Below, piece by piece: positions 1-60,036 of a stretch of DNA of 60,036 bases. The DNA comes from Acidobacteriota bacterium. Lineage in GTDB: Bacteria; Acidobacteriota; Aminicenantia; UBA2199. The DNA is taken from assembly GCA_018897435.1 (NCBI GenBank), contig JAHIKI010000049.1, positions 1 through 60,036 on the forward strand, given 5' to 3'. The notes beneath the pieces are model-generated. The model had not been told where the DNA came from. It worked only from the letters and a program-made list of their open reading frames with translations, and did no database searches. A program made the translations under genes and the position numbers. Every line of letters begins with the position of its first letter. The stretch's first letter is position 1.

Positions 1-151
1 CCAGCTCAAATGACCATTTTAAATCCCATTTTGCATGAGGTGGTCAAACAAAATTACATTTACTACGGCTTAAATAACCTAAAATTATGATGCTTTCATC
101 TATTATCCGTGTACTCTCAAAGTTGATGGGGAATTCTGGGTGCCCCTACAA

Positions 152-180
152 TTGACAGTGGTTTTCCTATCGGCTATAAT
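152..180 (+). promoter_or_regulatory. sigma70-type promoter TTGACA-17-TATAAT placed for a leaderless transcript
   Basis: TTGACA at 152-157, 17-nt spacer, TATAAT at 175-180. The ATG of the following gene is at 188, 7 nt after the -10. Confidence 0.65.
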
Positions 181-187
181 TACAAAT

Positions 188-403
188 ATGGAACATGATC
201 GGGTAACCCTGAAGATCCCGCGGCCACTCTATGAAAAATTGCAGACCGTGATCAAAGGCAGTGGTTTTCGCAGTGTAAATGAATTCGTGGTTTACGTCCT
301 GCGCGATCTTATTGCCCTGCAGCAAGGGGATCCTGACAAGGATTTGTCTAAAAGCGAGATCGATGCCATCAAACAGCGCCTGAAAAATCTCGGATATTTT
401 TAA
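188..403 (+). CDS. ribbon-helix-helix (CopG/Arc-like) DNA-binding protein
   Basis: 71 aa starting MEHDRVTLKIPRPLYEKL, a beta-strand followed by two helices as in RHH proteins. The 140-187 part of the tracked ORF is occupied by the promoter. Confidence 0.6.
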   Translation: MEHDRVTLKIPRPLYEKLQTVIKGSGFRSVNEFVVYVLRDLIALQQGDPDKDLSKSEIDAIKQRLKNLGYF

Positions 404-460
404 AACCAAAAAAAAAATAAACATATTGCTTTTTGGTTACAGTAGTAGTACAATTGGAGT

Positions 461-1372
461 ATGAGGCGTATGAAAGTTCCCATGTCTGCGAGGCGGGTGA
501 AAGACATTATGGCCAGCAAGATCATGCTGGTGCTCACCTTGGCGGCGGTGGCGCTAATTTTTTTTATGGTCGCCGGACTCTATTTCAAATCCAGGCCCAT
601 TCTGGCCAGCCAACCCCTGAGCGAATTGTTTTTTTCCAGCCGTTGGCGTCCTTTTCGCGGTGAATTCGGGTTCCTGTCGTTCATCATGGGTACGGTTTGG
701 GTCACCGGGGTGGCGGTGCTGATCGCGGTCCCCCTGTGCCTGCTGACATCCATTTATCTCTCTGAATACGCCAATTCCAAGGTCAGGGAATGGGTCAAGC
801 CCCTAATCGACATCCTGGCCGGCATCCCTTCCGTGGTATTCGGGGTCTGGGGCATGCTGGTCGTTGTTCCTTTCATCAAGGATGTGGTCGCCCCATTTGC
901 CGGGGTTTTTTCCACCGGCTACAGCATCCTGGCCGGCGGCATCGTCCTGGCCATAATGATTTTTCCGGTCATCATCCACGTTTCGCTGGAAATTTTCCGC
1001 GCCGTACCGCAGGAGGTCCGCGAAGCCTCGCTGGCCGTGGGCGCCACTCGCTGGCAAACCATCAAACACGTGGTCATGCGCAAAGCTCTGCCCGGCGTGG
1101 CTGCAGCCGTCGTCCTCGGCATTTCCAGGGCTTTCGGCGAAACCATGGCCGTTTTGATGGTCGTCGGCAACGTGGCGAAAATTCCCCATTCCGTCCTGGA
1201 CCCTGCTTACCCTCTGCCGGCGCTGATCGCCAACAATTACGGCGAGATGATGTCCATCCCGCTATACGATTCGGCCCTGATGCTGGCGGCGCTGATCCTG
1301 CTGCTGGTGGTCCTGCTTTTCAATGCCCTGTCCAAGATGATATTGATCCGGGTGCAAAGGAGCATTCGCTGA
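461..1372 (+). CDS. pstC: phosphate ABC transporter permease PstC
   Basis: 303-aa polytopic membrane protein with EAA-loop EASLAVGATRWQT. It ends 1 nt before pstA. Confidence 0.9.
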   Translation: MRRMKVPMSARRVKDIMASKIMLVLTLAAVALIFFMVAGLYFKSRPILASQPLSELFFSSRWRPFRGEFGFLSFIMGTVWVTGVAVLIAVPLCLLTSIYLSEYANSKVREWVKPLIDILAGIPSVVFGVWGMLVVVPFIKDVVAPFAGVFSTGYSILAGGIVLAIMIFPVIIHVSLEIFRAVPQEVREASLAVGATRWQTIKHVVMRKALPGVAAAVVLGISRAFGETMAVLMVVGNVAKIPHSVLDPAYPLPALIANNYGEMMSIPLYDSALMLAALILLLVVLLFNALSKMILIRVQRSIR

Positions 1373-1373
1373 C

Positions 1374-2225
1374 ATGGAACGCCGGAACATCGAAGAAAAA
1401 ATCTTCAAAGGCCTGATGCTCCTGTCCACGATGGTGATCCTCTCCAGCCTGGTGTTGATCCTGCTCACCGTTCTGGTCAAGGGGCTCCCATATCTTAGCC
1501 TGGCCATGGTCACGCAGGTTCCGCAGGGGGGGTATTACCTGGGCAAGGGCGGCGGCATCCTGAACGCCATTGTCGGTTCTCTGTATCTGGCCGGTGGTGC
1601 CACCTTCCTGGCCATCCTGCTCAGCCTGCCCGTGGCGCTGTACCTGAACGTCTATTCCAAGTCTGATTCAAAATTCGTTTCCGCCTGCCGCTTCACCTTT
1701 GACGTGCTGTGCGGCGTGCCTTCCATCGTCTATGGGGCTTTCGGATTCACCATCATGATCTTTTTCGGCATGCGGGCGTCGCTGTTGGGCGGGATCATCG
1801 CCATCGCCCTGCTGATCATGCCCATGATGATCCGTTCCATGGATGAAGTGATCCGCCTGGTGCCGCGCGAACTCATGGATGCCTCTTACGCCCTGGGCGC
1901 CAATCGTTGGGAAACCGCCTTGAAGGTGGTTGTGCGCCAGTCGCTGCCCGGCATCCTGACCTCGATCTTGATCGCTTTCGGGCGCGGCATCGGCGACGCG
2001 GCGGCCGTGATCTTCACCGCCGGATTCACCGACGCCATACCCACATCCCTGCTGCGCCCGGTGGCCACCTTGCCCCTGGCCATTTTTTTCCAGCTCGGCG
2101 TGCCGATCCCTGAAGTCCAGGGGCGGGCCTACGCCTCGGCGCTGATTCTGACCATCATGATTTTGATCATCAGTCTGGCCGCCCGGCTGCTCTCCAAAAA
2201 ACTGACCCGCCATGTCGTGAAATAG
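1374..2225 (+). CDS. pstA: phosphate ABC transporter permease PstA
   Basis: 283-aa membrane protein with EAA-loop DASYALGANRWET, lying between pstC and pstB. Confidence 0.9.
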   Translation: MERRNIEEKIFKGLMLLSTMVILSSLVLILLTVLVKGLPYLSLAMVTQVPQGGYYLGKGGGILNAIVGSLYLAGGATFLAILLSLPVALYLNVYSKSDSKFVSACRFTFDVLCGVPSIVYGAFGFTIMIFFGMRASLLGGIIAIALLIMPMMIRSMDEVIRLVPRELMDASYALGANRWETALKVVVRQSLPGILTSILIAFGRGIGDAAAVIFTAGFTDAIPTSLLRPVATLPLAIFFQLGVPIPEVQGRAYASALILTIMILIISLAARLLSKKLTRHVVK

Positions 2226-2233
2226 GAGCAAAC

Positions 2234-2995
2234 ATGGATTACCAAACCCATATCAGCGTGCAAAACCTGAATGTGCACTATGGCAACCAGCAGGTCCTGA
2301 AAAACATCACCCTGAATATCCCGGACCGCAAGATCACCGCCATCATCGGGCCTTCCGGCTGCGGCAAAACCACCCTGCTCAAATCGTTCAACCGTCTTAT
2401 CGATTCGGTCGAGGGGGTGAAGATCTCCGGCCGGGTCCTGGTCGATGACGAGAACATTTTGGACCCCAAAACCGAAGTGACGCACATCAGAAAAAAAATG
2501 GGTTTGCTGCTACAAAAGCCCTATCCGCTGCCCATGTCGATCTACGACAATGTTGCGTATGGACCCCGCATCCACGGTATCAAGAACAAAAAGCGGCTGG
2601 ATGAGATAGTGGAACGCTTTTTAAAGAAAGCCAGCCTTTGGGATGAAGTTAAGGAAAGGATCAACCAGCCGGCCTCCATGCTTTCCGTGGGGCAGCAGCA
2701 GCGTCTATGCCTGGCCCGCGGCCTGGCCGTGGAGCCGGAGATCATCCTCGGCGATGAGCCGACATCGGCCCTGGATCCCCAGTCCAGCCAGAGAATCGAA
2801 CAGACGTTCGTTGAATTGAAACAGGATTATACTATCGTCATTGTCACCCACATCCTGCGCCAGGCCAGGCGCATGGCCGACTACGTGGTCTTTCTCTACC
2901 TGGGCGAATTGATCGAACATGGTCCGGCCTGGGATATCTTCAATCATCCCAAGCAAGCCTTGACCCGTGAATACATCAAGGGGCTGATCAGCTGA
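2234..2995 (+). CDS. pstB: phosphate ABC transporter ATP-binding protein PstB
   Basis: Walker A GPSGCGKTT, signature SVGQQQRL, Walker B ILGDEPTSALD. The 253-aa size is typical of PstB. Confidence 0.95.
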   Translation: MDYQTHISVQNLNVHYGNQQVLKNITLNIPDRKITAIIGPSGCGKTTLLKSFNRLIDSVEGVKISGRVLVDDENILDPKTEVTHIRKKMGLLLQKPYPLPMSIYDNVAYGPRIHGIKNKKRLDEIVERFLKKASLWDEVKERINQPASMLSVGQQQRLCLARGLAVEPEIILGDEPTSALDPQSSQRIEQTFVELKQDYTIVIVTHILRQARRMADYVVFLYLGELIEHGPAWDIFNHPKQALTREYIKGLIS

Positions 2996-3118
2996 CCTTA
3001 GTGATGAGTGATTAGTGATAAGTGATTAGAAAAAACAATAGATCGAGCTTTTTAAAGAAATGTTTCCTCTTGCTCATTACTCATCACTTAGTGTTGGGAA
3101 GTCGTTCACTCATCACGG
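2996..3118. repeat. heptad-periodic hairpin element E1 (GTGATGA type)
   Basis: Left arm is AGTGATG AGTGATT AGTGATA AGTGATT AG (2997-3030). Right arm is CTCATTACTCATCACTTAG (3075-3093). A second right-arm copy, GTCGTTCACTCATCAC, lies at 3101-3116. Confidence 0.8.
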
Positions 3119-3173
3119 TTTGGTCGTGGACTCAGCACCAAAAACATGATAGAATTGGCCACGACCGATCAAT

Positions 3174-3246
3174 GCGCCTGTAGCTCAACGGATAGAGCGT
3201 TGGCCTCCGGAGCCAAAGGCTATGGGTTCGAATCCCGTCAGGCGCG
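3174..3246 (+). tRNA. tRNA-Arg (anticodon CCG)
   Basis: Acceptor stem GCGCCTG/CAGGCGC, D-loop AGCTCAACGGATAGAGC, anticodon loop CTCCGGA, T-arm GGGTTCGAATCCC. No CCA is encoded. Confidence 0.9.
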
Positions 3247-3265
3247 TTTTTCCGGAGGAGGGGCC

Positions 3266-3910
3266 ATGAGCTTTTTAAACCAAAAGATCAAGAACGACCT
3301 TGCTGAATCGTTCAAGAACCTGAAACAGAACGTGACATTAAAGTTTTTCACACAGGACATGGAGTGCCGTTTCTGCAAGGAGACCAGGGAACTGCTCGAG
3401 GAACTGCAGGGTGTTTCTGACAAGGTCAAAGTTGAAATTTATGATTTTGTCAAAGATGCCGCTCTGGCCAAGGAACTCGGCGTCAACCGCATCCCGGCCA
3501 TCGCTGTCACAGGTGAAAAGGACTACGGCATCCGTTTTTATGGCATCCCCTCCGGGTACGAATTCACCTCACTTGTCGAAGCCATTCGCCTGGTCGCCAA
3601 CGCCGAAGTGAAACTGTCGCCGGAAAGCAAGACCTTCCTGGACGGCTTGACGTCCGACGTTCACCTGCAGGTCTTTGTTACCCCCACCTGTCCCTACTGT
3701 CCGCCGGCCGTGATCCTGGCGCAGCAGATGGCCTTTTACAGCCCCAGGGTCAAATCCGACATGATCGAAGCGACCGAATTTCCGCAATTGGCGCAAAAAT
3801 ACAATGTCTACGGAGTGCCGCGCACCATGATCAATGAAAGTGAATTCATCGAAGGCGCGGTTCCGGAAAAGCAGCTCATCGAAAAAATCGGCTCTGTTCT
3901 GAAAAAATAG
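3266..3910 (+). CDS. protein disulfide oxidoreductase, glutaredoxin-like with two thioredoxin folds
   Basis: About 214 aa with CRFC in the N-terminal half and CPYC in the C-terminal half, as in Pyrococcus-type PDO. GGAGG lies 8 nt upstream of the ATG. The upstream part of the tracked ORF is the tRNA. Confidence 0.8.
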   Translation: MSFLNQKIKNDLAESFKNLKQNVTLKFFTQDMECRFCKETRELLEELQGVSDKVKVEIYDFVKDAALAKELGVNRIPAIAVTGEKDYGIRFYGIPSGYEFTSLVEAIRLVANAEVKLSPESKTFLDGLTSDVHLQVFVTPTCPYCPPAVILAQQMAFYSPRVKSDMIEATEFPQLAQKYNVYGVPRTMINESEFIEGAVPEKQLIEKIGSVLKK

Positions 3911-3924
3911 ACAACTCGCTGCGG

Positions 3925-5352
3925 CTATTTCTCCACCACGATGGGCGCGGATAGCGGTTCGATCGTGCCCTCTCCCGAACAGAATTTCCCGCCGCTGATG
4001 CTGACAGCCTCTTTTTTAAAGGTGTCGATCTGCCAGAAATAATTCTCCCAAAGGGCGAAACGGACCTGATAAAGGTAGGATTCCCTTCTGCAGACCCACC
4101 AGAAGGGCAAATGGAAGATCGGTTTGTCGAAGGCCGACAGGGTGAATTTCTTGCTTCCCGGCTCGAAACGCAGTTGGGTTGCGGTTAACTTGAGTGTGAA
4201 ACGGGATGGCGGGATCAAAAGGGAACCGCCTTCGACGTTGACCTTGATGCCCAGTTCACGGCCCTTGCCCCCTTTCTTGCAAAAATCGACGCCCTTGATC
4301 TCCCATACCACCCTTTCATAGGTGTCTATTTCCCAGAAAAAATCACTCCAGGAGACATGCTTGATCTGATAGACGTTGGGCTTCATCTTGCACAGTTTCC
4401 AGTCCTTGCCGTCGGAAAGGATCACGTCATGAGTAACGATCTTGAATCCATAGGTCGCCGGTTCGAAGTGCAGAACGGTCTCCGCCAGGGCCATGACGAA
4501 TGCCGTCGGCTCCGGCACTGTGATCATGATGAAGCCGCTGTGAATATTGTTCTCCTTGCTCAGCTCAACGATGCGGCCATCCGCATCGGCCAATACGGCC
4601 AGGTATTGCTTTCCCGGCACCGTATTTTCGGGAATCTTCAAGTCGCCTTTGAATTGGACCGTGATCTGCTGCCCGGCTTCCAGCATGGGAATCGTCTCCC
4701 GGCCGTTTTCCAGGGGCACATCGTTGCCGGCCGTCGCGGCTACCTCGGCGCCTCGCAACTGGATCTGGTTGTCGCGGGAAATGACGACATCCAGTTGGAT
4801 ATCCCTGGCTGCGATGCTGCCCCTGTTTTCCAATTGCACGGTCACTTCCTGGCGCAGGGACTGTCCGGGTTCAGCGTTGACCGGGTAATTCAGCTGCACG
4901 GCCAGATCGGCCATATCCCAGAACACCACCGGGATGCTTTGCATGACCGTCCCTGCCTTGCCGTCGCAGAGTGCCAGTTGAAAACCCGGCATGGCGGATC
5001 GGTTGCTAATGCCGGAGGCCAGCTGGGAGTAGTCTGCGGCCGCGAAGTTTACGGTCAGGTATCTGTCGCGAACGGTTTTATGGTCCCATTTGCACTTACC
5101 CCTGCGTATGCTGCCGAATTTGGCCAGGATCCGGTCTTGGCGGTCGAGCAGCGCAATTTCGGCGGCCGGGACCGCCGCGGCCAATTCGGAGCTTAGGGTC
5201 TGGAGCTGCCCCAGGTTGACCCACAATGTGTTTTTCCCGGGGCCCGCATCGTCGGGGATCTCCATTGCCAGAACTCTGGCGATCTCTTCTCCGGCCAGCA
5301 GTCCGGAAAGTATGACCAGTAAAACCATGCTCATATAGATCGTTTTTTTCAT
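3925..5352 (-). CDS. secreted protein with a CARDB-like domain and a duplicated C-terminal module
   Basis: Signal peptide MKKTIYMSMVLLVILSGLLAG. The central segment (VTVQLENRGSIAARDIQLDVV...LEAGQQITV) resembles CARDB. Two C-terminal repeats share the motif FW(E/Q)IDT(Y/F). Confidence 0.65.
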   Translation of the reverse strand: MKKTIYMSMVLLVILSGLLAGEEIARVLAMEIPDDAGPGKNTLWVNLGQLQTLSSELAAAVPAAEIALLDRQDRILAKFGSIRRGKCKWDHKTVRDRYLTVNFAAADYSQLASGISNRSAMPGFQLALCDGKAGTVMQSIPVVFWDMADLAVQLNYPVNAEPGQSLRQEVTVQLENRGSIAARDIQLDVVISRDNQIQLRGAEVAATAGNDVPLENGRETIPMLEAGQQITVQFKGDLKIPENTVPGKQYLAVLADADGRIVELSKENNIHSGFIMITVPEPTAFVMALAETVLHFEPATYGFKIVTHDVILSDGKDWKLCKMKPNVYQIKHVSWSDFFWEIDTYERVVWEIKGVDFCKKGGKGRELGIKVNVEGGSLLIPPSRFTLKLTATQLRFEPGSKKFTLSAFDKPIFHLPFWWVCRRESYLYQVRFALWENYFWQIDTFKKEAVSISGGKFCSGEGTIEPLSAPIVVEK

Positions 5353-5472
5353 TTTTCCCCCCCGTTTTTACTTTTGGCCCGATTATAGAACACCGCGAAT
5401 TAATTTTAAAGTCCAGGGCAAATGATAGGGTTTAATTGATTTTTGGAGCAAGGGAGTGTAAAATAACAAAAA

Positions 5473-6561
5473 ATGGCTGAAAAAGTAGCGATCATACACG
5501 ACTGGCTGAACGGCATGCGCGGTGGTGAAAAGGTTCTGGAAGAAATATTGGCCTTGTACCCCGAAGCCGATATTTTTACCCTGTTTTATGACCCTGCTGA
5601 AGTATCGCCTCTGATCCGCTCCAAAAAAGTGCACACTTCACGATTGAACCGCAACCTGTGGATCAGAAAATACTACCAGTATTTTTTGCCTTTGTTTCCG
5701 CGCCATATCGAGGCTTTTGATCTGAATGCGTATTCCCTGGTGATCAGCAGTTCGCACTGCGTGGCCAAGGGGGCCATTCCCGCCCCCGATGCCCTGCATG
5801 TCAGCTACGTGCATTCACCCATGCGCTACGCTTGGGATCGCTACCATTCCTATTTTTCACAAGCCGGTTTTTGGCGCCGCAAGATCATCCAGAGGGAAAT
5901 TTCCCGTTTGCGAACCTGGGATGTCAGCAGTTCGGCTCGGGTGGATCACTTCATGGCCAATTCCTCTTATGTCCGCCGGCGCATTGAAAAATACTACCGG
6001 CGCCAAGCGACTGTCATTCACCCACCTGTGGATACTGATTTTTTTCAGCCGGCCGCCCGGCCCAGCCGCGATTATTTCCTGCTGGTTTCGGCCCTGGTGC
6101 CTTATAAAAACGTCGAACTGGTTGTGGAAACCTTCCGGGGATCCGCTGAAAGGCTCGTGGTTGTGGGGCAGGGGATCGAACTGAAAAAACTGCTCAAGCG
6201 GGCCGGTCCGGGAATCGAATTTTTAGCGGCCGTCAGTGCTGAAAAACTCCGCGAATTGTATCAGAACGCCAGGGCGCTGGTTTTCGCGGGCATAGAAGAT
6301 TTCGGTATCGCTTTCGCCGAAAGCCAGGCCTGCGCCACTCCGGTGATCGCCTTGGACCGGGGCGGAGTGCGTGACATCGTTGTCGACCGGGTCAGCGGAG
6401 TTCTTTATTCCGAAGCGACCGTGGCCGGCTTGAAAAAAGCCGTTGCCGATTTTTCGAGCCTGGATCTTTCCGGCACTGCGATCAGGGAAAACAGCCTGCG
6501 TTTCTCAGTAGCACGATTCCGGACGGAATTTCAACAATTCATCAACTCCAGGAACCCATGA
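5473..6561 (+). CDS. glycosyltransferase, GT4 (GT-B) family
   Basis: 362 aa. The C-terminal half carries the GT1/GT4 motif region EDFGIAFAESQACATPVIALDRGGVRD. Confidence 0.85.
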   Translation: MAEKVAIIHDWLNGMRGGEKVLEEILALYPEADIFTLFYDPAEVSPLIRSKKVHTSRLNRNLWIRKYYQYFLPLFPRHIEAFDLNAYSLVISSSHCVAKGAIPAPDALHVSYVHSPMRYAWDRYHSYFSQAGFWRRKIIQREISRLRTWDVSSSARVDHFMANSSYVRRRIEKYYRRQATVIHPPVDTDFFQPAARPSRDYFLLVSALVPYKNVELVVETFRGSAERLVVVGQGIELKKLLKRAGPGIEFLAAVSAEKLRELYQNARALVFAGIEDFGIAFAESQACATPVIALDRGGVRDIVVDRVSGVLYSEATVAGLKKAVADFSSLDLSGTAIRENSLRFSVARFRTEFQQFINSRNP

Positions 6562-7952
6562 TCAGAAAACAGAGAGAATATTTGGCACGGCTGTTCGTCA
6601 CCAGCGACGTCCTGGCCATCATGGGCAGCTTTCTCGTTTCGTTCTGGCTGCGCTTTGCTTCCGGGCTGCTGGGCGTGCCCAAGGGCATCCCGCTTTTCTC
6701 CAGCTACCTGATCATCGTCCCTTTCCTATTGACCATTCATTTGATTTACTTTTCCTACCAGGGTTTCTACCGCTTCAAGCTGCGCCGCAACCGCCTGGAC
6801 GACTTGTTTTTGGTCATCCTCAACAGCGCCGCTTCGGCTTTCACCGTTTTGCTGCTATTCAGTTATTTGAAAAGTTACGGTTTTATCCGCTTCGAGATCT
6901 CTCATGTTTTTTTACTTGTCTACGCTCCGGTTTCGATCCTGTCGATTTTCATTTGCCGGGCCCTGATGTTCAAAGTGTTCCACCGTTTGGCGTTGTCCCG
7001 CAACGGGGTTTCCAAGGTGCTGATAGCCGGTTGTGGAGACCTGGCCGAGATGACTGCGGCCAATCTCGCCAAGTATGGCCATTTCGGGCTGGAGGTCAGT
7101 GGTTTTTTAGCAGCGGAGACCGGGGCCCGCGTCCTGGGAAATTATGCCGAGTTGGAGCGAGTGGTGAAAAAACACGGCATTACCGATCTTTTCGTGGCCC
7201 TGCCGCTGAGTGAATACGGCACCATCATGAAGCTGATCGAAAACGCCAACAACCTGCTGCTCGATATACGCTTGGTGCCGGACATCCTGCAGCTTGTTTC
7301 GTTGAAATCCGGATTGGAGCACATCGAGGGCTTGCCGATCATCAACCTGGGCGACATCCCCCTTGAGGGCTGGCCGGCCCTGAGCAAGCGCTTGTTCGAC
7401 CTGTTGGTCGCGCTGAGCGGACTGGTTTTTTTTCTGCCCGTATTCGCCCTGACCGCCCTGCTGCTGAAGCTGGATTCGTCGGGCCCGGTGTTTTACCGGC
7501 AGACCCGCCTCGGTCTGGACGGACGCATCTTCAAAATGATCAAATTCCGTACCATGGTTTGCAACGCCGAGAAGGAAACCGGCCCGATCTGGTCGCCGCA
7601 GAACGATACGCGCGTGACCAGGGTGGGGAGGTACTTGCGCAAACTCTCCATAGACGAACTGCCGCAACTGATCAACGTCCTGGCCGGGGACATGAGCCTG
7701 GTTGGGCCGCGCCCCGAGCGTCCCGAACTGGTCCAGAAATTCAAGCAAAGCATACCGCGCTACATGCTCCGCCACCGGGTGAAGGCAGGCATGACCGGCT
7801 GGGCCCAGGTTCACGGTTGGCGCGGCAACACTCCCCTGGATAAGCGTATTGAATTTGACATTTATTATATCCAGAACTGGACCTTCCGTCTTGATCTGGA
7901 AATCATTTTTCGCACCATTCTGAAATTCCGTTTCATCGACAGGTGCATTTGA
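6558..7952 (+). CDS. undecaprenyl-phosphate sugar phosphotransferase (WcaJ/WbaP-like initiating transferase)
   Basis: N-terminal TM helices and a C-terminal bacterial sugar transferase domain (KFRTM, LVGPRPERPE, GMTGWAQVHG). Its start overlaps the upstream stop as ATGA. Confidence 0.9.
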   Translation: MIRKQREYLARLFVTSDVLAIMGSFLVSFWLRFASGLLGVPKGIPLFSSYLIIVPFLLTIHLIYFSYQGFYRFKLRRNRLDDLFLVILNSAASAFTVLLLFSYLKSYGFIRFEISHVFLLVYAPVSILSIFICRALMFKVFHRLALSRNGVSKVLIAGCGDLAEMTAANLAKYGHFGLEVSGFLAAETGARVLGNYAELERVVKKHGITDLFVALPLSEYGTIMKLIENANNLLLDIRLVPDILQLVSLKSGLEHIEGLPIINLGDIPLEGWPALSKRLFDLLVALSGLVFFLPVFALTALLLKLDSSGPVFYRQTRLGLDGRIFKMIKFRTMVCNAEKETGPIWSPQNDTRVTRVGRYLRKLSIDELPQLINVLAGDMSLVGPRPERPELVQKFKQSIPRYMLRHRVKAGMTGWAQVHGWRGNTPLDKRIEFDIYYIQNWTFRLDLEIIFRTILKFRFIDRCI

Positions 7953-8005
7953 CATGAAGAGCGGTCAAAAAAAAATCGGTTGGCCCGCCATTGCGCTTTG
8001 AACCC

Positions 8006-9766
8006 ATGAGCCCGAAACTGGAGCAGTTGAACATCTCCCCGGAATTTCATCCCTTCATCAGCAATCTGAGCGACCTGGCCGGAGGCAAGGAGCGCATGCC
8101 TTTCATCGGCCGCGAAAATGAACTGGAAGCCCTGATGGAAACGCTGTTGCGCAAGCTGAAAAAAAACATCATTCTGGTCGGCAAGCCTGGCGTGGGCAAG
8201 ACGGCCCTGATCACCGAGCTGGCTAACCGCATCAACCGCGGCCGGGTCCCAGCCAACCTGCGGGGCAAGGTCATCCTCGAACTTTCGCTGAACCAGTTTT
8301 TTTATTCCCGGGAATCGCTCGACCTGCGGGCCAAGGATTTTGAAAAACTGTTTGCCGAGATCAGGAAAAACCGGGAGCGCATCATCCTTTTCCTGGATGA
8401 AATGAACGGCCAGTCGCTGGGCGGCGGGGAGCAGCCGGGCCGCGGCAGCCAGATCCAGGGGTTGCTGAAAATCCATATCGCCAGCCGGGAATTGCTGATC
8501 ATCGCCGCGGCCACACCCGAGGACTACTACAAATACATCAAAAGCGACGAGATCATGGCTGCCAATTTTTCGGCCATTTTGCTTAGTGAGCCCGAAAAAG
8601 ACGAAATGCTGAAGATCCTGGCCGGGGTAAAAGGCTATTTTGAAAAATATTATGGTCTGCGCATCCCCGACGGCTTATTTGCTAGCGTATTCACCCTGGC
8701 GCAGCGGTTCATTCCTACCCGCGCCTTTCCCGACAAGGCGATTGATTTGCTGGACATCGCCTGCTCCAAAGCATCATTGAAAAAGATCAGGACCCTGACC
8801 ATCCAACACATTTATCAGAGCATCAGCAGCATTTCCAAACTTCCCATTGAAATTGTTTCTCTTAATACCCATGAGCATTACCGCGGCATGCTGGCCTACC
8901 TGCAGGAAGCGGCAGTCAACCAGACCAGCGCCCTGGAGGAAATATCGCGGATCATCAAGCTGGCCAAACTGGAAACAAGGCCCAACACGCTGAAGCCGGA
9001 AGGCATTTTCCTGTTCCTGGGGCCGACCGGTGTGGGCAAGAGTTTTGTCGCCGCCCGCATCGCCGCCTACCTTTTCGGCAGCCCCGAAAAGCTACGCGTG
9101 ATCGACCTCGCCGGATTCAAGAAGGCCGAAGACGCCGAAAAGCTGATCCGCGGTGATGAAGAAGGCAATTCCGGGATACTCATCCGCGAGATCGAAAACC
9201 ATCCTTTTTCGGTGATCCTATTTGAAAATATCGAGGCGGCGCATGCGTCGGTGCTGTATTTCCTAGGCAAGGTGCTGAGCAAAGGCGAAGTCGTCGACAA
9301 TATCGGTAAAAAGCATTACCTGGCCAACATCATTTTTATATTGAGCCTAACCGGCATCGGCGAAGCGAAAAAGGATTCGGCCATCGGTTTCGTCAAGGAC
9401 GATCTTCGCTCAGGGGAGATCGTCATTTCCCCCAAGATCATGAATGTGCTGGATTGGGTCGATGAGATCATCCAGTTCACCCCCCTCAATCTCGAGCACC
9501 TGAAAAAGATAACCGCCATCCAGCTGGAGAAATTGCTCCGGGATATGCAGGATCGCTATCACTGCAAATTGAGCGTCGATGACGGCTTGCTCGATGCCCT
9601 GGCGGGCGAAGCGGAAATATCGGGTCGGTACGCCCACGCCGTAAGTGATTTCATTGAGCGCGAAATCCGTTTGCCGGCCGTTGATATTGTTACCAAGATC
9701 AACAAGAAGCTTCAATTGCGAGTCACCCTGGAAAAAAAACGGGTGCGCGTTGTGGTTGTTTCATAG
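8006..9766 (+). CDS. Clp/Hsp100-family double AAA+ ATPase, short form without N- and M-domains
   Basis: D1 has Walker A GKPGVGKT and Walker B ILFLDEM. D2 has Walker A GPTGVGKS but reads VILFENIE where ClpB has VILLDEVE. About 586 aa. Confidence 0.8.
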   Translation: MSPKLEQLNISPEFHPFISNLSDLAGGKERMPFIGRENELEALMETLLRKLKKNIILVGKPGVGKTALITELANRINRGRVPANLRGKVILELSLNQFFYSRESLDLRAKDFEKLFAEIRKNRERIILFLDEMNGQSLGGGEQPGRGSQIQGLLKIHIASRELLIIAAATPEDYYKYIKSDEIMAANFSAILLSEPEKDEMLKILAGVKGYFEKYYGLRIPDGLFASVFTLAQRFIPTRAFPDKAIDLLDIACSKASLKKIRTLTIQHIYQSISSISKLPIEIVSLNTHEHYRGMLAYLQEAAVNQTSALEEISRIIKLAKLETRPNTLKPEGIFLFLGPTGVGKSFVAARIAAYLFGSPEKLRVIDLAGFKKAEDAEKLIRGDEEGNSGILIREIENHPFSVILFENIEAAHASVLYFLGKVLSKGEVVDNIGKKHYLANIIFILSLTGIGEAKKDSAIGFVKDDLRSGEIVISPKIMNVLDWVDEIIQFTPLNLEHLKKITAIQLEKLLRDMQDRYHCKLSVDDGLLDALAGEAEISGRYAHAVSDFIEREIRLPAVDIVTKINKKLQLRVTLEKKRVRVVVVS

Positions 9767-9773
9767 GGGGAAT

Positions 9774-10868
9774 ATGCCGAGAAAATTGAAAATTGAACAT
9801 TTGTTCACCGTCAAAACCTACCCCCGGGATGTGGAGATCAATTTTTCCTTTTCCAACATGGAGTTCCTGTTGGCTGAAGACGAATTGCCCTTCCAGCGCG
9901 AATCCATCAAATTGCACGCTTTTACCGGCGACGCCCGTGTCGGCAGCCGTCACTTGCTGGAAACCCTGAGCCGCAAGGAGATGGTGCCGCAGGAAAACAT
10001 TTTTCTTTCACTGGGAAGCAGTCTGGCCAATTTCATCATTTGGGCGGCTCTGCTCAAGCGCGGTGACGAGGTCCTCATTGAATTCCCGGCCTATGAACCC
10101 ATGTTCAAGGTACCGGCTTACCTGGGTGCCAGGATTCGCTTCTTCAAGCGTGACCCCCTCGATTTTTCCTTGACTGTAGCGGCCATTGCCGCCAGCATCT
10201 CGGAAAAGACCAAAATGATCATCCTGACCGATTCGCACAACCCATCGGGAAACCAGATTCCCGGCGAAGTCCTGCAATATCTGAAAACCCTAAACCAGGA
10301 AAGGAATATCACGATCTTCATCGATGCGGTCTATGGCAAATTTTACCGGGACAAGTCACTTTTTGTCGATTACCCGGAATTCATTGTCACCGCTTCGCTT
10401 TCCAAATTCTACGGCTTGGGTTCCATGCGCATCGGCTGGGCTTTCGCCCCGGCGTACATCATTGAAAAAGCCCGTAATTTCAGTGATTACCTTACTCCGG
10501 AGATCCCGTTTATGCCTCTGTACCTGGCCCACATCCTGCTCGAACACCCGCTGTTTGCCGAACTGGAACAGCGCATACGCCAGCGCATCAAGACCAACCG
10601 CGAGATCATCAGTGCCTATTTTGACCGGACCGACTTCCTTTCCTGCTACATCCCCAAGAACGGCCTGCTTTTTTTCCCGGAAGTGAAAAGCGCAGTGGAC
10701 ATTAAAAAATTCTATGCCCAATTATACAAAAAATACCACATGGTGGTCACCGAAGGCCGGTTCTTCCAAATGCCGCGACATTTTCGCATGACCGGTGTTT
10801 GTGATCCCGAAACAGTGGCCAAGGGGTTGCAGCGGCTGGAAGAAGCACTGAAGGATTCGCGGGTCTGA
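9774..10868 (+). CDS. PLP-dependent aminotransferase, class I/II
   Basis: 364 aa from MPRKLKIEH with PLP-lysine motif SLSKFYGLGSMRIGW. The upstream part of the tracked ORF overlaps the preceding gene. Confidence 0.85.
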   Translation: MPRKLKIEHLFTVKTYPRDVEINFSFSNMEFLLAEDELPFQRESIKLHAFTGDARVGSRHLLETLSRKEMVPQENIFLSLGSSLANFIIWAALLKRGDEVLIEFPAYEPMFKVPAYLGARIRFFKRDPLDFSLTVAAIAASISEKTKMIILTDSHNPSGNQIPGEVLQYLKTLNQERNITIFIDAVYGKFYRDKSLFVDYPEFIVTASLSKFYGLGSMRIGWAFAPAYIIEKARNFSDYLTPEIPFMPLYLAHILLEHPLFAELEQRIRQRIKTNREIISAYFDRTDFLSCYIPKNGLLFFPEVKSAVDIKKFYAQLYKKYHMVVTEGRFFQMPRHFRMTGVCDPETVAKGLQRLEEALKDSRV

Positions 10869-10893
10869 TCAGCCGGGTTGTTTTAAAAGTCGT

Positions 10894-11583
10894 TTATTTC
10901 AGAAATTCCGCTAGCGCTTGCTGCTGGGCAAGGCTGATCTCCTTGAAGACGACGCCCATTCCGGGCAGGGAGAGGAAATCGTTGCCCCAGGGCTTGCTCC
11001 ACCTGATCTCTGCAGCGATGGGGGTTTTATCGTGCAGGTCGGTGAAGGTAAGGCAGATAGGGGTACCGCACGGCAGTTCATTGACGGAAATGATAAAACA
11101 GCCGTTCTGGGAAATATTTTTGGTGTTGGTCTTGAATGATTTTTCCTGGCCGCCGAATTGGGCTTGGATGTTGAAAAAAAGATTCTTGCGCATCTCGGAA
11201 CGGATGCCGCGCCGCTTCATGTTCCGGCATTGGTTCTGGATGAAATCTTCCAGGATCTTGATCTCATGCTGGCGCGCCATCAGCCAGCCGCCGGCAGGGT
11301 CCAATTGGGACGGTTTCTGTTTACTGTCGCCGATATAAAGAATTGGGAATATTTTATCAAGGGTGTAGACGAACTCTTTGTCGGCATTGGCAGAAACGAT
11401 GTGTGTCCACATATCCACGATTAATCCCGCATACACCTTTTCCCGGCAGCCTCTCTTCAGCTCATCGGTTCCGGCATAGGTTTCCAAAATGATATTTTCG
11501 CGTCTGGAAAGCATATCCTTGTAAAAGTTGCAGGTGTTTTCATGTTTTGAGATCAGGGCGATGCGCAACAGCGGTATGATCAT
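10894..11583 (-). CDS. PilZ domain protein with a divergent receiver-like N-terminus
   Basis: The C-terminus (RKNLFFNI...NISQNGCFIIS...GTPICLTF...AAEIRWS) looks like a PilZ barrel. The N-terminal 110 aa look CheY-like but lack the DD pocket. Confidence 0.6.
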   Translation of the reverse strand: MIIPLLRIALISKHENTCNFYKDMLSRRENIILETYAGTDELKRGCREKVYAGLIVDMWTHIVSANADKEFVYTLDKIFPILYIGDSKQKPSQLDPAGGWLMARQHEIKILEDFIQNQCRNMKRRGIRSEMRKNLFFNIQAQFGGQEKSFKTNTKNISQNGCFIISVNELPCGTPICLTFTDLHDKTPIAAEIRWSKPWGNDFLSLPGMGVVFKEISLAQQQALAEFLK

Positions 11584-11757
11584 GGTCGGTTCCTCATTTT
11601 GCCGGGCGGAATAGCGCCGGGCTTGCGGGTACGTCGCAGAGCGACAAATGAATCATAAGGAAACGCAGGGCTTTTGTTTTCATTGCAGTTCCTGGGATCA
11701 AGTGTAACGCAAATTTGAAAAAAAGTCAGCAATACAAAAAAGCACGCAGCCGGGAAG

Positions 11758-12660
11758 CTATCCGGGTGTGGACTTGATGAAGCGGCGCAGGGAGATGAAA
11801 GATGAGAACAAGCCGATGGCCGAGCCGGTAATGACCAGTTCCCAGAAGATCCTCAGCGGCAGCTGTCTGAAATCGATCAGCTGCTTGACGATATTGAAGA
11901 TGAATTCGGCGTAGACCGGGAAAACCTTGATGATGACCAGCAGCAGGCCGCCGGCCAGAAGCCCGCCCAGAAATCCCAGGATCAGTCCTTCGAGCAGAAA
12001 GGGGGTTTTGATATACCAGTCAGTGGCGCCGACCAAGCGCAGGATATTGATCTCGTCCCGGCGGTAAAAAATATTGATCTTCACCACATTAAAGATGATG
12101 AAAATGGATACGATGAGCAGGATGGCGCTCAGGAAAAGCCCGGCGAAAGAGGCAAATTTCTTGATTAAGGTGATCTTTCTGGCCCAGTCCAGGTTAAGTT
12201 GGACGCTTTCGATGATGCTGTTTTTCTCGATATCACGGATGAATGATTCGATCTGCACCACGTTGCGGGCATCGGCACGGAACTTGACATCGATGGACGC
12301 CGGAAAGGGAGAATTATTGAATTCGGCCAGAATGTACTGCAATTCGGGAAATTCCTGGGTGAATTTCGTCTGGGCCCTATCCTTGGAAGTAAACCCCACT
12401 TCTTTGACCAGCAGGTTGCCCTGGATCCGTTGCAGCATCTTTTCGATCTCCGCACTGTTGCCGCTGTCCCTGAGGTAAAAGATCGCTTCGATGTTTTCGC
12501 TCAGTTTGCTGATGTAACGATCCAGATTGAAGGAAATGTAATTGAATATCCCCGGTACCAGCAAGGTGAAGGCGATGATGCCCAAGCACAGGAAATTGAC
12601 CGTTTTGTTGCGCAAGATATTGTTCAGGGCCTGCTGGACCGCACGCGCCATGAATTTCAT
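11758..12660 (-). CDS. ftsX: cell division ABC transporter permease FtsX
   Basis: 300 aa with one N-terminal TM, a periplasmic loop and three C-terminal TM helices. Its start overlaps the ftsE stop (TAATG). Confidence 0.85.
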   Translation of the reverse strand: MKFMARAVQQALNNILRNKTVNFLCLGIIAFTLLVPGIFNYISFNLDRYISKLSENIEAIFYLRDSGNSAEIEKMLQRIQGNLLVKEVGFTSKDRAQTKFTQEFPELQYILAEFNNSPFPASIDVKFRADARNVVQIESFIRDIEKNSIIESVQLNLDWARKITLIKKFASFAGLFLSAILLIVSIFIIFNVVKINIFYRRDEINILRLVGATDWYIKTPFLLEGLILGFLGGLLAGGLLLVIIKVFPVYAEFIFNIVKQLIDFRQLPLRIFWELVITGSAIGLFSSFISLRRFIKSTPG

Positions 12661-13334
12661 TAAATGGCCTCGCTGGCTTTGTCCAAAACCAATTGTCCCT
12701 TGTCCAATTTGATGATGCGTTTGGGAAAGAGGTTGATCAGGTTCATATCGTGGGTGGCTATGATCGTGGTGATGCCGCTGGCATTGATCTTTTCCAATAT
12801 GCGGATGATCTCGATGGACAATTCGGTGTCCAGGTTGCCTGTCGGTTCGTCGGCGATCAGGATCTTGGGGTTGCCGATTACGGCCCGGGCGATGGCCACT
12901 CGCTGCTGTTCGCCGCCCGAAATGTGGGAGGTCAGGTAGCGCTTGCGGTGGCTCAGGCCGACCAGGGCCAGGGTGCTATTCACTTTCTTTTCCACCGCCG
13001 CCTTTTTTTCTCCTCTGACCAGTAGGGGGATGGCCACGTTCTCATGCACGGTGCGGTTCATCATCAGCTTGAAATCCTGGAACACAATTCCGATCTGCCT
13101 GCGCAGCTTATAGAGTTTTCCGGGCGGGATCAGGGTGCTGTTGATCGAATCGATCAGGATTTGTCCCTTGCTGGGCTCCTCTTCTTTGTATATCAGTTTG
13201 AGCAGGGTTGATTTTCCGGCCCCCGATGCACCTGTAAGGAAAATGAATTCCCCCCGTTCAACGGAAAGATTGATGTCGCTCAGGGCTTCATTGCTGCGGA
13301 AATACTGCTTGTAGACATGGAAAAACTGGATCAC
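12660..13334 (-). CDS. ftsE: cell division ATP-binding protein FtsE
   Basis: Walker [10 protein letters not shown], signature SGGEQQRV, Walker [13 protein letters not shown]. 224 aa. Confidence 0.9.
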
Positions 13335-14266
13335 GGCCGGGATAGGATTTCTTTGCCGGCGCCGGCGATATCAGCGGCAGTCAGCTTAAAATGTACGTAC
13401 AGGTCTTCCGGCTTGCCGGAACGGCCGAACTGGTTGTCCATGCCCATGATCTTCATGGGCACCGGGTACTGCTGGGACAAGAATTCAGCGCAGGCACTTC
13501 CCAAGCCTCCGTGGACCGAATGATCCTCGATGGTTACTAAGTGGCCGGTTTTTTTGGCGAAGCGCAGCAGGATGTCCTCGTCCAGCGGTTTCAGGCTTGA
13601 AAAGTCAATGACCGCCGCGGAGATCTGGGCTGCGGCCAGGAGTTCCGCCGCCTGCAGGGCTTTTTCGACCATGGCTCCCATAGCGATCAGGGTGATGTCC
13701 GAGCCGTCGCGAAGCAACGGCGCCCGGCCCATGATAAAACGGTGCTCTGTGCCGAATAATGTCGGCAGATTGTTGCGGGTCAAGCGGATGAAAAAAGGCC
13801 CCGGTGTAGCCGCGGCGTATTCGACGGCCAGAGAGGTTTCCACGGCGTCGGCCGGGACGATGATGCGAATCTCGGGAAGGGCGCGCGTCAGGGCGATGTC
13901 TTCCAGTGACTGGTGGGTGGCTCCGTCCTCTCCGACCCCCAGACCAGAGTGGGTGCCGACCAGCTTGACATTGGCCCGGTTGTAGCAGACCGACTGGCGG
14001 ATCTGGTCAAAAACCCGCCCGACCAGGAAAGTACAGAAAGAGCTGGCGAATACGGTCTTGCCGGTCAAGGCGATGCCGGCGGCAGTGGAAACCATGTCTT
14101 GTTCAGCCAGTCCCATGTCGATGAAACGTCCGGCAAACTCCTTGGCAAAAACCTGGGTCTGAGTGGATTTTGCCAGATCGGCATCCAGCACGACCAGGTC
14201 GGGGATTTCCCGACCCAGCTTGAGCAGGGTTTTGCCGTAGGCGCCGCGCAGGCTTTCAACGGCCAT
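13331..14266 (-). CDS. transketolase, C-terminal subunit
   Basis: 311 aa with pyrimidine-binding and C-terminal domains (GVGEDGATHQSLEDIA). It overlaps the N-terminal subunit gene. Confidence 0.9.
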   Translation of the reverse strand: MAVESLRGAYGKTLLKLGREIPDLVVLDADLAKSTQTQVFAKEFAGRFIDMGLAEQDMVSTAAGIALTGKTVFASSFCTFLVGRVFDQIRQSVCYNRANVKLVGTHSGLGVGEDGATHQSLEDIALTRALPEIRIIVPADAVETSLAVEYAAATPGPFFIRLTRNNLPTLFGTEHRFIMGRAPLLRDGSDITLIAMGAMVEKALQAAELLAAAQISAAVIDFSSLKPLDEDILLRFAKKTGHLVTIEDHSVHGGLGSACAEFLSQQYPVPMKIMGMDNQFGRSGKPEDLYVHFKLTAADIAGAGKEILSRP

Positions 14267-15083
14267 GGTTCAGTTCCGTCAGGGCGGTTGCCATTTCCTG
14301 GGCATTGGGTGCCTGGCCGTGAAAATTGACATTGTTTTCCATGAATGAGACCCCTTTGCCTTTGACGGTGCGGGCGATGATCATAGTCGGTTTTTCCTTT
14401 TCATGCCGGAACTCAGCCAGGGCGGCGGCAATTTCCCGGAAATCGTGGCCGTTGATCTCGTGCACGCGCCAGCGGAAGGATTGCCACTTGTCGCGCAGCG
14501 GTTGAATGTCCTTGATGTCGCTAACCCGGCCGTCTATCTGCAGGTCGTTATAGTCGAGAAAAACGCAGAGGTCGGTCAATTGCCGGAAACCGGCGGTCAT
14601 GGCCGCTTCCCAGATCTGGCCTTCCTGGGATTCGCCGTCCCCGATCATGGCATACACGCAGGCCGGGTTTTGTGACAGCTTTAATCCCATGGCCATGCCG
14701 GCGGCCATGGAGAGTCCCTGGCCCAGGGAACCGGTGGAAGCATCCACGCCGGGTGTGTCCAAACGGTGGGGATGGCCCTGCAGGCTGGAACCTACCTGGC
14801 GCAGGCTGGAGAGGATCTCGCTTGAGAAAAAACCGCGTTTGGCCAGGGTGGCATAAAGGACCGGCGCCGCATGCCCTTTGGACAGAACGAAACGATCACG
14901 GTCGGGGCGGCCGGGATTTTGCGGATCGATGTTCATTTCGCGGAAATACAGCCACGTCAGAATTTCAACGGCCGACAATGAACCGCCGGGGTGTCCCGAA
15001 GCGGACCGGCCGATCATCTGGATGATCATGATCCTGATCTGGCGCGCGATTTCGCTTAAGTCCGCCAATTCCTGCTCATTCAT
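14256..15083 (-). CDS. transketolase, N-terminal (TPP-binding) subunit
   Basis: 275 aa with GHPGGSLS and GDGESQEGQIWEA motifs. Confidence 0.9.
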   Translation of the reverse strand: MNEQELADLSEIARQIRIMIIQMIGRSASGHPGGSLSAVEILTWLYFREMNIDPQNPGRPDRDRFVLSKGHAAPVLYATLAKRGFFSSEILSSLRQVGSSLQGHPHRLDTPGVDASTGSLGQGLSMAAGMAMGLKLSQNPACVYAMIGDGESQEGQIWEAAMTAGFRQLTDLCVFLDYNDLQIDGRVSDIKDIQPLRDKWQSFRWRVHEINGHDFREIAAALAEFRHEKEKPTMIIARTVKGKGVSFMENNVNFHGQAPNAQEMATALTELNHGR

Positions 15084-15109
15084 CCTGGGACTCCCTGGGT
15101 GAAATAGAA

Positions 15110-15832
15110 TTATTCTTCACCCGCACCGACAATTTTTTTAAACAAAATCCGGCCGCAGCTTTCGCAGATCAGCACATCGTTGGAGATGATCATTTCACTC
15201 AGGACCTGGGGACGGATCTTGATATTGCAGACGCCGCAGAAATCGGTCTGCACATAGGAGACGACTTTCCCGGCTTTTTTAACATAAAGGTTGTCATAGG
15301 CTTTTAGAAGTTTGGCATCCACCCGGGTGCGCAACTCCATTTTGTTTTTGGTTTCCTCGGCCAGTTTGTTTTTGTGGTATTCCAGGTTGCTGTGCATATC
15401 CTTGATCTGCTGGTTGTATGTTTCGGCTATTTTATTGAATTCGCTTTCCGCCTCGCGGATCATGCCCATGATCTCGTCCGATTCGACCATTTTTTCGATT
15501 ATTTTTTCTTCCACGGTAGTTATAGTGTTTTCTTCGAATTTGATCTCATTGCTGAAACCCTGGTATTCCTTGTTGGTGGTCACTTTCTTCATCTGTTCTT
15601 TGTATTTGGCGATCTTGTCCTTGATGGCGGCGATATCCCGTTCGAGTTTTTTTCTTGCTTCGCTGTTGTGGTGAAGTTTTTTCTTGGTTTTTTCGATCAT
15701 GTCGGAGCGGGAGTCGCGCTCGTCTTCCAGTTCCTTGATCTTGAGGGGGATTTCCTTGATTATATTTTCGATTTCTTTCAGTTGGTCATCTTTTTGCTGC
15801 AACGCGTATAAAATATCGAGTCCTTCTTTCAA
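15110..15832 (-). CDS. coiled-coil protein with C-terminal C4 zinc ribbon (COG1579-like)
   Basis: 240 aa, Lys/Glu-rich coiled coil followed by CGVCNIKI...CESCGRIL. TTG start. Confidence 0.75.
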   Translation of the reverse strand: MKEGLDILYALQQKDDQLKEIENIIKEIPLKIKELEDERDSRSDMIEKTKKKLHHNSEARKKLERDIAAIKDKIAKYKEQMKKVTTNKEYQGFSNEIKFEENTITTVEEKIIEKMVESDEIMGMIREAESEFNKIAETYNQQIKDMHSNLEYHKNKLAEETKNKMELRTRVDAKLLKAYDNLYVKKAGKVVSYVQTDFCGVCNIKIRPQVLSEMIISNDVLICESCGRILFKKIVGAGEE

Positions 15833-15858
15833 GTAAACTCCTTATTGGACGCATTTAC

Positions 15859-15931
15859 TGGGCCTACCAGGATTCGAACCTGGAACCAACCGGTTATGAG
15901 CCGGTAGCTCTAGCCGTTGAGCTATAGACCC
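15859..15931 (-). tRNA. tRNA with CAT anticodon (elongator Met, or Ile2 if lysidinylated)
   Basis: The reverse complement reads GGGTCTATAGCTCAACGGCTAGAGCTACCGGCTCATAACCGGTTGGTTCCAGGTTCGAATCCTGGTAGGCCCA. The 1-72 pair is intact and the anticodon stem lacks GGG/CCC, so it is not an initiator. Confidence 0.85.
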
Positions 15932-16024
15932 ACGACAAGTTCAAGAGTAGCAAAAATGCGCTCGCGTGTCAAGCCCAATTTACGGCTTTTTTCCCACTGA
16001 TTTGCGTTTTGGAGCGCTTGGCAG

Positions 16025-16052
16025 TTGACAATTTTTGTTATTTCGTTATATT
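16025..16052 (+). promoter_or_regulatory. sigma70-type promoter TTGACA-16-TATATT
   Basis: TTGACA at 16025-16030 and TATATT at 16047-16052. The ATG at 16062 is only 9 nt downstream. Confidence 0.5.
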
Positions 16053-16061
16053 AAATGAAAA

Positions 16062-17228
16062 ATGAAAAAGATATTCTTTCTGTTCATGATCTTCGGCCTG
16101 TTTATCCCCAGCCATTCTTTTTTTCCTTTTTTTTACGGCGCGCGTTCTCTTGCGCTTGGTTATTCGTCCCTGGCTTTTAATTACGATTACAATGCCATAT
16201 ACGTTAACCCGGCCCTGCTGAATTCTTTGCTGGCAGCCCTGGGCGGATTCCAGTATCAAAGCAGTTTCCTGGATTACCAGGATGCGGCAGGCAATTGGGC
16301 CGGGATCAGTGCTTACGATCTTAAAAATTTCCAGGACCTGGATGCGGAAACCAAGTCGCTTCTGCTTGGCAAGATTGACTCTATCTTCGCGGCCCAGACC
16401 GGTATCAGCGGTTTTCAATTCAGCAATCCCGGTTTTGCCGGCAAGGGCTATGCTCTGGCCGTGGCAAAAGTCGATGCGGCCGTGATTTTTCCTCAGGCCA
16501 ATACCATTTTGGCCAAGCTGCCTGGCGACATAACCAATGCCGATATCGCTTCCCTGCAAATGCGCTTCATCGGCTTTCAATATAGCGATTACTCGCTGGC
16601 CTTCGCCTTTCCCCTTGGGCAAGGCCTGTCACTGGGAGCTACAGCCCACTACCTGAAAGGGCGCAACGCCGAATTCAACGCCTCGATCACGGAAACTCCG
16701 TTCCTGCCAGGTGCCAATGCCAAGGATTTCCTGCAATTTGCCTGGTCAGGCGCCGAAAAAGATTTTTCCAAGCTAAACTTCGATGTGGGGATCAGCGCCG
16801 ACCTGGGGCAGTATTTCAAAGCCGGGCTCATGGTCAGAAATGTCGCTAATCCGGTCATCTCCACAGCTTTCAGTGAACTGCGCCTAACCCGGCGCCTGAT
16901 CGGCGGGCTGGCCTTGCGGCCGGACAACCAGCTGGGGATTTTCCTGGATATCGACGTAGCCAAAAGCGACCTTTTTCACAACGGCCAGGATGCGCAGCCG
17001 GTGTCCCTGGGAGTTGAAAAAGGGCTTTTTCAAAACAAGTTGTTTTTGCGCGCCGGTTTCCTGAGCGACCTGTGCGACAAATATATTTTGGGCCGCAAAG
17101 CCAATGTCCTCTACGGTTTGGGATTCGGTTTCAATTCGGGAAATTTCCTGGTCGATGTCGCCCTGGGACTTGACCATATGGGCTATATGAAAAATCTGGC
17201 GATTTCCGGTTTTTATTTGATTAAATGA
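16062..17228 (+). CDS. outer-membrane beta-barrel protein (FadL/PorV-like, unassigned family)
   Basis: Signal peptide, alternating beta-strand pattern and aromatic C-terminus (SGFYLIK). Its N-terminal motif G(A)RSLALG...NPA resembles that of the ORF at 44616. Confidence 0.6.
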   Translation: MKKIFFLFMIFGLFIPSHSFFPFFYGARSLALGYSSLAFNYDYNAIYVNPALLNSLLAALGGFQYQSSFLDYQDAAGNWAGISAYDLKNFQDLDAETKSLLLGKIDSIFAAQTGISGFQFSNPGFAGKGYALAVAKVDAAVIFPQANTILAKLPGDITNADIASLQMRFIGFQYSDYSLAFAFPLGQGLSLGATAHYLKGRNAEFNASITETPFLPGANAKDFLQFAWSGAEKDFSKLNFDVGISADLGQYFKAGLMVRNVANPVISTAFSELRLTRRLIGGLALRPDNQLGIFLDIDVAKSDLFHNGQDAQPVSLGVEKGLFQNKLFLRAGFLSDLCDKYILGRKANVLYGLGFGFNSGNFLVDVALGLDHMGYMKNLAISGFYLIK

Positions 17229-17233
17229 AAAAA

Positions 17234-17262
17234 TTGACAATTGATTTTTCTTTCACTACAAT
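17234..17262 (+). promoter_or_regulatory. sigma70-type promoter TTGACA-17-TACAAT placed for leaderless pilB
   Basis: TTGACA at 17234-17239 and TACAAT at 17257-17262. The pilB ATG at 17270 follows 7 nt after the -10, with no SD. Confidence 0.6.
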
Positions 17263-17269
17263 ATAACCA

Positions 17270-18985
17270 ATGGCAATGCGTTTAGGAGATTTTTTACTTA
17301 AGGAAAAAAAGTTAACGGAAGAGAAGCTTCAGCACGCGTTGGAGGTCCAAAAAAAGGAACCGGGAAAGCTCGGCAGTGTTTTGATCCGCCTCGGGCATGT
17401 AACCGAAGAAGACATCGCCCAGGTCTTGAGCAAGCAATTCGGCTACCCGTCGATCAACCTCACCAAGTTCGAGATTGACGAAAAAGTGATCGAACTGATC
17501 AAGCCCGACATCGCCCGCAAGCACGTGGTCATCCCCATTCACCGCATCGGTTCCAACCTGACCCTGGCCATGGCCGATCCCTCCAACCTGTTTGTCCAGG
17601 AGGAGATCCGCTTTACCACCAACCTGCGCATCCAGGCGGTCATCGCCCCCGAATCATCGATCCTGGAGGCCATCGACAAATATTACGGTTCTTCCACCGG
17701 CATCGAAGCCCAGAAGTTCCTTGACGAGATCGAATTGAGCGAGGACTCCACCGTGGAGGTCTTGGAGACCAAAGAAGATGAAGGCTTCATGGATGGGGAC
17801 ATCGACGAGGATGCCCCGGCTATCAAGCTGGTCAACCTGATCTTCAACGATGCCATCATCAAGGGCGCTTCGGATATCCATTTCGAGCCCTACGAAAAAG
17901 AGTTCCGCGTCCGCCTGCGCATCGACGGGATATTGCACGAGTACATGAAACCGCCCATGAACCTGAAAAACAAGGTTTCCTCGAGGCTGAAGATCATCTC
18001 AGGAATGGACATCGCCGAACGGCGCCTGCCCCAGGATGGCCGCATCAAAACCAGGATAGACACCAACACGGTCAAAAAAGTGGTTGATATGCGTGTTTCC
18101 TCGCTGCCCACCATCCACGGCGAAAAGATCGTCATCCGCATCCTGGACAAGGACCAGTTGAAGTTGGACCTGACCCAACTCGGTTTCGAACCCCTGTCCC
18201 TGCAGAAATTCGAAAAAAACATCAAGGAGCCCTGGGGCATCATCCTGGTCACCGGTCCCACCGGTTCGGGCAAGACCAACACCCTTTATTCGGCCGTGGC
18301 CAAACTGAATGACGATGAAGTCAACATCCTGACCGCGGAAAACCCGGTGGAATTCAATATTTTCGGCATCAACCAAGTCAACATCAAGGAGCAGATCGGC
18401 CTGACCTTCCCGGCCGCCCTGCGCACCTTCCTGCGCCAGGATCCCAACATAATCCTGGTGGGCGAGATCCGTGATTTTGAAACCGCCGATATCGCCATCA
18501 AAGCCGCCCTGACCGGCCACCTTGTTCTTTCCACCCTGCATACCAATGATGCGCCGTCCACCCTGGCCCGCCTGATCAATATGGGCATCGAACCTTTCCT
18601 GGTGGCCAGCGCCCTGCGCCTGGTCCAGGCCCAGAGATTGATCCGCCGGCTCTGCAGCAGCTGCAAATCCAGCGGCAAGATCCCGGCCCAGACCCTGATC
18701 GAGATCGGTTTCACCCCAGAAGAAGCCAAGGCCGTCCAGATATTCGAACCCAAAGGCTGTGACAAATGCAGCAACACCGGGTATAAAGGCCGGATCGGCT
18801 TGTTTGAAGTCATGGAACTCGATGATGAGATACGCGAGATGATCATGATCGGGGCTTCGACTTCGGAGTTGCGGCAAAAAGCCAAGGAAAAAGGGATGAT
18901 GACCCTGCGCCAGAGCGGGCTGGAAAAGATCAAGCAGGGGATCACCTCCATCGAAGAAGTTTTAAGGGAAACGACGAGATTGTAA
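17270..18985 (+). CDS. pilB: type IV pilus assembly ATPase PilB (GspE family)
   Basis: 571 aa with an N-terminal T2SSE_N/MshEN-like domain, Walker A GPTGSGKT and tetracysteine CSSC...CDKC. Confidence 0.9.
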   Translation: MAMRLGDFLLKEKKLTEEKLQHALEVQKKEPGKLGSVLIRLGHVTEEDIAQVLSKQFGYPSINLTKFEIDEKVIELIKPDIARKHVVIPIHRIGSNLTLAMADPSNLFVQEEIRFTTNLRIQAVIAPESSILEAIDKYYGSSTGIEAQKFLDEIELSEDSTVEVLETKEDEGFMDGDIDEDAPAIKLVNLIFNDAIIKGASDIHFEPYEKEFRVRLRIDGILHEYMKPPMNLKNKVSSRLKIISGMDIAERRLPQDGRIKTRIDTNTVKKVVDMRVSSLPTIHGEKIVIRILDKDQLKLDLTQLGFEPLSLQKFEKNIKEPWGIILVTGPTGSGKTNTLYSAVAKLNDDEVNILTAENPVEFNIFGINQVNIKEQIGLTFPAALRTFLRQDPNIILVGEIRDFETADIAIKAALTGHLVLSTLHTNDAPSTLARLINMGIEPFLVASALRLVQAQRLIRRLCSSCKSSGKIPAQTLIEIGFTPEEAKAVQIFEPKGCDKCSNTGYKGRIGLFEVMELDDEIREMIMIGASTSELRQKAKEKGMMTLRQSGLEKIKQGITSIEEVLRETTRL

Positions 18986-18995
18986 GGAGAGAAGC

Positions 18996-20144
18996 ATGGC
19001 ATTGCCACTTCCGCAATTGTTGAAGATCATGGTGGACGAAGGCGGTACCGACCTGCACATCACCACCAATTCCCAACCGCTGATCCGTATCCATGGCCTC
19101 TTGAAGAGAATTGAGCATCCGGTGCTTTCTCCGGCCGAAACCAAGCAAATGATATACAGCATTCTCAATGACAACCAGAAATACAAATTCGAAGAGAACT
19201 GGGAACTCGATTTTTCCTTCGGCATCAAGGGGCTGGCTCGTTTCCGAGCCAATGTCTTCATGCAGCGCGGCGCCGTGGCCGGAGCTTTCCGCCGCATACC
19301 CTACGAGATCTGGTCATTTGAAAAACTGGGCCTGCCGTCTATTGTCCCAACCATGACCAACAAGGCCCGCGGTTTGATCCTGGTCACCGGTCCGACCGGT
19401 TCGGGAAAAACCACGACACTGGCCTCCATGATCGACAAGATCAACAAGGAGAACCCAGTGCATATAATCACCATCGAGGACCCCATCGAGTACCTGCATT
19501 CCCACCGCAAGGCCATGGTCAACCAGCGTGAATTGCACGCCGATACCAAAAGCTTTCCCCTGGCGCTGCGTTCGGTTCTGCGCGAGGACCCCGATGTGGT
19601 GCTGATTGGTGAAATGCGCGACCTGGAGACCATCCAGGCCGCCATCACCATCGCCGAGACCGGTCACTTGACCTTCGCCACTCTCCACACCAACTCGGCC
19701 GCTCAGACCATCAACCGCATCATCGACGTCTTTCCTCCTCATCAGCAGGACCAGGTTCGCACCCAGTTGTCGATGAACCTGGAAGGCATCGTCACCCAAG
19801 CCCTGCTGCCAAAAGCCGACGGCCGGGGCCGGGTGCTGGCCATTGAAGTGCTCATCCCGACGCCGGCCATCCGCCACCTGATCCGCGACAACAAGATCCA
19901 CCAGATATACGCCTCCATGCAGATGGGGCAGGAAAAATTCGGCATGATCACTTTCAATCAGTCATTGGCCAACCTGTATTTCAAGCGTGATATTTCGCTT
20001 GAACTGGCCATGAGCGTTTCCCACAATCCTGAGGAACTGCAGGAATTGATCAACCGCGGTCCCACGGCCCTGTCCAGCCAGTTCAAGACAAGCCATGCCG
20101 CCGCGGCCGCCACTTCAGGCGCAAGCAAAGGGCCTTCATTTTAG
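18996..20144 (+). CDS. pilT: twitching motility retraction ATPase PilT
   Basis: 382 aa with Walker A GPTGSGKTTT and PilT signature AIRHLIRDNKIHQI. Confidence 0.9.
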   Translation: MALPLPQLLKIMVDEGGTDLHITTNSQPLIRIHGLLKRIEHPVLSPAETKQMIYSILNDNQKYKFEENWELDFSFGIKGLARFRANVFMQRGAVAGAFRRIPYEIWSFEKLGLPSIVPTMTNKARGLILVTGPTGSGKTTTLASMIDKINKENPVHIITIEDPIEYLHSHRKAMVNQRELHADTKSFPLALRSVLREDPDVVLIGEMRDLETIQAAITIAETGHLTFATLHTNSAAQTINRIIDVFPPHQQDQVRTQLSMNLEGIVTQALLPKADGRGRVLAIEVLIPTPAIRHLIRDNKIHQIYASMQMGQEKFGMITFNQSLANLYFKRDISLELAMSVSHNPEELQELINRGPTALSSQFKTSHAAAAATSGASKGPSF

Positions 20145-20155
20145 GAGGAAAAAAT

Positions 20156-21364
20156 ATGCCAATTTTTAAATACAGAGGTAAAAACAGGATTGGAAGCATT
20201 GTGGAAGGTGAACGTCGCGGCCTGAATTCCAATGAAATCATCACTGCCCTGGAAAAAGAAATGATCCAGGTGTTAAGTATCGAGCGCAAGAAACTTAAAA
20301 TCAATATCCCCTTTGTCGGTGGACGCAAGAGTGTTTCGCTCAAGACCATTGCCGTTTTCAACCGCCAACTTTCGGTCATGTTCAACGCCGGCCTGCCCAT
20401 CACCCAGGCCATTGGCATCCTGGGTAAGCAGCAAAAGGATAAGTTTTTCCAAAGTGTACTGCTTGAGGTCCGCAAGGATGTCGAAGGCGGGGCCAACCTG
20501 TCCAACGCCATGAAAAAGCATCCCAAGGTCTTCAATGAACTGTACACCAGCATGATACAGGCCGGCGAAGCTTCCGGTAATTTGGATACTATCCTGTTGC
20601 GCCTTTCACAATATGTTGAGAACATGAACAAATTGATCGGCAAAGTGAAATCGGCCCTGGCTTACCCGATTGCCGTCCTGGTGATCGCCCTCTTACTGAC
20701 CGGTGTCATTTTATGGAAGGTCGTTCCGGTTTTCACCGACATGTTCGGGCAATTGGGAGCCGAACTTCCCCTGGCGACCCAAATCGTGGTCGGAGCCAGC
20801 AATTTCCTGGTCGGCAATTTCTTCTTTGTCATCATTATCTTCGCCGTGCTCATCTTCGCTTTCCGCTCCTATAACGCCACCTTCAAGGGACGGCGTGTGA
20901 TCGACAACATCAAGTTGAAGATATGGATTTTCGGCGAACTCTTGGTCAAGGTGGCCGTGGCCCGCGTGACCCGCACCCTGGCCACCCTGTTGACTTCGGG
21001 AGTCGAGATCATCGAAAGCATGACCATCACCGCCAAGACGTCGGGCAACTCGATCATCGAAGACGCGGTGCTGAAAAGCCGCTCCCTGGTCCAGGAAGGA
21101 AAACCGTTATGGGAGTCCTGGGAAGAGACCAAGCGTTTCCCCTATATGGTGACCCAGATGGTCGCTGTCGGCGAGCAGACCGGCTCCCTGGCCACCATGC
21201 TCGGTAAAGTGGCCGATTTTTACGATGAAGAGGTAGACCAGGCCGTGACGGCTCTCGTGTCGTTGATGGAACCGATCATGATCCTGTTTCTGGGCGGCTT
21301 AGTCGGAGGCATTATCGTAGCCATGTATCTCCCCTTGTTCGATATCATCGGCAAAGTGGGTTAA
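20156..21364 (+). CDS. pilC: type IV pilus platform protein PilC (T2SS F family)
   Basis: 402 aa with two T2SSF repeats and three TM segments. It follows pilB and pilT. Confidence 0.9.
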   Translation: MPIFKYRGKNRIGSIVEGERRGLNSNEIITALEKEMIQVLSIERKKLKINIPFVGGRKSVSLKTIAVFNRQLSVMFNAGLPITQAIGILGKQQKDKFFQSVLLEVRKDVEGGANLSNAMKKHPKVFNELYTSMIQAGEASGNLDTILLRLSQYVENMNKLIGKVKSALAYPIAVLVIALLLTGVILWKVVPVFTDMFGQLGAELPLATQIVVGASNFLVGNFFFVIIIFAVLIFAFRSYNATFKGRRVIDNIKLKIWIFGELLVKVAVARVTRTLATLLTSGVEIIESMTITAKTSGNSIIEDAVLKSRSLVQEGKPLWESWEETKRFPYMVTQMVAVGEQTGSLATMLGKVADFYDEEVDQAVTALVSLMEPIMILFLGGLVGGIIVAMYLPLFDIIGKVG

Positions 21365-21374
21365 CAAGCGAAAC

Positions 21375-22964
21375 TTGATTGCCGTTGAAGATCAGAATCT
21401 GCATAAGAAATTAATTTTTCTCAATTCCATCCGCATTGCGATTTTGTCGGCCCTGGCCTTGGTTTCGGTCATCATTCTGCTTTTTTTCAACGCCCCTTTT
21501 GCGCTGCTGAGCATCATCATCTCCTTAACCGCGGCCGTCGCGATCAGCATCCTATTTTTTCCCTTGGGAAAATTGCTCAAAACCCGGAAACTGCTTTATG
21601 TCCAGCTGACGTTCGATATCTTGATGATCACCCTACTGGTGTACCTCTCCGGGGGCATCGTCAGTCCGTTTTACTTCCTTTACATCCTGCCTATCATCGT
21701 CGCTTCCATTTTCCTTTCCCGGCGCGATACGCTCATTATCGCCACGGTGTCGTTCATTTCCTTCGGGACGCTCTCCGACTTACTCTTCCTGGAAATCATC
21801 TCTTTTTATCCGAACTTCGCCGTGGGCGATGTCTCTTTGGGAACCTTCATTTACAACCTGCTAATGAGTTTCATCGCCTTTTCCAGCGTCAGTTTTATTT
21901 CTTCCTATTATTTTGAAAGGATAAAAAAGACCGGCCAGCAGCTGAAAAACATCCAGGAAAACCTGCAGGACATGATCCTGCTGAACAATTCGGTCATGGA
22001 AAAAATGGAGAACGGCTTCATCACATCCGACCCCCAGGGGCGGATCGTTTCCTTTAACGCCAAGGCCGCCGCTTTCCTGCGCCTGAAAAAAGGAGGAAAT
22101 ATTTTTGACCTGCTGCTGGCCAAGGATGAATTGCCCCAAATACGGAAGATATGGCAGAGCAACAACTCCTATTATTTTGAAAAAACCCTGCGCGGATTTT
22201 CGCTGGGGATTTCCCTTTCTTCCATTGAAAAAGTGTCGTCTTTCGAGCGCCTGCTCGTATTTCTGATCACCGACCTGAGCGCCATTAAGGAGATTGAAAA
22301 CAAGCTTAAGGAAAAAGAGCACCTGGCCTTGATAGGGGAAATGGCGGCCGGAATCGCCCATGAAATACGCAATCCGTTGACTTCGATCTCCGGCTCGGTG
22401 CAGTTTTTACGCCAGGGACTCACACTGGAGCCCGAATTAAAGAACCTGATGGACATCATCATCAAGGAATCGGACCGCCTTTCGGCTTTCATTGAAGAAT
22501 TCCTGAATTTTTCCAGGCAGTCGCCTCTGGAAATTTCGGAATTTGACTTGGCCGGAGTGGTGGATGACGTGGTGGCCATAATATCACACAACCTGGGTAC
22601 GGTGCGCTTCATTAAAAAATACAATCCCGGGAGCATGGTCCATGCCGATTTCAAGAGGATCAAACAGCTGGTCTGGAACCTGCTGAACAATGCCGTGAAA
22701 GCGCTGCAGGAACACGGCGAGATCGAGATCAATCTGTTTCAGGATGCCAAAGCCGTTTACTTGTCCATCCACGATTTTGGCGTGGGTATGGACCGCAATG
22801 AAGTCGAGAAGATCTTTATGCCTTTCTATTCCAAATTCGCCTTCGGCATTGGCCTGGGCATGAATATCGTTAAAAGGATCGTCGAGGAACATGGGTTCAA
22901 AATGGAGATCAAGTCCGAAAAAAATCTTGGCACCGAGGTAGTGATATGCTTCAACAGGCCGTAA
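21375..22964 (+). CDS. pilS: membrane sensor histidine kinase, PilS-like
   Basis: About six N-terminal TM helices, a PAS-like region, H-box AHEIRNPLTSI and a HATPase domain. Its position matches pilS in Geobacter-type clusters. Confidence 0.7.
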   Translation: MIAVEDQNLHKKLIFLNSIRIAILSALALVSVIILLFFNAPFALLSIIISLTAAVAISILFFPLGKLLKTRKLLYVQLTFDILMITLLVYLSGGIVSPFYFLYILPIIVASIFLSRRDTLIIATVSFISFGTLSDLLFLEIISFYPNFAVGDVSLGTFIYNLLMSFIAFSSVSFISSYYFERIKKTGQQLKNIQENLQDMILLNNSVMEKMENGFITSDPQGRIVSFNAKAAAFLRLKKGGNIFDLLLAKDELPQIRKIWQSNNSYYFEKTLRGFSLGISLSSIEKVSSFERLLVFLITDLSAIKEIENKLKEKEHLALIGEMAAGIAHEIRNPLTSISGSVQFLRQGLTLEPELKNLMDIIIKESDRLSAFIEEFLNFSRQSPLEISEFDLAGVVDDVVAIISHNLGTVRFIKKYNPGSMVHADFKRIKQLVWNLLNNAVKALQEHGEIEINLFQDAKAVYLSIHDFGVGMDRNEVEKIFMPFYSKFAFGIGLGMNIVKRIVEEHGFKMEIKSEKNLGTEVVICFNRP

Positions 22965-24346
22965 ACATACTGCTGGTGGATGACGATCACAGCCTGCGCA
23001 ACATGCTGTCGTTCGTCCTGGGCAAGGAGGGGTACCAGGTGGATGAAGCGGTGAGCGGCATGGACGCGCTGAAGAAGCTGAAAACCCGGAAATACGACCT
23101 GGTCATTTCCGACATCCGCATGCCCGGTCTGAACGGCATCGACCTGCTCAAAAAGATCAAGACCCACGACCAGGAACTGCCGGTGATCATGATCACGGCA
23201 TATGCCGCCACCCACGATGCCATCGAGGCCATGAAGCTCGGCGCCGAAGATTACATCATGAAACCGTTCAACCTGGAAGAGCTGAAGATCATCATCAACA
23301 AATCGCTGCACAAGAAAAGCATCGAAAAAGAGAATATCGAGTTGAAGCAGAAGCTTTCCGACAAGGAAAACTTCGAGAACATCGTGGGTAGCGATCCCAA
23401 GATGGGCAAAATCTTCGAGCTGATCAGCACCGTAGCCCAGACCGACTCCACCGTGCTGATCAGCGGCGAGAGCGGCACGGGCAAGGAACTGATCGCCCGG
23501 GCCATTCACGCCAAGAGTAGTCGCGCCAATCAAAAATTCGTTTCCATCAACTGCGGGGCCCTTCCAGAAAATTTACTGGAAAGCGAATTGTTCGGCCACA
23601 AGAAAGGCGCTTTCACCGATGCCTACCAGGACAAGGAAGGGCTTTTCGAGGCGGCCAGTCTGGGGACGCTGTTTTTGGATGAAATTTCGGAAATGTCGCA
23701 GAAAATGCAGGTCAAGGTTCTGCGCGGAATTCAGGAAAAGGTGATCCGCCGCGTTGGCGGGAACAAAGAAATTGCCGTGGACGTGCGCATCATCACGGCG
23801 ACCAACCGAGACCTGGCGGAAAGCATCGAGAAAGGGGAATTCCGTTCCGACCTCTATTATCGGCTGAATGTGATCTCCATCAAGGTCCCGCCGTTGCGCG
23901 AGCGCAAAGAAGACATTCCCATTTTGATGCAGCATTTTCTGCAGCGCTACAACCAGAAATTCGCCAAGAACATCCAGGGCTTCGATAAAAGGGTATTTGA
24001 ATGCTTTGCCAACTACCGCTGGCCGGGGAACGTTCGTGAATTGGAGAATTTCATTGAGAGGGGCGTCGCCCTGGAGAAAGACGAAGTGATCCGCGCCAGT
24101 TCGCTGCCGGCGGAAGTGATCTACAATATGGACCCCAGCCAAAGCAGCGGAGCGGATTGGCCCATTCTGCTCGACGCCGGGGATTTTGATTTCAATCAGT
24201 ATATCGATAACTTGAGCAAGAGCATCATCATCAAGGCCTTGGAGATGAGCAACGGCAATGTAAAAAAAACAGCGCTGCGGCTGAAGGTTAACTACCGTTC
24301 GCTGCGCTACCTGATCGAGAAATACAATTTGAAGCTTCGTTCCTGA
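22946..24346 (+). CDS. pilR: sigma54-dependent response regulator, PilR-like (NtrC family)
   Basis: Receiver domain (DIRMPGLNG), AAA+ with GESGTGKE and GAFTDA loop, and a C-terminal Fis-type HTH. Confidence 0.85.
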   Translation: MLQQAVNILLVDDDHSLRNMLSFVLGKEGYQVDEAVSGMDALKKLKTRKYDLVISDIRMPGLNGIDLLKKIKTHDQELPVIMITAYAATHDAIEAMKLGAEDYIMKPFNLEELKIIINKSLHKKSIEKENIELKQKLSDKENFENIVGSDPKMGKIFELISTVAQTDSTVLISGESGTGKELIARAIHAKSSRANQKFVSINCGALPENLLESELFGHKKGAFTDAYQDKEGLFEAASLGTLFLDEISEMSQKMQVKVLRGIQEKVIRRVGGNKEIAVDVRIITATNRDLAESIEKGEFRSDLYYRLNVISIKVPPLRERKEDIPILMQHFLQRYNQKFAKNIQGFDKRVFECFANYRWPGNVRELENFIERGVALEKDEVIRASSLPAEVIYNMDPSQSSGADWPILLDAGDFDFNQYIDNLSKSIIIKALEMSNGNVKKTALRLKVNYRSLRYLIEKYNLKLRS

Positions 24347-24362
24347 CCGCTTCCGGTCCATC

Positions 24363-24391
24363 TTGACTTTTGTTGGTGATACTGTTATAAA
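24363..24391 (+). promoter_or_regulatory. sigma70-type promoter TTGACT-17-TATAAA
   Basis: TTGACT at 24363-24368 and TATAAA at 24386-24391, upstream of the OMP gene at 24413. Confidence 0.45.
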
Positions 24392-24412
24392 CAGCCCTTT
24401 TACGGGGTATTG

Positions 24413-24988
24413 ATGAAAAAAATATTTTTATTTTTGCTTGTTTTTTTGCAATTGCTGGTCCTGCCTGCCATTGCAAGCGGTAAACAAACAGCCGCCGCCC
24501 CCAGTTTTTCCCTGACGGCTTTGGCCGGTCGGCGCGACTTCTCGAGCGCTGATTTTAGGAAAATTTATGACGGCAGCCAGTTGGCATTCGGCCTTGACCT
24601 GGGCTACCGCCTGGGTAAAAAATTCGCTATTTTTATTTCTGGCCAGCACCTTTCCGCCACCGGGGAATTATCCTACAGCAAGGAGACGACAAGTTTTCGC
24701 TTGATCAGCCTGGAAGGTGGTGCCAGGTTGGCATTGCCCATGGGGCGTTTTGTCCCCTATGCGGGAGCCGGGGCGGGGTATTATTTGATAAGGGAAGAGA
24801 ATGTCATCGCCACCATGGATGAAAAAAAAGCGGGATTTTTTGCATTGGGCGGCCTGCGCTTCCATTTTTCGAAGGCGTTTTTCGCCGCCGCGCAGGTGAA
24901 GTTCGTTTCCCTTGAACTCAAACCTCTCAGCAAGTCGGTCGATCTGGGCGGCTGGTTTGCCGGCGGCGGGATCGGCGTGATGTTTTAA
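24413..24988 (+). CDS. small outer-membrane beta-barrel protein (OmpA-beta-barrel/OmpW-like)
   Basis: Signal peptide ending AIASG, about 8 amphipathic strands and terminal F (GGIGVMF). Confidence 0.7.
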   Translation: MKKIFLFLLVFLQLLVLPAIASGKQTAAAPSFSLTALAGRRDFSSADFRKIYDGSQLAFGLDLGYRLGKKFAIFISGQHLSATGELSYSKETTSFRLISLEGGARLALPMGRFVPYAGAGAGYYLIREENVIATMDEKKAGFFALGGLRFHFSKAFFAAAQVKFVSLELKPLSKSVDLGGWFAGGGIGVMF

Positions 24989-24995
24989 TTTTTCT

Positions 24996-25406
24996 TTACC
25001 GGTGCAGCAATAAAAAATTAAAATGGCGCGCTATTCCAGTGCCGCTTTTTTTGCTTAGCCGTTTTCCCAGGATGCGAAAGGCCGCCAGTCCGGCCAGCGA
25101 CCCGAGAATATCGTAAAGCCAGTCCAGCAGGGAGAAAACCCGGCCGGGAACCGTCAACTGGTGCCACTCGTCGAGAATGCCCAGAAAGGTCAGTGCCAAA
25201 AGGGCCGCGGCCAGGCAAGACCAGCGCCCGGGCCTTGGGAATACCTGGATGAAAAAGAAAGCCAGGGCGAAATATTCCAGGAAGTGGGGAATAAAATCGG
25301 GGACATGCGATGGCAGTGAACTGGCCGGCAGGGAAGAGAGCAGAAAAATGGACAGGTAGATCAGCAGTGAAATTCCCCCGGCAGTGAACCTGGCCCGGGA
25401 ATTCAT
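24996..25406 (-). CDS. VanZ-like family membrane protein
   Basis: 136 aa with 4 TM. Motifs HFLEYFALAFF and DEWHQ...GR...DWLYD are typical of VanZ. Confidence 0.7.
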   Translation of the reverse strand: MNSRARFTAGGISLLIYLSIFLLSSLPASSLPSHVPDFIPHFLEYFALAFFFIQVFPRPGRWSCLAAALLALTFLGILDEWHQLTVPGRVFSLLDWLYDILGSLAGLAAFRILGKRLSKKSGTGIARHFNFLLLHR

Positions 25407-25418
25407 GGGACTTTTGCT

Positions 25419-25592
25419 TTAAATAAAATACATGAGCCAGCTGAAGAGAAAGACGCCGCCGGCCATGTATAAGAAGAGTTTCAGGGCATAGCGGAAAATG
25501 TGGCGCCCATCGTTGTACTTGATAAAAGCCAGCAGGGTGGAAACGATCAGGGCGAAGATCAGCATGGAGAGGACATGACTTTTAAAGATCAC
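25419..25592 (-). CDS. possible 57-aa two-TM membrane peptide (below the ORF-track cut-off)
   Basis: The GTG start overlaps the upstream stop as GTGA. It translates to VIFKSHVLSMLIFALIVSTLLAFIKYNDGRHIFRYALKLFLYMAGGVFLFSWLMYFI. Confidence 0.35.
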   Translation of the reverse strand: MIFKSHVLSMLIFALIVSTLLAFIKYNDGRHIFRYALKLFLYMAGGVFLFSWLMYFI

Positions 25593-25951
25593 GTTTTCCT
25601 CCCTTTGGCGATGTCGAAAGCGTTCAGGGCCACCAGGTAATTGAGCAATCCGGCCGCTGCCAGGTAGGCGGTGCCGTAATGATACGTTACGGCTTTGATG
25701 TCCCCGGCAGCCAGGTGGGTCATGCGAATGATGATGTAAAGCAGGCCGTTACCCAGATCGCCGAGAAAGCCCAGCAGCAGCAGGGGGTGCAGGACGGAGG
25801 TGTCGTAGAAACGGCCTTTCATAAGCAGGCCCATGACCAGCAGGGAGACGATGCCGCAAAAAAAGACCAGGGCTTTCAGCTTTTTTTTCTGCAGCAGATG
25901 CCCAAGCCCCGGAACCAGCCAGGCGAGTATGAAAATTGCGTATGGATTCAT
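25589..25951 (-). CDS. small integral membrane protein, unknown function
   Basis: 120 aa with 4 predicted TM. The N-terminus WLVPGLGHLLQKK resembles TM2/DUF-type membrane proteins. Confidence 0.55.
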   Translation of the reverse strand: MNPYAIFILAWLVPGLGHLLQKKKLKALVFFCGIVSLLVMGLLMKGRFYDTSVLHPLLLLGFLGDLGNGLLYIIIRMTHLAAGDIKAVTYHYGTAYLAAAGLLNYLVALNAFDIAKGRKT

Positions 25952-25984
25952 TGAACACAGTATACCGCAGGACTGCGGGAATTA

Positions 25985-26212
25985 CAAGTTCGATGTTTGA
26001 ACTTGAATGAAAAAAATAGCAATTAAATTCCAAATAACAAATCCCAAATAAATTCCAAGTTCCAAATTCCAATGTCCCAAACGAAGACACTTTCAGGTTA
26101 TCTTTTCTTTGTTTTGGTCATTTGGTTATTGGAATTTGGTGCTTGTTTGTAATTTGGTGCTTGGGATTTGGAATTTTCTTTCTCGTCACGCGTCACTTGT
26201 CACGGAGCTCGC
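25985..26212. repeat. heptad-periodic hairpin element E2 (CCAAATT type plus flanking arms)
   Basis: Left arm AAATTCCAAATAACAAATCCCAAATAAATTCCAAGTTCCAAATTCCAATGTCCCAAAC lies at 26025-26082. Right arm TTTGTTTTGGTCATTTGGTTATTGGAATTTGGTGCTTG...GGGATTTGGAATTTT lies at 26108-26178. The tail is CTCGTCACGCGTCACTTGTCACGGAGCTCG. Confidence 0.8.
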
Positions 26213-26264
26213 TTCATTTTCGGCCTTTCTTTCCCGCCTGTTTTTAGGTATAATAAGGACGAAA

Positions 26265-27602
26265 ATGAAGAAAATACTGATTGTTGACGACGAAAAGAAC
26301 ATCCAGGTTTCGCTGGCCACAGTGCTCGAAGATGAAGGTTACCAGGTCTATTTCGCCAAGGATGGAAAAGAAGGGATCGAAAAATTCAAGAACATCAAGC
26401 CCGACGCGATCTTTCTGGATATCTGGATGCCCGGCATGGATGGTCTGGAGGTCATCAACCGCATCCTGGCTATCGATCCGCTGCAGATCATCATCATGAT
26501 CTCCGGGCATGGTTCGGTGTCGGCGGCGGTTTCGGCCCTGAAGGCCGGCGCCTACGATTTTCTGGAAAAGCCGCTCAGTTTGGACAAGGTGATCTTCGTG
26601 CTTAAGCGCGGCCTGGAATTCCGTCAGGTCCGCGACGAGAACATCAAGCTGAAGACCATACTCGACCAGGAAGACGAATTGGCCGGCAACGATGAAAAAA
26701 AGAGGCTGCTGCGCGAAAGCACGGCCACCCTTGATTTTGAAGCCGCCGACCCGCAGTATCTCCGTAAGCAGCGCACCGTGGCCCTGAGCAATATCATCTA
26801 CGGCATCGGCCTGCATTCGGGCGAGAAAACCGGTATGGTCATCAAGCCTCTGCCGCCGAACAAGGGCATCCGTTTTGAAAACATATCCAAAAAAAACTAC
26901 ATTCCTGCCCGTATCGAATACCTCAATACTACCGGCTACGCTACTTCGATCAAGAAAGACGATCTGGAAGCCCGGACCATCGAACATCTCCTGGCCGTGC
27001 TGCACGCTTTCGGCATCACCAACCTGGCCGTCAAGATCAACAAGGAAGTCCCCATTGATGACGGTTCGGCCATCAATTTCTGCGATTTCATCAAGGAGTG
27101 CGGCATTGTCGACCAGGCCGAAGAAATTCCCGAGATCGTCATTACCCGGCCCCTGCTCATTGGCGAGGAGACCCACGACGGGAAATTCATCAAGATCGAG
27201 CCGGCCGATGTCTTTTCGGTCCGTTATACCTGCATTTACCCCGAACCTCTGGGCCGCCAGAGTTATGAATTCGTCATGCATTCGAGCGAAGATTTTCAGC
27301 GCGAGATCGCCCCGGCCCGCACCTACGGTTTCGTGGACGATTTCAACAAGCTCAGCGACATGGGGCTGGCTGAAGGCGGCCGCATGAACAATTTTATACT
27401 GATCGACAGGGACAGGATCATCAACACCACCCTGCGTTTCCCCGAAGAATTGGCCCGCCACAAGATCCTGGACATCATCGGTGATTTTTACATGTTGGGC
27501 CGGCCGATCCGCGGCAAGATCACCGCCCAGAAAACCGGACATACCGACAACGCCAAGATGGTCAACATGGTCAAGGACACGTTCCTGAAGACCAAGTCCT
27601 AA
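26265..27602 (+). CDS. lpxC: response-regulator receiver domain fused to UDP-3-O-acyl-GlcNAc deacetylase (LpxC)
   Basis: The N-terminal REC has VDDE, IFLDIWMPGMDG, MISGH and EKP. The C-terminal 280 aa are LpxC with GLHSGEK, TIEHLLA (E78/H79), HKILDIIGD (H238/D242/D246) and KTGHTDN (H265). Confidence 0.85.
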   Translation: MKKILIVDDEKNIQVSLATVLEDEGYQVYFAKDGKEGIEKFKNIKPDAIFLDIWMPGMDGLEVINRILAIDPLQIIIMISGHGSVSAAVSALKAGAYDFLEKPLSLDKVIFVLKRGLEFRQVRDENIKLKTILDQEDELAGNDEKKRLLRESTATLDFEAADPQYLRKQRTVALSNIIYGIGLHSGEKTGMVIKPLPPNKGIRFENISKKNYIPARIEYLNTTGYATSIKKDDLEARTIEHLLAVLHAFGITNLAVKINKEVPIDDGSAINFCDFIKECGIVDQAEEIPEIVITRPLLIGEETHDGKFIKIEPADVFSVRYTCIYPEPLGRQSYEFVMHSSEDFQREIAPARTYGFVDDFNKLSDMGLAEGGRMNNFILIDRDRIINTTLRFPEELARHKILDIIGDFYMLGRPIRGKITAQKTGHTDNAKMVNMVKDTFLKTKS

Positions 27603-27933
27603 AGGCAAAAGTAAAAAGGCAAAAGTTAGGAAAAGAGGCACTTTTAAGAATTATTCAATTCCAATTGATTTGGTTTTTTAACCCCCTTTATTAAGGGGGG
27701 TGGCGCAGCCGGGGGGATCCGGATTTTGATGAAATATTTCTTTATGACGATATTTAGATCCCCCCTGTTTCCCCCCTTCGGTAAGGGGGGAGTGAAATGG
27801 GGAATGTATTGATTTTCTGTATAATATTCGCCGTAAGCCGTTCGCGGATTTCTATTCTTAAATTTTTACTTTTGCCTTTTGCCTTTGTCTTTCTCTTCCC
27901 CGTCACGCGTTACGTAGTTTTGTCACTTCCGAC
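27599..27933. repeat. heptad-periodic hairpin element E3 (AAAGGCA type) with a structured insert in its loop
   Basis: Left arm AAAGGCA AAAGTAA AAAGGCA AAAGTTA GGAAAAG starts on the lpxC stop codon. Right arm TTTTTACTTTTGCCTTTTGCCTTTGTCTTTCTC lies at about 27862-27896. The tail GTCACGCGTTACG..TTGTCAC lies in the nth 3' end. Confidence 0.8.
27680..27791. other. G6/C6-run stem-loop cluster inside the E3 loop
   Basis: Hairpin CCCCCTTTATTAAGGGGGG (27682-27700). A perfect 9-bp inverted repeat GGGGGGATC (27711-27719) / GATCCCCCC (27757-27765). Hairpin CCCCCCTTCGGTAAGGGGGG (27771-27790). Confidence 0.6.
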
Positions 27934-28589
27934 GAAGGGCATGTCTTTTTCAATAGGCATTCCGTGCATTTCGGATTCACCGGTCTGCATATGGTCTGCC
28001 CGAATCCCACCAGCGTCTGGTTGACCTGGGTCCAAAAGCGGCGGGGGAACCGTTCCATCAATTCCCTTTCCACGGCGGCAGCCGTGCGGCCGCCGGCCCA
28101 GTGCAGGCGGCGCGCGATGCGGAACACATGAGTATCCACGGCGATGGCCGGATGGGAAAAAGCCAAGGCCAGCACCAGGTTGGCCGACTTGCGGCCGATG
28201 CCCGGAAGCGCCAGCAGTTCCTCGAGAGTAGAAGGGAATTTCGCGTCCTGCTGCAGGGTCCTGCAGATCGCGAGGATGTTCCTGGCCTTGGTGCGGTAAA
28301 AGCCGACCGGGTAGATCAGGCGGCTCACCTGCGCGAGGGACAGCCGCACCATTATTTCCGGGGTGGCCGCTGCTTCAAATAGCCTGGCCGCGGCCTTTTC
28401 GGTTACCGGATCCTGGGTGCGCGAACTCAACAGCACTGAAATGAGTATCCTGAAAGGGGTGGCGCGGATGCTTTTTTCCATGGCAAAGACCGGCGGTGCC
28501 ATGGGCATGATGAATTTCTTGATGGCGTTCAGGGTGCGGACGGCGTGGATTTCAGCTGGGAACTTTTTGGCCGTTAAGGAAGATCTCAT
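27903..28589 (-). CDS. nth: endonuclease III (DNA glycosylase/AP lyase)
   Basis: HhH-GPD motif LPGIGRKSANLVL and a 4Fe-4S loop C-x6-C-x2-C-x5-C (CRPVNPKCTECLLKKTC). Start taken at MRSSLTAKK. Confidence 0.9.
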   Translation of the reverse strand: MRSSLTAKKFPAEIHAVRTLNAIKKFIMPMAPPVFAMEKSIRATPFRILISVLLSSRTQDPVTEKAAARLFEAAATPEIMVRLSLAQVSRLIYPVGFYRTKARNILAICRTLQQDAKFPSTLEELLALPGIGRKSANLVLALAFSHPAIAVDTHVFRIARRLHWAGGRTAAAVERELMERFPRRFWTQVNQTLVGFGQTICRPVNPKCTECLLKKTCPSSEVTKLRNA

Positions 28590-28676
28590 GGCTGATGTCG
28601 ACCGCGGGCGCGGAAAGCAAGGCCTTGCTGCCAGTCGATCTTTGCTTCTAGTTTCATCATAGTTCTCCTCGAATAA

Positions 28677-28806
28677 CTCGTGATGCGTGAATGAACTTTC
28701 AGGACTTAGTGATGCGTAATGAGAAAGTAAAAGAAACCTCAAAAATTTTCAAGATATTGCTGTTTCTCATCACTCATTACATATTACTCATCACGAGAGC
28801 TCGCTG
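28677..28806. repeat. heptad-periodic hairpin element E4 (GTGATGC/GTGATGA type)
   Basis: Left arm is CTCGTGATGCGTGAATG...TTAGTGATGCGTAATGAGAAAG. Right arm is TTTCTCATCACTCATTACATATTACTCATCACGAGAGCTCG. Confidence 0.8.
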
Positions 28807-28824
28807 CCTGCCTTTGAGCTCGGT

Positions 28825-29115
28825 CTAGTCCCACACCCCGCCCAGCTTGTTTAATTCCTCGCCGGTGTATTTCCGGAACAGGATCTCCCATTCGCGCGAA
28901 CCTTCGGGAATATTTTTTTTCTGGGAAATGATCTTTTCTCGGGCCCGGGTTTCGATGTCCTCGAACATTTTCAGTTCGTCCAATATGAAATGGTAGATTT
29001 TAAAGCGGATATTGCCCAGATCATCCGTATAATCTATGTCATCGGTGTTTTGGATGGAATCGACGATCAGCTTGGTCAGGAAATTCACCCGGTTTTTCGA
29101 CAGTTTCAGGCTCAT
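28825..29115 (-). CDS. DUF507 family protein
   Basis: 96 aa, acidic and helical. It is paired in tandem with a second DUF507-like ORF and overlaps it as ATGA. Confidence 0.65.
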   Translation of the reverse strand: MSLKLSKNRVNFLTKLIVDSIQNTDDIDYTDDLGNIRFKIYHFILDELKMFEDIETRAREKIISQKKNIPEGSREWEILFRKYTGEELNKLGGVWD

Positions 29116-29390
29116 AGGACTATGTTCTCCTGCTCGGCCAGCTTGCTTTTGATCAAGCGGAACATTTCATAGTAATCGATGTTGGAGTTGCGGATCTCGG
29201 TCAGCTTTTCTTTAAGGATATCCTTGACTTTTTCGTCAAGCAAATCTTCTTTTTCCAACTCCTTGGTGATGATATTTTGCACATCACAGACGGTTTTTTC
29301 CCGGCTTTCGACCATGAGCAGGTTTTCGCTGAGCAGTCCCTTGACAATTCGGAATGCCAAGTGCTCGATTTGCTGCTTATTTAATCTCAT
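29112..29390 (-). CDS. DUF507 family protein (paralog)
   Basis: 92 aa from MRLNKQQIEHLAFRIVKGL. Same size and composition class as the downstream gene. Confidence 0.65.
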   Translation of the reverse strand: MRLNKQQIEHLAFRIVKGLLSENLLMVESREKTVCDVQNIITKELEKEDLLDEKVKDILKEKLTEIRNSNIDYYEMFRLIKSKLAEQENIVL

Positions 29391-29552
29391 TGATAAATAA
29401 TATAACAAATTTTGTCATTTAAATCAACCCTTGTTTCAGGGCGAACACGGCGTTTCGGGAAAATTCACTCCGTGACTGCCGGGGTTTTCGCCTCCGCCAG
29501 GCGTTATCTGTGGCAAAAATTTGTTTTCAGCACAGTTTTTTTCTTAAAAATC

Positions 29553-29581
29553 TTGACAAGAAGGCAAAAATAAGATAAATT
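29553..29581 (+). promoter_or_regulatory. candidate sigma70 promoter for the rplM-rpsI operon
   Basis: TTGACA at about 29553-29558 and TAAATT 17 nt downstream. SD GAGG precedes the ATG at 29606. Confidence 0.4.
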
Positions 29582-29605
29582 ATAACCTTGCCAACGAGGT
29601 TGAAA

Positions 29606-30067
29606 ATGAAATTGAACAAAAGCAACATCACGTATTTGCCTGAAAAAAAAGGCATTGAAAAAAAGTGGTGGCTGATCGACGCCAGCGATCTTGTGCTTGG
29701 CCGTTTGGCCACCCAGGTTTCCCATATTTTGCGAGGCAAGGACCATGCGCATTACACTCCGTTTTTTGATTGCGGCGATTACGTCATTATCATCAACGCC
29801 AGAAAAGTGAAATTGACCGGGGGCAAGGAAGAGCAAAAGGTTTATTACCGGCATTCGGGATACCGCGGCGGCCTCAAAGAGATATCCTACCAGCGCATGC
29901 GGGCCACCCACCCGGAACGGATCATCATGAATGCGGTCAAAGGCATGCTGCCCAAAAACAAACTGAGCTACAAGCTGCTGACCAAATTAAAAGTATACGC
30001 GGACGCCGACCATGGCCATGCCGCCCAGAAACCTGAAATATTAAAAGTAACAGGAGGAAGAAGTTGA
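29606..30067 (+). CDS. rplM: 50S ribosomal protein L13
   Basis: KKWWLIDASDLVLGRLATQVSHILRGK and YYRHSGYRGGLK are L13 signatures. Confidence 0.9.
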   Translation: MKLNKSNITYLPEKKGIEKKWWLIDASDLVLGRLATQVSHILRGKDHAHYTPFFDCGDYVIIINARKVKLTGGKEEQKVYYRHSGYRGGLKEISYQRMRATHPERIIMNAVKGMLPKNKLSYKLLTKLKVYADADHGHAAQKPEILKVTGGRS

Positions 30068-30468
30068 GTATTGTGCAATATTACGGAACCGGAAGACGAA
30101 AAACCAGTATCGCCAGGGTCTACCTGCGCCCGGGCAACGGCAATTTTACCCTGACTGTCAACAAACGCAACCGTGTTTTTGAGGATTATTTCCCTTTGAA
30201 GATCCACAAGCTCACCATCTTCAAACCGTTGACTGTGACCAATACAGTGAGCAACTTTGATTTTTTTATGGATATTGAGGGCGGCAGTGTCTCGGCGCAG
30301 GCCGGGGCCATACGCCTGGGAATCGCCCGTGCCCTGTTGGAATTCAATTCGGAACTAAGGCCGGCCTTAAAGAAATCAGGATTATTGACCAGAGATGCTA
30401 GGGAAAAAGAGCGCCGGAAATACGGCCTGCTTAAAGCCAGAAAGGCTCCCCAGTATCACAAGCGCTAG
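30064..30468 (+). CDS. rpsI: 30S ribosomal protein S9
   Basis: GTGRRKTSIARVYLRPG at the start and C-terminal RRKYGLLKARKAPQYHKR. TTG start overlaps the rplM stop. Confidence 0.9.
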   Translation: MSIVQYYGTGRRKTSIARVYLRPGNGNFTLTVNKRNRVFEDYFPLKIHKLTIFKPLTVTNTVSNFDFFMDIEGGSVSAQAGAIRLGIARALLEFNSELRPALKKSGLLTRDAREKERRKYGLLKARKAPQYHKR

Positions 30469-30477
30469 GAGGCGGTT

Positions 30478-31278
30478 ATGGTTCAGATCAACATGAGAGA
30501 AATGCTTGAAGCCGGCGTCCATTTCGGCCACCAGGTCAGACGCTGGAACCCCAAGATGAAGCCTTATATTTTCGGTAAGAAGAACGGCATCTATATTATA
30601 GATCTGCAGACGTCGATCGAGATGTTCAAAGCTGCGCTGCAGTTCATATCTGACCAGGTTGTGGCCGGCAAGGACGCCCTGATCGTCGGCACCAAGAAGC
30701 AGGCGCAATCGATAATCGAGGAGATCGCCGAAGAGACAGGCATGCATTACGTGAACAAACGCTGGCTGGGCGGATTGCTGACCAATTTTTCCATGATCAA
30801 AAAAAGCATCGACCGCCTGTTGGAACTCGATGAAATGAAAAAAGACGGCCGCTGGGAAGTCAAATCCAAGAAAGAGCAGTCGCGGCTGGAAAAAGTGTAT
30901 AAAAAATTGTACCGCAGCCTGTGGGGCATCCGCAAAATGACCAGTTTGCCAGGCGTGGTTATCGTCATCGACTCCACTTTCGAGGACATAGCCATTAACG
31001 AGGCCAAGCGCATGAATATCTCTATCGTGGCCGTGGTCGATACCAACGCCAATCCTGAGGACGTGCACTTTCCGGTTCCGGGCAACGATGACGCCATCCG
31101 CTCGATCCGGCTCTTTATCGGCAAATTCGGTGAAGCGGTAATGGAAGGCCGCAACCGTAAATTGGAAGAAAGCGCCAACGCCCAGCAATTGGCAGCCGAG
31201 AAAGCGGCCGCCGACGCGGCAGCAGCCGCGGCTGCTGCCGAGTCAGCTGTCGCCGCCGAAGCAGAAAAGGAGAATTGA
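30478..31278 (+). CDS. rpsB: 30S ribosomal protein S2
   Basis: MLEAGVHFGHQVRRWNPKMKPYIFGKKNGIYIIDL. It has an Ala-rich C-terminal tail. Confidence 0.95.
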   Translation: MVQINMREMLEAGVHFGHQVRRWNPKMKPYIFGKKNGIYIIDLQTSIEMFKAALQFISDQVVAGKDALIVGTKKQAQSIIEEIAEETGMHYVNKRWLGGLLTNFSMIKKSIDRLLELDEMKKDGRWEVKSKKEQSRLEKVYKKLYRSLWGIRKMTSLPGVVIVIDSTFEDIAINEAKRMNISIVAVVDTNANPEDVHFPVPGNDDAIRSIRLFIGKFGEAVMEGRNRKLEESANAQQLAAEKAAADAAAAAAAAESAVAAEAEKEN

Positions 31279-31279
31279 C

Positions 31280-31879
31280 ATGGCCCTGGACATGGAATTA
31301 GTGAAAAAACTGCGTGAACAGACCGGAATCAGTATCCTGGAATGCAAGAAGGCCATCGAGGAAGCCAAGGGTGACCTGACCAAAGCCTCCGAGATCCTGC
31401 GCAAAAAGGGTTTCGAAAAAGCCAAAGCAAAATCCTCGCGAGTGACCAACCAGGGCGCCGTGGGTTCATACATCCATATGAAGGGCAAGATCGGTGTACT
31501 GGTCGAATTGGGCTGCGAAACCGATTTCGTGGCCAAGAATGAAGATTTTTTGCAGCTGATCAAGGATATCGCCATGCAGATTGCGGCCCTGAATCCCCGC
31601 TATATCTCTGAAAACGATATCCCGGCCGAGACCCTGGAAAAAGAAAAGGAAATCTACCACGAACAGTTGAAAAGCAGCGGCAAACCCGCCAATATCATCG
31701 AGAAGATCGTTGAGGGCAAGTTGAGCAAGTTTTACGCCGAAGCTTGCCTGTTGCACCAGAACTTTTTCAAAGACGACAAAATGACCATCGAAAAGCTTAT
31801 TGCCGAAAAAATACACAAAACAGGTGAAAACATCATAGTGAAAAGATTCGTCCGTTATCAGGTGGGCGAAGAAAGTTAA
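31280..31879 (+). CDS. tsf: translation elongation factor Ts (short form)
   Basis: UBA-like N-terminus [26 protein letters not shown]. 199 aa, directly after rpsB. Confidence 0.9.
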
Positions 31880-31880
31880 A

Positions 31881-32621
31881 ATGGCTGCCGCCAAGGCCAA
31901 GTACAAGCGGATTCTTTTAAAGCTGAGCGGTGAAGCCCTTCAGGGCGGAGATTCCTTCGGCATCAGCCATGATGTCATCAGTATTATCGCCGCCGAGATC
32001 AAGGAAATTCATGACCTGGGGGTGGAGATCGCCATCGTAACCGGCGGCGGAAATTTTTTCCGCGGCGGCAAAGCGGGCGAGTTGGGCATTGACCGTGCCT
32101 CCGCCGATTACATGGGCATGTTGGCCACCATGATCAACGGTGTCGCCCTGCAGAACGCCCTGGAAAAAAAAGGGGTCCATTGCCGCTTGATATCGGCCCT
32201 GGCCGTCCAGGAGATCGCTGAACCTTTTATTCCCCGCCGGGCCATCCGCCATTTGGAAAAAGGCCGGGTAGTGATATTTGCCGCCGGCACCGGCAACCCC
32301 TTCTTCACCACCGACACCGCTGCTGCCCTGCGCGCCATTGAGATCAAGGCCGATATCCTGCTCAAAGCCACCAAGGTTGAAGGTGTATTTTCCGCTGATC
32401 CTAAAAAAGTCAGGAACGCAACCCAGTTCCGCCATATTTCCTACTCCGAAGTTCTGGCCAAGGAACTGAAGGTAATGGACAGCACGGCCATCTCGCTGAG
32501 CAAAGACAACGGGCTGTGCATCAAGATCTTCAACATCAGCGGCCGGGGCAATATCAAGAAAGCCATTACCGGCTGCGATATCGGAACGCTGATCAATTTG
32601 AAAGGAGAAGGCGATGATTAA
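31881..32621 (+). CDS. pyrH: UMP kinase
   Basis: [23 protein letters not shown] and [17 protein letters not shown]. Confidence 0.95.
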
Positions 32622-33171
32622 AGAGATCCTGGACCAAGCCAGGGGCGATATGCGGAAAATGGAAGAGGATTTCAAGAAACAGTTGTCTAAATTCCGTACC
32701 GGACGGGCTTCGGTATCGATCCTGGACGGTATCCTGATCGATTATTACGGCGTGCCCACGCCGATCAACCAGCTGGCCACCCTGGGTGTCCCCGAGGCCA
32801 ACCTGATCATCATCCAGCCCTGGGACAGCAAGATCATCAATGATGTCGACAAGGCCATCCGGGCCGCCAACCTCAACATCAACCCCGTCTCCGACGGCAA
32901 GGTCATCAAACTGCCGATCCCGCCCCTGGACCAGCAGCGCCGCCTGGACATAATCAAGACCTTGAAAAAATACACCGAAGAGCGCAAGACCCATGTCCGC
33001 AACGTTCGCCGCGATTACCGCGACACGATCAAGGCCATGAAAGAGGAAAAAGAGATCAGCGAAGATGACGAAAAACGCGCTCATGACGAATTACAGAAAA
33101 TAATCGATGCCATCAACGAAAGGATCGACAGCATCGTAAAGGAAAAAGAAAAACACATCATGGAAGATTAG
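32614..33171 (+). CDS. frr: ribosome recycling factor
   Basis: 185 aa with [12 protein letters not shown] and [20 protein letters not shown]. Confidence 0.95.
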
Positions 33172-33184
33172 GCATTCCTGGACT

Positions 33185-33520
33185 CGGTATAAGGTTTACG
33201 GTAGACGGTTTACGGTAAGAAAAGGCAAAGCACCAAGCTCCAAGCACCAAATAACAACTAAATTCCAAGCTCCAAATTCCAATGTCCTAAACAAAGAAGT
33301 GAATGGGTAGAAGGGTTAATGAGTTGAAGGGTTAAGAAAACCGAAATCGTTTGCTGTCATTGCCGTTGTCCCATCAACTCATCAACATTTGATTGCTCTC
33401 TTTGTTTTGGTCATTTGGATATTGGAATTTTGTGCTTGTTTTTGATTTGATGCTTGGGATATGGAATTTTTCTTTAGTTAACCGTCAAACGTACACCGTC
33501 AACCGTCTGCCGAGCTCGTT
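33185..33520. repeat. compound hairpin element E5: three heptad-periodic hairpins nested in one another
   Basis: Outer arms are GGTTTAC GGTAGAC GGTTTAC GG (33196-33218) and CCGTCAAACGTACACCGTCAACCGTC. Middle arms are CCAAGCT/CCAAATT type (33226-33296 and 33397-33468). Inner arms are GGGTAGA AGGGTTA ATGAGTT GAAGGGT (33306-33336) and CCCATCAACTCATCAAC. It ends with GAGCTCG. Confidence 0.8.
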
Positions 33521-33527
33521 TCTGCGC

Positions 33528-34403
33528 CTACGCCCCTGACTTGCGGCGGCGCAGGATAAAACTCACGCCGCTGCCGATGGCAAAGAAATCCATAACGATC
33601 AGCAGCAGGGCGGCCGGAAAGGGCAGGAATTTGAGCAGGGTGTAAATGGCGATGCCCATAACGATAAAAAGCGGGGCGCTGACTTTCAGTTTCATGGCCG
33701 CGGCGATCCTGCCGCCAACAAAATAAAAAATCACGGCGCGGCCAAAGATCAGCAGCAAAAAATAGGCGGCGATCAGCATGATCAGCAAAGGGATGCCGAT
33801 CAGCACCATGCTCATGAGCAGGAAGCTGAGCAGCAGCAGCGTGAAAGCCAACAACGTGACCAGGCCGCGCAGCAGATGGCGCAGCGGAGTTTCCCCCAGC
33901 ATGATGGCCGCCCGGCCGACCGCTGCGGGCAGGATCAGCAGCGTCAGCAGCGTCAGGATAAGCCAGAAAAATATTTTACTGATCTTGAAAAAGGTCAGCC
34001 CCCCCGATTCGGGCAGAAAAGGCAGCAGGGAACGGGCGATCTTTTTCAGGTCTTTTTGGGTGCGGACATGATACAACTGGCCGCCGATCTTACAGCGCTC
34101 CGCTTTTTCGAGGCGGCCGCCGATCACGATCAGGTCCAGGCCGATCACGGCCTTTTCGCCGATCGCCACCTGGGAAGCGATGCAGATGACATCGCCGCTG
34201 ACCTCTCCGTCCAGGATAAGTGATCCACCCACAAGGAAAATCGATTCGTCAACCTTACCATTGATGCGCAACGAGGTATTGAAGGCGTTGATGGCCGTAG
34301 TGCGGATTTCGCCCGCGGCCACCTTGATCTCTTTGCCGTCTGCGGCGGTCAATAGCAATCCGGCCGCAACCAGAAAGAAAAGCAGGAAATGGATTTTTTT
34401 CAT
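33528..34403 (-). CDS. membrane protein with periplasmic bactofilin-like (polymer-forming) beta-helix domain
   Basis: Signal peptide, a repetitive G-x-V/I beta-helix segment (GKVDESIFLVGGSLILDGEVSGDVICIA) and about 5 TM helices. It lies in an operon with the anti-sigma and ECF sigma genes. Confidence 0.6.
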   Translation of the reverse strand: MKKIHFLLFFLVAAGLLLTAADGKEIKVAAGEIRTTAINAFNTSLRINGKVDESIFLVGGSLILDGEVSGDVICIASQVAIGEKAVIGLDLIVIGGRLEKAERCKIGGQLYHVRTQKDLKKIARSLLPFLPESGGLTFFKISKIFFWLILTLLTLLILPAAVGRAAIMLGETPLRHLLRGLVTLLAFTLLLLSFLLMSMVLIGIPLLIMLIAAYFLLLIFGRAVIFYFVGGRIAAAMKLKVSAPLFIVMGIAIYTLLKFLPFPAALLLIVMDFFAIGSGVSFILRRRKSGA

Positions 34404-34960
34404 GATTTTTTAGCATGCACTTTTTTGCGCATGGAACCAATGAACAGGAATACCAGCAGGCCGGAGAAAACCAGGAGGGAGCCGGCGATAACGACTGTTG
34501 CCAAGGGGGCGGGGAGAAGCATGTTCAACAGAGCGTTGCCGGCTTTGAAGGCGGCCTGGGCCGCATTGTATACCGCGGAGATGGCCTTGATGATGTTGAC
34601 CAGCCAGCTCGAGGTGCCGTCGGCCGTAAGCCGCAGCGCCTGGATCAGGCTGCTGCTGGAGAAATCGAAATACACGTATATCCAGGTGATCAAAAAGACC
34701 AAACTGGCTGCGATGGCGGCGATGACGGATGTGTAGCGGGGTAGGGCGGGATAAAGATGCTGCAGGACATGGGGGATCATGTCGGCTGGAGGTTCACTGA
34801 ACATAGGCCGGGACAGCGATTGGTTCAGGTCCCGGTAACGGTCGGCCGCCAGCCGGCAGGCCGGGCAGACCAGCAGGTGGTCGCGGCTGCGCGACGCTTC
34901 GATGGCGTTCAGGTCGCCTTCGCCCAAAGCTATAATTTTTTCATCAGACAAGCATGCCAT
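34400..34960 (-). CDS. anti-sigma factor (zf-HC2 type), membrane anchored
   Basis: N-terminal H-x3-C-x2-C (HLLVCPACR), followed by TM segments. It overlaps the sigma gene. Confidence 0.7.
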   Translation of the reverse strand: MACLSDEKIIALGEGDLNAIEASRSRDHLLVCPACRLAADRYRDLNQSLSRPMFSEPPADMIPHVLQHLYPALPRYTSVIAAIAASLVFLITWIYVYFDFSSSSLIQALRLTADGTSSWLVNIIKAISAVYNAAQAAFKAGNALLNMLLPAPLATVVIAGSLLVFSGLLVFLFIGSMRKKVHAKKS

Positions 34961-35519
34961 CTTTTTCCATCTCCTGTTTCAGTATTTCCTTGGCTTTGAA
35001 TATGCGGTTCTTGACGGTGCCGACCGGCAGGGAGGTGATCGCGGCGATCTCATCGTACTTGAGGTCTTGGATATAGCGCAGCAGGATCAATTCCCTGAAT
35101 TTCAGGGGGATCTGGTCCACGACCCGCCAGACGTAGTCCCTGGTCTCTTCCCGGGCCAGGTTCTTGAAGCCGTCTTCCCTGCTGACGTTTTCCGAAGCAA
35201 AGAGGTCGCGGGGCGAAATGCTGTCGTCGTCGAGCGAATCGACCTGGGACTGGTTCTTGCGGATATGGTCTATGACCAGGTTGTAGCAGATGCGGTAGGC
35301 CCAGGTAGAAAACTTGTACTCGAAATTATATTTGTCCATTACGGTATAGATCTTGAAGAAAAAATCCTGGGTCAGGTCCACGGCCACGTCTTCATTGCGC
35401 ACCATGCGGATCACGAAACTGAAAATTTTTTTTTCGTACTTGCGCATCAATTCCTCGTAGGCACTCCTTTCGCCTCGCAGCGTTTTTTTGATCAGTACCT
35501 GATCTTCATCCAGTATCAT
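34944..35519 (-). CDS. ECF-type RNA polymerase sigma-70 factor
   Basis: 191 aa with region 2 (DLTQDFFFKIY, FSTWAYRICYNLVIDHIRK) and region 4 (EIAAITSLPVGTVKNRIFKAKE). Confidence 0.9.
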   Translation of the reverse strand: MILDEDQVLIKKTLRGERSAYEELMRKYEKKIFSFVIRMVRNEDVAVDLTQDFFFKIYTVMDKYNFEYKFSTWAYRICYNLVIDHIRKNQSQVDSLDDDSISPRDLFASENVSREDGFKNLAREETRDYVWRVVDQIPLKFRELILLRYIQDLKYDEIAAITSLPVGTVKNRIFKAKEILKQEMEKDGMLV

Positions 35520-35553
35520 TTACGTATATTCTTTCGGAAAGTTTTCATGGTGA

Positions 35554-36156
35554 TCACTCTTCGATGATCTCTACGTCAACGGGAAGGGCAAGATCGAATT
35601 CGCCCGGGTTGAGAGTGATGCGGTTGCGGTAATTACTGAATAGATAGACGGTGGTGACTTCGTTTACCGCTGTCTGCTCCACCCGTTCCGGCAGGTAGTC
35701 GGTTCCGACCTTGATTTTCAGCTCTTGAACACCGCCTTCCCCGTCCAGGCGCAGCCGGATGGTACGCTGCTGCGCGTCCCAGCTGCTGGCATTGCCCGGC
35801 CGGTCGGAGAAAAGCAGTTCCCAGATCAACTGCTCGCTGCGCGCCCCGATGCGGCCCCTCATGAGCTGATTGTTTTCCCTGTCATAGAAGTTGTAATTGC
35901 CGTCTTTAAGGATAAATATCTTGGCTTCGGGGTTCAGGTATTGCCATTTCACGCGGGAACGGTCAGCGAAAATGATAATGCCGCTTTCTTCGAGGATTTT
36001 TTCCTCATCGATGAAAACCTGTTGGATGAAATCGGTTTTAAATGGCTGGCTATGGAGGATCTTATCACGCACCCGCTGCAGGAAATCGTCAGCGGCCGAC
36101 GCCTGCAGCAGCGAAGCCAGCAGCCAAAAAGCAATGAACGTGCCGCGTTGTTTCAT
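35554..36156 (-). CDS. LolA-like outer-membrane lipoprotein carrier protein
   Basis: 200 aa with a signal peptide, F.Q motif (FKTDFIQQVF) and the LolA size and fold class. Confidence 0.65.
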   Translation of the reverse strand: MKQRGTFIAFWLLASLLQASAADDFLQRVRDKILHSQPFKTDFIQQVFIDEEKILEESGIIIFADRSRVKWQYLNPEAKIFILKDGNYNFYDRENNQLMRGRIGARSEQLIWELLFSDRPGNASSWDAQQRTIRLRLDGEGGVQELKIKVGTDYLPERVEQTAVNEVTTVYLFSNYRNRITLNPGEFDLALPVDVEIIEE

Positions 36157-36186
36157 TTTTTAAGAGAGGGCACCGGGCCTCACGCC

Positions 36187-37095
36187 TCAGGACGCGGCGC
36201 TAAGCACACCCAGGGCCAGGGAATGGAATTTGTCGGTGTCGCTTTCATTGCGCGATGGGATCAGGATGGGCAATTGGGCGCCCATGACCACATGGGCCAC
36301 TGTAAGTTTCAGGTAGTAGGTGAAGGCCTTGCCCAGCAGGTTACCGGATTCGATGTTGGGAACGATCATGATCTGCGTGTGCCCGGCCACGTCGTTGACG
36401 ACTCCCTTGTGTTCGGCTGCCTGCGGGGAAACGGCGATGTCCAGGGCCAGCGGGCCGTAGACCCGGCAGCCGCCAATCTCGCCACGCTGGTTCATCTCGG
36501 TCAGGGCGCGGGCATCGAGGGTGGCCGGCATGGAATCCTTGACCGTTTCGATGGCGGCCATGACCCCCACCTTGGGCTCGGCGTATCCCAGGCAGTGAAA
36601 CACGGCGACCGCATTTTCCAGGATCTGCTTTTTCTGGGACAGGTCGGGCAGGATGTTCAAACCGCCGTCGCTCATGCCCAGCAGACCATCGGCCCCTGAA
36701 GCCGGGTTTTCCACTACCAGGATGTCGGAAAGCAAATTGGGGCCGCGCAGCCCTTTTTCCTTGTCCAGGATCGGCTTCATCAGCGCGGCGGTCGGCAGGA
36801 AACCTTTCAGGATAAGCTGCAGTTTTTTCTCCCGGCCCAGGGCCACGATCCGGGCCACGGCCGCTTCGGCCCCCGGGCAGTCGAAAATTTCGAAATCGGC
36901 GGGACTGGCCCCATGCTGCCGCAGCAGTTCCTTTATTCTGGCTGCGGCGCCGCATAAAATAAAATCGGCCAGGTTTTGCTGTTTGGCCTGGATCACGGAC
37001 AGGATGGTGCTGTCGTCCTCGGGGCAGGGCACACCGGCCGTGATGTTTTTTATGCTCCTGGCCTTACTGACCAATTGCTCAAGATTGGTGATCAT
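36187..37095 (-). CDS. ptb: phosphate butyryl/acyl-transferase (PTA_PTB family)
   Basis: 302 aa, Ptb-like in length and motifs (GMSDGGLN, IVPNIESGN). Adjacent to iorBA. Confidence 0.75.
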   Translation of the reverse strand: MITNLEQLVSKARSIKNITAGVPCPEDDSTILSVIQAKQQNLADFILCGAAARIKELLRQHGASPADFEIFDCPGAEAAVARIVALGREKKLQLILKGFLPTAALMKPILDKEKGLRGPNLLSDILVVENPASGADGLLGMSDGGLNILPDLSQKKQILENAVAVFHCLGYAEPKVGVMAAIETVKDSMPATLDARALTEMNQRGEIGGCRVYGPLALDIAVSPQAAEHKGVVNDVAGHTQIMIVPNIESGNLLGKAFTYYLKLTVAHVVMGAQLPILIPSRNESDTDKFHSLALGVLSAAS

Positions 37096-37128
37096 GACGG
37101 TTCTCCTTGCTTGCCGGATAGGGCATGC

Positions 37129-37707
37129 TCAGGGTTTGAAATTGTAGCCGCATTCGAACGCCTTCAGGTTCAGGTCGATGAAACGGGGCGGCACTTTTTT
37201 GCCGATGACCTCCAGCCAAAGCTTCTTGTCGATCTCCATGCGTGAAGCCAGCAGGCCGATGAGGATGACATTGGACACCTTTTCGTTGCCCAGTTCGACG
37301 GCCAGGCGCGTGGCCGGGATCAGGACCAGCTCGGCAGCGAGTTTTTGTAATTGCTCGACCGTATCGGTGGGATATTTTTCCAGTCCGGCGGCCACGGGCA
37401 GCGGCTGCCATTCGAAATCGTTGACCAGGATGATACCGTTTTCGCTCAAATAATTGATGTTGCGCAGGGCTTCGAGCTTCTCGAAGGCCAGGACGTAATC
37501 GGTCTCCTTCAGTGCCGGCAGGGGGGAAAAGACCTGGTCGCCGTAGCGCACGGTGGAGATCACGTCGCCGCCGCGCTGGCTCATGCCGTGCACCTCGCTC
37601 TTTTTCACTTCAAAGCCGGCCAGAAGCAGCACATCGGACAGCAGGTCGCTGGCGGTCAATATGCCCTGGCCGCCCACGCCGCAGATCAGGATCGATTTGG
37701 TTTTCAT
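37129..37707 (-). CDS. iorB: indolepyruvate:ferredoxin oxidoreductase subunit beta
   Basis: 192 aa with GVGGQGILTASD and GMSQRGGDV (2-oxoacid:Fd oxidoreductase gamma-like domain). It overlaps iorA. Confidence 0.85.
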   Translation of the reverse strand: MKTKSILICGVGGQGILTASDLLSDVLLLAGFEVKKSEVHGMSQRGGDVISTVRYGDQVFSPLPALKETDYVLAFEKLEALRNINYLSENGIILVNDFEWQPLPVAAGLEKYPTDTVEQLQKLAAELVLIPATRLAVELGNEKVSNVILIGLLASRMEIDKKLWLEVIGKKVPPRFIDLNLKAFECGYNFKP

Positions 37708-39539
37708 TGTTGGCCTCCCATAAGGAATGATTCCAGGCTGACGGAATTGATGTGCGGGCCCTTGTCATCGGCGAAGGCGATGGCCTTGAAGGCGCAGACC
37801 TGGGCGCAGACGCCGCAGCCGGTGCACAGTGCTTCGTTGATCAGGGACTTGTCGTCGGCGTCACTGCTGATGGCCGGGCAGCCCAAACGCAGGCACACCT
37901 TGCAACTGGTGCATTTTTCTTTGTCCACCAGCATGGACGACCACTTGGCCTTGCGGTAGAGCAGCACGCAGGGGCGGCGGATAACGATCACCGACGGTTC
38001 TTCACGCAGCATCTCTTGTTTGAGCCGTTCGCGGATGGCTTTGACATCGTAGCCGTCCACCTCGTAGGTGTGTTCCAGGCCCAAACCCTCGCGCACCAGC
38101 TTGGCGATATCGATGCGCCTGGCTTCCTGGCCCATCAGGGTCTTGCCCGAACCGGGATTCTCCTGGTGGCCGGTCATGGCCGTTATGGAATTGTCCAGTA
38201 TGACCACGGTGGATTTGCCCTGGTTGTAGATGACGTCGACCAGGCCGGTGATGCCGGAATGGAAGAAGGTGGAATCGCCGATCACTGCCACCTGCTTGAT
38301 GGTCTTGCCGGCCTTTTCCAGTGCTTTTTCGATGCCTAGCAGAACCGTGATGCTGGCCCCCATGTCTACGCAGGTATCCATGGCGCTTAAAGGGCGCAGC
38401 GCGCCCAGGGTGTAGCAGCCGATGTCGCCGCGCGACTGGACCTTCAGCACGCCCAGGTTGTAGAAAAAAGCCGTGTGCGGACAGCCGGCGCAAAGTGAAG
38501 GCGGCCGTCCGGGAACCTTGGCGCCGTCATGGCGCGGCGTCATGTCCTTCAGGCCCAGGCTGGCCCGAATCGTGTCCTGCGACATTTCTCCTAAAAGAGG
38601 AAAAACGTCCTTGCCGATGATCTCTTTTTGCGGAGTCGTCCCCTCGGCGGGGATCTTCAGGGCCAAGCGGGCGAAAGTTTCGATGATGGGATCGTTTTCC
38701 TCGAGTACGTATATCTTATCAACCAGGTCGGCAAAACGCCGGAACAGGTTGATCGGGAAAGGATAGGGCAGGGCCAGCTTCAAAAACCAGGCATCGGGAA
38801 AGACCTCACGGCCGTATTGGTAGGAGACTCCCGAGGCCAGCACGCCGATCCTCTCCTTGCCTTTGCTGATGATGTTGTGGCTAAAACTGTCGCTGAAAAG
38901 GGCCAGTTTTTTCAGGCGTTCCTCGACTGCCACGTGGCGCTTGCGAGCGTTGCCCGGCAGCAGGTTGCGCTTGAGAAAATCGCTCTTGTATTCTGGTTCG
39001 GGCGGGGTTTGCCGTTCGCCCAGTTCCACGGCCGAGCGTGAATGGCAAGTGCGGGTGGTCATGCGGATCAGCACCGGCGTGTCGAATGTTTCGCTGATCT
39101 TAACCGCTTCCAGCACCATGTCCCTGGCTTCCTGGGAATCGGCTGGTTCCAGCACCGGCATTTTGGCGGCCACGGCGTAATGGCGGTTGTCCTGTTCGTT
39201 CTGGGAACTGTGCAGGCCGGGGTCGTCGGCCGAGATAATAACCAGGGCGCCGGTGGCGCCGATGTAACTTGCGGAAAACAGGGGGTCGGCGGCCACGTTC
39301 AGGCCCACGTGCTTCATGGCCACCAAGGCGCGGGCGCCGGTGAAACTGGCTCCTAAAGCCTCTTCCATGGCCGTCTTCTCGTTGGCTCCCCACTGGGCAT
39401 GGATAACGTCCTTGTAACGGATGATGTTTTCCAGGATCTCGGTACTGGGCGTTCCGGGGTATGCCGAAGCGAAGGTGATGCCCGCTTCGTAGGCGCCGCG
39501 GGCGATGGCTTCGTTGCCTGAGAGTAGTTCTTTGGCCAT
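37704..39539 (-). CDS. iorA: indolepyruvate:ferredoxin oxidoreductase subunit alpha
   Basis: 611 aa from MAKELLSGNEAIARGAYEAG. TPP motif GDSTFFHSG and two C-terminal 4Fe-4S CxxCxxCxxxC motifs. AGGAGG RBS. Confidence 0.9.
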   Translation of the reverse strand: MAKELLSGNEAIARGAYEAGITFASAYPGTPSTEILENIIRYKDVIHAQWGANEKTAMEEALGASFTGARALVAMKHVGLNVAADPLFSASYIGATGALVIISADDPGLHSSQNEQDNRHYAVAAKMPVLEPADSQEARDMVLEAVKISETFDTPVLIRMTTRTCHSRSAVELGERQTPPEPEYKSDFLKRNLLPGNARKRHVAVEERLKKLALFSDSFSHNIISKGKERIGVLASGVSYQYGREVFPDAWFLKLALPYPFPINLFRRFADLVDKIYVLEENDPIIETFARLALKIPAEGTTPQKEIIGKDVFPLLGEMSQDTIRASLGLKDMTPRHDGAKVPGRPPSLCAGCPHTAFFYNLGVLKVQSRGDIGCYTLGALRPLSAMDTCVDMGASITVLLGIEKALEKAGKTIKQVAVIGDSTFFHSGITGLVDVIYNQGKSTVVILDNSITAMTGHQENPGSGKTLMGQEARRIDIAKLVREGLGLEHTYEVDGYDVKAIRERLKQEMLREEPSVIVIRRPCVLLYRKAKWSSMLVDKEKCTSCKVCLRLGCPAISSDADDKSLINEALCTGCGVCAQVCAFKAIAFADDKGPHINSVSLESFLMGGQQ

Positions 39540-39610
39540 TGGACCTCCTAGTGATGTTAGAAGGTTAACTTTAAAATATTTTGGCCTTTTAGTCAACCCT
39601 AAAAAAGACA

Positions 39611-39758
39611 CTTGTTGAAGGGTGAATGGGTTGAAGGGTTAAAGAGTTAGGAAAAAGCAATAGTTGAACTTTTTGCCTTAACACGTTAACTCTTGAACCC
39701 TTGAACTCTTCAACATTTCCGTTCTCTACTACGTCGAACCTCGAACATCGAACTTTTG
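39611..39758. repeat. heptad-periodic hairpin element E6 (GTTGAAG/GGGTTAA type)
   Basis: Left arm is GTTGAAG GGTGAAT GGGTTGA AGGGTTA AAGAGTT AGG. Right arm is CCTTAACACGTTAACTCTTGAACCCTTGAACTCTTCAAC. The tail is CGTCGAACCTCGAACATCGAAC. Confidence 0.8.
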
Positions 39759-39766
39759 ATTCTGCC

Positions 39767-39795
39767 TTGATATTTTATTTTCTTTTTGTTATAAA
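39767..39795 (+). promoter_or_regulatory. candidate sigma70 promoter TTGATA-17-TATAAA
   Basis: TTGATA at 39767-39772 and TATAAA at 39790-39795. SD GAGGTG precedes the small zinc-ribbon gene. Confidence 0.45.
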
Positions 39796-39817
39796 CGATT
39801 TCTAAGAGGTGAGCCTG

Positions 39818-40027
39818 ATGAAAAATAATAAAAAATGTCCGAAATGTGACTCCAGTGCCCTCGGCCGCAAGCGCGGTTCCCCGGTGCTCAACAGCTGGAG
39901 CCGAATCTCCGTAAACCTGACCAGCCTCGATGTTTGGGTGACCCGCTTCGTCTGTACCGAATGCGGCTTTATAGAGGAATGGATCGAGAATCCGAACGAC
40001 CTGAAGAGGTTCAAGACCCAGGAGTAG
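39818..40027 (+). CDS. small zinc-ribbon protein
   Basis: 69 aa with CPKC...CTEC pairs, preceded by an SD and a promoter. An alternative GTG start lies at 39809. Confidence 0.5.
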   Translation: MKNNKKCPKCDSSALGRKRGSPVLNSWSRISVNLTSLDVWVTRFVCTECGFIEEWIENPNDLKRFKTQE

Positions 40028-40040
40028 TTCGATATTCCAG

Positions 40041-40183
40041 AACTTAGTGATTAGTAAATAGTGATTAGTGAGTAGTTAAGAAAAGAGATTTAAATTATTA
40101 ATTGCTATAAATATGAATTTTGTTAAGTGTTGTTACCAATTACTAATCACCAATCACTTATTTCGTATCTCGCCAGTTCGCTT
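40041..40183. repeat. heptad-periodic hairpin element E7 (TTAGTGA type)
   Basis: Left arm is TTAGTGA TTAGTAA ATAGTGA TTAGTGA GTAGTTA AGAAAAG. Right arm is TTACCAATTACTAATCACCAATCACTTA. Confidence 0.75.
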
Positions 40184-40203
40184 TCATGATATTATAAGCC
40201 CTA

Positions 40204-42690
40204 ATGTCCTACCTCGAAATCATAGACGCTCACAAGCATAACCTGAAGCACCTGCACCTGCGCCTGCCCAAAAAACAATTGATCGTGATCAGCGGCGTTT
40301 CGGGATCGGGCAAATCCACCCTGGCTTACGACACGATCTTCCAGGAAGGGCAGCGCAAGTACCTGGAGTCACTTTCCGCCTATGCCCGCCAATTCATCAA
40401 GTCCCTGGAGCGGCCCGAAGTCCAATCAATCAAGGGCATCGCCCCCACCATCTCCATCGACCAGAAGCACTCTTCCTTTCACTTCAACTCCACGGTGGGC
40501 ACGATCTCCGAGATCGCCCCCTACCTGCGGCTGCTTTTTGCCAGGCTGGCCGAGGCCCATTGCCCGCAGTGCGGCGACAGAATCAGCCGCTACTCGGTTG
40601 AAAAAATCGGCCAGGCCATTTTTAGCCGGTTTTCAGGAAAGCTGGTCCAACTCTTCAGCCCGGTGGTGCGCGGCCGCCGCGGCCATTACCAGGCATTATT
40701 CGAAAAATACCGCAAGCGCGGCTTCCTCAAAACACTGGTCAACGGCAAGGTGCATTATCTGGACGATGTTCCGCTTCTGGACCGCAATAGCCGCCACCAT
40801 ATCGCGGTGCAGATCGATGCCGTTGATGTCGAGTCCGCCAACCGTGAGCGCGTCGCCGCCAGCGTCACCCTGGCACTGAACGAAGGCAACGGTGAGCTCT
40901 TGGTCCGCTGCCAGGGCCAGGATACGTTTTTTTCCAACCGCCTGCACTGCCCCCGCTGCGATATTTCCTTAAGCGAACCCCAACCCGGGACCTTTTCCAG
41001 CAATTCTCCCGAAGGGGCCTGTCCTGATTGCCTGGGCACCGGCCAGAGCGGCGAAGACCGCTTGTGCCCGGTATGCACCGGGGCCAGCCTGAAGCGCGAA
41101 AGCCTGGCTTTTTATTTTCGCGGCAAAAACATTTATGAATTGGGAGAAATGGAGATCGCCGACCTGCTCGATTTTTTCAAAGCAGTGCGCCTCTCCCTAA
41201 GCGAAAGCGGGGTCGGCCGGCCGCTGCTGCCGCACATCATCCAGCGTTTGCAATCCTTTGTCACCTTGAACCTGGGTTACATTTCACTGAACCGCAGGAT
41301 CAACACCATTTCCGGTGGAGAACTGCAGCGCGCCCGCCTGGTTTCCCAGCTGGGTTTCAGTTTGAGCGGCATCATTTACATTCTGGATGAGCCCTCCATC
41401 GGCATGCACTTTTCCGAACAGCTCAACCTGCTCGGTATCCTGCGTCAACTGCGCGAAAAAGGCAACACCCTGATCGTGGTCGAACATGATGAGGAGACCA
41501 TCCTCGCCGCCGATACCATCGTGGATATCGGCCCCGGGGCCGGTGAGTGGGGCGGTGAGATCATGTATGCCGGCCCCCTGGGCGGTTTTGCTGCCGCTGA
41601 AAACTCCCTGACCTCAGCCTATGTGTACGGCCGCCGTCGCATCGCGCCGTCCCAAATACGTAGAACCGCGGCCGCCGCTTTCCTCAACATCGCCGGAATT
41701 ACCCTGAACAACCTGAAAAACGTTCACTTGAAAATTCCCTTGAACCGCCTGACCGTGGTCAGCGGAGTTTCCGGGTCAGGGAAAAGCTCCCTGATCATCG
41801 ATGCCCTGGTGCCGATCCTGCGCCGGGAATTGGCAGGCCTGCCCCTGGCCGATTCCAGGCTGGCCTGCGGAGCGTTAGCCGACCTAAACGGCATCAAGCG
41901 GGTGCTGATGGTCAACCAGTCGGCCATCGGCAAGAATTCGCGCTCCTGCCCGGCCACATATATCGGCGTCATGGCCATGGTGCGTGACCTTTTCGCCGCC
42001 CTGCCCGAAGCCAGGGTCAGGGGTTATGCCTCGGGACGCTTCAGCTACAACGTGCGCGGCGGCCGCTGCGAGGCCTGCCAGGGTATGGGGGTGCAAAAAC
42101 TGCAGATGAGCTTCCTGCCGCTGCTGGAGATCACCTGCCCGGTCTGCGAAGGACGGCGCTACAATTCCGAAACGTCCCAGGTCAAGTTCAAGGGCAGCTC
42201 CATCGCCGATGTGCTCGACCTGACGGCCAGCGCAGCGTTCGAACTTTTCGCCAATATCCCGCCGCTGGCCCGCAAGATTCGCATCCTGCTCGATGTCGGA
42301 CTGGGCTACCTGCGCTTGGGCCAGAGTTCGCAAACCCTTTCCGGCGGCGAATCGCAGCGCATCAAGCTGACCAAGGAACTGGCCCGCCTGTCGGGTTCTC
42401 CCACTGTTTATGTGCTGGACGAACCCACGGTCGGGCTGCATTTTGATGACGTGCGCAAGCTGATCGATGTGTTCCAGGCCCTGATCGGGCGCGGCCACAC
42501 CGTGGTGGTCATCGAGCACAACCAGGAAATGATCAGGGTGGCCGATCACCTGGTCGACCTGGGGCCGGGGGGCGGCAAGAACGGCGGCAAGATCGTTTAC
42601 CAGGGGGATGTCCAGGGCATTGTCAAGTGCAAGGGGTCAATTACGGGGAAGTATCTGAAGAAAAAGCTAATGAAGCCTGAGCTGTCGTGA
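40204..42690 (+). CDS. uvrA: UvrA-family excinuclease ATPase, short form lacking the insertion domain
   Basis: Two ABC modules (GVSGSGKSTL twice, LSGGELQR and LSGGESQR) and zinc modules CPQC, CPRC..CPDC, CPVC and CEAC..CPVC. It is 828 aa against about 940 for canonical UvrA. Confidence 0.85.
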   Translation: MSYLEIIDAHKHNLKHLHLRLPKKQLIVISGVSGSGKSTLAYDTIFQEGQRKYLESLSAYARQFIKSLERPEVQSIKGIAPTISIDQKHSSFHFNSTVGTISEIAPYLRLLFARLAEAHCPQCGDRISRYSVEKIGQAIFSRFSGKLVQLFSPVVRGRRGHYQALFEKYRKRGFLKTLVNGKVHYLDDVPLLDRNSRHHIAVQIDAVDVESANRERVAASVTLALNEGNGELLVRCQGQDTFFSNRLHCPRCDISLSEPQPGTFSSNSPEGACPDCLGTGQSGEDRLCPVCTGASLKRESLAFYFRGKNIYELGEMEIADLLDFFKAVRLSLSESGVGRPLLPHIIQRLQSFVTLNLGYISLNRRINTISGGELQRARLVSQLGFSLSGIIYILDEPSIGMHFSEQLNLLGILRQLREKGNTLIVVEHDEETILAADTIVDIGPGAGEWGGEIMYAGPLGGFAAAENSLTSAYVYGRRRIAPSQIRRTAAAAFLNIAGITLNNLKNVHLKIPLNRLTVVSGVSGSGKSSLIIDALVPILRRELAGLPLADSRLACGALADLNGIKRVLMVNQSAIGKNSRSCPATYIGVMAMVRDLFAALPEARVRGYASGRFSYNVRGGRCEACQGMGVQKLQMSFLPLLEITCPVCEGRRYNSETSQVKFKGSSIADVLDLTASAAFELFANIPPLARKIRILLDVGLGYLRLGQSSQTLSGGESQRIKLTKELARLSGSPTVYVLDEPTVGLHFDDVRKLIDVFQALIGRGHTVVVIEHNQEMIRVADHLVDLGPGGGKNGGKIVYQGDVQGIVKCKGSITGKYLKKKLMKPELS

Positions 42691-42812
42691 TGAGTAATGA
42701 GTGATAAGTGATGAGAAACTGCATTGGAACGAAATATCCGCAAGATTCTTTTCTTTCTCATAACTCATCACTAAAGATCGCTGAGTTCGTTCACTCATCA
42801 CTCAGCCGAGTC
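42685..42812. repeat. heptad-periodic hairpin element E8 (GTGATGA type)
   Basis: Left arm CGTGATG AGTAATG AGTGATA AGTGATG AGAAAC contains the uvrA stop codon. Right arm is TTCTTTTCTTTCTCATAACTCATCAC. A linker TAAAGATCGCTGAGTTCGT is followed by TCACTCATCAC. Confidence 0.85.
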
Positions 42813-42887
42813 TTCACCTTACCCTGATTTTGTGCTAACATGTTACTTGAATTTCACGCGTGACAACGCATTGCGGAGCGAAATTAT

Positions 42888-43910
42888 ATGTCATTGACCG
42901 AACTCATAGGCAACACCCGCGTCAAGGCGACGCTGACCAGCTACCTGCGCAACGAACGCGTCCCCTCCAGCTTAATCTTCACGGGCTCCGACCCTTACCA
43001 CCAGCTGCTTTTCGCCCTGAATTTCGCCAAAGCCGTCCTCTGCTTGAACAAAATTAACGACGCCTGCGACCGCTGCCGCTACTGCCTGGCCATTGACCGC
43101 GGCTTGTTCCCCGACGTCCAGGTCCTGGAACCGGACGGGCAGTTCTACCGGAAGAACCAGTTGGACGAGCTGATTGCCGGCGCCTGCCAGCGGCCGCTGC
43201 GGGCCGAAAAGAGATTTTTCATCATGAAGGATGCCCAGCGCCTGAATGAAAATTCGGCCAACTCTTTTTTGAAGACACTCGAGGAACCTTTGCCCACGAA
43301 CGTGTTCATCCTGCTCACCGCCAACCTCGCCCAGATCCTGCCCACCATTCAGTCGCGCTGCCAGATCCTGAAATTCCTTCCCCTTTCCAACCAAGAAGTC
43401 AAACTGGAATTGCAAAGTCGGGGAGTGGACCCGGAAAAAGCGCGCCTGCTGGCTTTTTTCAACGCCGACGACATGGAGGACGTGGCCGCCGTGGACTGGC
43501 AGGAGTTGGAAGAAAAGCGTCAGGCCATGCTATCTATCCTTGATTGCCTGATCCGCCAGAGCCAGGTCGAAGACATCTTGCTCGACCTCTACGACCGCAG
43601 CCGCAGCCGCGAAAGCTTCATCGCCTATTTTCGTGAGATGGTCAATTTGATTTCCGTGCTGTTACGGGATATAATGGTGCTGATGGTGGATGCCGAAAAC
43701 GGCACGCTCATCAATTCGGATTACAAGGAAAAGTTAATGGAACTGGCCGCTTTGACGAATATTGAAAAAATATTCTTTCTGATCCGTAAGATGGAATACT
43801 TGCTGCGCGATATCCAACGCAACCTGAACGCCCGGGTGCTTATCCTGGAATTCATCAACAGTTATACCCCTACGGCGGTGTTTCCCCCGCAGGGGGCGCG
43901 CCATGGATAA
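42888..43910 (+). CDS. holB: DNA polymerase III subunit delta'
   Basis: 340 aa with a degenerate Walker A region (SSLIFTGSDP), zinc-module-like CDRCRYC and SRCQILKF (sensor motif SRC). Confidence 0.8.
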   Translation: MSLTELIGNTRVKATLTSYLRNERVPSSLIFTGSDPYHQLLFALNFAKAVLCLNKINDACDRCRYCLAIDRGLFPDVQVLEPDGQFYRKNQLDELIAGACQRPLRAEKRFFIMKDAQRLNENSANSFLKTLEEPLPTNVFILLTANLAQILPTIQSRCQILKFLPLSNQEVKLELQSRGVDPEKARLLAFFNADDMEDVAAVDWQELEEKRQAMLSILDCLIRQSQVEDILLDLYDRSRSRESFIAYFREMVNLISVLLRDIMVLMVDAENGTLINSDYKEKLMELAALTNIEKIFFLIRKMEYLLRDIQRNLNARVLILEFINSYTPTAVFPPQGARHG

Positions 43911-44619
43911 GGTGATCCTGGTCAAGATCGAAAGCCACAAGGACCTGCTGCACTTCCGCACCAGCGAAGCCGATATCAAGCCCGAAGATTGTGTCATCAT
44001 CCAGTCCATCACCGGCGAGGAGCTGGGCAAAGTGGTCAAGCATTTCGGTGAAACCTTCAACTGCACCAAGGGCATCCCTGCCATTCCCGAAATCCTGCGC
44101 AAAGCCGACAACCGGGATATCGAGAATTTTTCCAAGAAGGAACGCGAGGAACGGCGCGCCCATGAATATTGCCAGAACCGCATCAAGGATCGGGAGATCC
44201 CCATCAAGCTCGTGCGTGTGACCTTCTTTACAACTGAGAAAAAGGCCATTTTCTATTTCACCTCGGAAGGGCGCATCGATTTCCGCGACCTGGTCAAGGA
44301 CCTGGCCAGGAAGTTCCGCATGCGCATCGAAATGCGCCAGATCGGCATCCGCGACGAAGCCAAGATGATCGGCGGAGTCGGCATATGCGGCCGCCAACTC
44401 TGCTGCAAGACCTTCCTGAACAACCTGGAGCCCATCACCCTGCAGATGGCCAAAAAACAAAACCTGAACTTGAATCCCGTCAAGATATCGGGAATGTGCG
44501 GCCGCCTGATGTGCTGCCTTTCCTACGAAGAGGACGAAGGCGGCAGGATCGTCATCGAGGACCAGGATGAGCGGGTCGGCTATGACGAGGAAGAGGACCT
44601 GGCTGAAGACAAAAAATGA
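43903..44619 (+). CDS. PSP1 domain protein (RicT/YaaT-like)
   Basis: The PSP1 C-terminal domain signature IRDEAKMIGGVGICGRQLCC...CGRLMCCL is present. It follows holB, as it does in many genomes. Confidence 0.85.
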   Translation: MDKVILVKIESHKDLLHFRTSEADIKPEDCVIIQSITGEELGKVVKHFGETFNCTKGIPAIPEILRKADNRDIENFSKKEREERRAHEYCQNRIKDREIPIKLVRVTFFTTEKKAIFYFTSEGRIDFRDLVKDLARKFRMRIEMRQIGIRDEAKMIGGVGICGRQLCCKTFLNNLEPITLQMAKKQNLNLNPVKISGMCGRLMCCLSYEEDEGGRIVIEDQDERVGYDEEEDLAEDKK

Positions 44620-45926
44620 AAGCCCGCGCCCTCACGCTCATGCTGCTGTTCATCTCTCCGCTCCTTTTTTCCCAATACAAGCCCTGGCTCAACTTCTATA
44701 ATTTCAACTATGGTGCCAAGGCCCGGGCCATGGGCAACGCTTTTGTGGCCGTGGCCGACGACCTGACCGCGGCTTTCTGGAACCCGGCCGGCTTGGCCGC
44801 CAAGCGCAGCCCCGAATTCTACCTCAGCTACAAATCCCTTTCCCAGAAACATGATTACGACCTGCAGGACCGCATCCTGCTTAAAGAAACCAAGCTTTAC
44901 AATTACAATTTCAGCAGCCAGCTCAACCAGATCGATTTTTTTTCCGTGTCGGCCCCTGCCATTATTTGGAAGCGGAATTGGACTTTCGCCCTGAGCTATT
45001 ACCGCTATATCCCCTATGGTTTGAAGGGATCGGCCCGGGAAGTGATCACCTACCTGCATGACCGCTTGCATCCCCAGAAAAACGTCGTAGCCTTCACCGG
45101 CAGCGAAGGCATCGATGTGCTGGCCTTTTCGGTGTCAGCGGCCCTGACCGACCATTTCGCCCTGGGCGCCACCCTGCAGCAATTTTTCGATTCGGGCAGC
45201 CAGCACCTGAGCACGGAGATCTCCAACCGGGAATACCACAGCCAATTCAGCGAAAAGCTGCAGGGACGCAACTTTATTACCGGTTTGCTCTTCTCCCCCT
45301 TTGATTTCCTGTGCCTGGGCTTCACCTGGCACAGCGGTCTGCAAAACAACTTCGATTCCACGTTGCTGACCTGGGAGGTCAACAGCAAAGGCGAAAAGAT
45401 CAACCAGCTCGAAGAAAGCTGCCGGGCCCGGGTGGTGATCCCGGAACAATATGCCCTGGGCGTCCTGCTGAGACCGGCCGCCTGGCTGGACCTCAGCGCC
45501 GAGTATTCTCGCCTGGACTGGGAAAAAGGAACCATCGAAAATTATTATGACTTCGGCGTGGTTTTGCCTTATCCGCAAAAAAACAACTGGGATCAAAAAC
45601 AGAAAAACATAAGCAACCTGCGTTTCGGGGCCGAGGTCCGCCTGCCGTTGTATCATTGGCAGCTGCTCCTGCGCGGCGGTTGGTCGGCTGATCGCCAGCT
45701 CTTTGCCGACGTTGATGACCAGGCCGTCGTGGTCAAGGGCTATGCTGCCGGCCTGGGCTGCGAATTTTTCCGGAACCTGCTGCTGGAGATCGCCTACCAG
45801 AGGCAACAAGCCGATTGGCCTGAAAAAGGTTTTTTCATCAAGGGGCCGGATGTGGCCACCCATTTCCGCGCCAGCGTGTTCAACCTCTCCCTGACCTACC
45901 GTTTCGGGCATATATTCAAAGATTAA
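44616..45926 (+). CDS. outer-membrane beta-barrel protein (FadL/PorV-like, unassigned)
   Basis: Signal peptide, N-terminal GAKARAMGNAFVAVADDLTAAFWNPAGLA and a C-terminal aromatic strand (LTYRFGHIFKD). Confidence 0.6.
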   Translation: MKARALTLMLLFISPLLFSQYKPWLNFYNFNYGAKARAMGNAFVAVADDLTAAFWNPAGLAAKRSPEFYLSYKSLSQKHDYDLQDRILLKETKLYNYNFSSQLNQIDFFSVSAPAIIWKRNWTFALSYYRYIPYGLKGSAREVITYLHDRLHPQKNVVAFTGSEGIDVLAFSVSAALTDHFALGATLQQFFDSGSQHLSTEISNREYHSQFSEKLQGRNFITGLLFSPFDFLCLGFTWHSGLQNNFDSTLLTWEVNSKGEKINQLEESCRARVVIPEQYALGVLLRPAAWLDLSAEYSRLDWEKGTIENYYDFGVVLPYPQKNNWDQKQKNISNLRFGAEVRLPLYHWQLLLRGGWSADRQLFADVDDQAVVVKGYAAGLGCEFFRNLLLEIAYQRQQADWPEKGFFIKGPDVATHFRASVFNLSLTYRFGHIFKD

Positions 45927-45930
45927 CTTC

Positions 45931-46671
45931 ATGGCTGCCGGTATCTTCCAGGCGGCGCGACTGCTGGCAGGCGCCGGCCATGTCACCGTGTTCAGCGGTG
46001 CCGGCATTTCGGTCGAAAGCGGCATTCCGCCTTTTCGAGGGGCCGGCGGCCTGTGGAGCATGGTGGATCCCGGTTTTATGGAGATCGACTATTTTCGCCG
46101 CCAGCCGGAACAATCCTGGTTGAGGATCAAGGAGATTTTTTACGATTATTTCGGCCGGGCCCTGCCCAACGATGCCCATTTCGGCGTGGCCGCCATGGAA
46201 AAAGCCGGGCTGGTCAAGGCGATCATCACCCAGAATATCGACAACCTGCACCAGCGCGCCGGCAGCCGTGAGGTTATCGAGTTCCACGGCAATTCACAAT
46301 GGCTGGTCTGCCTGGACTGCCTCGAGCGCGAGGCGGTGAGCCTCGGGCGGCTGGCTGTCCTGCCGCCGCGCTGCCCCTCCTGTGGGGGCCTGCTTAAGCC
46401 CGATTTTATTTTTTTCGGCGAGGGCATTCCGGAAAAGGCGCTGCAGCGTTCCTACCAGGAGGTTTCCCGGGCCGACGTTTTCCTGGTCATCGGCTCAAGC
46501 GGCGAGGTCATGCCGGCTTGCCAGATCCCGCCCCTGGCCAAGGCCCGCGGCGCCAAAATGATCGAGATCAACACCGTGGAGTCACATTTCACGCCTATCA
46601 GTGACATTTTCCTGAAGGGACCGGCGACGGAGACGGTTGGGGCTTTAGTCAAGGAACTTGGTATACGGTAG
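45931..46671 (+). CDS. cobB: NAD-dependent protein deacylase (Sir2 family)
   Basis: GAGISVESGIPPFRG, TQNIDNLHQRAG, zinc ribbon C..C...C..C (CLDC, CPSC) and catalytic H in EFHGN. Confidence 0.9.
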   Translation: MAAGIFQAARLLAGAGHVTVFSGAGISVESGIPPFRGAGGLWSMVDPGFMEIDYFRRQPEQSWLRIKEIFYDYFGRALPNDAHFGVAAMEKAGLVKAIITQNIDNLHQRAGSREVIEFHGNSQWLVCLDCLEREAVSLGRLAVLPPRCPSCGGLLKPDFIFFGEGIPEKALQRSYQEVSRADVFLVIGSSGEVMPACQIPPLAKARGAKMIEINTVESHFTPISDIFLKGPATETVGALVKELGIR

Positions 46672-46822
46672 ACGGTATACGGTTGACGGAAGAAAAAGAT
46701 TCAAATCCAAAGCTGCAAATCAGTGATAGTGATAGTGGTAGCGGAAATACATATTGATCGAATTTATATTTCGGATTTTTTGTTTTCCTAACACTAACAC
46801 TAACACTAACACTAACACAGTT
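46660..46822. repeat. hairpin element E9: unpaired GGTATAC-type left arm plus a hexamer-periodic inner hairpin
   Basis: GGTATAC GGTAGAC GGTATAC GGTTGAC GG spans the cobB stop codon. The inner arms are GTGATA GTGATA GTGGTA and (TAACAC)x5. Confidence 0.75.
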
Positions 46823-46833
46823 AGCTATAGTTC

Positions 46834-46863
46834 TTGCAATATCGCTCCCAATCGATATATAAT
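46834..46863 (+). promoter_or_regulatory. sigma70-type promoter TTGCAA-18-TATAAT placed for a leaderless transcript
   Basis: TTGCAA at 46834-46839 and TATAAT at 46858-46863. The ATG at 46870 follows 6 nt after the -10. Confidence 0.6.
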
Positions 46864-46869
46864 CTCCCT

Positions 46870-48915
46870 ATGCTAAAAAAGCTTCACAAACTCAACCTGG
46901 CCATTATCCTGTCGGCAGTAGCCGCCATTCTGGCTTACTTCTTTTTTCAGCCTGGCACTTTCCAGTTCTTCCTGTTGCTGACCATAATTCTCGCCTTTGT
47001 CCGCCTGCTGGGCATCATCCGCCGCCGCCTGCTCTGGAAGATCCGCAACCGGCTGATCATCTCTTCGCTGTTTTTCATCGTCACCCCCATCGTACTGATC
47101 ACGGTCTTTTTCTACCTGATCATCAACCTCATCATCACCCAGTACAACACGGCCATCTTCGAAAACCTGATGGTCAACGAGATCCGCTCCTTTGAAGAAA
47201 GCAGCGGCTATTACCTCGGCCTAGCCGACGATGTAAGGATCAAGCTCGAGGTGCAGCGTTTCAAAAACCGCAAGCCGCGTTTCCTGAACCTGGCTTTTTT
47301 CAAGGAGACGGACGGGCGCTACCAGGCGTTTTTTACCTATCCCGGGGACTTGCCCCTCGAGACATTCGATGCCAACGGCCCGCTGGCCAAGTTCCAAGCC
47401 GGCTATTTCAAGGTTGGCGGCGTTCTCTATCACGGCGTACATCAGCAGCGCGGCGGCTACGCGGCGCTGATTTTCGAGACCCTGAACCAGGAGTTTTTCG
47501 ACGCCATGCCGCCCATCGGCGACTTCAAGGTGCTGTTCATGGGTGCAGGCGGCAATACGCTCTCCGCCTCCTCGCAGGAGATGTCGGAGCGCCTCAACGA
47601 CAAGGATTTCGTCGGTTTCGAAAAATACCATTTCCCTTTTCCCTTCACCTTCCGCTTCTGGGATTTCGATGATCTGAAGAACGGGCAGCCCACCCTCAAG
47701 TTCAACATGTTCCTGCTGATCAACGACTATTCGAAGATCATGCAGAAACTGAAAACCTCTGACCGCGCCGCCATGCTGCAGGACCAGGCAAAGGTACTGG
47801 AAAAGGAGATCAGCCGCGGCGGCGACCAGGCTGCGCTCATGAGCAAAAGCCAGCAGTTGGACGAATTGAAAAAAGAACTTCAGGTGCTGCAAAAACGCGA
47901 CAGCCAGAGCTCGGTCTTTCCCATCTCGGTGCTGGTGCGTTTCATGCTCGGCCTGTTCGGCTTTTTCATTGTTATCTCCTTTTTCATCGGCTTGCGCATG
48001 GTGCGCGTCATCACCCGCGCCGTCAACGAGCTGACCAAGGGCACCGAAAAGATCCGCCGCGGTGATTTTTCCTACCGCATCCGCATCAAGTCGCAAGAGC
48101 AGATGCATTTCCTGGCCGAATCGTTCAATGACATGGCCTCCGGCATCGGCCGCCTGCTGAGCGAGGAAAAGGAAAAGCAGCGCTTGCAAGAGGAGCTGCG
48201 CATCGCCCGCGGTATCCAGCTGAAGCTGCTGCCCGCCGACCATTTCGCATGCCCGGAGTTTAACATCGCCGCGGTCAACATCCCGGCCACGGAGATCGCC
48301 GGCGATTATTTCGATTACTTTCACCGCCCCGGTAAATTCCTTTCGGTCCTGGTGGCCGACGTCTCGGGCAAGGGTGCCCAGGCTGCATTCTACATGGCCG
48401 AGCTGAAGGGCATCATGAACTGCCTGCAGAAGACCGGCCAGGAGCCGGCGGCCATCCTCAGCGAATGCAACGTCATCCTGCAGAGTTCTTTTGAGAAGGT
48501 CACCTTCATCACCATCAACCTGGTCCGTTTTGACCTGCAGAACAAGAACCTGATCTTTTCCCGGTCCGGCCACACGCCGGCCCTGTTTTACCAGAGCGAC
48601 AAGCAGGCCTGCCTGGAGCTGTCGCCGCACGGCATGGCCCTGGGGCTGAACAATTTCAGCCAGGAGGGCATCGAAGAGCTGCGTCTGCCATATCAAAGAG
48701 GCGATATCCTGTTCTTCTTTTCCGACGGTCTTTCCGAGATCATGAACCAGGAAGAGCAAATACTGGGCGTCGCCGAGTTGAAAAACATGCTGGTCGGCTA
48801 CGCCGCCCTTTCGGCGCTGGAGATCAAGGAGAAGATCCTGGCCCGGGCCATCGCTTTCGCCGCCGGCCAGGCCAACGCCGACGACCTGACCTTCGTGGTG
48901 ATGAAGGTTCGTTGA
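46870..48915 (+). CDS. membrane-bound PP2C-type phosphatase (HAMP + SpoIIE domains)
   Basis: N-terminal TM helices, a large extracytoplasmic region and a HAMP domain (LRMVRVITRAVNELTKGTEKIRRGD). The SpoIIE/PP2C domain has GDYFDY, DVSGKG and DGLSE. Confidence 0.85.
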   Translation: MLKKLHKLNLAIILSAVAAILAYFFFQPGTFQFFLLLTIILAFVRLLGIIRRRLLWKIRNRLIISSLFFIVTPIVLITVFFYLIINLIITQYNTAIFENLMVNEIRSFEESSGYYLGLADDVRIKLEVQRFKNRKPRFLNLAFFKETDGRYQAFFTYPGDLPLETFDANGPLAKFQAGYFKVGGVLYHGVHQQRGGYAALIFETLNQEFFDAMPPIGDFKVLFMGAGGNTLSASSQEMSERLNDKDFVGFEKYHFPFPFTFRFWDFDDLKNGQPTLKFNMFLLINDYSKIMQKLKTSDRAAMLQDQAKVLEKEISRGGDQAALMSKSQQLDELKKELQVLQKRDSQSSVFPISVLVRFMLGLFGFFIVISFFIGLRMVRVITRAVNELTKGTEKIRRGDFSYRIRIKSQEQMHFLAESFNDMASGIGRLLSEEKEKQRLQEELRIARGIQLKLLPADHFACPEFNIAAVNIPATEIAGDYFDYFHRPGKFLSVLVADVSGKGAQAAFYMAELKGIMNCLQKTGQEPAAILSECNVILQSSFEKVTFITINLVRFDLQNKNLIFSRSGHTPALFYQSDKQACLELSPHGMALGLNNFSQEGIEELRLPYQRGDILFFFSDGLSEIMNQEEQILGVAELKNMLVGYAALSALEIKEKILARAIAFAAGQANADDLTFVVMKVR

Positions 48916-49652
48916 TGGAAGAACTGGAAAAAAAACTGGGCTATCGTTTTAAGGATCGTGATCTGCTGCGCTCCGCTCTGACCCACAAATCGTTCAACGA
49001 AGGCGGCAAGAACCACGGCCTCGACAACGAGCGGCTGGAGTTCCTGGGCGATTCGGTTATCGGCCTGGTCATCACCGACTACCTGTACCGGCGCTGCCGG
49101 GACAACCGCGAGGGCGATCTGGCCAAGCTGCGCGCCCACCTGGTTTCGAGCAACCTGCTGTTCAAAGTGGCCAAGACCATCGGTTTGGGCGGCCACATCC
49201 TGCTCGGTCGCGGCGAGGAAAAGAACCAGGGCCGGCGCAATAGCAAGATCGTCTCCTCGTGCTTCGAAGGCCTGATCGGCGCCCTTTACCTGGATTCCGA
49301 CTTCGCTACCGCAACCGCGGTCATTGTCGAACGCTTCCGTGAATTCCTGGAGCAGCTGCTCAACAGCGAAATGCGCATCAACGACTACAAATCGGAGCTG
49401 CAGGAACTGATCCAGAAACACAAGAACATCCTGCCCGTTTACAAGGTGACGGCCGAGATCGGCAAGCCGCCCGACATGACGTTCCGTGTGGCCGTGTACC
49501 TGGAAAACAGCGAGATCGGCAGCGGTAGCGGCCGCAACCGCCGCGAAGCCGAGCAGGAAGCGGCATTGATCGCCCTGAAGAACATCGGCAATTTCATGAA
49601 TTTCGAAAAGCTGTCGGAAACGTTCTTCGCCGAAAAGCCCAAAGGCTCGTAG
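48912..49652 (+). CDS. rnc: ribonuclease III
   Basis: Signature NERLEFLGDSV, plus a C-terminal dsRBD (YKSELQELIQK...GSGSGRNRREAEQEAA). Confidence 0.95.
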   Translation: MMEELEKKLGYRFKDRDLLRSALTHKSFNEGGKNHGLDNERLEFLGDSVIGLVITDYLYRRCRDNREGDLAKLRAHLVSSNLLFKVAKTIGLGGHILLGRGEEKNQGRRNSKIVSSCFEGLIGALYLDSDFATATAVIVERFREFLEQLLNSEMRINDYKSELQELIQKHKNILPVYKVTAEIGKPPDMTFRVAVYLENSEIGSGSGRNRREAEQEAALIALKNIGNFMNFEKLSETFFAEKPKGS

Positions 49653-49750
49653 GAGCTCAGTGATTAGTAATTAGTGATGAGTGATTAGTTAAGAAATTAA
49701 ACGGAATTTACTGACTCTTTCTCTTTCCAGTCACTAATCATTTATTAAAG
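49653..49750. repeat. heptad-periodic hairpin element E10 (GTGATTA type)
   Basis: GAGCTC is followed by AGTGATT AGTAATT AGTGATG AGTGATT AGTTAAG AAA. The right arm TCTTTCTCTTTCCAGTCACTAATCA is short. Confidence 0.75.
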
Positions 49751-49752
49751 TC

Positions 49753-49781
49753 TTGCGAAATTTTTCCATTTTATTTAAAAT
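49753..49781 (+). promoter_or_regulatory. sigma70-type promoter TTGCGA-17-TAAAAT
   Basis: TTGCGA at 49753-49758 and TAAAAT at 49776-49781. SD GGAGG precedes the ATG at 49812. Confidence 0.5.
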
Positions 49782-49795
49782 AGAATAAATTTCGC
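49755..49795. promoter_or_regulatory. perfect 9-bp inverted repeat bracketing the -10 (candidate operator)
   Basis: GCGAAATTT (49755-49763) and AAATTTCGC (49787-49795), separated by 23 nt that contain the -10. Confidence 0.45.
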
Positions 49796-49811
49796 AATAT
49801 GGAGGTACTGA

Positions 49812-50033
49812 ATGGCAACGAAGAAAGTAGTAAAAAAAGTGAAAAAAGCCGTGAAGCCGGTCTTGAAAAAGAAAGTGAACCCCGTGCTCAAGAAAAAAGC
49901 CAAACCTGTGGCCAAGAAAATCGAACGCTACGCCTGCGGGGTCTGCGGCCTAGTGGTGGCGGTGGACCAGGCCTGCGGCTGCGCTCATGTCCACAGGCTG
50001 ATTTGCTGCGCTAAGGTTATGAAGAAGAAATAA
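49812..50033 (+). CDS. Lys-rich tail fused to a desulforedoxin-like Cys4 domain
   Basis: The N-terminal 37 aa are about 45 percent Lys (KKVVKKVKKAVKPVLKKK). The C-terminus YACGVCGLVVAVD...LICCAKVM parallels desulforedoxin YKCELCGQVVKV...LVCCGEDM. Confidence 0.6.
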   Translation: MATKKVVKKVKKAVKPVLKKKVNPVLKKKAKPVAKKIERYACGVCGLVVAVDQACGCAHVHRLICCAKVMKKK

Positions 50034-50038
50034 AACGA

Positions 50039-50205
50039 ATTAGTCGTGATGCGTTATGCGTAATGCGTGATGAGCATGAAAATTAACAGATCTAATCGTG
50101 ATGCGTTATGAGAAACAGCATGCTTCGATATACTCAGAAAAATTCTTTTCTTTCACATCACGTATTACGAAGTTCTGGCAGTTCGTTCACGCATCACGTA
50201 ATATG
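50039..50205. repeat. heptad-periodic hairpin element E11 (GTGATGC type, bipartite)
   Basis: Left arm is CGTGATG CGTTATG CGTAATG CGTGATG plus CGTGATGCGTTATGAGAAAC. Right arm is ATTCTTTTCTTTCACATCACGTATTACG. A linker AGTTCTGGCAGTTCGT is followed by TCACGCATCACG. Confidence 0.85.
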
Positions 50206-50233
50206 AATAATTTCATCTATGGAGGCACCAACA

Positions 50234-50557
50234 ATGACTTATACTCACGCTGAACTAAAGAAAAAAACCGTAGCCGAACTGCGCGAGATCGCCAAAGGGA
50301 TCGAGCATGAAGCGGTGCAGGGGTACTCGCAGTTGAACAAGGAGCACCTCCTGGTCGCGCTATGTAAAGCATTGAACATCGATATGCACGAGCACCGCCA
50401 GGTGGTGGGACTGAACAAGGCCCAAGTCAAGACCAACATCCGCCACATCAAGGAAAAGCTCGCCGCGGCCATCGCCGCCCACGATCGCAAGCAGATCAAG
50501 TTCTGCCACCGCCAGATCCACAAACAAAAAAGGCAGATACACAAAGCCATGGTTTAG
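50234..50557 (+). CDS. small basic protein with Rho-N/SAP-like N-terminal motif
   Basis: 107 aa. LKKKTVAELREIAKGI resembles the Rho termination factor N-terminal helix-extended-helix. GGAGG lies 8 nt upstream of the ATG. Confidence 0.5.
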   Translation: MTYTHAELKKKTVAELREIAKGIEHEAVQGYSQLNKEHLLVALCKALNIDMHEHRQVVGLNKAQVKTNIRHIKEKLAAAIAAHDRKQIKFCHRQIHKQKRQIHKAMV

Positions 50558-50566
50558 AAGCGCGAA

Positions 50567-50785
50567 CGATTGTAATTAGTAATGAGTAATGAGTGATAAG
50601 TGATGAGTGATGAGTGATGAGAAACCGCTTTAAAACGAAATATCAACAAGATTCTTTTTCTTTCTCATTACTCATCACTAAAGATCGTTGATTTCGTTCA
50701 CTCATCACTATAGTTCGTAAGGTCTTCTTTCTCATCACTCATCACTGAAGATCGCTGAGTTCGTTCACTCATCACTGATCTGCGA
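50567..50785. repeat. heptad-periodic hairpin element E12 (GTGATGA type, right module duplicated)
   Basis: The left arm has 8 heptads, GTAATTA..GTGATGA GTGATGA GAAAC. The right module TTCTTTCTCAT(T)ACTCATCACT(A/G)AAGATCG(T/C)TGA(T/G)TTCGTTCACTCATCACT occurs twice in tandem. Confidence 0.85.
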
Positions 50786-50831
50786 ACTTTTGACTAGGTT
50801 TCTGCGTTTATAGATCTTAAGGAGGTTGCCC

Positions 50832-51566
50832 ATGAAACAGAAAGTGAAATATGTCTTTTTTATCATACTGCTGATGGTTTCTTTCCTGGCCGCCGAGGAA
50901 TACCAACAGAAGAGCGCCCGCAGCTTCACTTTGACCGCCTCCGGCAGCGTGGATCTGGCCAACATCAACGGCGAGATCGAAATCACCACCACCTCCGGCC
51001 GGACCGTGAACATCAAGGTCGTGAAAAAGTCCGACTACAAGGGCGAGATCGAGAACGTGGAAATCATCTTTGAGGCCGACAAAGACACCCTGAAGGTCAA
51101 TACCAAGTACAACAAGAAAAATACCAAGGCCAAGGTCGATTTCACCGTCTCCATCCCGGAAAAGCTCGCCCAGGCCGGGTTCAAATCGGTCAACGGCGAG
51201 ATCGACTGTTCTGGTCAATTCGCGGACCTGACGCTGAAGACCGTCAACGGCAAGATCGATTTCCAGGGTGAATTCCAGACCGGGACTTTCAAAACGGTCA
51301 ACGGCACCATCGAGATTGTCCAGGAGCCGCTGCTCAGCGGCGACCTGCGCGTCTCCACGGTCAACGGCACCATCGACATCGAACTCAACCGCAAGTCGGC
51401 TTTCGAGGTAGAAGGTCAGACGGTCAACGGCAGCATCGACAACGATTTCGGCCTGCAGGTCAGCCGCCACTTTATCGGCAGCTCTTTCAGCGGCAAGGTC
51501 AACGGCGGCGGCCACAAAGTCAAGCTGGAAACGGTCAACGGCAGGATCAAGCTCTCTAAGATCTAG
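50832..51566 (+). CDS. DUF4097-like beta-repeat protein (putative adhesin/LiaG-like)
   Basis: Signal/anchor peptide followed by repeated VNG(E/K/T/S)I(D/E) strands. AAGGAGG lies 7 nt upstream of the ATG. Confidence 0.7.
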   Translation: MKQKVKYVFFIILLMVSFLAAEEYQQKSARSFTLTASGSVDLANINGEIEITTTSGRTVNIKVVKKSDYKGEIENVEIIFEADKDTLKVNTKYNKKNTKAKVDFTVSIPEKLAQAGFKSVNGEIDCSGQFADLTLKTVNGKIDFQGEFQTGTFKTVNGTIEIVQEPLLSGDLRVSTVNGTIDIELNRKSAFEVEGQTVNGSIDNDFGLQVSRHFIGSSFSGKVNGGGHKVKLETVNGRIKLSKI

Positions 51567-51573
51567 TCGAAGT

Positions 51574-51730
51574 ATTCGTGATGAGTAATAAGTGATAAGT
51601 GATGAGCAGCGGCCAAGGATCGATCGAATGTAGTAACTCGCCACTTATCATGAAATTTCGATAACTTCAATTCATTGTTCACGTTAGATCGTTTATTATT
51701 CTTTCTCATTACTCATCACTCATCACGTAG
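51574..51730. repeat. heptad-periodic hairpin element E13 (GTGATGA type, long loop)
   Basis: Left arm is CGTGATG AGTAATA AGTGATA AGTGATG AG. The loop is about 88 nt. Right arm is ATTCTTTCTCATTACTCATCACTCATCACG. Confidence 0.8.
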
Positions 51731-51743
51731 TTTCTGCTTGCTT

Positions 51744-51772
51744 TTGAAAAATTAATTTCCTTTTGCTATAAT
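51744..51772 (+). promoter_or_regulatory. sigma70-type promoter TTGAAA-17-TATAAT
   Basis: TTGAAA at 51744-51749 and TATAAT at 51767-51772. GTG at 51783 and ATG at 51789 follow. Confidence 0.6.
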
Positions 51773-51788
51773 CGCCCCAGAGGTGACC

Positions 51789-52919
51789 ATGAGCATAACG
51801 GTCAAAGAAGTGCTGAACAAAAAAGACCTGAAAGCATTCGTCAAGCTGCCTTTTGCCATGTACAAGGACGACCCCATGTGGGTGCCGCAACTCATCCGCG
51901 ACGACATGGAGGTCTTCAACCGCGCCAAGAATCCGGCTTTCGACAATGCCGACGCCCGGCAGTTCCTGGCATACAAGGACGGTAAGGCGGTCGGGCGCAT
52001 CGCCGCCATCTTGAGCAGTGTTGCCAACCAGAAATACAACACCAGGAACCTGCGCTTCGGCTGGTTCGATGCTCCCAACGATCCCGCAGTGGCCGCCGCC
52101 CTGTTCAGGACCGTCGAGGCTTGGGCCAAAGAGTTGGGCATGGAGACGCTCACCGGCCCGCACGGCTTCTGCGACCTCGACCCCCAGGGCATGCTGGTCG
52201 AGGGTTTCGACCAACTTCCCACCATCGCCGGCTACTACAATTTTCCCTACTACCAGAAGCTGGTCGAAGATCTTGGCTTCCAGAAGGAGGTCGATTATGT
52301 CGAATTCCGCACCCATGTGCCGGAAATGTCGGCTTTTCCCGAAAAGCTGCTGCGCCTGGCCGAGCGCATCAAGGAGCGCGGCGGCCTGCGTGTGCTGAAG
52401 TTCGCCGCCAAAAAAGAGCTCCTGGGCCGCGCCGAGGAGCTGTTCCACCTGCTGGACGAGACCTTCGAGGAAATTTACGGCGCCGTGCCCCTGACCGAAA
52501 GGCAGATCCATTATTTCATCAAAAAATATTTTTCCTTCGTGGACAAGGACCTGATCCAGGCCGTGGTCAACGAGAAGGACGAGATGGTCGGCTTCATGAT
52601 CGCCATGCCCAACTTTTCGCGCGCCTTCCAGAAAGCCAGGGGCCGCCTGCTGCCCCTGGGCTGGTGGCACCTGCTGCGGGCCATAAAGAAGAACGACGTC
52701 CTGGATTTCTACCTGGCCGGCATCAAGAAAAACTACCGCGGCCAGGGGGTGGACCTGCTGATGGTGGTGGAAATGGCCCACAAGGCCATAGCCAAGGGCT
52801 TCCGCTACACCGAGAGCAACCAGGAGCTGGAGACCAACACCAAGATCCAGGCGCAGTGGAAATATTTCAATCCGGTCCAGCACAAAAGGAAAAGGATATT
52901 TAAAAAAGTGCTTAAATAA
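51789..52919 (+). CDS. GNAT-family N-acetyltransferase (long form)
   Basis: 376 aa. The C-terminal acetyl-CoA motif region is YLAGIKKNYRGQGVDLLMVVEMAHKA. The N-terminal family region is FVKLPFAMYKDDPMWVPQL. Confidence 0.7.
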   Translation: MSITVKEVLNKKDLKAFVKLPFAMYKDDPMWVPQLIRDDMEVFNRAKNPAFDNADARQFLAYKDGKAVGRIAAILSSVANQKYNTRNLRFGWFDAPNDPAVAAALFRTVEAWAKELGMETLTGPHGFCDLDPQGMLVEGFDQLPTIAGYYNFPYYQKLVEDLGFQKEVDYVEFRTHVPEMSAFPEKLLRLAERIKERGGLRVLKFAAKKELLGRAEELFHLLDETFEEIYGAVPLTERQIHYFIKKYFSFVDKDLIQAVVNEKDEMVGFMIAMPNFSRAFQKARGRLLPLGWWHLLRAIKKNDVLDFYLAGIKKNYRGQGVDLLMVVEMAHKAIAKGFRYTESNQELETNTKIQAQWKYFNPVQHKRKRIFKKVLK

Positions 52920-53054
52920 GGGAAGAGAGAGGGAAGAATTAGGGAAGAAAAAGGGAAGAGAGAGTAAGAAAGAAGAAGTTAATTGAAATTTTATCTTATT
53001 CTTACTTTGTCTTCCCTCATTTTTCCTTCTGCATTTCCCTCCTTCTTCCCTAAG
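52917..53054. repeat. heptad-periodic hairpin element E14a (GGGAAGA type), complete hairpin upstream of a 4HB gene
   Basis: Left arm GGGAAGA GAGAGGG AAGAATT AGGGAAG AAAAAGG GAAGAGA GAGTAAG AAAGAAG starts on the GNAT stop codon. Right arm is CTTACTTTGTCTTCCCTCATTTTTCCTTCTGCATTTCCCTCCTTCTTCCCTAAGG. Confidence 0.85.
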
Positions 53055-53065
53055 GAAAGGTTTCT

Positions 53066-53455
53066 ATGAATTGGAGAGATTTGCAAGTTTGGAAAAAGTC
53101 ACATTTATTGACCAAGCAAATTTATCAAATTACAAGGGGTTTTCCGAAAGAAGAAAGGTATGGATTGACCTCACAGATTCAAAGAGCTGCCTATTCTGTT
53201 CCACTCAATATCGTTGAAGGGCATAGCAGGAAAACTGCAAGGGAGTTTTTGCAGTATTTAAATATTGCACGTGGTTCCTTAGAAGAGTTACGGTATTTAT
53301 TGATGCTTGGATGTGAAATAGATTACATTTCGATTCCTGACAGGGAGAATTTGGAGAGTGCGGCCGCTGAGGTCTGTATCATGCTCGATGCCTTGATCAA
53401 ATCCTTGCAAAGAGGGAAAGCAAATCGAAGGAAAGTAGAGATATCGAAAAGTTAA
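53066..53455 (+). CDS. four-helix-bundle protein (23S rRNA intervening-sequence protein / Avd family), copy 1
   Basis: Family motifs L.VW, FPKEERYGLTSQIQRAAYSVPLNIVEG, EF..YL.IARGSLEEL. 129 aa. Confidence 0.9.
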   Translation: MNWRDLQVWKKSHLLTKQIYQITRGFPKEERYGLTSQIQRAAYSVPLNIVEGHSRKTAREFLQYLNIARGSLEELRYLLMLGCEIDYISIPDRENLESAAAEVCIMLDALIKSLQRGKANRRKVEISKS

Positions 53456-53463
53456 TGTATTCG

Positions 53464-53523
53464 CTTTTTCCTACTACTTCTTCCCTCATTCTTCCCTCCG
53501 GCTTTCCCTTTCTCTTCCCTTAA
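53464..53523. repeat. E14b: second GGGAAGA-type right arm downstream of 4HB copy 1
   Basis: CTTTTTCCTACTACTTCTTCCCTCATTCTTCCCTCCGGCTTTCCCTTTCTCTTCCCTTAA is about three-quarters identical by eye to the right arm at 52995-53054. Confidence 0.8.
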
Positions 53524-53537
53524 TTTATAATATTCAA

Positions 53538-53810
53538 ATGAGGACTTTTCACTACATCATATCCGGAAGGGTGCAGGGCGTATGCTTCCGTCACTACACG
53601 ATAAAAGAGGCTGAAAAATGGGGCATTTCCGGCACTGTCCGGAACCTGTCCAGCGGCGATGTCGAGGTTTTTGCCCAGGGAGACGATCCGGCTATTGCCC
53701 AATTTGAGTCATTTATACACATCGGCCCCAGGTCGGCTAATGTAGAAAAAGTGGAACGGGAAGTTCTGGATATCCAGGAAATTTTCAGGGGATTCGACAT
53801 AAGTTGGTAG
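53538..53810 (+). CDS. acyP: acylphosphatase
   Basis: 90 aa with the signature GRVQGVCFRHYT...GTVRN. TATAAT at 53526-53531 lies 6 nt before the ATG. Confidence 0.9.
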   Translation: MRTFHYIISGRVQGVCFRHYTIKEAEKWGISGTVRNLSSGDVEVFAQGDDPAIAQFESFIHIGPRSANVEKVEREVLDIQEIFRGFDISW

Positions 53811-54033
53811 AGCTTGGCAGTGGATTTCTCCCTTTTTCAGCATGATTTTTGTAAAAGGTGTGTAAAATGACGAAAATTGGCTATTGCATTGACAATCCCG
53901 GTTGGGTATGTTATTGAAATAAGTGTTTTTTGGAGGTTGCAAAGGGACTATACTCATTTTGAACACCATCTTACCTCCAACCGCTTTTTCGCCTGCCTCG
54001 CTGGAAGCCCGCAAGGGTCAGCGGCGGCAGCTT

Positions 54034-54114
54034 AGTTTGAAGAAAGTAATTAGTTAAGAAAATAAAATGCTACGAAGAAAGTGATTAGTGATTAGTGATG
54101 AGTGATTAGAAAAG
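54034..54114. repeat. E15a: AGTAATT-type arm plus GTGATTA-type left arm upstream of 4HB copy 2
   Basis: AGTTTGAAGAAAGTAATTAGTTAAGAAAA is followed by AGTGATT AGTGATT AGTGATG AGTGATT AGAAAAG (54080-54114). Confidence 0.8.
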
Positions 54115-54115
54115 A

Positions 54116-54568
54116 ATAAACCGATCAATAATGATACAAGGCCACCGAGATCTGAATGTTTGGAAAAGAAGTATGGAACTGGTTGAGGATCTCTATCAAT
54201 GTACTAAGGACTTTCCGAAAGAGGAAATTTATTCCCTGACTTCCCAAATTCGCCGTTCTGTCGTTTCGATACCCAGTAATATTGCTGAAGGAGCTGCCCG
54301 AAATTCAAAAAAGGAATTTATCCAGTTTCTCCACATTGCCCTCGGGTCCACCTCAGAACTTGAAACTCAATTGATCATCTCGGGTCGACTGGGATATCTG
54401 AAAGAAACTTCTGGGCATCTGAACAAATTGGATGAAATCAAAAAAATGCTGCTGGGCCTCTTGTCATTTGTCAAAAAGAACAAATAAAAAATTGTCATAT
54501 GCATTTTCTCTTCACTCAGCACTCTTTCTCATCACTAATCACTCATCACGCATCACTTATAACCGATC
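54116..54568 (+). mobile_element. candidate insertion cassette (4HB gene plus one right arm) bounded by the direct repeat ATAA(A)CCGATC inside a hairpin loop
   Basis: ATAAACCGATC lies at 54116-54126 and ATAACCGATC at 54559-54568. Removing the interval leaves a canonical left arm-loop-right arm element. Confidence 0.35.
54131..54487 (+). CDS. four-helix-bundle protein (23S rRNA IVS protein / Avd family), copy 2
   Basis: DLNVWKRS, FPKEEIYSLTSQIRRSVVSIPSNIAEGAAR, EFIQFLHIALGSTSELETQL. 118 aa. Confidence 0.9.
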   Translation: MIQGHRDLNVWKRSMELVEDLYQCTKDFPKEEIYSLTSQIRRSVVSIPSNIAEGAARNSKKEFIQFLHIALGSTSELETQLIISGRLGYLKETSGHLNKLDEIKKMLLGLLSFVKKNK

Positions 54569-54620
54569 GAGGACTTATGTATTTTCTCATCACTCATCAC
54601 TCATCACTTATCACTTATAA
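54504..54620. repeat. E15b: two GTGATGA-type right arms downstream of 4HB copy 2
   Basis: CTTTCTCATCACTAATCACTCATCACGCATCACTT, then the linker ATAACCGATCGAGGACTTATGT, then ATTTTCTCATCACTCATCACTCATCACTTATCACTTATAAT. Confidence 0.85.
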
Positions 54621-54632
54621 TGGAGTGCACTA

Positions 54633-56261
54633 ATGTCCAAACTAATCTCGACCTCCCCCAACGGTACCGAATACTCGCTGCCGCAACCCTCAGACTACGA
54701 CCGCGAGTTTCAGCGTGTGAAAGCGCTGGTCGACGAATCTCGTGCCAAAGGCATGGAAATCGTAATAGTCCTGGGCGTGGGTTTCGTCGGCGCCGTCATG
54801 GCCGCCATTGTTGCCGATGTAACGGACAAGAAGGGCAAACCGACGAAATTCGTCATCGGCGTGCAGCGTCCCTCTACGCGCAGCTTCTGGAAGATCCCCA
54901 CCTTGAACCGGGGCATCTCGCCGGTCAAGGCCGAGGACCCCGAGGTCGACCCGCTGATCCGCCGCACCGTGCTGGAGAAGAAGACTCTGCTGGCCACCTA
55001 CAACGACGAGGTCCTCACCCTGGCCGACGTGGTGGTGGTCGACGTCCAGCTCGATTTCCAGAAAAGCGAGCTGGGCAACTGCCGCACGGGTGAGGTAGAG
55101 ATGGCCGCCCTGGAAGAGTCGTTCGAGACCATCGCCAGACGCGTGCCGGCTGAGTGCCTGGTGCTGATCGAAACCACGGTGGCGCCCGGCACGACCGAAC
55201 AAATAGCCCTGCCCGTCATGCGCAAGATCTTCCGCCAGCGCGGCATCCAATCCGACCCGCTGCTGGCCCACTCCTACGAGCGCGTCATGCCCGGCCGTCA
55301 GTACGTGGCCTCGATCCGCGACTTCTGGCGCGTCTGCAGCGGCGTCAGCCCCGAGGCCCGCGCCCGCGTGGAAAAGTTCCTCAACGAAGTCATTCATACC
55401 GACGAATTTCCCCTGACCGTGCTCGACCGCCCCATCGAGTCTGAGACGGCCAAGATCGTGGAAAACTCCTACCGCGCCACCATCCTGGCCTTCCTGGACG
55501 AATGGTCGCTCTTTGCCGAGCGCAACGGCGTGGACATCGGCAAGGTCATCAAGGCCATCAAGGTGCGGCCGACCCACAGCAACATGATCTTCCCCGGCCC
55601 GGGCATCGGAGGTTACTGCCTGCCCAAGGACGGCGGCCTGGGCGTCTGGGCCTATAAACATGTTTTCGGCTTCGAGGACGACATTTTCAAGATCACGCCC
55701 CGGGCCATCGACATCAACGATACCCGCGCCTTGCACGCCGCCCAATTGGTGCGCGACGCCCTGCGCAACATGAGCATCCCCGTGGCCGGCGCCGAAGTCC
55801 TGGTCTGCGGCGCTTCCTATCGCGAGGACGTCGGGGACACCCGCTATTCCGGCTCAGAAGTATTGGTGCGCCGCCTTTCTGAAATAGGAGCCGAGATCCG
55901 CGTCCACGACCCCTATGTCGAGCGTTGGTGGGAGTTCGAAAAACAGGACGAGTATCCTGTGCAAGGCAAGGAGAAATTCTTCCGCAACCAAAAGAAACTC
56001 AAATCTCTGCAGGTGCAGAAGGACCTGGCCAAGGCTCTTCCCGGCTGCGACGCCCTGGTGCTCGCCGTCCGCCACGAAGAATATCTCGATTTAGTGCCCG
56101 CTGATATCGTCAAGCTCGCGGGAAAGCCTATTGCTGTTATTGATTGCTTCCTGATCTTAAGCGACGAAAAGATCAAGGAATACCTTGCCCTTGGCTGCGA
56201 GGTCAAAGGGCTGGGTAGGGGACATATAAAGAGATTGAAAGAGGAGTTGAAGAATAAATAG
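54633..56261 (+). CDS. nucleotide-sugar dehydrogenase (UDP-glucose/GDP-mannose dehydrogenase family, WbpA/WecC-like, long form)
   Basis: Rossmann GVGFVGAVMA, catalytic Cys region GGYCLPKD and a C-terminal UDP-binding domain. It is 542 aa with N- and C-terminal extensions. Confidence 0.85.
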   Translation: MSKLISTSPNGTEYSLPQPSDYDREFQRVKALVDESRAKGMEIVIVLGVGFVGAVMAAIVADVTDKKGKPTKFVIGVQRPSTRSFWKIPTLNRGISPVKAEDPEVDPLIRRTVLEKKTLLATYNDEVLTLADVVVVDVQLDFQKSELGNCRTGEVEMAALEESFETIARRVPAECLVLIETTVAPGTTEQIALPVMRKIFRQRGIQSDPLLAHSYERVMPGRQYVASIRDFWRVCSGVSPEARARVEKFLNEVIHTDEFPLTVLDRPIESETAKIVENSYRATILAFLDEWSLFAERNGVDIGKVIKAIKVRPTHSNMIFPGPGIGGYCLPKDGGLGVWAYKHVFGFEDDIFKITPRAIDINDTRALHAAQLVRDALRNMSIPVAGAEVLVCGASYREDVGDTRYSGSEVLVRRLSEIGAEIRVHDPYVERWWEFEKQDEYPVQGKEKFFRNQKKLKSLQVQKDLAKALPGCDALVLAVRHEEYLDLVPADIVKLAGKPIAVIDCFLILSDEKIKEYLALGCEVKGLGRGHIKRLKEELKNK

Positions 56262-56347
56262 CTCGATGTTCAACGTTAAAGAAAAGACAAAACCAATTGT
56301 AGGTACGTTTGGCATACGCATAGCAGTTCGATTCTTAAACTAATTTC

Positions 56348-56376
56348 TTGCATAAAATGTGGAAATGAACTATAAT
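56348..56376 (+). promoter_or_regulatory. sigma70-type promoter TTGCAT-17-TATAAT
   Basis: TTGCAT at 56348-56353 and TATAAT at 56371-56376, upstream of the ATG at 56394. Confidence 0.55.
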
Positions 56377-56393
56377 AAATCATAATTTGAAGA

Positions 56394-56663
56394 ATGCACA
56401 ATCCTGAAATAACCAAATTCATCCACGAACACAGCCAGTATTTCTGGTATACCCCGGAGACTGAAAAGGAAAACATCAGCCCGGAATTGCTGCTGGAAAC
56501 CATATTGAATGATGGCGACATGGATGCCGTTCGCGAACTTTTCAAGGTCATGGGCATAAAAAACGCGGCCAGCGTGTTTTTCAGTGCTGCCGGCAGAAAA
56601 AAAATGAATTACTATCCCGAAATTTATCATTTCTTTTCACTGCTTTTCAAACGCCATGCATAA
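56394..56663 (+). CDS. small protein, putative partner (antitoxin?) of the downstream nucleotidyltransferase
   Basis: 89 aa. It overlaps the downstream AbiEii-like gene by 8 nt and has its own consensus promoter. I recognise no family. Confidence 0.5.
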   Translation: MHNPEITKFIHEHSQYFWYTPETEKENISPELLLETILNDGDMDAVRELFKVMGIKNAASVFFSAAGRKKMNYYPEIYHFFSLLFKRHA

Positions 56664-57270
56664 GGAAATCCTCAACACCGATCAGCTTGAGCTACTGGCG
56701 CTGGTGAGGAATTTTAAGCCCGAATTTTTCCTGGTGGGCGGCACGGCCATAGCCCTTCATATCGGTCACCGCCGTTCCAATGATTTCGATCTTTTTAAAA
56801 ACGGCGAATTGCGCCACAAAAAAATACTCGATACCGTAAAAACACACGGATTTCCGGTTCAGGTCACCCGCCGGGTAAGCGAACAGTTGAACCTGACAAT
56901 TAGTGGAGTGAAATTCACGTTTTTCGATTATCCTTTTCCCATAAAACCTGTTTGCGTGTTTGAAAACGTGATCGAACTTCCCGATATTTTGACTTTGGCG
57001 GCGATGAAGGCCTATGCTTTGAGCCGGCGTTCCAAGTGGAAGGATTACGTCGATCTGTATTTTATCATCAGGCACCATCATTCAATCGCAGAGATTTCCG
57101 CCAAAGCCGGCGCTATTTTCGGCGAACTTTTCTCGGAAAAAATGTTCCGGGCCCAATTGAGCTTTTTCGAAGACATCGACTTTACCGAGCCTTTGGAATA
57201 TTTGCCGCCCGCTGTTCCGGAAACTGTAATAAGGGAGTTCCTTGTCGAAAGGGCCACGGCGGTGATTTAG
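56656..57270 (+). CDS. nucleotidyltransferase, AbiEii/AbiGii toxin family (type IV TA-like)
   Basis: 204 aa. GGTAIALHIGHRRSNDFDLF matches the family's G-G-T-A...R.S.D.D nucleotidyltransferase core. Confidence 0.7.
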   Translation: MHKEILNTDQLELLALVRNFKPEFFLVGGTAIALHIGHRRSNDFDLFKNGELRHKKILDTVKTHGFPVQVTRRVSEQLNLTISGVKFTFFDYPFPIKPVCVFENVIELPDILTLAAMKAYALSRRSKWKDYVDLYFIIRHHHSIAEISAKAGAIFGELFSEKMFRAQLSFFEDIDFTEPLEYLPPAVPETVIREFLVERATAVI

Positions 57271-57302
57271 CCGGGATGAAAAGTAATTGAGAGAAAAAGT
57301 TA

Positions 57303-57491
57303 ATGCGCAATTCAAAACTAATTGCTAAAAAAAAAGAAAGGGAGATCCTGAAGTTGAGCAGGCTGACGCCGGAGGAACGGCTGAAAGAACAGGTAAAACT
57401 TAATGTCCGCATCAAAGAACTATTCTTTGCCGGCTTGAGCAGCAAGGGATTTTCCCGGACTGAGATCATCCGCTTGTGGAAGACAAAATGA
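57303..57491 (+). CDS. small basic protein, putative partner of the downstream nucleotidyltransferase
   Basis: 62 aa. Its stop overlaps the ATG at 57488 (ATGA). Confidence 0.4.
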   Translation: MRNSKLIAKKKEREILKLSRLTPEERLKEQVKLNVRIKELFFAGLSSKGFSRTEIIRLWKTK

Positions 57492-58024
57492 ACAAAACCA
57501 ATTTAGCGAAGATACTCAAGGCCTTTCACCTACTGAAGATCCCCTTTGCCTTGGCCGGCGGCCATGCTGTCGCGGCCTGGGGAGTTGTGCGCGCCACCCG
57601 GGATATCGACTTCCTGGCCGATGCCGCAGGCGAGCTGGCGGCCAAACTGGTCCTTGAGTTGAAAAAAGCCGGTTTTAGCCTCGTTTTCCGTAAGGGTGAC
57701 GAAGCAGATCCTCTGCGGGGAGTGATCCATGTGGAAATGAAAGGTTCTGCTGACGATGAGCTTGTGGACATCGTCCTGGGCATCCGGAACATGCCTCAGG
57801 GTATTTTCGAGCGATCTCTTGCGCTTGATTTTCTAGGCCTTGAGATCCCCACCGTTGCTCCCGAAGACATGATTATTCTCAAGTGCCTGGCCGGCGGTCC
57901 AATCGACCTGGAGGATGCGCGATCAATCCTTTTCATAATGAAGAAGCGTCTGGACATGAAATACTTAGAGCGAGAGTTGAAGCGCTGCCGGATTTCGCTG
58001 CAAAAGCTGGAACAAGGAAGATGA
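57488..58024 (+). CDS. nucleotidyltransferase-fold protein (MNT/DUF6036-like)
   Basis: FALAGGHAVAAWGVVRATRDIDFL is a minimal nucleotidyltransferase motif. An alternative start lies at 57476. Confidence 0.6.
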   Translation: MNKTNLAKILKAFHLLKIPFALAGGHAVAAWGVVRATRDIDFLADAAGELAAKLVLELKKAGFSLVFRKGDEADPLRGVIHVEMKGSADDELVDIVLGIRNMPQGIFERSLALDFLGLEIPTVAPEDMIILKCLAGGPIDLEDARSILFIMKKRLDMKYLERELKRCRISLQKLEQGR

Positions 58025-58164
58025 GAAAATGAGTAAATGTGGCAATCGCAATAGAATAGAACTATTGCTGTTCTCTTTTTTCATTTACCCTTCTACCCAT
58101 CTACCCTTTTACCCATTTACTTCTTTTCTCATCAACTCATCTACCCATTTACCCATCTACAAGG
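58020..58164. repeat. heptad-periodic hairpin element E16 (GGGTAGA type, short left arm and long right arm)
   Basis: The left arm GATGAGAAAATGAGTAAATGTGG covers the stop codon. The loop contains the hairpin GCAATAGAATAGAACTATTGC. The right arm has 11 heptads, TCATTTA CCCTTCT ACCCATC TACCCTT TTACCCA ... Confidence 0.8.
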
Positions 58165-58174
58165 ATAAATTTTT

Positions 58175-59140
58175 ATGACAAAAACTGCTAAAAACTTCGC
58201 TCTCACCGGCGCTGCAGGCTATGTTGCTCCCCGCCATCTCCAGGCGATCCATGATACCGGTAACACTTTGGTCGCCGCTCTCGACCGTTCTGATTCGGTC
58301 GGCATTTTAGACCGTTTCTTTCCTAAAGCCAACTTTTTTACGGAGTTTGAGCGGTTCGACAGGCATATCGAGAAGTTGAGACGGCTGGGAGAGGGGAATC
58401 GCATCGACTATGTGTCGATTTGTGCTCCCAACTACCTTCATGACGCCCACATCCGCTTTGCCCTGCGTGTGGGAGCGGACGCGATTTGTGAAAAGCCGCT
58501 GGTGCTCAATCCCTGGAATATTGACGCATTACGGGAAATGGAGGAGGAGACGGGGCGCAGGGTGTGGACTGTTCTGCAATTGCGGCTCCATCCCGCCTTG
58601 AGAGAACTCAAGAAACAGGTTGAGCAAGCTCCTGACGGGAAAAAGCATGAAATCGACCTGACCTATATCACCTCCCGGGGGAGTTGGTATGCTGTCTCCT
58701 GGAAGGGAGATATCGAAAAATCCGGAGGGATCGCCACCAATATAGGCGTCCACTTTTTCGACATGTTGCTCTGGATATTCGGGCCATTAATCCGACTGGA
58801 GGTCCATCTGTCCACCCCGGAGAAGGCTGCCGGATTCATGGAATTGTCCAAAGCTCGGGTGCGTTGGTTTCTGTCGCTTGCTGCGGACGATCTCCCCGTC
58901 GGGTTCCTGGAGGCTAAGAAGTGCACCTATCGCAGCTTGACCGTAAATGGAAAGGAGACGGAATTCTCTGAAGGCTTCACAGACCTGCATACCGCTGTCT
59001 ATCGGGAGACATTGGGCGGCCGGGGCTTCGGCCTTGAAGATTCCCGCCCATCGATCCAGGTCGTCCACGATATCCGCCATGCAGTGCCAGTTGGTCTGAA
59101 AGGGGAGTATCATCCAATGGCGAAGATCGTGAAAGGGTAG
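58175..59140 (+). CDS. wbpB: UDP-N-acetyl-2-amino-2-deoxy-D-glucuronate oxidase (WbpB-like, Gfo/Idh/MocA family)
   Basis: Long collinear matches to P. aeruginosa WbpB as I recall it: NFALTGAAGYVAPRH, YVSICAPNYLH, DLTYITSRGSWY, TNIGVHFFDML, EFSEGFTDLHT. Confidence 0.8.
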   Translation: MTKTAKNFALTGAAGYVAPRHLQAIHDTGNTLVAALDRSDSVGILDRFFPKANFFTEFERFDRHIEKLRRLGEGNRIDYVSICAPNYLHDAHIRFALRVGADAICEKPLVLNPWNIDALREMEEETGRRVWTVLQLRLHPALRELKKQVEQAPDGKKHEIDLTYITSRGSWYAVSWKGDIEKSGGIATNIGVHFFDMLLWIFGPLIRLEVHLSTPEKAAGFMELSKARVRWFLSLAADDLPVGFLEAKKCTYRSLTVNGKETEFSEGFTDLHTAVYRETLGGRGFGLEDSRPSIQVVHDIRHAVPVGLKGEYHPMAKIVKG

Positions 59141-59305
59141 ATGGGTAGAAGGGTAGACGAGTAGACGGGAAAACGAGTAGACGAGTAGACGAGAAAACGA
59201 GAAGACGGGGAGCCGCAAAGTTCGATCTATTGAATTTTTCTCTTCTCTCATTCACTCGTACACTCGTTCACCGTTCCACCCTTCCACTCATTTACTCTAT
59301 TACCT
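59135..59305. repeat. heptad-periodic hairpin element E17 (GGGTAGA/GAGTAGA type) upstream of 4HB copy 3
   Basis: Left arm GGGTAGA TGGGTAG AAGGGTA GACGAGT AGACGGG AAAACGA GTAGACG AGTAGAC GAGAAAA CGAGAAG ACGGGGA covers the wbpB stop codon. The loop is CCGCAAAGTTCGATCTATTG. The right arm is TTCTCTTCTCTCATTCACTCGTACACTCGTTCACCGTTCCACCCTTCCACTC. Confidence 0.85.
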
Positions 59306-59309
59306 TAAA

Positions 59310-59672
59310 ATGATCGAACAAGTAAAAACCCACAAAGACCTAGACGTTTGGAAATTAGGTCTGGCATTTGTAAAAGATATCTATGTGGCTACCAAGAAAT
59401 TTCCACCTGAAGAAATGTATGGATTGACTTCGCAATTACGACGAGCAGCAGTTTCCGTCCCTACAAATATTGCCGAAGGTGCTGCAAAAAATACGAGGAA
59501 AGATTTCGTCAAATTTTTATATATCTCTTTGGGATCTCTCGCAGAGATCGAGACTTTACTATATATTTCTGAGTCGCTTAATTATTGTGAAATATCTTCA
59601 TTGATGGATTCAAGCACTCGAATTAGAATGAAGTTATTGAATTTGATTAAGTATCAAAAAAGTAAAATATGA
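59310..59672 (+). CDS. four-helix-bundle protein (23S rRNA IVS protein / Avd family), copy 3
   Basis: DLDVWKLG, FPPEEMYGLTSQLRRAAVSVPTNIAEGAAK, DFVKFLYISLGSLAEIETLL. 120 aa. Confidence 0.9.
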   Translation: MIEQVKTHKDLDVWKLGLAFVKDIYVATKKFPPEEMYGLTSQLRRAAVSVPTNIAEGAAKNTRKDFVKFLYISLGSLAEIETLLYISESLNYCEISSLMDSSTRIRMKLLNLIKYQKSKI

Positions 59673-60036
59673 AAATGAGTAAACGAGTTGACGAGTATAC
59701 GGGAAGACGAGAAAATGAGTAAACGAGTATACGAGAAGACGAGAAAATGAGTAAACGAGTATACGAGAAGACGAGAAAATGAGTAAACGAGTAGACGAGT
59801 ATACGGGTAAACGGGAAGCAGCAAAAGTTCGATCTATTGCGGTTTTCTCTTCCCTCGTCCACCCTTCCACTCGTACACCCGTTTACAAGCAAGCGTTTTC
59901 TCTTCCCTCGTCCACCCTTCCACTCGTACACCCGTTTACAAGCAAGCGGTTTCTCTTCCCTCGTCCACCCTTCCACTCGTACACCCGTTTACAAGCAAGC
60001 GGTTTCTCTTCCCTCGTCCACCCTTCCACTCGTACA
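59671..60036. repeat. hairpin element E18 with tandemly amplified arms, truncated by the window end
   Basis: The left side has about 4 tandem units of GAAAATGAGTAAACGAGTATACGAGAAGACGA (32-nt period in the middle copies). The loop CAGCAAAAGTTCGATCTATTGCGG is near-identical to the E17 loop. The right side repeats a 53-bp unit TTCTCTTCCCTCGTCCACCCTTCCACTCGTACACCCGTTTACAAGCAAGCG(G)T starting at 59845, 59898, 59951 and 60004. Confidence 0.85.

Follow-up and report, generated by a model that had tools for sequence, protein, structure and literature searches.

Intergenic hairpins with heptamer-repeat arms and their association with PF05635 four-helix-bundle genes

Hairpins in the intergenic gaps of the window

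The window, the whole 60,036-nt stretch of Acidobacteriota DNA analysed here, holds about 19 long imperfect hairpins whose arms are made of 7- or 8-base repeats. TRF identified short tandem arrays in the intergenic gaps at the positions given below, and inverted repeats with matched arms were found at the loci. When folded against 60 dinucleotide shuffles, 15 of 17 loci reached z ≤ -3 for one or both strands (range about -3 to -8), compared with -2.9 to +2.4 for nine other intergenic gaps. A preliminary description had proposed one dispersed family of arm-matched inverted repeats with a common architecture; the folding and repeat data bear this out, although several details required correction. 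E4 and E10 fold no better than dinucleotide shuffles, and E4 is a lone right arm. The heptad periodicity is present at many loci, but the period is 8 at E6, E17, E18, E19 and the inner hairpin of E5, 11/22 at E14 and 6 in the inner hairpin of E9.

The main units in the window are nGTGAnn, GGTAGAC, GRGTAGAC, GGGAAGA and AAAGGCA. As first reported, AAGAAAA or GAGAAAC closes the left arms, the right arms begin with TTCTTTCTC-like runs, and surplus right-arm copies are present (at E1, E8, E11, E12, E16, E17 and E19); the pyrimidine motif occurs 21 times in the window versus 10.5 expected, 17 of the 21 on the plus strand. The elements sum to about 3.25 kb, close to the earlier estimate of about 3.4 kb, and the array scan agrees that none lies between 3.2 and 25.9 kb, where it found zero arrays. 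GAGCTCG, said to mark the outer edge of at least four copies, proved not to be enriched, with six matches in the window versus 8.6 expected and three exact copies at element edges.

E1 (2996-3118; z = -4.2, minus strand), a GTGATGA-class hairpin just upstream of tRNA-Arg, comprises a left arm (2996-3032), a right arm (3066-3091) and a second right arm (3105-3118). E2 (26018-26211; z = -4.7/-6.0) is a CCAAATT-type element of about 190 nt with arms at 26018-26080 and 26121-26183, tailed by a lone right arm of the GTGACGC class (26174-26211). The AAAGGCA-class hairpin E3 (27601-27915; z = -4.7/-4.2) has arms at 27601-27636 and 27851-27886, a 214-nt loop containing two GC-rich mini-palindromes, and an extra right arm after the hairpin, and the lone TCATCAC-class right arm E4 (28762-28803; z = +1.1/+0.3) lies between two minus-strand genes. 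Directly after frr, E5 (33181-33519; z = -5.4/-5.9) stacks three hairpins in one nested MFE structure, the outer of the GGTTTAC class, the middle of the CCAAATT type and the inner of the period-8 GTTGAAGG class. The last class recurs in E6 (39613-39753; z = -4.6), where arms at 39613-39656 and 39672-39715 are followed by a TCGAACA array. E7 (40044-40161; z = -2.2/-3.0) is an AGTGATT-class hairpin whose orthologous site in the relative L084 is 100% identical.

E8 (42685-42806; z = -4.4), a GTGATGA-class hairpin with a linker and second right arm, begins with a heptad that contains the stop codon of an upstream UvrA-like ORF. E9 (46656-46818; z = -4.0, minus strand) is an unpartnered GGTATAC-class left array with a hexamer-based hairpin inside it (AGTGAT versus CTAACA). 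The RNase III gene rnc (48912-49652, plus strand; Pfam Ribonuclease_3 and dsrm) is followed 3 nt past its stop codon by E10 (49655-49745; z about 0), an AGTGATT-class array with a weak right arm. Beyond it lie E11 (50040-50203; z = -2.5/-2.4), a CGTGATG-class hairpin with two segments in each arm; E12 (50567-50785; z = -4.2), a GTGATGA-class hairpin with a left arm of about eight units and four right-arm modules; and E13 (51574-51730; z = -5.2, minus strand), of the same class, after which comes a strong promoter-like site (51744-51772). E8 and E12 are 96% identical over 52 nt and have loop and linker sequence in common.

PF05635 genes in and beside the hairpins

The preliminary description linked no gene to the hairpins. 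Three PF05635/TIGR02436 genes ('23S rRNA intervening-sequence protein') nevertheless lie in or directly beside them, all with the full domain of about 105 residues and above the profile cut-off (116-136 bits versus 33.8; 112-132 versus 24 in a second scan); the closest solved structure to their products is 2GSC. E14 (52914-53052; z = -7.1), a GGGAAGA-class hairpin, stands immediately upstream of the first gene (53066-53455, plus strand; 129 aa, E = 1.4e-36, GC3 0.40), across which E15 (53467-53525), a second right arm of the same class, pairs with the E14 left arm through 54 long-range pairs. The second gene (54131-54487, plus strand; 118 aa, E = 6e-40, GC3 0.43) lies in the loop of E16, whose AGTGATT-class left arm (54047-54113) ends 17 nt ahead of the start codon and whose right arms (54505-54624; modules 54505-54563 and 54578-54624) contribute 71 long-range pairs, the arms being 91% complementary over 35 nt across 468 nt. 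Arms pair across both genes in the MFE structure, and these two gene-enclosing hairpins span 350-470 nt, at odds with the loops of 20-90 nt originally given. E17 (58017-58161; z = -3.6) is a period-8 GATGAGTA/GGGTAGAT-class hairpin with two right-arm modules, conserved in L084. Upstream of the third gene (59310-59672, plus strand; 120 aa, E = 1.1e-33, GC3 0.31) is E18 (59128-59298; z = -7.3/-8.1), a period-8 hairpin of the GGGTAGAC/GAGTAGAC class; separate folding runs gave z = -7.1 for E14 as RNA and -4.5 for E18 as DNA. At the stop codon of the third gene begins E19 (59673-60036; z = -4.3, minus strand), with a 146-nt period-8 left arm and then at least 3.7 tandem 53-nt right-arm modules that reach the window end.

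Both the window and the NCBI contig end within a tandem right-arm array, so repeats do break assemblies here, as would be expected if the loci were chimeric joins or collapsed repeats of a metagenome-assembled genome. We regard such an artefact as vanishingly improbable, given that four assemblies made independently (NCBI, Logan, ENA) contain the same sequence (99.9-100% identity), that the architecture is common to syntenic relatives, and that finished cyanobacterial plasmids show the same arrangement.

The three genes are foreign by composition, with GC3 of 0.31-0.43 versus 0.6-0.8 in host genes, yet under purifying selection (dN/dS 0.06, for the gene at 54131-54487). Their products are related to the retroelement protein Avd: two of the three match the Avd model at 29-44 bits against a cut-off of 80, with no match for the third, matches to bAvd (PF22296) and NF033474 also fall below their cut-offs, and TIGR02436 scores far better than the Avd model.

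The association of gene and arms is general across phyla. Among 83 PF05635 genes at 79 loci from many phyla, 54% had a flanking inverted repeat (score ≥ 30), versus 1.2% of 410 control positions, a 45-fold association (Mann-Whitney p = 6e-26). Arrays with a 7-nt period, in some cases 8 nt, make up the arms, their consensus being G-T-[G/A]-A-n-n-n; in 900 kb, period 7 accounted for 290 arrays, period 8 for 56 and period 6 for 22. Array density was 40 per 100 kb near PF05635 genes versus 1.5 in 194 kb of unrelated loci without such a gene, a 25-fold difference. In complementary array pairs the G-rich arm was 5' in 21 and in the opposite position in three. Inverted heptamer arrays bracket five of six PF05635 genes on plasmids of Nostoc, Calothrix and Anabaena, and the Xanthomonas PF05635 gene XCC0516 (PDB 2GSC) adjoins a published GGGAATC array; the GTGA core is not universal, the cyanobacterial and Xanthomonas units being GGGTGTA, GGGAGTA and GGGAATC. 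GC content was below that of the flanks at 80 of 89 PF05635 loci, and the genes were co-oriented with their neighbours at ratios of 73:8 upstream and 76:6 downstream.

Arrays of this kind could in principle have arisen in place as simple-sequence repeats through polymerase slippage, their arms matched by local inverted duplication or template switching, in which case they would be immobile and functionless and the gene coincidental. Bacterial intergenic DNA is known to over-represent heptamer repeats (cited in PMC4692102), and both the unit variants that differ within arrays and the tandem duplication of right-arm modules fit such an origin. The strength of the PF05635 association and the scarcity of arrays in unrelated loci argue against it.

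Turnover at fixed slots and its interpretation

At fixed intergenic slots, one cassette or gene allele has replaced another among very closely related genomes. L084 has coding DNA 92-96% identical to that of the window, yet about 8 of 11 slots there hold another hairpin class, and the four-helix-bundle alleles of relatives at matching slots are 37-56% identical in amino acids (both 40-56% in L084). The slot after rnc, that of E10, has a different occupant in every relative: six genomes have gene-less hairpins or arrays there, each different, and a seventh has a cassette that carries the gene. Copies of at least one subfamily have entered unrelated hairpins at their apexes, giving nesting: the CCAAATT-type element of about 190 nt has eight homologous copies, in both orientations and at non-orthologous sites, and five or six of the eight are nested at apexes of other-class hairpins. 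No target-site duplication was recognized at the junctions of these eight copies, and no transposase was found in the relatives' flanks examined. Such copies, and the loop and linker common to E8 and E12, count further against slippage, which cannot account for whole-element replacement between near-identical genomes; slippage is already strongly disfavoured, and we give it very little chance of being correct.

A different reading is that the hairpins serve the host as 3'-end or inter-operon RNA structures that terminate transcription non-canonically, block exonucleases or mark sites of processing, in the manner of REP/BIME or Correia, and that the heptads bind a trans-acting regulator, possibly the four-helix-bundle proteins themselves, forming a post-transcriptional network rather than selfish DNA. 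Every orthologous slot in close relatives is filled by some hairpin, which could equally mean that the host needs one there; hairpins are also found directly behind stop codons and shortly before promoter-like sites. The main stems are not intrinsic (Rho-independent) terminators, which combine a short GC-rich stem with a U-tract: U-tract terminator-like sites in the window number 11 versus 12.4 expected, and none coincides with a main stem. This lack of over-represented canonical terminators would suit a host role, as would the unpaired extra right-arm modules, which are C-rich and G-poor and may resemble Rho loading sites, and a regulator-binding role has been proposed for TAACTGA heptamer repeats (MacGregor 2015, PMC4679880). 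However, a more distant relative (44-62% amino acid identity) keeps the same rnc context with no hairpin, so the structures are dispensable, and class swapping at 92-96% coding identity, nesting of element within element and genes of foreign composition are how mobile DNA behaves. The wobble signature of RNA-level selection is also absent: in 48 gene-bearing hairpins with stems about 85% complementary, mismatches are mostly transversions (163) and sense-strand G.U pairs (50) are rarer than A.C (94), so that selection for pairing of the sense-strand RNA is not apparent. We consider a primary host function possible but unlikely.

Our preferred reading, held with moderate confidence, is that all the loci, with or without a gene, represent a single type of selfish, fast-turning-over hairpin cassette, whose sole cargo appears to be the small four-helix-bundle protein known from rRNA-gene insertions. 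A full cassette would rise from a short conserved base through a 5' arm built from tandem units of the nGTGAnn type (7 nt, sometimes 8 nt) to an A-rich/T-rich apex, and return through a 3' arm of complementary units; its loop would be either short or occupied by one PF05635 gene of about 120 aa. This anatomy would be that of an ORF-bearing 23S rRNA intervening sequence, but placed between ordinary housekeeping genes. The median distance from arm to ATG is 24 nt, which leaves no room for a promoter of its own, and the cassette is therefore probably transcribed by read-through from the usually co-oriented host genes. By analogy with rRNA intervening sequences, RNase III may cut the RNA stem, which would release a small mRNA and let the host tolerate the insertion. 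The rnc product is a candidate host factor for this step, the stems exceeding 22 bp; several hairpins that precede promoter-like sites or separate divergent genes may lie outside any read-through transcript.

The pentameric PF05635 protein may bind the repeated GTGA-type units. Gene-less copies would arise through gene loss, as when duplicated right arms recombine, and would persist as 3'-end hairpins. As no linked recombinase or transposase and no target-site duplication were recognized, we infer mobility from distribution rather than mechanism.

Comparison with known systems

The preliminary description rightly held that the elements are neither transposase-bearing insertion sequences nor CRISPR arrays. 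No transposase, integrase or Y1 transposase domain was present among the roughly 35 of about 60 window genes scanned (those at 25.6-60 kb), and the window has no repeat-spacer structure. Integron attC cassettes likewise do not fit, since no integrase was found among these genes and housekeeping genes lie between the hairpins. Avd of diversity-generating retroelements has a homologous pentameric four-helix-bundle fold and itself binds nucleic acid and reverse transcriptase. Unlike in those retroelements, no reverse transcriptase domain and no template/variable repeat pair was seen among the checked genes (about 25.6-60 kb), and Avd scores lie below the cut-off.

MITEs, Correia/NEMIS and REP/BIME are, like the elements here, short, gene-less, dispersed, imperfect inverted repeats at gene ends. 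Transcripts of Neisseria Correia/NEMIS elements are cut by RNase III, and REP hairpins are targets for other insertions. As in MITEs, homologous non-coding copies with terminal inverted repeats occupy non-orthologous sites (the eight CCAAATT-type copies; E8/E12). We saw no transposase or RAYT partner among the genes scanned and recognized no target-site duplication. In contrast to all three, the arms are internally periodic with a class that varies by locus, and the only linked gene encodes a 120-aa helical-bundle protein. REP/BIME with RAYT are 20-40-nt palindromes with a 5' GTAG, whereas the arms here are tandem arrays of 20-146 nt lacking the REP head.

Cyanobacterial STRR were reportedly described by Mazel et al. 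in 1990. Together with the G-rich intergenic heptamers of Xanthomonas and Nostoc (Rehm et al. 2015, PMC4692102) and the repeats of MacGregor, they resemble the present arrays in being tandem 7-nt intergenic units, 2-40 per array. The Xanthomonas set forms 70-75 arrays in convergent inverted pairs with potential stem-loops (PMC4692102), and two convergent arrays in one intergenic region are likewise found here, but the GGGANTN (G-quadruplex-prone) unit is not the one in the window, which has no tandem CCCCAGT, TTGGTCA, CAACAGT, GGGAATC or TAACTGA. The suggested STRR analogy is fair, in that Nostocales plasmids bracket the same gene family with such arrays; the arrays of the window do not have the STRR units, as TRF gives no CCCCAGT, TTGGTCA or CAACAGT unit and TTGGTCA occurs in single copies inside the CCAAATT-type element only, never in tandem. 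HIP1 (GCGATCGC) has 0 occurrences in the window versus 2.1 expected, which is uninformative by itself. The published heptamer-array papers draw no connection to PF05635 genes, nesting or turnover.

The closest parallel is the ORF-bearing 23S rRNA intervening sequence of Leptospira and Coxiella burnetii (Ralph & McClelland 1993; Warrier et al. 2016, PMC4990558), classically a PF05635 ORF inside a stem-loop; in Coxiella a 28-bp stem, which RNase III cuts, carries the S23p ORF in its loop (PMC4990558). Because inverted heptamer pairs and stem-loop PF05635 ORFs were each known, the architecture is not wholly undescribed, as first supposed; what may be new is the link between them, no paper in the literature searched tying heptamer arrays to this gene family. 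True intervening sequences interrupt 23S or 16S rRNA. An Rfam search of the window returned two tRNAs and nothing else, with no rRNA, and its neighbouring genes are protein-coding; none of the 79 loci lies in an rRNA gene and no retrieved locus carries 23S signature motifs, so the tie rests on gene family and architecture. The elements here sit between protein-coding genes rather than in rRNA helix 25 or 45, and their arms, perhaps unlike intervening-sequence stems, are tandem 7-/8-nt arrays of up to 146 nt; copies without the gene are numerous, some elements are nested, and extra right arms occur in tandem. RNase III excises intervening sequences, and cleavage here would be analogous. Shared features are a cargo from the same family (PF05635, 'S23p'), a size of about 450-600 nt, GC below that of the host, an ORF in the loop of a terminal-inverted-repeat stem (the genes at 54131 and 53066, and 54% of the 83 homologues) and a sporadic distribution suggestive of horizontal transfer, and a selfish or mobile nature had already been proposed for the intervening sequence itself.

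Folding and repeat structure of the hairpins

Tandem Repeats Finder (TRF) recovered repeat arrays in the intergenic gaps named by the preliminary description, and an inverted-repeat search joined them into arms of 19–63 nt with 71–100% complementarity, in line with the arm matching it had proposed. The arm coordinates, drawn from inverted-repeat search, TRF, folding and reading of the sequence, are accurate to a few bases, and the elements sum to about 3.25 kb, close to the roughly 3.4 kb first given.

We folded 17 loci on both strands with 60 dinucleotide-preserving shuffles each, and nine further gaps between genes in the window served as controls. The claim that the loci fold better than shuffled sequence held for 15 of the 17, which reached z ≤ −3 on at least one strand (strongest for E18, −7.3/−8.1, and E14, −6.5/−6.1), but not for E4, a right arm alone, or E10, which has a weak right arm; the nine control gaps ranged from z = −2.9 to +2.4. 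When E14 was folded as RNA (z = −7.1) and E18 as single-stranded DNA (z = −4.5) in a second run, none of 200 shuffles folded as well. Stems are predicted to be stable in both forms.

The heptad period ascribed to the family needs qualifying: period 8 is seen at five loci, period 11/22 at one and period 6 in one inner hairpin. E9 (46656–46818) is irregular, its outer GGTATAC array being partnerless and its inner hairpin consisting of hexamers, AGTGAT ×3.3 against a perfect CTAACA ×5.2. GAGCTCG, noted at the outer edge of at least four copies, was rejected as a signature of the elements, as it is not enriched in the window (6 copies against 8.6 expected). A loose ACTCGG...CCGAGT pair seems commoner at the outer edges, as does, in places, the Shine–Dalgarno GGAG of the next gene. 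TTGGTCA, cited as one of the cyanobacterial STRR heptamers, never occurs in tandem. At gathering threshold, Rfam found two tRNAs in the window and nothing else; a permissive scan of 49.6–60 kb returned solely hits below threshold, on miRNA precursors of eukaryotes and on snoRNAs, that is, generic hairpins, and PADLOC defence models gave no match.

The hairpin loci are not artefacts of assembly, an explanation whose probability is negligible given that the window DNA was recovered at 99.9–100% identity in four independent assemblies, including the NCBI MAG GCA_018897215.1. The matching NCBI contig, JAHILI010000095.1, begins 2,850 nt into the window, which therefore derives from a longer assembly of that strain. 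At 59839–60036 a 53-nt right-arm module recurs in at least 3.7 copies at 97% identity, and both the window and the NCBI contig end inside this array; in the syntenic relative L092 the four-helix-bundle gene is likewise followed by right-arm modules in tandem (4271–4480). Small GC-rich palindromes, among them CCCCCTTTATTAAGGGGGG, GGGGTTTGATTAATCAAACCCC and TAGGGAACGCAGATCTGCGTTCCCTA, occur in hairpin loops of the window (27680–27800, in E3) and of three relatives (L084, 2990–3010 and 6130–6180; L085, 6560–6620; L088, 5110–5240), and suggest a further family of very small nested inserts.

Four-helix-bundle genes and their flanking arrays

Overlooked in the preliminary description were three small ORFs in or directly beside hairpins, all clear members of PF05635/TIGR02436, named 'four-helix-bundle protein' or '23S rRNA intervening-sequence (IVS) protein', in a profile search (E = 1e-34 to 6e-40). 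The first (53066–53455, at E14/E15) follows a complete hairpin and precedes a second right arm, with 54 gene-spanning pairs to the left arm. The second (54131–54487) occupies the loop of E16, whose left arm stops 17 nt before the ATG and pairs with right arms 425–468 nt away at up to 95% complementarity; in the minimum-energy fold, 71 pairs span the gene. The third (59310–59672) is flanked by two complete period-8 hairpins. We know of no function for PF05635, a family with two crystal structures and 22,949 clusters at 50% identity (E ≤ 0.001); the closest solved structure is the uncharacterised XCC0516 pentamer (PDB 2GSC). The protein carries a strongly conserved polar motif, LTSQ.RR...S.P.NIAEG. 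GC3 is 0.31–0.43 in the three genes and 0.6–0.8 in their neighbours. The genes are under purifying selection, with a dN/dS of 0.06 for a four-helix-bundle gene against its orthologue in L085 (0.08 for rnc).

One four-helix-bundle cassette is wedged between a leader at 53890–54035 and the ribosome-binding site of a dehydrogenase gene. A promoter-like TTGACA...TATTGAAAT there precedes about 140 nt of leader ending in GGCGGCAGCTTAG, of which at least the 3′ part is kept in the relatives L084, L085 and L097; this leader may represent either regulatory RNA or a small ORF. Between the genes for a UDP-glucose dehydrogenase and a GFO_IDH_MocA oxidoreductase lie four small genes (56394–58024), including two AbiEii/DUF6036-type nucleotidyltransferases, in toxin–antitoxin-like pairs; L085 seemingly lacks them, with no alignment over 56253–58183. 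The ORF at 49812–50033, with hairpins on either side, encodes a 73-aa lysine-rich, zinc-ribbon-like protein with two CxxC pairs, and most of its lysine-rich N-terminal part is absent in L084.

Relatives of the four-helix-bundle proteins were collected at 79 loci, one genome per species, which as the nearest relatives of one query (47–71% identity) form a nonrandom sample of the family. Represented are Nitrospirota, Bacteroidota, Desulfobacterota, Acidobacteriota and Aminicenantales, Fibrobacterota, Omnitrophota, Chloroflexota, Planctomycetota, Campylobacterota and two archaeal lineages. When the 250 nt on one side of each gene were compared with the 250 nt on the other, the top inverted repeat scored ≥ 30 at 54% of 83 genes, compared with 1.2% of 410 control positions in the same loci (p = 6e-26), with arms such as (CGTGAAT)n/(ATTCACG)n, (GGTGAAG)n/(CTTCACC)n and (CAGTAAG)n/(CTTACTG)n. 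Across 900 kb, period 7 accounted for 290 arrays, period 8 for 56 and period 6 for 22, and no other period from 5 to 12 exceeded 14, with the unit consensus G-T-[G/A]-A-n-n-n. Array density was 40 per 100 kb in PF05635 loci and 23–57 in the window and its relatives, against 1.5 in unrelated loci without a PF05635 gene (194 kb).

Median geometry is an arm of 32 nt, 24 nt from arm to start codon and 28 nt from stop codon to arm. PF05635 genes are mostly co-oriented with their neighbours (upstream 73:8, downstream 76:6) and have a GC content below that of their flanks in 80 of 89 cases. The G-rich arm is 5′ in 21 complementary array pairs and 3′ in 3; as reverse complementation leaves this polarity unaffected, it belongs to the hairpin itself and does not reflect how the gene is oriented. 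An unrelated control locus (L109, 3435–3544) contains one heptad hairpin, AGCGGTC/GCTGACC, with no four-helix-bundle gene within 15 kb, so gene-less copies also occur far from such genes. Co-evolution of protein clade and repeat period was considered and set aside: period-8 loci did not cluster by protein identity (p = 0.89, four loci only), and interference from upstream hairpins left the heptad units too noisy to compare locus by locus. TGA, TAA or TAG occurs in 72% of repeat units against 49% expected; we rejected the idea that periods 7 and 8 are a means to stops in all three frames, since GGGAATC-type arrays and some window classes carry none, and the excess is at most a side effect.

In annotated plasmids, PF05635 is concentrated in the Nostocales (Nostoc, 22 records; Calothrix, 4), the group that gave the first description of STRR heptamers. 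Inverted heptamer arrays (GGGAGTA, AGGTGAC, GGGTGTA twice and TCAGAAT) bracket five of the six plasmid genes inspected, with the cassettes in the nrdB/nrdA gap, in the cas6/cas4 gap or after an integrase gene. On the plasmids of Anabaena sp. 90 and Nostoc edaphicum, cassettes lie in the cas6/cas4 gap of a type I-D CRISPR-Cas operon and another in the nrdB/nrdA gap on the opposite strand, so co-orientation with neighbours is common, not obligatory. For Xanthomonas campestris, Rehm et al. reported 186 arrays of the GGGAATC type, of which 70 occur as convergent inverted pairs, and in their supplementary table array #15 adjoins XCC0516 (PMC4692102), the same PF05635 protein as in crystal 2GSC. PF05635 genes had been noted inside cas operons (PMC3936711) and in rRNA insertions of CPR bacteria; the supplement of the TAACTGA paper does not mention S23 or IVS proteins.

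Turnover and copying at intergenic slots

Syntenic relatives were taken from a metagenome scan with a host protein. Their coding blocks are 92–96% (L084), 86–96% (L095 and L097) or 70–87% (L085–L094) identical to the window, and alignment is lost precisely where the hairpin slots lie. In L084, E7 is 100% identical to the window and E17 is conserved; other repeat classes occupy the slots of E6, E8 and E10–E16. The slot after the stop codon of the RNase III gene rnc (48912–49652), which ends 3 nt before E10, differs in all seven genomes (the window and six relatives): it holds an AGTGATT hairpin in the window, a CGTAATT/GAATCAC-class hairpin with two right-arm modules in L084, a lone GTGACGC array in L097, a nested composite in L088, an AAAGGNA hairpin in L085, CGTGATT arrays in L093 and, in L092, a GGCAGAC cassette that bears a gene and has four right-arm modules. 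Gene alleles are swapped as well, the proteins being 37–56% identical where host genes are 87–96% identical (L084 and L097). L085 retains four-helix-bundle orthologues at 70–78%, and L093 has a homologue of the 53066 gene at another slot and on the other strand.

The CCAAATT-type element is a discrete family of about 190 nt, with eight copies in three genomes and in both orientations, and with inter-arm mismatches conserved across copies. Five or six copies sit exactly at the apex of hairpins of another class, between ...GAAGAAWA and TTTTCTT..., and in E5 three levels of nesting fold into a single structure. No target-site duplication was recognised at the copies. Slot swapping, allele swapping, CCAAATT copies and nesting are the behaviour of copy-and-paste DNA that prefers hairpin apexes.

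Slippage of the repeats in place is contradicted by the association with PF05635 genes, the turnover and the copying, and we regard it as highly improbable. The main alternative holds that the elements serve the host, as 3′-end structures or arrays bound by a regulator, and finds support in the full occupancy of the slots. We consider it unlikely, given the class swapping, the nesting and a distant relative (44–62% protein identity) that shares the gene pair ending in rnc and is free of arrays over 17.5 kb.

A candidate cassette and its relation to known systems

The elements are most likely selfish cassettes resembling intervening sequences, a reading with a direct precedent. The IVS of Coxiella and Leptospira hold the same ORF family within the loop of an RNase III-cleaved terminal stem, and mobility was already suspected (PMC4990558). 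By analogy with an IVS, the stem would allow clean cutting of the host transcript on both sides of the insert, which could make insertion between genes or in rRNA helices tolerable. We treat the position of rnc beside E10 as coincidence.

The roughly 24 nt between arm and start codon leave the cassette no room for its own promoter, so both arms would be part of a read-through transcript. No U-tract terminators coincided with stems, and promoter-like sites directly follow several hairpins (for example 51744–51772, 11 of 12 matches), which places many gene-less copies at transcript 3′ ends. Selection on RNA pairing of the sense strand, which predicts a G·U excess, found no support: mismatches in 48 gene-bearing hairpins (79-locus set and window) are mostly transversions (163), and on the gene sense strand A·C outnumbers G·U (94 against 50, p = 3e-4).

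The conserved four-base core at fixed 7-nt spacing, together with the protein's conserved polar motif, suggests that the pentamer may bind the arrays. At E14/E15 and in L084 the modules run left arm, right arm, gene, right arm, which leads us to propose that duplicated right arms could recombine and so give rise to gene-less copies. We tentatively put forward the broader possibility that PF05635 pentamers bind tandem 7-nt units of the nGTGAnn type sequence-specifically and, with their inverted arrays, form a very widespread and hitherto unrecognised class of minimal mobile cassette, entering hairpin apexes without a conventional transposase. If so, one cassette type would account for ORF-bearing rRNA intervening sequences, for PF05635 genes wedged into cas, nrd and polysaccharide operons, and for the intergenic heptamer excess (STRR and the Xanthomonas/Nostoc heptamers). 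Two puzzles, the role of rRNA-IVS ORFs (open since 1993) and the heptamer excess between bacterial genes (STRR, since 1990), would become one testable question, with the flanking arrays as a candidate specific nucleic-acid partner for binding or processing assays of PF05635.

As the cassettes outpace surrounding genes in turnover and break assemblies, they are relevant to strain typing, MAG contiguity and annotation, the last because upstream ORFs end in, or run into, the first repeat units. In the window, a UvrA-like ORF terminates on the TGA of the first heptad (42680–42690), and in L084 it continues for about 25 codons into a different element (6040–6130); the elements thus rewrite C-termini of host proteins.

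A link between heptamer arrays and PF05635 was not found in the full-text literature searched, with subscription journals outside its scope and a prior description possible. The elements do not qualify as REP/RAYT, diversity-generating retroelements, CRISPR arrays or integron cassettes. Nor are they IVS in the strict sense, since they lie outside rRNA, and 23S motifs were absent from all fetched loci. From STRR and the Xanthomonas repeats the window elements differ in their units; from MITEs they differ in having no known parent or target duplication, while resembling them in copy behaviour.

Follow-up and report, generated by a model that had tools for sequence, protein, structure and literature searches.

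LpxC commits the cell to lipid A, sets the rate of its synthesis and is a major antibiotic target. The known controls on LpxC are proteolysis through FtsH, LapB and YejM, binding of MurA in Pseudomonas, or transcription, and how LpxC is controlled outside the Enterobacteria is an open question (PMC12444477). At the level of transcription, NtrYX acts on lpxC in Rhodobacter and Caulobacter, and effects of this system on the envelope and on the amount of lpxC transcript are known (PMC7240162). PlrP, the DUF4390 protein, belongs to NtrYX-family systems as their third component (PMC13001219). The Desulfovibrio vulgaris regulator DVU2934 is a sigma54-dependent two-component regulator with lpxC as its single mapped target, and in Syntrophobacter a regulator operon adjoins lpxC (PMC3333781). 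A literature search on LpxC together with a receiver, an output domain or NtrX returned transcriptional links only and no paper on a fusion, and no paper was found that lists LpxC as a response-regulator output domain. The original prediction, which knew of no characterised receiver-LpxC fusion, agrees with this, and a 2025 review of lipid A regulation names neither a receiver nor a fusion.

In the window, by which is meant the whole stretch of 60,036 nucleotides that was analysed, one gene joins a receiver domain (REC) to LpxC (Table 1). The unbroken ORF runs from 26109 to 27602 on the forward strand, and the probable start of the gene within it is the ATG at 26265 (MKKILIVDD), 5 nt 3′ of an AAGGA; the homologues have the same start position and the same length. 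That a receiver and a full LpxC share a single ORF, as had been claimed from the sequence, was borne out by Pfam, by TIGR00325 and by full-length homologues.

Table 1. Positions of the REC-LpxC gene, its parts and the nearest two-component genes in the window.
Feature	Position	Strand	Remarks
PilS-like kinase	21375-22964		Pairs with the PilR-like regulator; type IV pilus cluster
PilR-like regulator	22946-24346		Type IV pilus cluster
Leader hairpin (predicted)	26212-26270	+	Buries the Shine-Dalgarno (AAGGA, 26255-26259) and the AUG at 26265
REC-LpxC gene	26265-27602	+	445 aa plus stop; continuous ORF, Pfam Response_reg and LpxC
Receiver domain	26265-26621	+	Residues 1-119; Pfam Response_reg 4-110, E 1.1e-28
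Linker	26622-26762	+	Residues 120-166; helix alpha5 continues, followed by disorder (AlphaFold)
LpxC domain	26763-27599	+	Residues 167-445; Pfam 169-436, Aquifex LpxC match, Foldseek

The hairpin predicted in the leader has 16-nt arms that are 94% complementary (MFE z-score −2.9) and carries a TATAAT (26249-26254) inside its loop. Six close relatives retain it, and one of its positions occurs with three types of base pair. A search of the leader region in Rfam gave only sub-threshold chance matches to miRNA families.

The match to the Pfam LpxC family covers positions 1-266 of the 268 in the profile (E 7.6e-77; 258.9 bits with a cut-off of 27), and the NCBIfam equivalog TIGR00325 is matched with 233 bits versus a cut-off of 187. 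The best solved relative in the PDB is Aquifex LpxC (E 1.2e-47), on which the AlphaFold model is superposed by Foldseek with a TM of 0.91-0.92 and an rmsd of about 2 Å; the two-domain fold of LpxC is present and the pLDDT over the domain is mostly 84-97. The catalytic and metal-binding residues of E. coli LpxC are Glu78 and His265 on the one hand, and the zinc ligands His79, His238 and Asp242 on the other. In the window protein the zinc ligands H241 (26985-26987), H399 (27459-27461) and D403 (27471-27473) and the catalytic E240 and H426 are present and invariant. The full invariant set in 89 homologues consists of H184, E240, H241, T353, H399, K400, D403, D407 and H426, which we take to be the equivalents of E. 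coli H19, E78, H79, T191, H238, K239, D242, D246 and H265, respectively. In the receiver, the acidic pocket D8/D9, the phospho-acceptor D52 (nt 26418-26420), S80 and K102 are likewise all invariant. Every receiver and LpxC residue named in the original prediction was therefore found, both in these homologues of 63-98% identity and in 35 of 35 short fused ORFs from several phyla, and the loss of key residues that would have refuted it was not seen on alignment. To judge from the sequences, receiver and LpxC are each intact, are kept by purifying selection and look competent, their activity being inferred.

NtrX was the best receiver-type NCBIfam match to the window protein (139 bits, residues 1-152), and the match to the NtrX structure 5m7n in the PDB spans residues 3-151. 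The receiver has 44% identity to an NtrX-like regulator linked to lpxC (L053) versus 35% to the PilR of the window itself. As far as such matches can tell, the receiver and linker qualify together as the NtrX type. Pfam found no Sigma54_activat match in the window protein, of which only about ten residues align with the start of an AAA+ domain, and no HTH_8, a domain that occurs in the related REC-HTH_8-LpxC and long forms. Without AAA+ and HTH_8 the protein therefore cannot work as a transcription factor.

The linker, estimated beforehand at about 50 aa, measures some 47 aa. AlphaFold predicts an unbroken helix over residues 106-139, and pLDDT falls below 50 for 138-152. The conserved part of the linker is the motif ENxxLK (E125, N126, L129), the remainder being variable. 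A further stretch, DELAGNDE, aligns with the LIGxS that opens the AAA+ domain of the long forms and of NtrC-type regulators, and BLASTP and MAFFT carry this match to about residue 144. The motif is weak and varies across Aminicenantes, and as a putative AAA+ remnant it is suggestive only. An AlphaFold model of the interface between the two domains, proposed earlier as a check, yielded in the monomer two good domains but no confident packing between them (pTM 0.68, linker disordered); the model thus gives no hint of the mechanism or of the sign of any effect.

The REC-LpxC architecture was found in more than 120 clusters in Aminicenantes, at 63-98% identity, in assemblies from NCBI, JGI, ENA and Logan, and a long form, REC-AAA+-HTH_8-LpxC, in more than 119 clusters. 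The best 150 representatives at 50% identity included 42 REC-LpxC, 15 REC-AAA-(HTH)-LpxC and 2 REC-HTH-LpxC. The original prediction had allowed that its novelty would be lost if the architecture were common and characterised; Response_reg with LpxC is indeed common (at least 60 clusters at 50% identity), so it is not rare, and it is uncharacterised. The LpxC domains closest to that of the window form a graded series from REC-AAA+-HTH_8-LpxC through REC-HTH_8-LpxC to REC-LpxC. The first of these, about 730 aa long, occurs in Desulfobacterota and Nitrospinota, and the last in Acidobacteriota including Aminicenantes, in Binatia and in Syntrophobacteria. In a rough NJ tree the fused LpxC domains stood apart from 49 stand-alone ones, and short and long forms were left unordered relative to each other. 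All 113 long forms compared retain Walker A and HTH_8. The Walker B Glu is found in none of the 113, being mostly Ala or Ser, GAFTGA is missing, neither arginine finger remains and Lys replaces the sensor II Arg throughout (113/113); by these residues the AAA+ domain of the long forms is judged to be decayed. H19 is changed to L and T191 to S (E. coli numbering) in one divergent group of fused proteins, to which that of the cultured Desulfopila sp. IMCC35006 belongs.

No cognate kinase had been seen adjacent to the gene; strictly taken this holds, since the kinase nearest to it in the window is the PilS-like one 3.3 kb upstream. This kinase was rejected as the cognate partner: its gene overlaps and pairs with that of PilR inside the pilus cluster, and it stands beside REC-lpxC only in relatives of at least 86-87% identity and is absent at 76%. 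A gene for an NtrY-type histidine kinase was observed 11-96 nt upstream, on the same strand, at 10 related fused loci; its product, encoded immediately ahead of nine short and one long fused gene, has the domains NtrY_N, HAMP, PAS, HisKA and HATPase_c. Neither the window nor most loci of Aminicenantes and Thermoanaerobaculia have a linked kinase, and of 73 metagenome loci nearly all lack one; one Aminicenantes locus has a divergent GAF kinase instead. The phosphorelay input into LpxC that was originally predicted is thus supported by comparison, through the kinase at ten fused loci, while the phosphorylation and its effect on the enzyme are inferred.

Stand-alone lpxC was found in the order lpxC-DUF4390-ntrY at six loci, five of which also have a gene for an NtrX-like regulator; the sixth (L058) ends before the regulator gene, and a seventh unfused locus (L049) is cut off at the contig end. 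Of four regulator sequences read from unfused loci, three have a canonical GAFTGA and Walker B, and in the fourth (L066) the GAFTGA is degenerate. Sigma54 boxes were observed 19-64 nt upstream of lpxC in four of the six complete lpxC-DUF4390-ntrY loci (P about 1e-7), and in 11 of 34 other stand-alone lpxC loci versus 1 of 43 fused genes. No sigma54 promoter was found before the window gene.

The best overall explanation, to which we give a probability of roughly 0.6, is that the product of the gene is an LpxC (UDP-3-O-acyl-GlcNAc deacetylase) competent in catalysis, to which an NtrX-derived receiver has been fused and which is controlled by phosphorylation; this figure applies jointly to competence, origin and mechanism, and the deacetylase activity is itself inferred. 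The receiver most likely descends from an NtrX-like protein regulating lpxC transcription, which was fused to its target enzyme and whose ATPase and DNA-binding regions then degenerated or disappeared. This origin is proposed because of the graded series, the upstream NtrY-type kinase and the unfused lpxC-DUF4390-ntrY-ntrX operon. The history, of which the direction is inferred, may be depicted as follows: The ancestral state would have been this operon behind a sigma54-type promoter, from which the NtrX-like activator is inferred to have driven transcription. The regulator would thereafter have been fused to the target enzyme, giving ntrY followed by REC-AAA+-HTH_8-LpxC, the ATPase would have lost the residues for sigma54 contact and hydrolysis, and finally the AAA+ and HTH parts would have been deleted to leave REC-LpxC. 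In the present protein, D52 would be phosphorylated by a histidine kinase, NtrY-like where one is adjacent and unlinked in the Aminicenantes lineage of the window. The phosphorylation would shift the alpha4-beta5-alpha5 face and the helix formed by alpha5 and the linker, altering the oligomeric or conformational state of LpxC. Phosphotransfer, the effect on activity and its sign are inferences, and a post-translational action of phosphorylation on LpxC is likewise inferred and not shown.

It is also conceivable, though unlikely, that a normal stand-alone lpxC lies elsewhere in the genome and that the fused copy is a second enzyme used only under certain conditions, or acts as a deacetylase on a shifted substrate. 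A second copy elsewhere in the genome is not excluded, and the two substitutions in the Desulfopila group could mark a specialised paralogue. The window protein, however, scores above the TIGR00325 cut-off with all its catalytic residues invariant, and tblastn with the LpxC domain found nothing in the 60-kb window other than the gene itself. No intact second lpxC was found within ±6 kb in about 160-170 related loci, where the sole extra match was a C-terminal fragment at a single locus, and no genome occurs twice among the best 80 LpxC loci listed from a GTDB scan. The gene adjoins rplM-rpsI-tsf, a position kept in relatives down to 76% identity, and unfused relatives have their lpxC within an ntrYX operon, which fits replacement and not addition. 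That the fused gene is the housekeeping LpxC is an inference.

Somewhat less credible is regulated proteolysis, in which the receiver would be a phosphorylation-dependent degron or adaptor-docking module with the logic of RssB or CpdR, setting the abundance of LpxC and not its catalytic rate, in place of the FtsH/LapB route of E. coli. Proteolysis is the rule for LpxC control in E. coli, and Lon has been implicated in some alphaproteobacteria (PMC12444477). Degradation of E. coli LpxC by FtsH is reported to require a C-terminal tail. The window protein ends 9 residues past its LpxC domain and therefore has no long tail like that degron. In CP070627.1 the stop of a ClpB-like gene (991 aa) overlaps the start of the fused gene, and one long-form locus has lon, clpX and clpP at a distance of 3-8 kb, but the protease neighbourhood varies between loci and no adaptor or degron motif was found. 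The NtrC-type helix that AlphaFold predicts from alpha5 into the linker is, moreover, better known for control of oligomeric state, as in NtrC1 and DctD.

A receiver that serves for dimerisation or scaffolding only, without any kinase input, was regarded as very improbable. Most loci are orphans without an adjacent kinase, as such a role would allow. Pseudo-receivers usually lose some of the five key residues, whereas here all five are invariant in the 89 Aminicenantes sequences and the 35 short fused ORFs, and a gene for an NtrY kinase stands directly before ten fused genes. The artefact reading, a frameshift, lost stop codon or assembly join merging two genes, is refuted by the same continuous ORF of the same length in more than 120 protein clusters on independent contigs of up to 9.1 Mb, and by fused LpxC in GTDB genomes of several phyla.

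The fusion points to an undescribed, direct control of outer-membrane synthesis by phosphorylation, and if the receiver controls LpxC, the mode of control would be new and very direct. More tentatively, and with the odds somewhat against it, the family may form a circuit dedicated to envelope sensing, with LpxC itself as the target of an NtrY-type kinase. Such a circuit would derive from a sigma54 activator fused to the enzyme of the gene it switched on, and in Acidobacteriota, Aminicenantes included, it would stand in for LpxC control of the FtsH/LapB or MurA kind. The series from unfused sigma54 operon through fused full regulator to receiver alone fits a switch from transcriptional to post-translational control by fusion of a regulator to its target, and lends independent genomic support to the connection, still debated, of NtrYX with the cell envelope. 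The two-gene operons of ntrY and REC-lpxC offer a simple system for reconstitution in vitro.

Compared with LpxC of E. coli, P. aeruginosa and A. aeolicus, the window protein has the same full-length domain, fold, zinc ligands and catalytic residues, and differs by the N-terminal receiver and linker and by the absence of a long C-terminal tail. None of the known LpxC controls is a covalently attached signalling domain. LpxC-FabZ (NF009667 / PRK13188) is likewise a natural LpxC fusion, but it carries a metabolic enzyme at the C-terminus, seen among the representatives as an extension of about 150-175 aa, whereas the window protein has a signalling receiver at the N-terminus and reaches 190 bits against that family, with a cut-off of 465. 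With NtrY/NtrX (PlrS/PlrR) and its DUF4390 protein (PlrP), the likeness lies in the NtrX-type receiver and linker, in the NtrY-type kinases beside ten fused loci and in the lpxC-DUF4390-ntrY-ntrX order of the unfused relatives; the window protein differs in having no AAA+ or HTH_8 and in a link to LpxC that is physical and not transcriptional. DVU2934 is similarly a response regulator dedicated to lpxC, matching the unfused operons found here, but unlike the fused receiver it is a protein of its own that works at the lpxC promoter, and orthology is not implied. Receivers that directly control an attached enzyme are known from CheB, the GGDEF proteins PleD and WspR, the HD-GYP protein RpfG and PP2C phosphatases of the RsbU type. 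In those proteins the outputs serve signalling or adaptation, whereas LpxC is a biosynthetic enzyme in an essential pathway and would, if the proposed control is true, join the short list of response-regulator outputs.

The receiver-LpxC (REC-LpxC) fusion encoded in the window was found to belong to a wider family of fused LpxC architectures, and this family is the main new result. The ATG preceded by an AAGGA (MKKILIVDD...) was taken as the start codon of the gene, because of this AAGGA and because homologues share the identical start and length. The 445 aa product passed the NCBI lpxC equivalog TIGR00325 (233 bits against a cut-off of 187), and its top solved relative was the Aquifex aeolicus LpxC (E 1.2e-47). 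An AlphaFold model (mean pLDDT 84.7) placed the LpxC part onto the Aquifex enzyme with a TM of 0.91-0.92 and an rmsd of ~2 Å. All the residues listed in the original prediction were present. The receiver carries D8, D9, D52, S80 and K102, and the LpxC domain H184, E240, H241, T353, H399, K400, D403, D407 and H426, which we take to be H19, E78, H79, T191, H238, K239, D242, D246 and H265 in E. coli numbering. These key residues did not vary among 89 aligned homologues (63-98% identity) and were retained across several phyla in 35 short fused ORFs, with the exception of one divergent group. The window protein belongs to the LpxC family and has a bona fide receiver domain; being without AAA+ and HTH domains it is not an NtrC/NtrX-family regulator, though it appears to descend from one. 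The divergent group (loci L036, L040, L042 and L048, including the cultured Desulfopila sp. IMCC35006) has 34-37% identity to the window protein, a Leu at H19 and a Ser at T191, and is possibly a specialised paralogue or an experimental handle.

Coordinates of features in the window and in three related loci
Feature	Position	Strand	Remark
pilB	17270-18985		Type IV pilus cluster, upstream of REC-lpxC
pilT	18996-20144		Type IV pilus cluster
pilC	20156-21364		Type IV pilus cluster
PilS-like kinase	21375-22964		Type IV pilus cluster
PilR-like REC-sigma54-HTH regulator	22946-24346		Type IV pilus cluster
Palindrome	26018-26183		Long, imperfect, intergenic
Uninterrupted ORF	26109..27602	+	Contains REC-lpxC
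Leader stem	26212-26227 / 26255-26270		Buries Shine-Dalgarno sequence and start codon of REC-lpxC
TATAAT	26249-26254		In loop of leader stem, invariant
AAGGA	26255-26259		Upstream of start codon
REC-lpxC start codon	26265	+	ATG
Response_reg domain (Pfam)	residues 4-110		E 1.1e-28
LpxC domain (Pfam)	residues 169-436		Profile positions 1-266 of 268, E 7.6e-77
DUF507	28825-29408	-	Two adjoining, overlapping ORFs matching profile halves 1-93 and 93-181
Palindrome	33260-33430		Long, imperfect, intergenic
HAMP-SpoIIE (PP2C) membrane phosphatase	46834-48915
AbiEii-type nucleotidyltransferase toxin gene	56656-57270
L001, ClpB-like gene with REC-lpxC	7026-11314		CP070627.1, 9.1-Mb Aminicenantes genome
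L006, GAF-GAF-HisKA-HATPase_c kinase	3591-5504	-	Aminicenantes, 69% identity
L026, LpxC fragment	4416-4694		Thermoanaerobaculia MAG; C-terminal third, 38% identity

In a set of 5.8 billion proteins, at least 120 clusters had 63-98% identity to the window protein, each full length and with both Pfam domains, from NCBI, JGI, ENA and Logan assemblies with contigs of up to 9.1 Mb. The recurrence of the same two-domain ORF in these independent assemblies excludes a frameshift or an assembly join, and the predicted fusion is real. Named members were 'Candidatus Aminicenantes' or Acidobacteriota, and the nearest GTDB genome among the matches listed was a Candidatus Aminicenantes MAG (86%). A scan of GTDB species genomes, in which the best 80 loci were considered, located the short form in Aminicenantes, Thermoanaerobaculia, Holophagae and Terriglobia, and also in Binatia, Syntrophobacter(aceae), 'Deltaproteobacteria' MAGs, Desulfocapsaceae and the Desulfopila strain. 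Long forms were found there in Thermodesulfobacteriota, Desulfomonile and Nitrospinota.

Among 1.84 billion representatives searched, the LpxC domains closest to that of the window were in other fusions and not in stand-alone enzymes. By Pfam scans and domain mapping, the best 150 representatives included 42 REC-LpxC, 15 REC-AAA+(Sigma54_activat)-(HTH_8)-LpxC of ~680-740 aa, 2 REC-HTH_8-LpxC and 61 stand-alone LpxC; a further 7 had AAA+ and/or HTH_8 ahead of LpxC without a REC match and are possibly N-terminally truncated. The long form occurred in at least 119 clusters labelled Deltaproteobacteria, Desulfobacterota or Thermodesulfobacteriota, often annotated by JGI as 'NtrX'. A rough NJ tree separated the LpxC domains of the fusions from 49 stand-alone ones and had short forms at several places; it did not resolve which of the short and long forms came first. 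Alignment of 113 long forms with the canonical PilR of the window revealed a Walker A Lys in 112, no Walker B Glu (mostly Ala or Ser instead), no GAFTGA, loss of both arginine fingers and a sensor II Lys for Arg in all 113; the HTH_8 was retained. The AAA+ domain of the long forms is a decayed NtrX-like one, without the residues required for hydrolysis and sigma54 contact; nucleotide binding is still conceivable.

According to ORF and domain mapping, supported by Pfam, nine loci of the short fused form and one of the long form have a 740-790-aa kinase (NtrY_N, HAMP, PAS, HisKA, HATPase_c) 11-96 nt upstream on the same strand. The gene order lpxC, DUF4390, NtrY-type kinase was found in six stand-alone lpxC loci (L051, L053, L056, L058, L066 and L070) from Acidobacteria, Thermoanaerobaculia, Rokubacteria, Deltaproteobacteria and Thermodesulfobacteriota. 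A REC-Sigma54_activat-HTH_8 regulator gene came next in five of these operons; L058 stops short of it, and a seventh such locus (L049, Methylomirabilota) is cut off by the contig end. Of the four regulator sequences read, those of L051, L053 and L056 had a canonical GAFTGA and Walker B, and the GAFTGA of L066 was degenerate. DUF4390 is PlrP; a recent paper puts it forward as the third, periplasmic partner in NtrYX/PlrSR systems (PMC13001219). Four of the six complete operons without fusion carried a sigma54-type -24/-12 box (TGGCAC-N5-TTGC, at most one mismatch; background 2.4e-5 per nt) at 19-64 nt before lpxC (P ~1e-7), and 11 of 34 other stand-alone loci (among L045-L086) carried one within 370 nt upstream. 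The latter suggests that sigma54-dependent lpxC transcription is widespread in their phyla. Only 1 of 43 fused genes was preceded by such a box, and none was found upstream of the window gene. The receiver and linker of the window protein (residues 1-152) matched the NCBIfam NtrX model best, with 44% identity over residues 1-144 to the lpxC-linked regulator of L053; the receiver had 35% identity to the window's own PilR.

Between PilR and REC-lpxC are an OMP beta-barrel gene (+), then VanZ (-) and DUF6677 (-), and downstream follow an HhH-GPD glycosylase, the two DUF507 ORFs, rplM, rpsI, tsf and frr. PilS-PilR adjoin REC-lpxC only in relatives at 86-87% identity and above; at 76% only the DUF6677 and ribosomal-protein surroundings are preserved, and at 66-69% the neighbourhood is different again. 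From this pattern, the observation that no cognate kinase is adjacent holds for the window lineage. The L006 kinase, soluble and divergent directly upstream of REC-lpxC, is a candidate partner; no counterpart was found in the window. REC-lpxC of L001, a locus in the 66-69% range, begins with a start codon that overlaps the stop of a ClpB-like AAA+ gene (991 aa); the long-form locus L002 has lon, clpX and clpP 3-8 kb downstream. The DUF507 ORFs look like a natural split gene rather than an error, since L003, the relative at 76% identity, has the same split. The HAMP-SpoIIE phosphatase and the AbiEii-type toxin gene appear unrelated to REC-LpxC.

Six close relatives share the leader stem, in which base changes are compensatory (C-G, U-A and G-C at one position); it is either a translational-control hairpin or part of a near-leaderless promoter. 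The two palindromes are made of AAATTCCAA / TTGGAATTT units (8 exact units against 1.5 expected) and look like a dispersed REP/MITE-like hairpin element.

Neither a second LpxC nor other lipid A genes were found in the remainder of the 60-kb window. Indirect signs favour a housekeeping role of the fused gene: the equivalog score, the invariant catalytic residues, the stable site beside ribosomal-protein genes, and the absence of an intact second lpxC in ~170 related loci scanned and of any genome occurring twice among the best 80 GTDB loci. Its status as sole copy is not shown. The L026 fragment, which follows ~1 kb after an intact REC-lpxC, may be a duplication relic.

The simplest evolutionary history may be inferred as follows: An ancestral lpxC would have been transcribed from a sigma54 promoter alongside an NtrY/NtrX-type system, and the regulator would then have fused to its target enzyme, for which a tandem operon duplication would put ntrX immediately ahead of a second lpxC. 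With control now possible at the protein level, both the ATPase and the DNA-binding region would have decayed and then been deleted, probably on more than one occasion. This series would end in the window protein, the kinase gene having moved away in its lineage. In the linker, 'DELAGNDE' can be aligned to 'LIGxS', with which the AAA+ domain begins, and might be a remnant of this domain, which is only a hint since the motif is not conserved among other Aminicenantes.

Complete phosphorylation residues are joined to complete catalytic residues, both conserved across wide divergence, and in some lineages sensor kinase and fused gene form a two-gene operon. That phosphorylation of D52 alters LpxC output at the protein level is inferred. 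In the model, helix alpha5 of the receiver continues unbroken up to residue 139, and a disordered segment comes after it. NtrC1 and DctD-type regulators have coiled-coil linkers, and their receiver dimers keep the output domain off. By its likeness to these linkers, the helix favours D52 phosphorylation acting through the oligomeric or conformational state of LpxC, and we give the account as a whole a probability of about 0.6. The main alternative is that proteolysis controls LpxC stability. The LpxC controls in a 2025 review of lipid A regulation (PMC12444477) are FtsH/LapB/YejM proteolysis, MurA binding, Lon, and transcriptional NtrYX and ChvGI effects. For the favoured control by phosphorylation, the sole hint on the sign of the effect is by analogy to Rhodobacter, in which lpxC transcripts and LPS increase when NtrYX is lost (PMC7240162). 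The phosphorelay control proposed in the original prediction is reasonable and now has comparative genomics behind it, while its protein-level effect rests on inference.

The REC-LpxC architecture is common in sequence databases and, as far as our literature search found, undescribed and uncharacterised: the words 'receiver' and 'fusion' are absent from the 2025 review, and no report of LpxC as a response-regulator output was found in the literature searched. Putative sigma54 promoters upstream of lpxC were previously noted in Leptospira. In D. vulgaris, lpxC is the sole mapped target of the response regulator DVU2934, and in Syntrophobacter lpxC adjoins an operon orthologous to that of DVU2934 (PMC3333781).

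Follow-up and report, generated by a model that had tools for sequence, protein, structure and literature searches.

Nested tandem-repeat hairpins downstream of frr in an uncultured Aminicenantes bacterium as a probable stack of selfish, IVS-like repeats

Three concentric inverted repeats (element E5) occupy the gap between frr and the convergent gene behind it, and they are read here, with a probability of about 0.6, as a three-layer stack of selfish hairpin repeats of the intervening sequence (IVS) type, which encode no transposase, whose new copies enter the loops of existing hairpins and whose nests are copied again as a whole. The stretch of DNA analysed (the window; 60,036 nucleotides, G+C content 52.7%) originates from an uncultured Candidatus Aminicenantes bacterium. 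Hairpins of this class have four features in common: the arms are built from tandem 7-8-mers, the loop is short, and it is preceded on its 5' side by an AGAAA-type and followed on its 3' side by a TTTCT-type motif. The class comprises two forms, namely an ORF-less miniature (E5, E2 and E9) and a form with a PF05635 gene in the loop, the predicted product of which is an Avd-like four-helix bundle.

Frr (32614-33171) shared 83-96% identity with the Frr proteins of MAGs that mostly carry the label Aminicenantes, and the gene order was conserved. The following gap of 356 nt separates frr (+) from the gene 33528-34403 (-), to which no function was assigned, and contains E5 at positions 33182-33515. 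The earlier note had placed three hairpins inside one another between these two genes, and exactly this arrangement was confirmed there by inverted repeats and by the predicted fold. Each layer is built from its own tandem unit: ACGGTNN in the outer, CCAANNN in the middle and GGGTWRAN in the inner arms. The parts of E5, none of which was assigned a strand, are as follows (TRF, Tandem Repeats Finder).

33182-33225: outer left arm; ACTCGG terminus, (ACGGTNN)x4-5, junction AAGAAAAGG; TRF period 7/14; partner 33490-33512
33226-33299: middle left arm; K unit (GGCAAAG), CCAA-type heptamers, end AAACAAAGAAG; inverted repeats I1-I3
33300-33342: inner left arm; GGGTAGAA/GGGTTAAT/GAGTTGAA/GGGTTAAG, then AAGAAAACC; TRF period 16; inverted repeat I6; missing at the orthologous site of contig L012
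33343-33367: apical loop of the inner hairpin, from the MFE structure; conserved in the copy at L010:17630-17831
33368-33398: inner right arm and remnant of the middle loop; CCCATCAACTCATCAAC + ATTTGATTGCTC; I6; the remnant TGCTC also occurs in the empty loop of L012
33399-33469: middle right arm (TTGG-type); 85.6% identity over 90 nt to E2 (26106-26195), z = 15.2
33470-33515: junction and outer right arm; TTTCTTTAG, (NNACCGT)n, end CCGAGC; TRF period 7; inverted repeats I4/I5

The outer layer has the termini ACTCGG...CCGAGY. Complementarity was 88-89% between the outer arms (33198-33216 and 33490-33512), which pair imperfectly because two positions in each seven are variable, 73-82% between the middle arms (33228-33297 and 33399-33457) and 88% between the inner arms (33315-33331 and 33370-33386; units GGGTAGAA/GTTGAAGG). 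An AGAAA-like motif closes each left arm and a TTTCT-like motif precedes each right arm. As RNA, E5 was predicted to form a single nested hairpin without interruption; its folding energy of -109 kcal/mol corresponds to z = -5.8 and was reached by none of 100 dinucleotide shuffles. The 356-nt spacer was recovered with 100% identity in eight contigs from separate samples and assemblers, three of which stop inside E5; given this identity across independent contigs, E5 is not an assembly artefact.

The middle layer of E5 has a close relative elsewhere in the window, the element E2, and a third nest, E9, was compared alongside. Their parts, again without an assigned strand, are listed below.

26018-26087: E2 left arm (CCAA-type), read directly and aligned to E5
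26088-26102: E2 loop of 15 nt, unfilled; the L009 orthologue has a (GTGTCA)n hairpin there
26103-26182: E2 right arm (TTGG-type), then junction TTCTTTC; fold of E2, z = -5.6
26183-26205: orphan right arm (GTCACNN)x3 near E2; lost outer layer, of which the L017 orthologue retains both arms
46660-46720: E9 left arms, outer ACGGT-type, AAGAAAAAG, short CCAA-type; neither with a right partner
46721-46820: E9 inner hairpin, (AGTGAT)x3, loop, (CTAACA)x5; paired arrays, fold z = -3.1

The middle left arm of E5 was 84.7% identical to E2 over 59 nt (26029-26087; local-alignment z = 13.5 against dinucleotide shuffles) and the middle right arm reached the 85.6% given above. Both scores also exceeded all 1000 permutations of 7-nt blocks, and the homology therefore exceeds low complexity. 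The claim that the middle element is a close copy of E2 accordingly holds, in the sense of a paralogue, and the alignment bears out that E2 has a short loop where E5 carries the complete inner hairpin. The description of E2 as an empty-site copy is right as to the short loop; E2 is, however, a paralogue and a decayed nest, not the empty allele of the same site, and its GTCAC tail is what is left of an outer layer, as shown by L017, where both outer arms are kept. E9 is nested as had been proposed, but it lacks the middle right arm as well as the outer one. A base-by-base alignment of E2 with E5, by which the insertion junction was to be defined, gave no sharp junction. No target-site duplication was seen where the inner element or the outer layer meets the adjoining sequence, among copies too far diverged for a firm negative; neither feature can be defined because the loops are not conserved between copies.

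A true comparison of filled and empty sites, which the paralogues E2 and E5 could not give, was provided by orthologous loci. Gaps were compared genome by genome in contigs L009-L017, in which the gene order around frr is conserved, with L018 as a more distant relative. At the frr site of L012 (Frr 94% identical) the outer and middle layers are present around an empty loop of 13 nt, whereas the window and L009 hold the inner hairpin there. L009 carries the three layers and a fourth left arm, and its outer right arm is of a different type, (CGTTACG)n. In L010 and L013 a 'CCCC/GGGG' double hairpin lies inside the middle loop, the hairpin of L011 (Frr 95% identical) is an unrelated one of the (GTGTCA)n type, and L014 and L016 have one hairpin only. 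The outer left and outer right arms at the frr site of L009 and L010 belong to different unit types, from which it follows that arms also evolve or are replaced independently. The E2 site gave the reciprocal case, as its loop is empty in the window, filled by the (GTGTCA)n hairpin in L009 and filled also in L017; L012 and L013 have AGTGAT-type hairpins in place of the E2 type. Genuine filled and empty alleles thus exist at both sites. An empty allele may equally well be a deletion, hairpins being prone to deletion.

Turnover of the same pattern was seen at sites B, D, E and F, and at each of the sites A-F the unit type of the hairpin differs among relatives. In L018 (Frr 73% identical) hairpins are absent at all three intergenic sites checked (B, E and F), which fits expansion in a single lineage better than an essential function. 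At site D, each arm of the (GTGTCA)n hairpin at L011:11830-12090 consists of a 35-41-nt super-unit repeated about 2.5 times; several layers of one family nested symmetrically, or a parallel duplication, could account for this.

Of the 31 intergenic gaps of at least 60 nt in the window, 20 contain hairpin elements, as judged from Tandem Repeats Finder output and from the sequence itself, and these elements make up about 51% of the intergenic DNA. Their arm units form a limited vocabulary (AGTGATN/CGTGATG, ACGGTNN, CCAANNN, GGGTAGAN, AGGGAAGAG, AAGGCAAAAG and GTGTCA), and non-repetitive sequence is common to families across loci and genomes: positions 42687-42802 match both 50593-50709 and L012:20059-20175 with 88.9% identity. 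This segment belongs to an example of the commonest family.

42685-42805, no strand assigned: two-tier AGTGATG-type hairpin with TAAAGATCGCTGAGTTCGTTC interrupting its right arm; the uvrA stop codon lies in the first unit

The orientation shared by all hairpins is trivial, as the reverse complement of arm-AGAAA-loop-TTTCT-arm' keeps the same form, and was discarded as a finding. Stop codons of upstream genes were found inside or at the first repeat unit at 42688-42690 (uvrA TGA), 46669-46671 (Sir2 TAG), 58022-58024, 59138-59140 (TAG) and 59670-59672; a 7-nt unit containing TGA, TAG or TAA, present three times, places a stop in all three frames.

At the end of the window, 59673-60036 is a higher-order array of a 32-nt unit (3.8 copies; octamer of the ACGAGTAN type) followed by a complementary-type 53-nt unit (3.7 copies). 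Like the window, the six public contigs compared at the adjacent ORF (three displayed) all end within this array, so that its length is a minimum. A reading as four self-nested copies was rejected, as the 32-nt left and 53-nt right units are not mirror images and the contigs end inside. Other genes of the window were noted beside hairpins. The RNase III gene (48912-49652) is directly followed by an AGTGATT-type hairpin (49655-49745), 3' of which lie a Lys/Cys-rich small ORF (49812-50033) and a gene for a 112-aa Rho_N protein (50219-50557), each bracketed by hairpins. The hairpin-rich region is adjoined by two genes for toxin-like nucleotidyltransferases of the AbiEii/DUF6036 type (56656-57270 and 57476-58024), and 26265-27602 encodes a fusion of a response-regulator receiver domain with LpxC (PF00072 + PF03331) that is conserved in L009, L013 and L017.

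Outside the window, the 20-mer AAAGCACCAAGCTCCAAGCA was found in 63 metagenome contigs of 35-66% G+C, one of them assigned to Chthoniobacterales (Verrucomicrobiota), and hairpins with paired tandem arms were also present in Thermoanaerobaculia and Bryobacteraceae loci. By eye, the high-G+C soil hairpins among the 63 were mostly solitary (one contig identified, that of Chthoniobacterales) and the Aminicenantes-like ones nested; an automated search for outer arms around them assigned partners unreliably and its result was discarded.

Gene-bearing relatives were encountered in the window itself. Three ORFs (53066-53455, 54131-54487 and 59310-59672; mutual identity 47-49%) in a polysaccharide-synthesis region encode PF05635 proteins (23S rRNA IVS protein, Avd-like), and each is flanked by tandem-repeat arms. 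Two of the elements were delimited.

52910-53535, plus strand: PF05635 element; (AGGGAAGAG)n hairpin, ORF 53066-53455, second right arm at 53470-53535
54075-54620, plus strand: PF05635 element; (AGTGATT)x4, AGAAAAG, ORF 54131-54487, TTTTCTC, (NATCACT)n; Pfam E = 6e-40, flank-duplex z = -4.2

In L136 the counterpart of ORF 53066-53455 lies directly between a left and a right arm. Both ends of the second element (54075-54560 in this comparison) can be aligned with the hairpin 49655-49745, which has no ORF; the left arms agree at 38 of 40 bases. E5, E2 and E9 are likewise free of a PF05635 gene. A PF05635 ORF between complementary tandem-heptamer arms was also found in Nitrospira, Porticoccaceae, Victivallales, other contigs and metagenome loci; the contigs with the ORF in the loop are assigned to four further phyla, Cyanobacteria included. 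Cyanobacterial plasmids (Nostoc, Anabaena, Stanieria) showed the arrangement in three of four examined. One metagenome locus has two left arms, the PF05635 ORF and three right arms in succession. In the flank-duplex test, 10 of 17 PF05635 genes reached z <= -3, compared with 3 of 24 control genes. L135 and L136 encode an identical protein and differ in unit number, and at one orthologous locus the unit type has drifted between AGTGATT, AGTGATG and CGTAATG. PF05635 proteins are not known to have a catalytic activity, and Pfam scans of about 65 ORFs of the window yielded no transposase, integrase or reverse transcriptase.

Two cassettes were recorded for their surroundings. On the Anabaena sp. 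90 plasmid pANA02 (L147, 44265-44633) the cassette lies between cas6 and cas4, with about 12 (ACAGGTG) units upstream and a complementary array downstream. In L099, an unrelated locus, the arms of the PF05635 cassette are inside-out (TTGG...ORF...CCAA), and an IS200-like Y1 transposase gene (PF01797; L099:7706-8152) is located 4.6 kb away.

The preference for loops, also put forward in the earlier note, was borne out in part. In its favour are the filled and empty orthologous alleles and about seven foreign pieces (a G-type element, a V-type element, an extra T arm, K with a palindrome, and three times the 'CCCC' element) located exactly in the loops of CCAA-type hairpins, although the loop amounts to about 10% of that element. 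Under uniform and independent placement this distribution has P < 1e-3, a figure that is rough in view of possible inheritance of the events, the copying of composites and possible selection against insertions into arms. The 'CCCC' element occupies a CCAA loop in L009 (site B), L010 (site C) and L013 (site C), and two different complete hairpins side by side occur in none of the intergenic gaps of the window and L009-L017. The two short CCCC...GGGG hairpins form a separate repeat family (window 27680-27800; L009:4730-4840; L010:10690-10790; L013:10700-10840), members of which take the same position in the CCAA-type hairpin loop in three cases.

Qualifying the preference are the possible deletion of guests, the copying of composites and palindromes that enter arms. 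Small perfect palindromes were located in arms at sites A and E of L017 and in K segments of L009, L010 and L017, and loop preference is therefore limited to one class of elements. A REP-like perfect palindrome (GTAGGGGCGGTTCGCGAACCGCCCCTAC) recurs in the AAGRCAAAG segment of composites (L009 sites A and B, L010 site F, L017 site E) and was not found in the window. Since a loop insertion leaves the stem unbroken, biased survival and targeting are inseparable here.

Nests are also copied as units. The segment 33214-33414 of E5, comprising the middle arm and the inner hairpin with its loop, is 88.6% identical over 202 nt to L010:17630-17831, where it lies inverted between other genes and is again flanked by ACGGT-type arms; the frr nest may therefore have been built elsewhere. 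The order ACGGT, AAGRCAAAG, CCAA is repeated at sites A, B, C, E and F and in E9 (at least six loci), so that the two outermost layers appear to belong to a single composite family and not to be independent insertions. This fixed order, outer then middle, fits one composite element as well as it fits repeated nesting.

From these observations the following course is proposed. A new copy would enter an existing hairpin at the apical loop, either by targeting or because only insertions into the loop spare the stem of the host. The guest would supply a new loop, by which the process becomes repeatable and concentric layers could arise, and complete nests would be copied again to other hairpin sites. 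The arms would change quickly through slippage of whole units. Transcribed stems would form double-stranded RNA that is probably cut by RNase III, by analogy with rRNA IVSs, and hairpins at gene ends may serve as 3'-end or processing structures. Movement itself could proceed by loop-targeted insertion or by replacement of cassettes via shared arms.

The second of these modes leads to the strongest rival account, which we consider unlikely and more probable than the two others: homologous recombination between shared arms, by ectopic gene conversion or with incoming DNA, would replace the content between them, the frr nest would have arrived ready-made, and the loop would be merely the segment bounded by homology. 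The composite of middle and inner layers at the second locus in L010, with ACGGT-type arms bounding it there too, is what such exchange predicts, and the recurrent layer order at six or more loci, the 'CCCC' element at one relative position in three CCAA loops, the window without a transposase and the L135/L136 pair, whose arms must recombine or slip readily, all agree with it. Left unaccounted for are, however, the origin of the first nest of each kind, the arrival of hairpins at hairpin-free sites and the same 20-mer arm in Verrucomicrobiota and Aminicenantes; moreover, arms of 30-70 bp that match imperfectly are poor substrates for RecA-type recombination.

Growth in place, by which old hairpins would have expanded locally through slippage of 7-8-mers and palindrome-correcting template switching, each layer being one round of expansion, was judged improbable. 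Polymorphic unit number, drift of the unit type at an orthologous locus, higher-order repeats within single arms (the 32-nt and 53-nt units at 59673-60036) and the unlike left and right arm types of L009 and L010 speak for it. Such growth would nevertheless not lead to non-repetitive sequence, loops included, that is common to unlinked loci, nor to whole unit types swapped between genomes with 95% identical flanking proteins; the guests have loops and AGAAA/TTTCT borders of their own, and the 88.6% copy in L010 points to ectopic copies younger than the split of the host loci.

Equally little probability was given to the view that the hairpins are RNA structures under selection, serving this clade as bidirectional terminators or as sites of mRNA processing or stability, with nesting as selection for longer stems and the repeats as a by-product. 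The position at gene ends, in several cases beginning within the upstream stop codon, the presence of a hairpin in three of three convergent gaps and the retention of some hairpin at each orthologous site are in line with it, as are an A-rich tract before and a T-rich tract after each inner hairpin on both strands, canonical terminators that are not enriched (29 versus 26.7 +/- 5.7 in shuffles) and the RNase III gene at 48912-49652. Hairpins also lie between divergent promoters, however (E2, 39612 and 52910), L018 does without them at the three intergenic sites checked, and Rfam gave no match: at the gathering threshold only two tRNAs were detected in the window, besides one chance miRNA match with E = 0.2. 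Neither G-U wobble pairs nor stability is biased to the transcribed strand; as 16 hairpins gave no consistent bias of folding energy or G-U pairs relative to gene direction, this test speaks neither for nor against an RNA function. Function and selfish spread are compatible and do not exclude one another. Known classes of palindromic sequence were dismissed: sites meeting an intrinsic-terminator definition (G+C-rich stem of 5-20 bp, loop of 3-8 nt, T-run) were absent from the studied hairpins except for 27709-27722 inside the 'CCCC' element, integron attC sites are contradicted by the missing integrase (Pfam scans) and by arms that are tandem repeats without attC-type boxes (by eye), and a CRISPR reading was rejected on anatomy.

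Beyond the selfish stack at frr, a wider proposal is offered tentatively and with more doubt than belief: tandem-heptamer hairpins and PF05635 cassettes might constitute one transposase-less selfish superfamily that is spread over many phyla and homes to the apical loops of hairpins, with rRNA IVSs, cyanobacterial STRR arrays and the inverted heptamer pairs of Xanthomonas as its local faces and the Aminicenantes nests as the footprint of loop homing. If true, this would give a concrete, testable origin for three old puzzles, the intervening sequences of rRNA, the heptamer repeats of bacteria and the very abundant PF05635 four-helix-bundle proteins, would mean spread into hairpin loops without a recognisable transposase, and would account for the turnover of half the intergenic DNA between genomes with 95% identical proteins. 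A practical consequence is that the hairpins break metagenome assemblies, as illustrated by the three frr contigs stopping in E5 and by the array at 59.7-60.0 kb, in which every contig read stops.

Several known systems resemble these elements. A literature search for papers linking Aminicenantes, or PF05635, with heptamer hairpins found none. Cyanobacterial STRR are intergenic tandem heptamers, and small dispersed repeats (SDR) of Nostoc are reportedly very small mobile repeats of 21-27 nt units, nested mutually and within heptamer arrays (described by Elhai et al. in 2008), whereas the hairpins here measure 100-330 nt. In Xanthomonas, 70-75 arrays of the GGGAATC heptamer are arranged in convergent, inverted pairs with the capacity for stem-loop formation (PMC4692102), and TAACTGA heptamer repeats of bacteria have been reported as well (PMC4679880). 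Such bacterial tandem heptamers share with the present elements the intergenic arrays and their overlap with stop codons; in the Xanthomonas and TAACTGA reports, in contrast, the arrays are treated as G-quadruplex or protein-binding sites, and nesting, dispersed hairpin families and a link to PF05635 are not described.

REPs are G+C-rich extragenic palindromes of 20-40 nt that are moved by RAYT transposases, and IS1397 and ISKpn1, which insert specifically into REP loops, are a precedent for loop-targeting mobile DNA; this insertion is cited in PMC3116915. The likeness to REP, BIME and REPIN sequences consists in extragenic palindromes at gene ends. The arms here are, however, A+T-rich tandem heptamers, the window has no RAYT or Y1 transposase, and the REP-like palindromes of the relatives (GTAGGGGCGGTTCGCGAACCGCCCCTAC) enter arms, not loops.

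Bacterial MITEs such as Nezha and Chunjie are a further point of comparison, and nesting of MITEs has reportedly been analysed in maize and rice. Like MITEs, the hairpins are small, non-coding and present in many copies (20 of 31 gaps), have terminal inverted repeats, are nested and are related to a gene-bearing version via internal deletion (49655-49745 against the PF05635 element). They differ in that no transposase-bearing parent is known, the gene-bearing versions carrying only PF05635, and in that a hairpin of short tandem repeats makes up the element from end to end, whereas a MITE consists of two short TIRs around unique DNA.

The closest resemblance is to the IVSs of 23S rRNA. The Coxiella IVS in helix 45 has an S23p ORF in its loop and AGAAGA with a variable count of tandem heptamers upstream of the start codon, is cut by RNase III at the first repeat, and IVSs are regarded as selfish and horizontally spread (PMC4990558; also work on CPR rRNA insertions). 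IVSs of Coxiella, Leptospira and Salmonella share with the present elements a long stem of terminal inverted repeats inside an existing helix, with PF05635 in the loop of some; correspondingly, each layer of E5 sits in the loop of the next-outer layer and orthologues with empty loops exist. Like the Coxiella IVS, the PF05635 elements of the window have tandem heptamers and an AGAAGA-type motif close to the start of the ORF. The elements here differ in lying between protein-coding genes instead of in helix 25 or 45 of 23S rRNA (Rfam detected no rRNA gene in the window, and no IVS was found in rRNA of this organism), in having many arm families and in being nested in one another. By this analogy of anatomy and protein family the elements would be linked to rRNA IVSs, and the E5-type structure is best filed as an IVS-like or MITE-like palindromic element.
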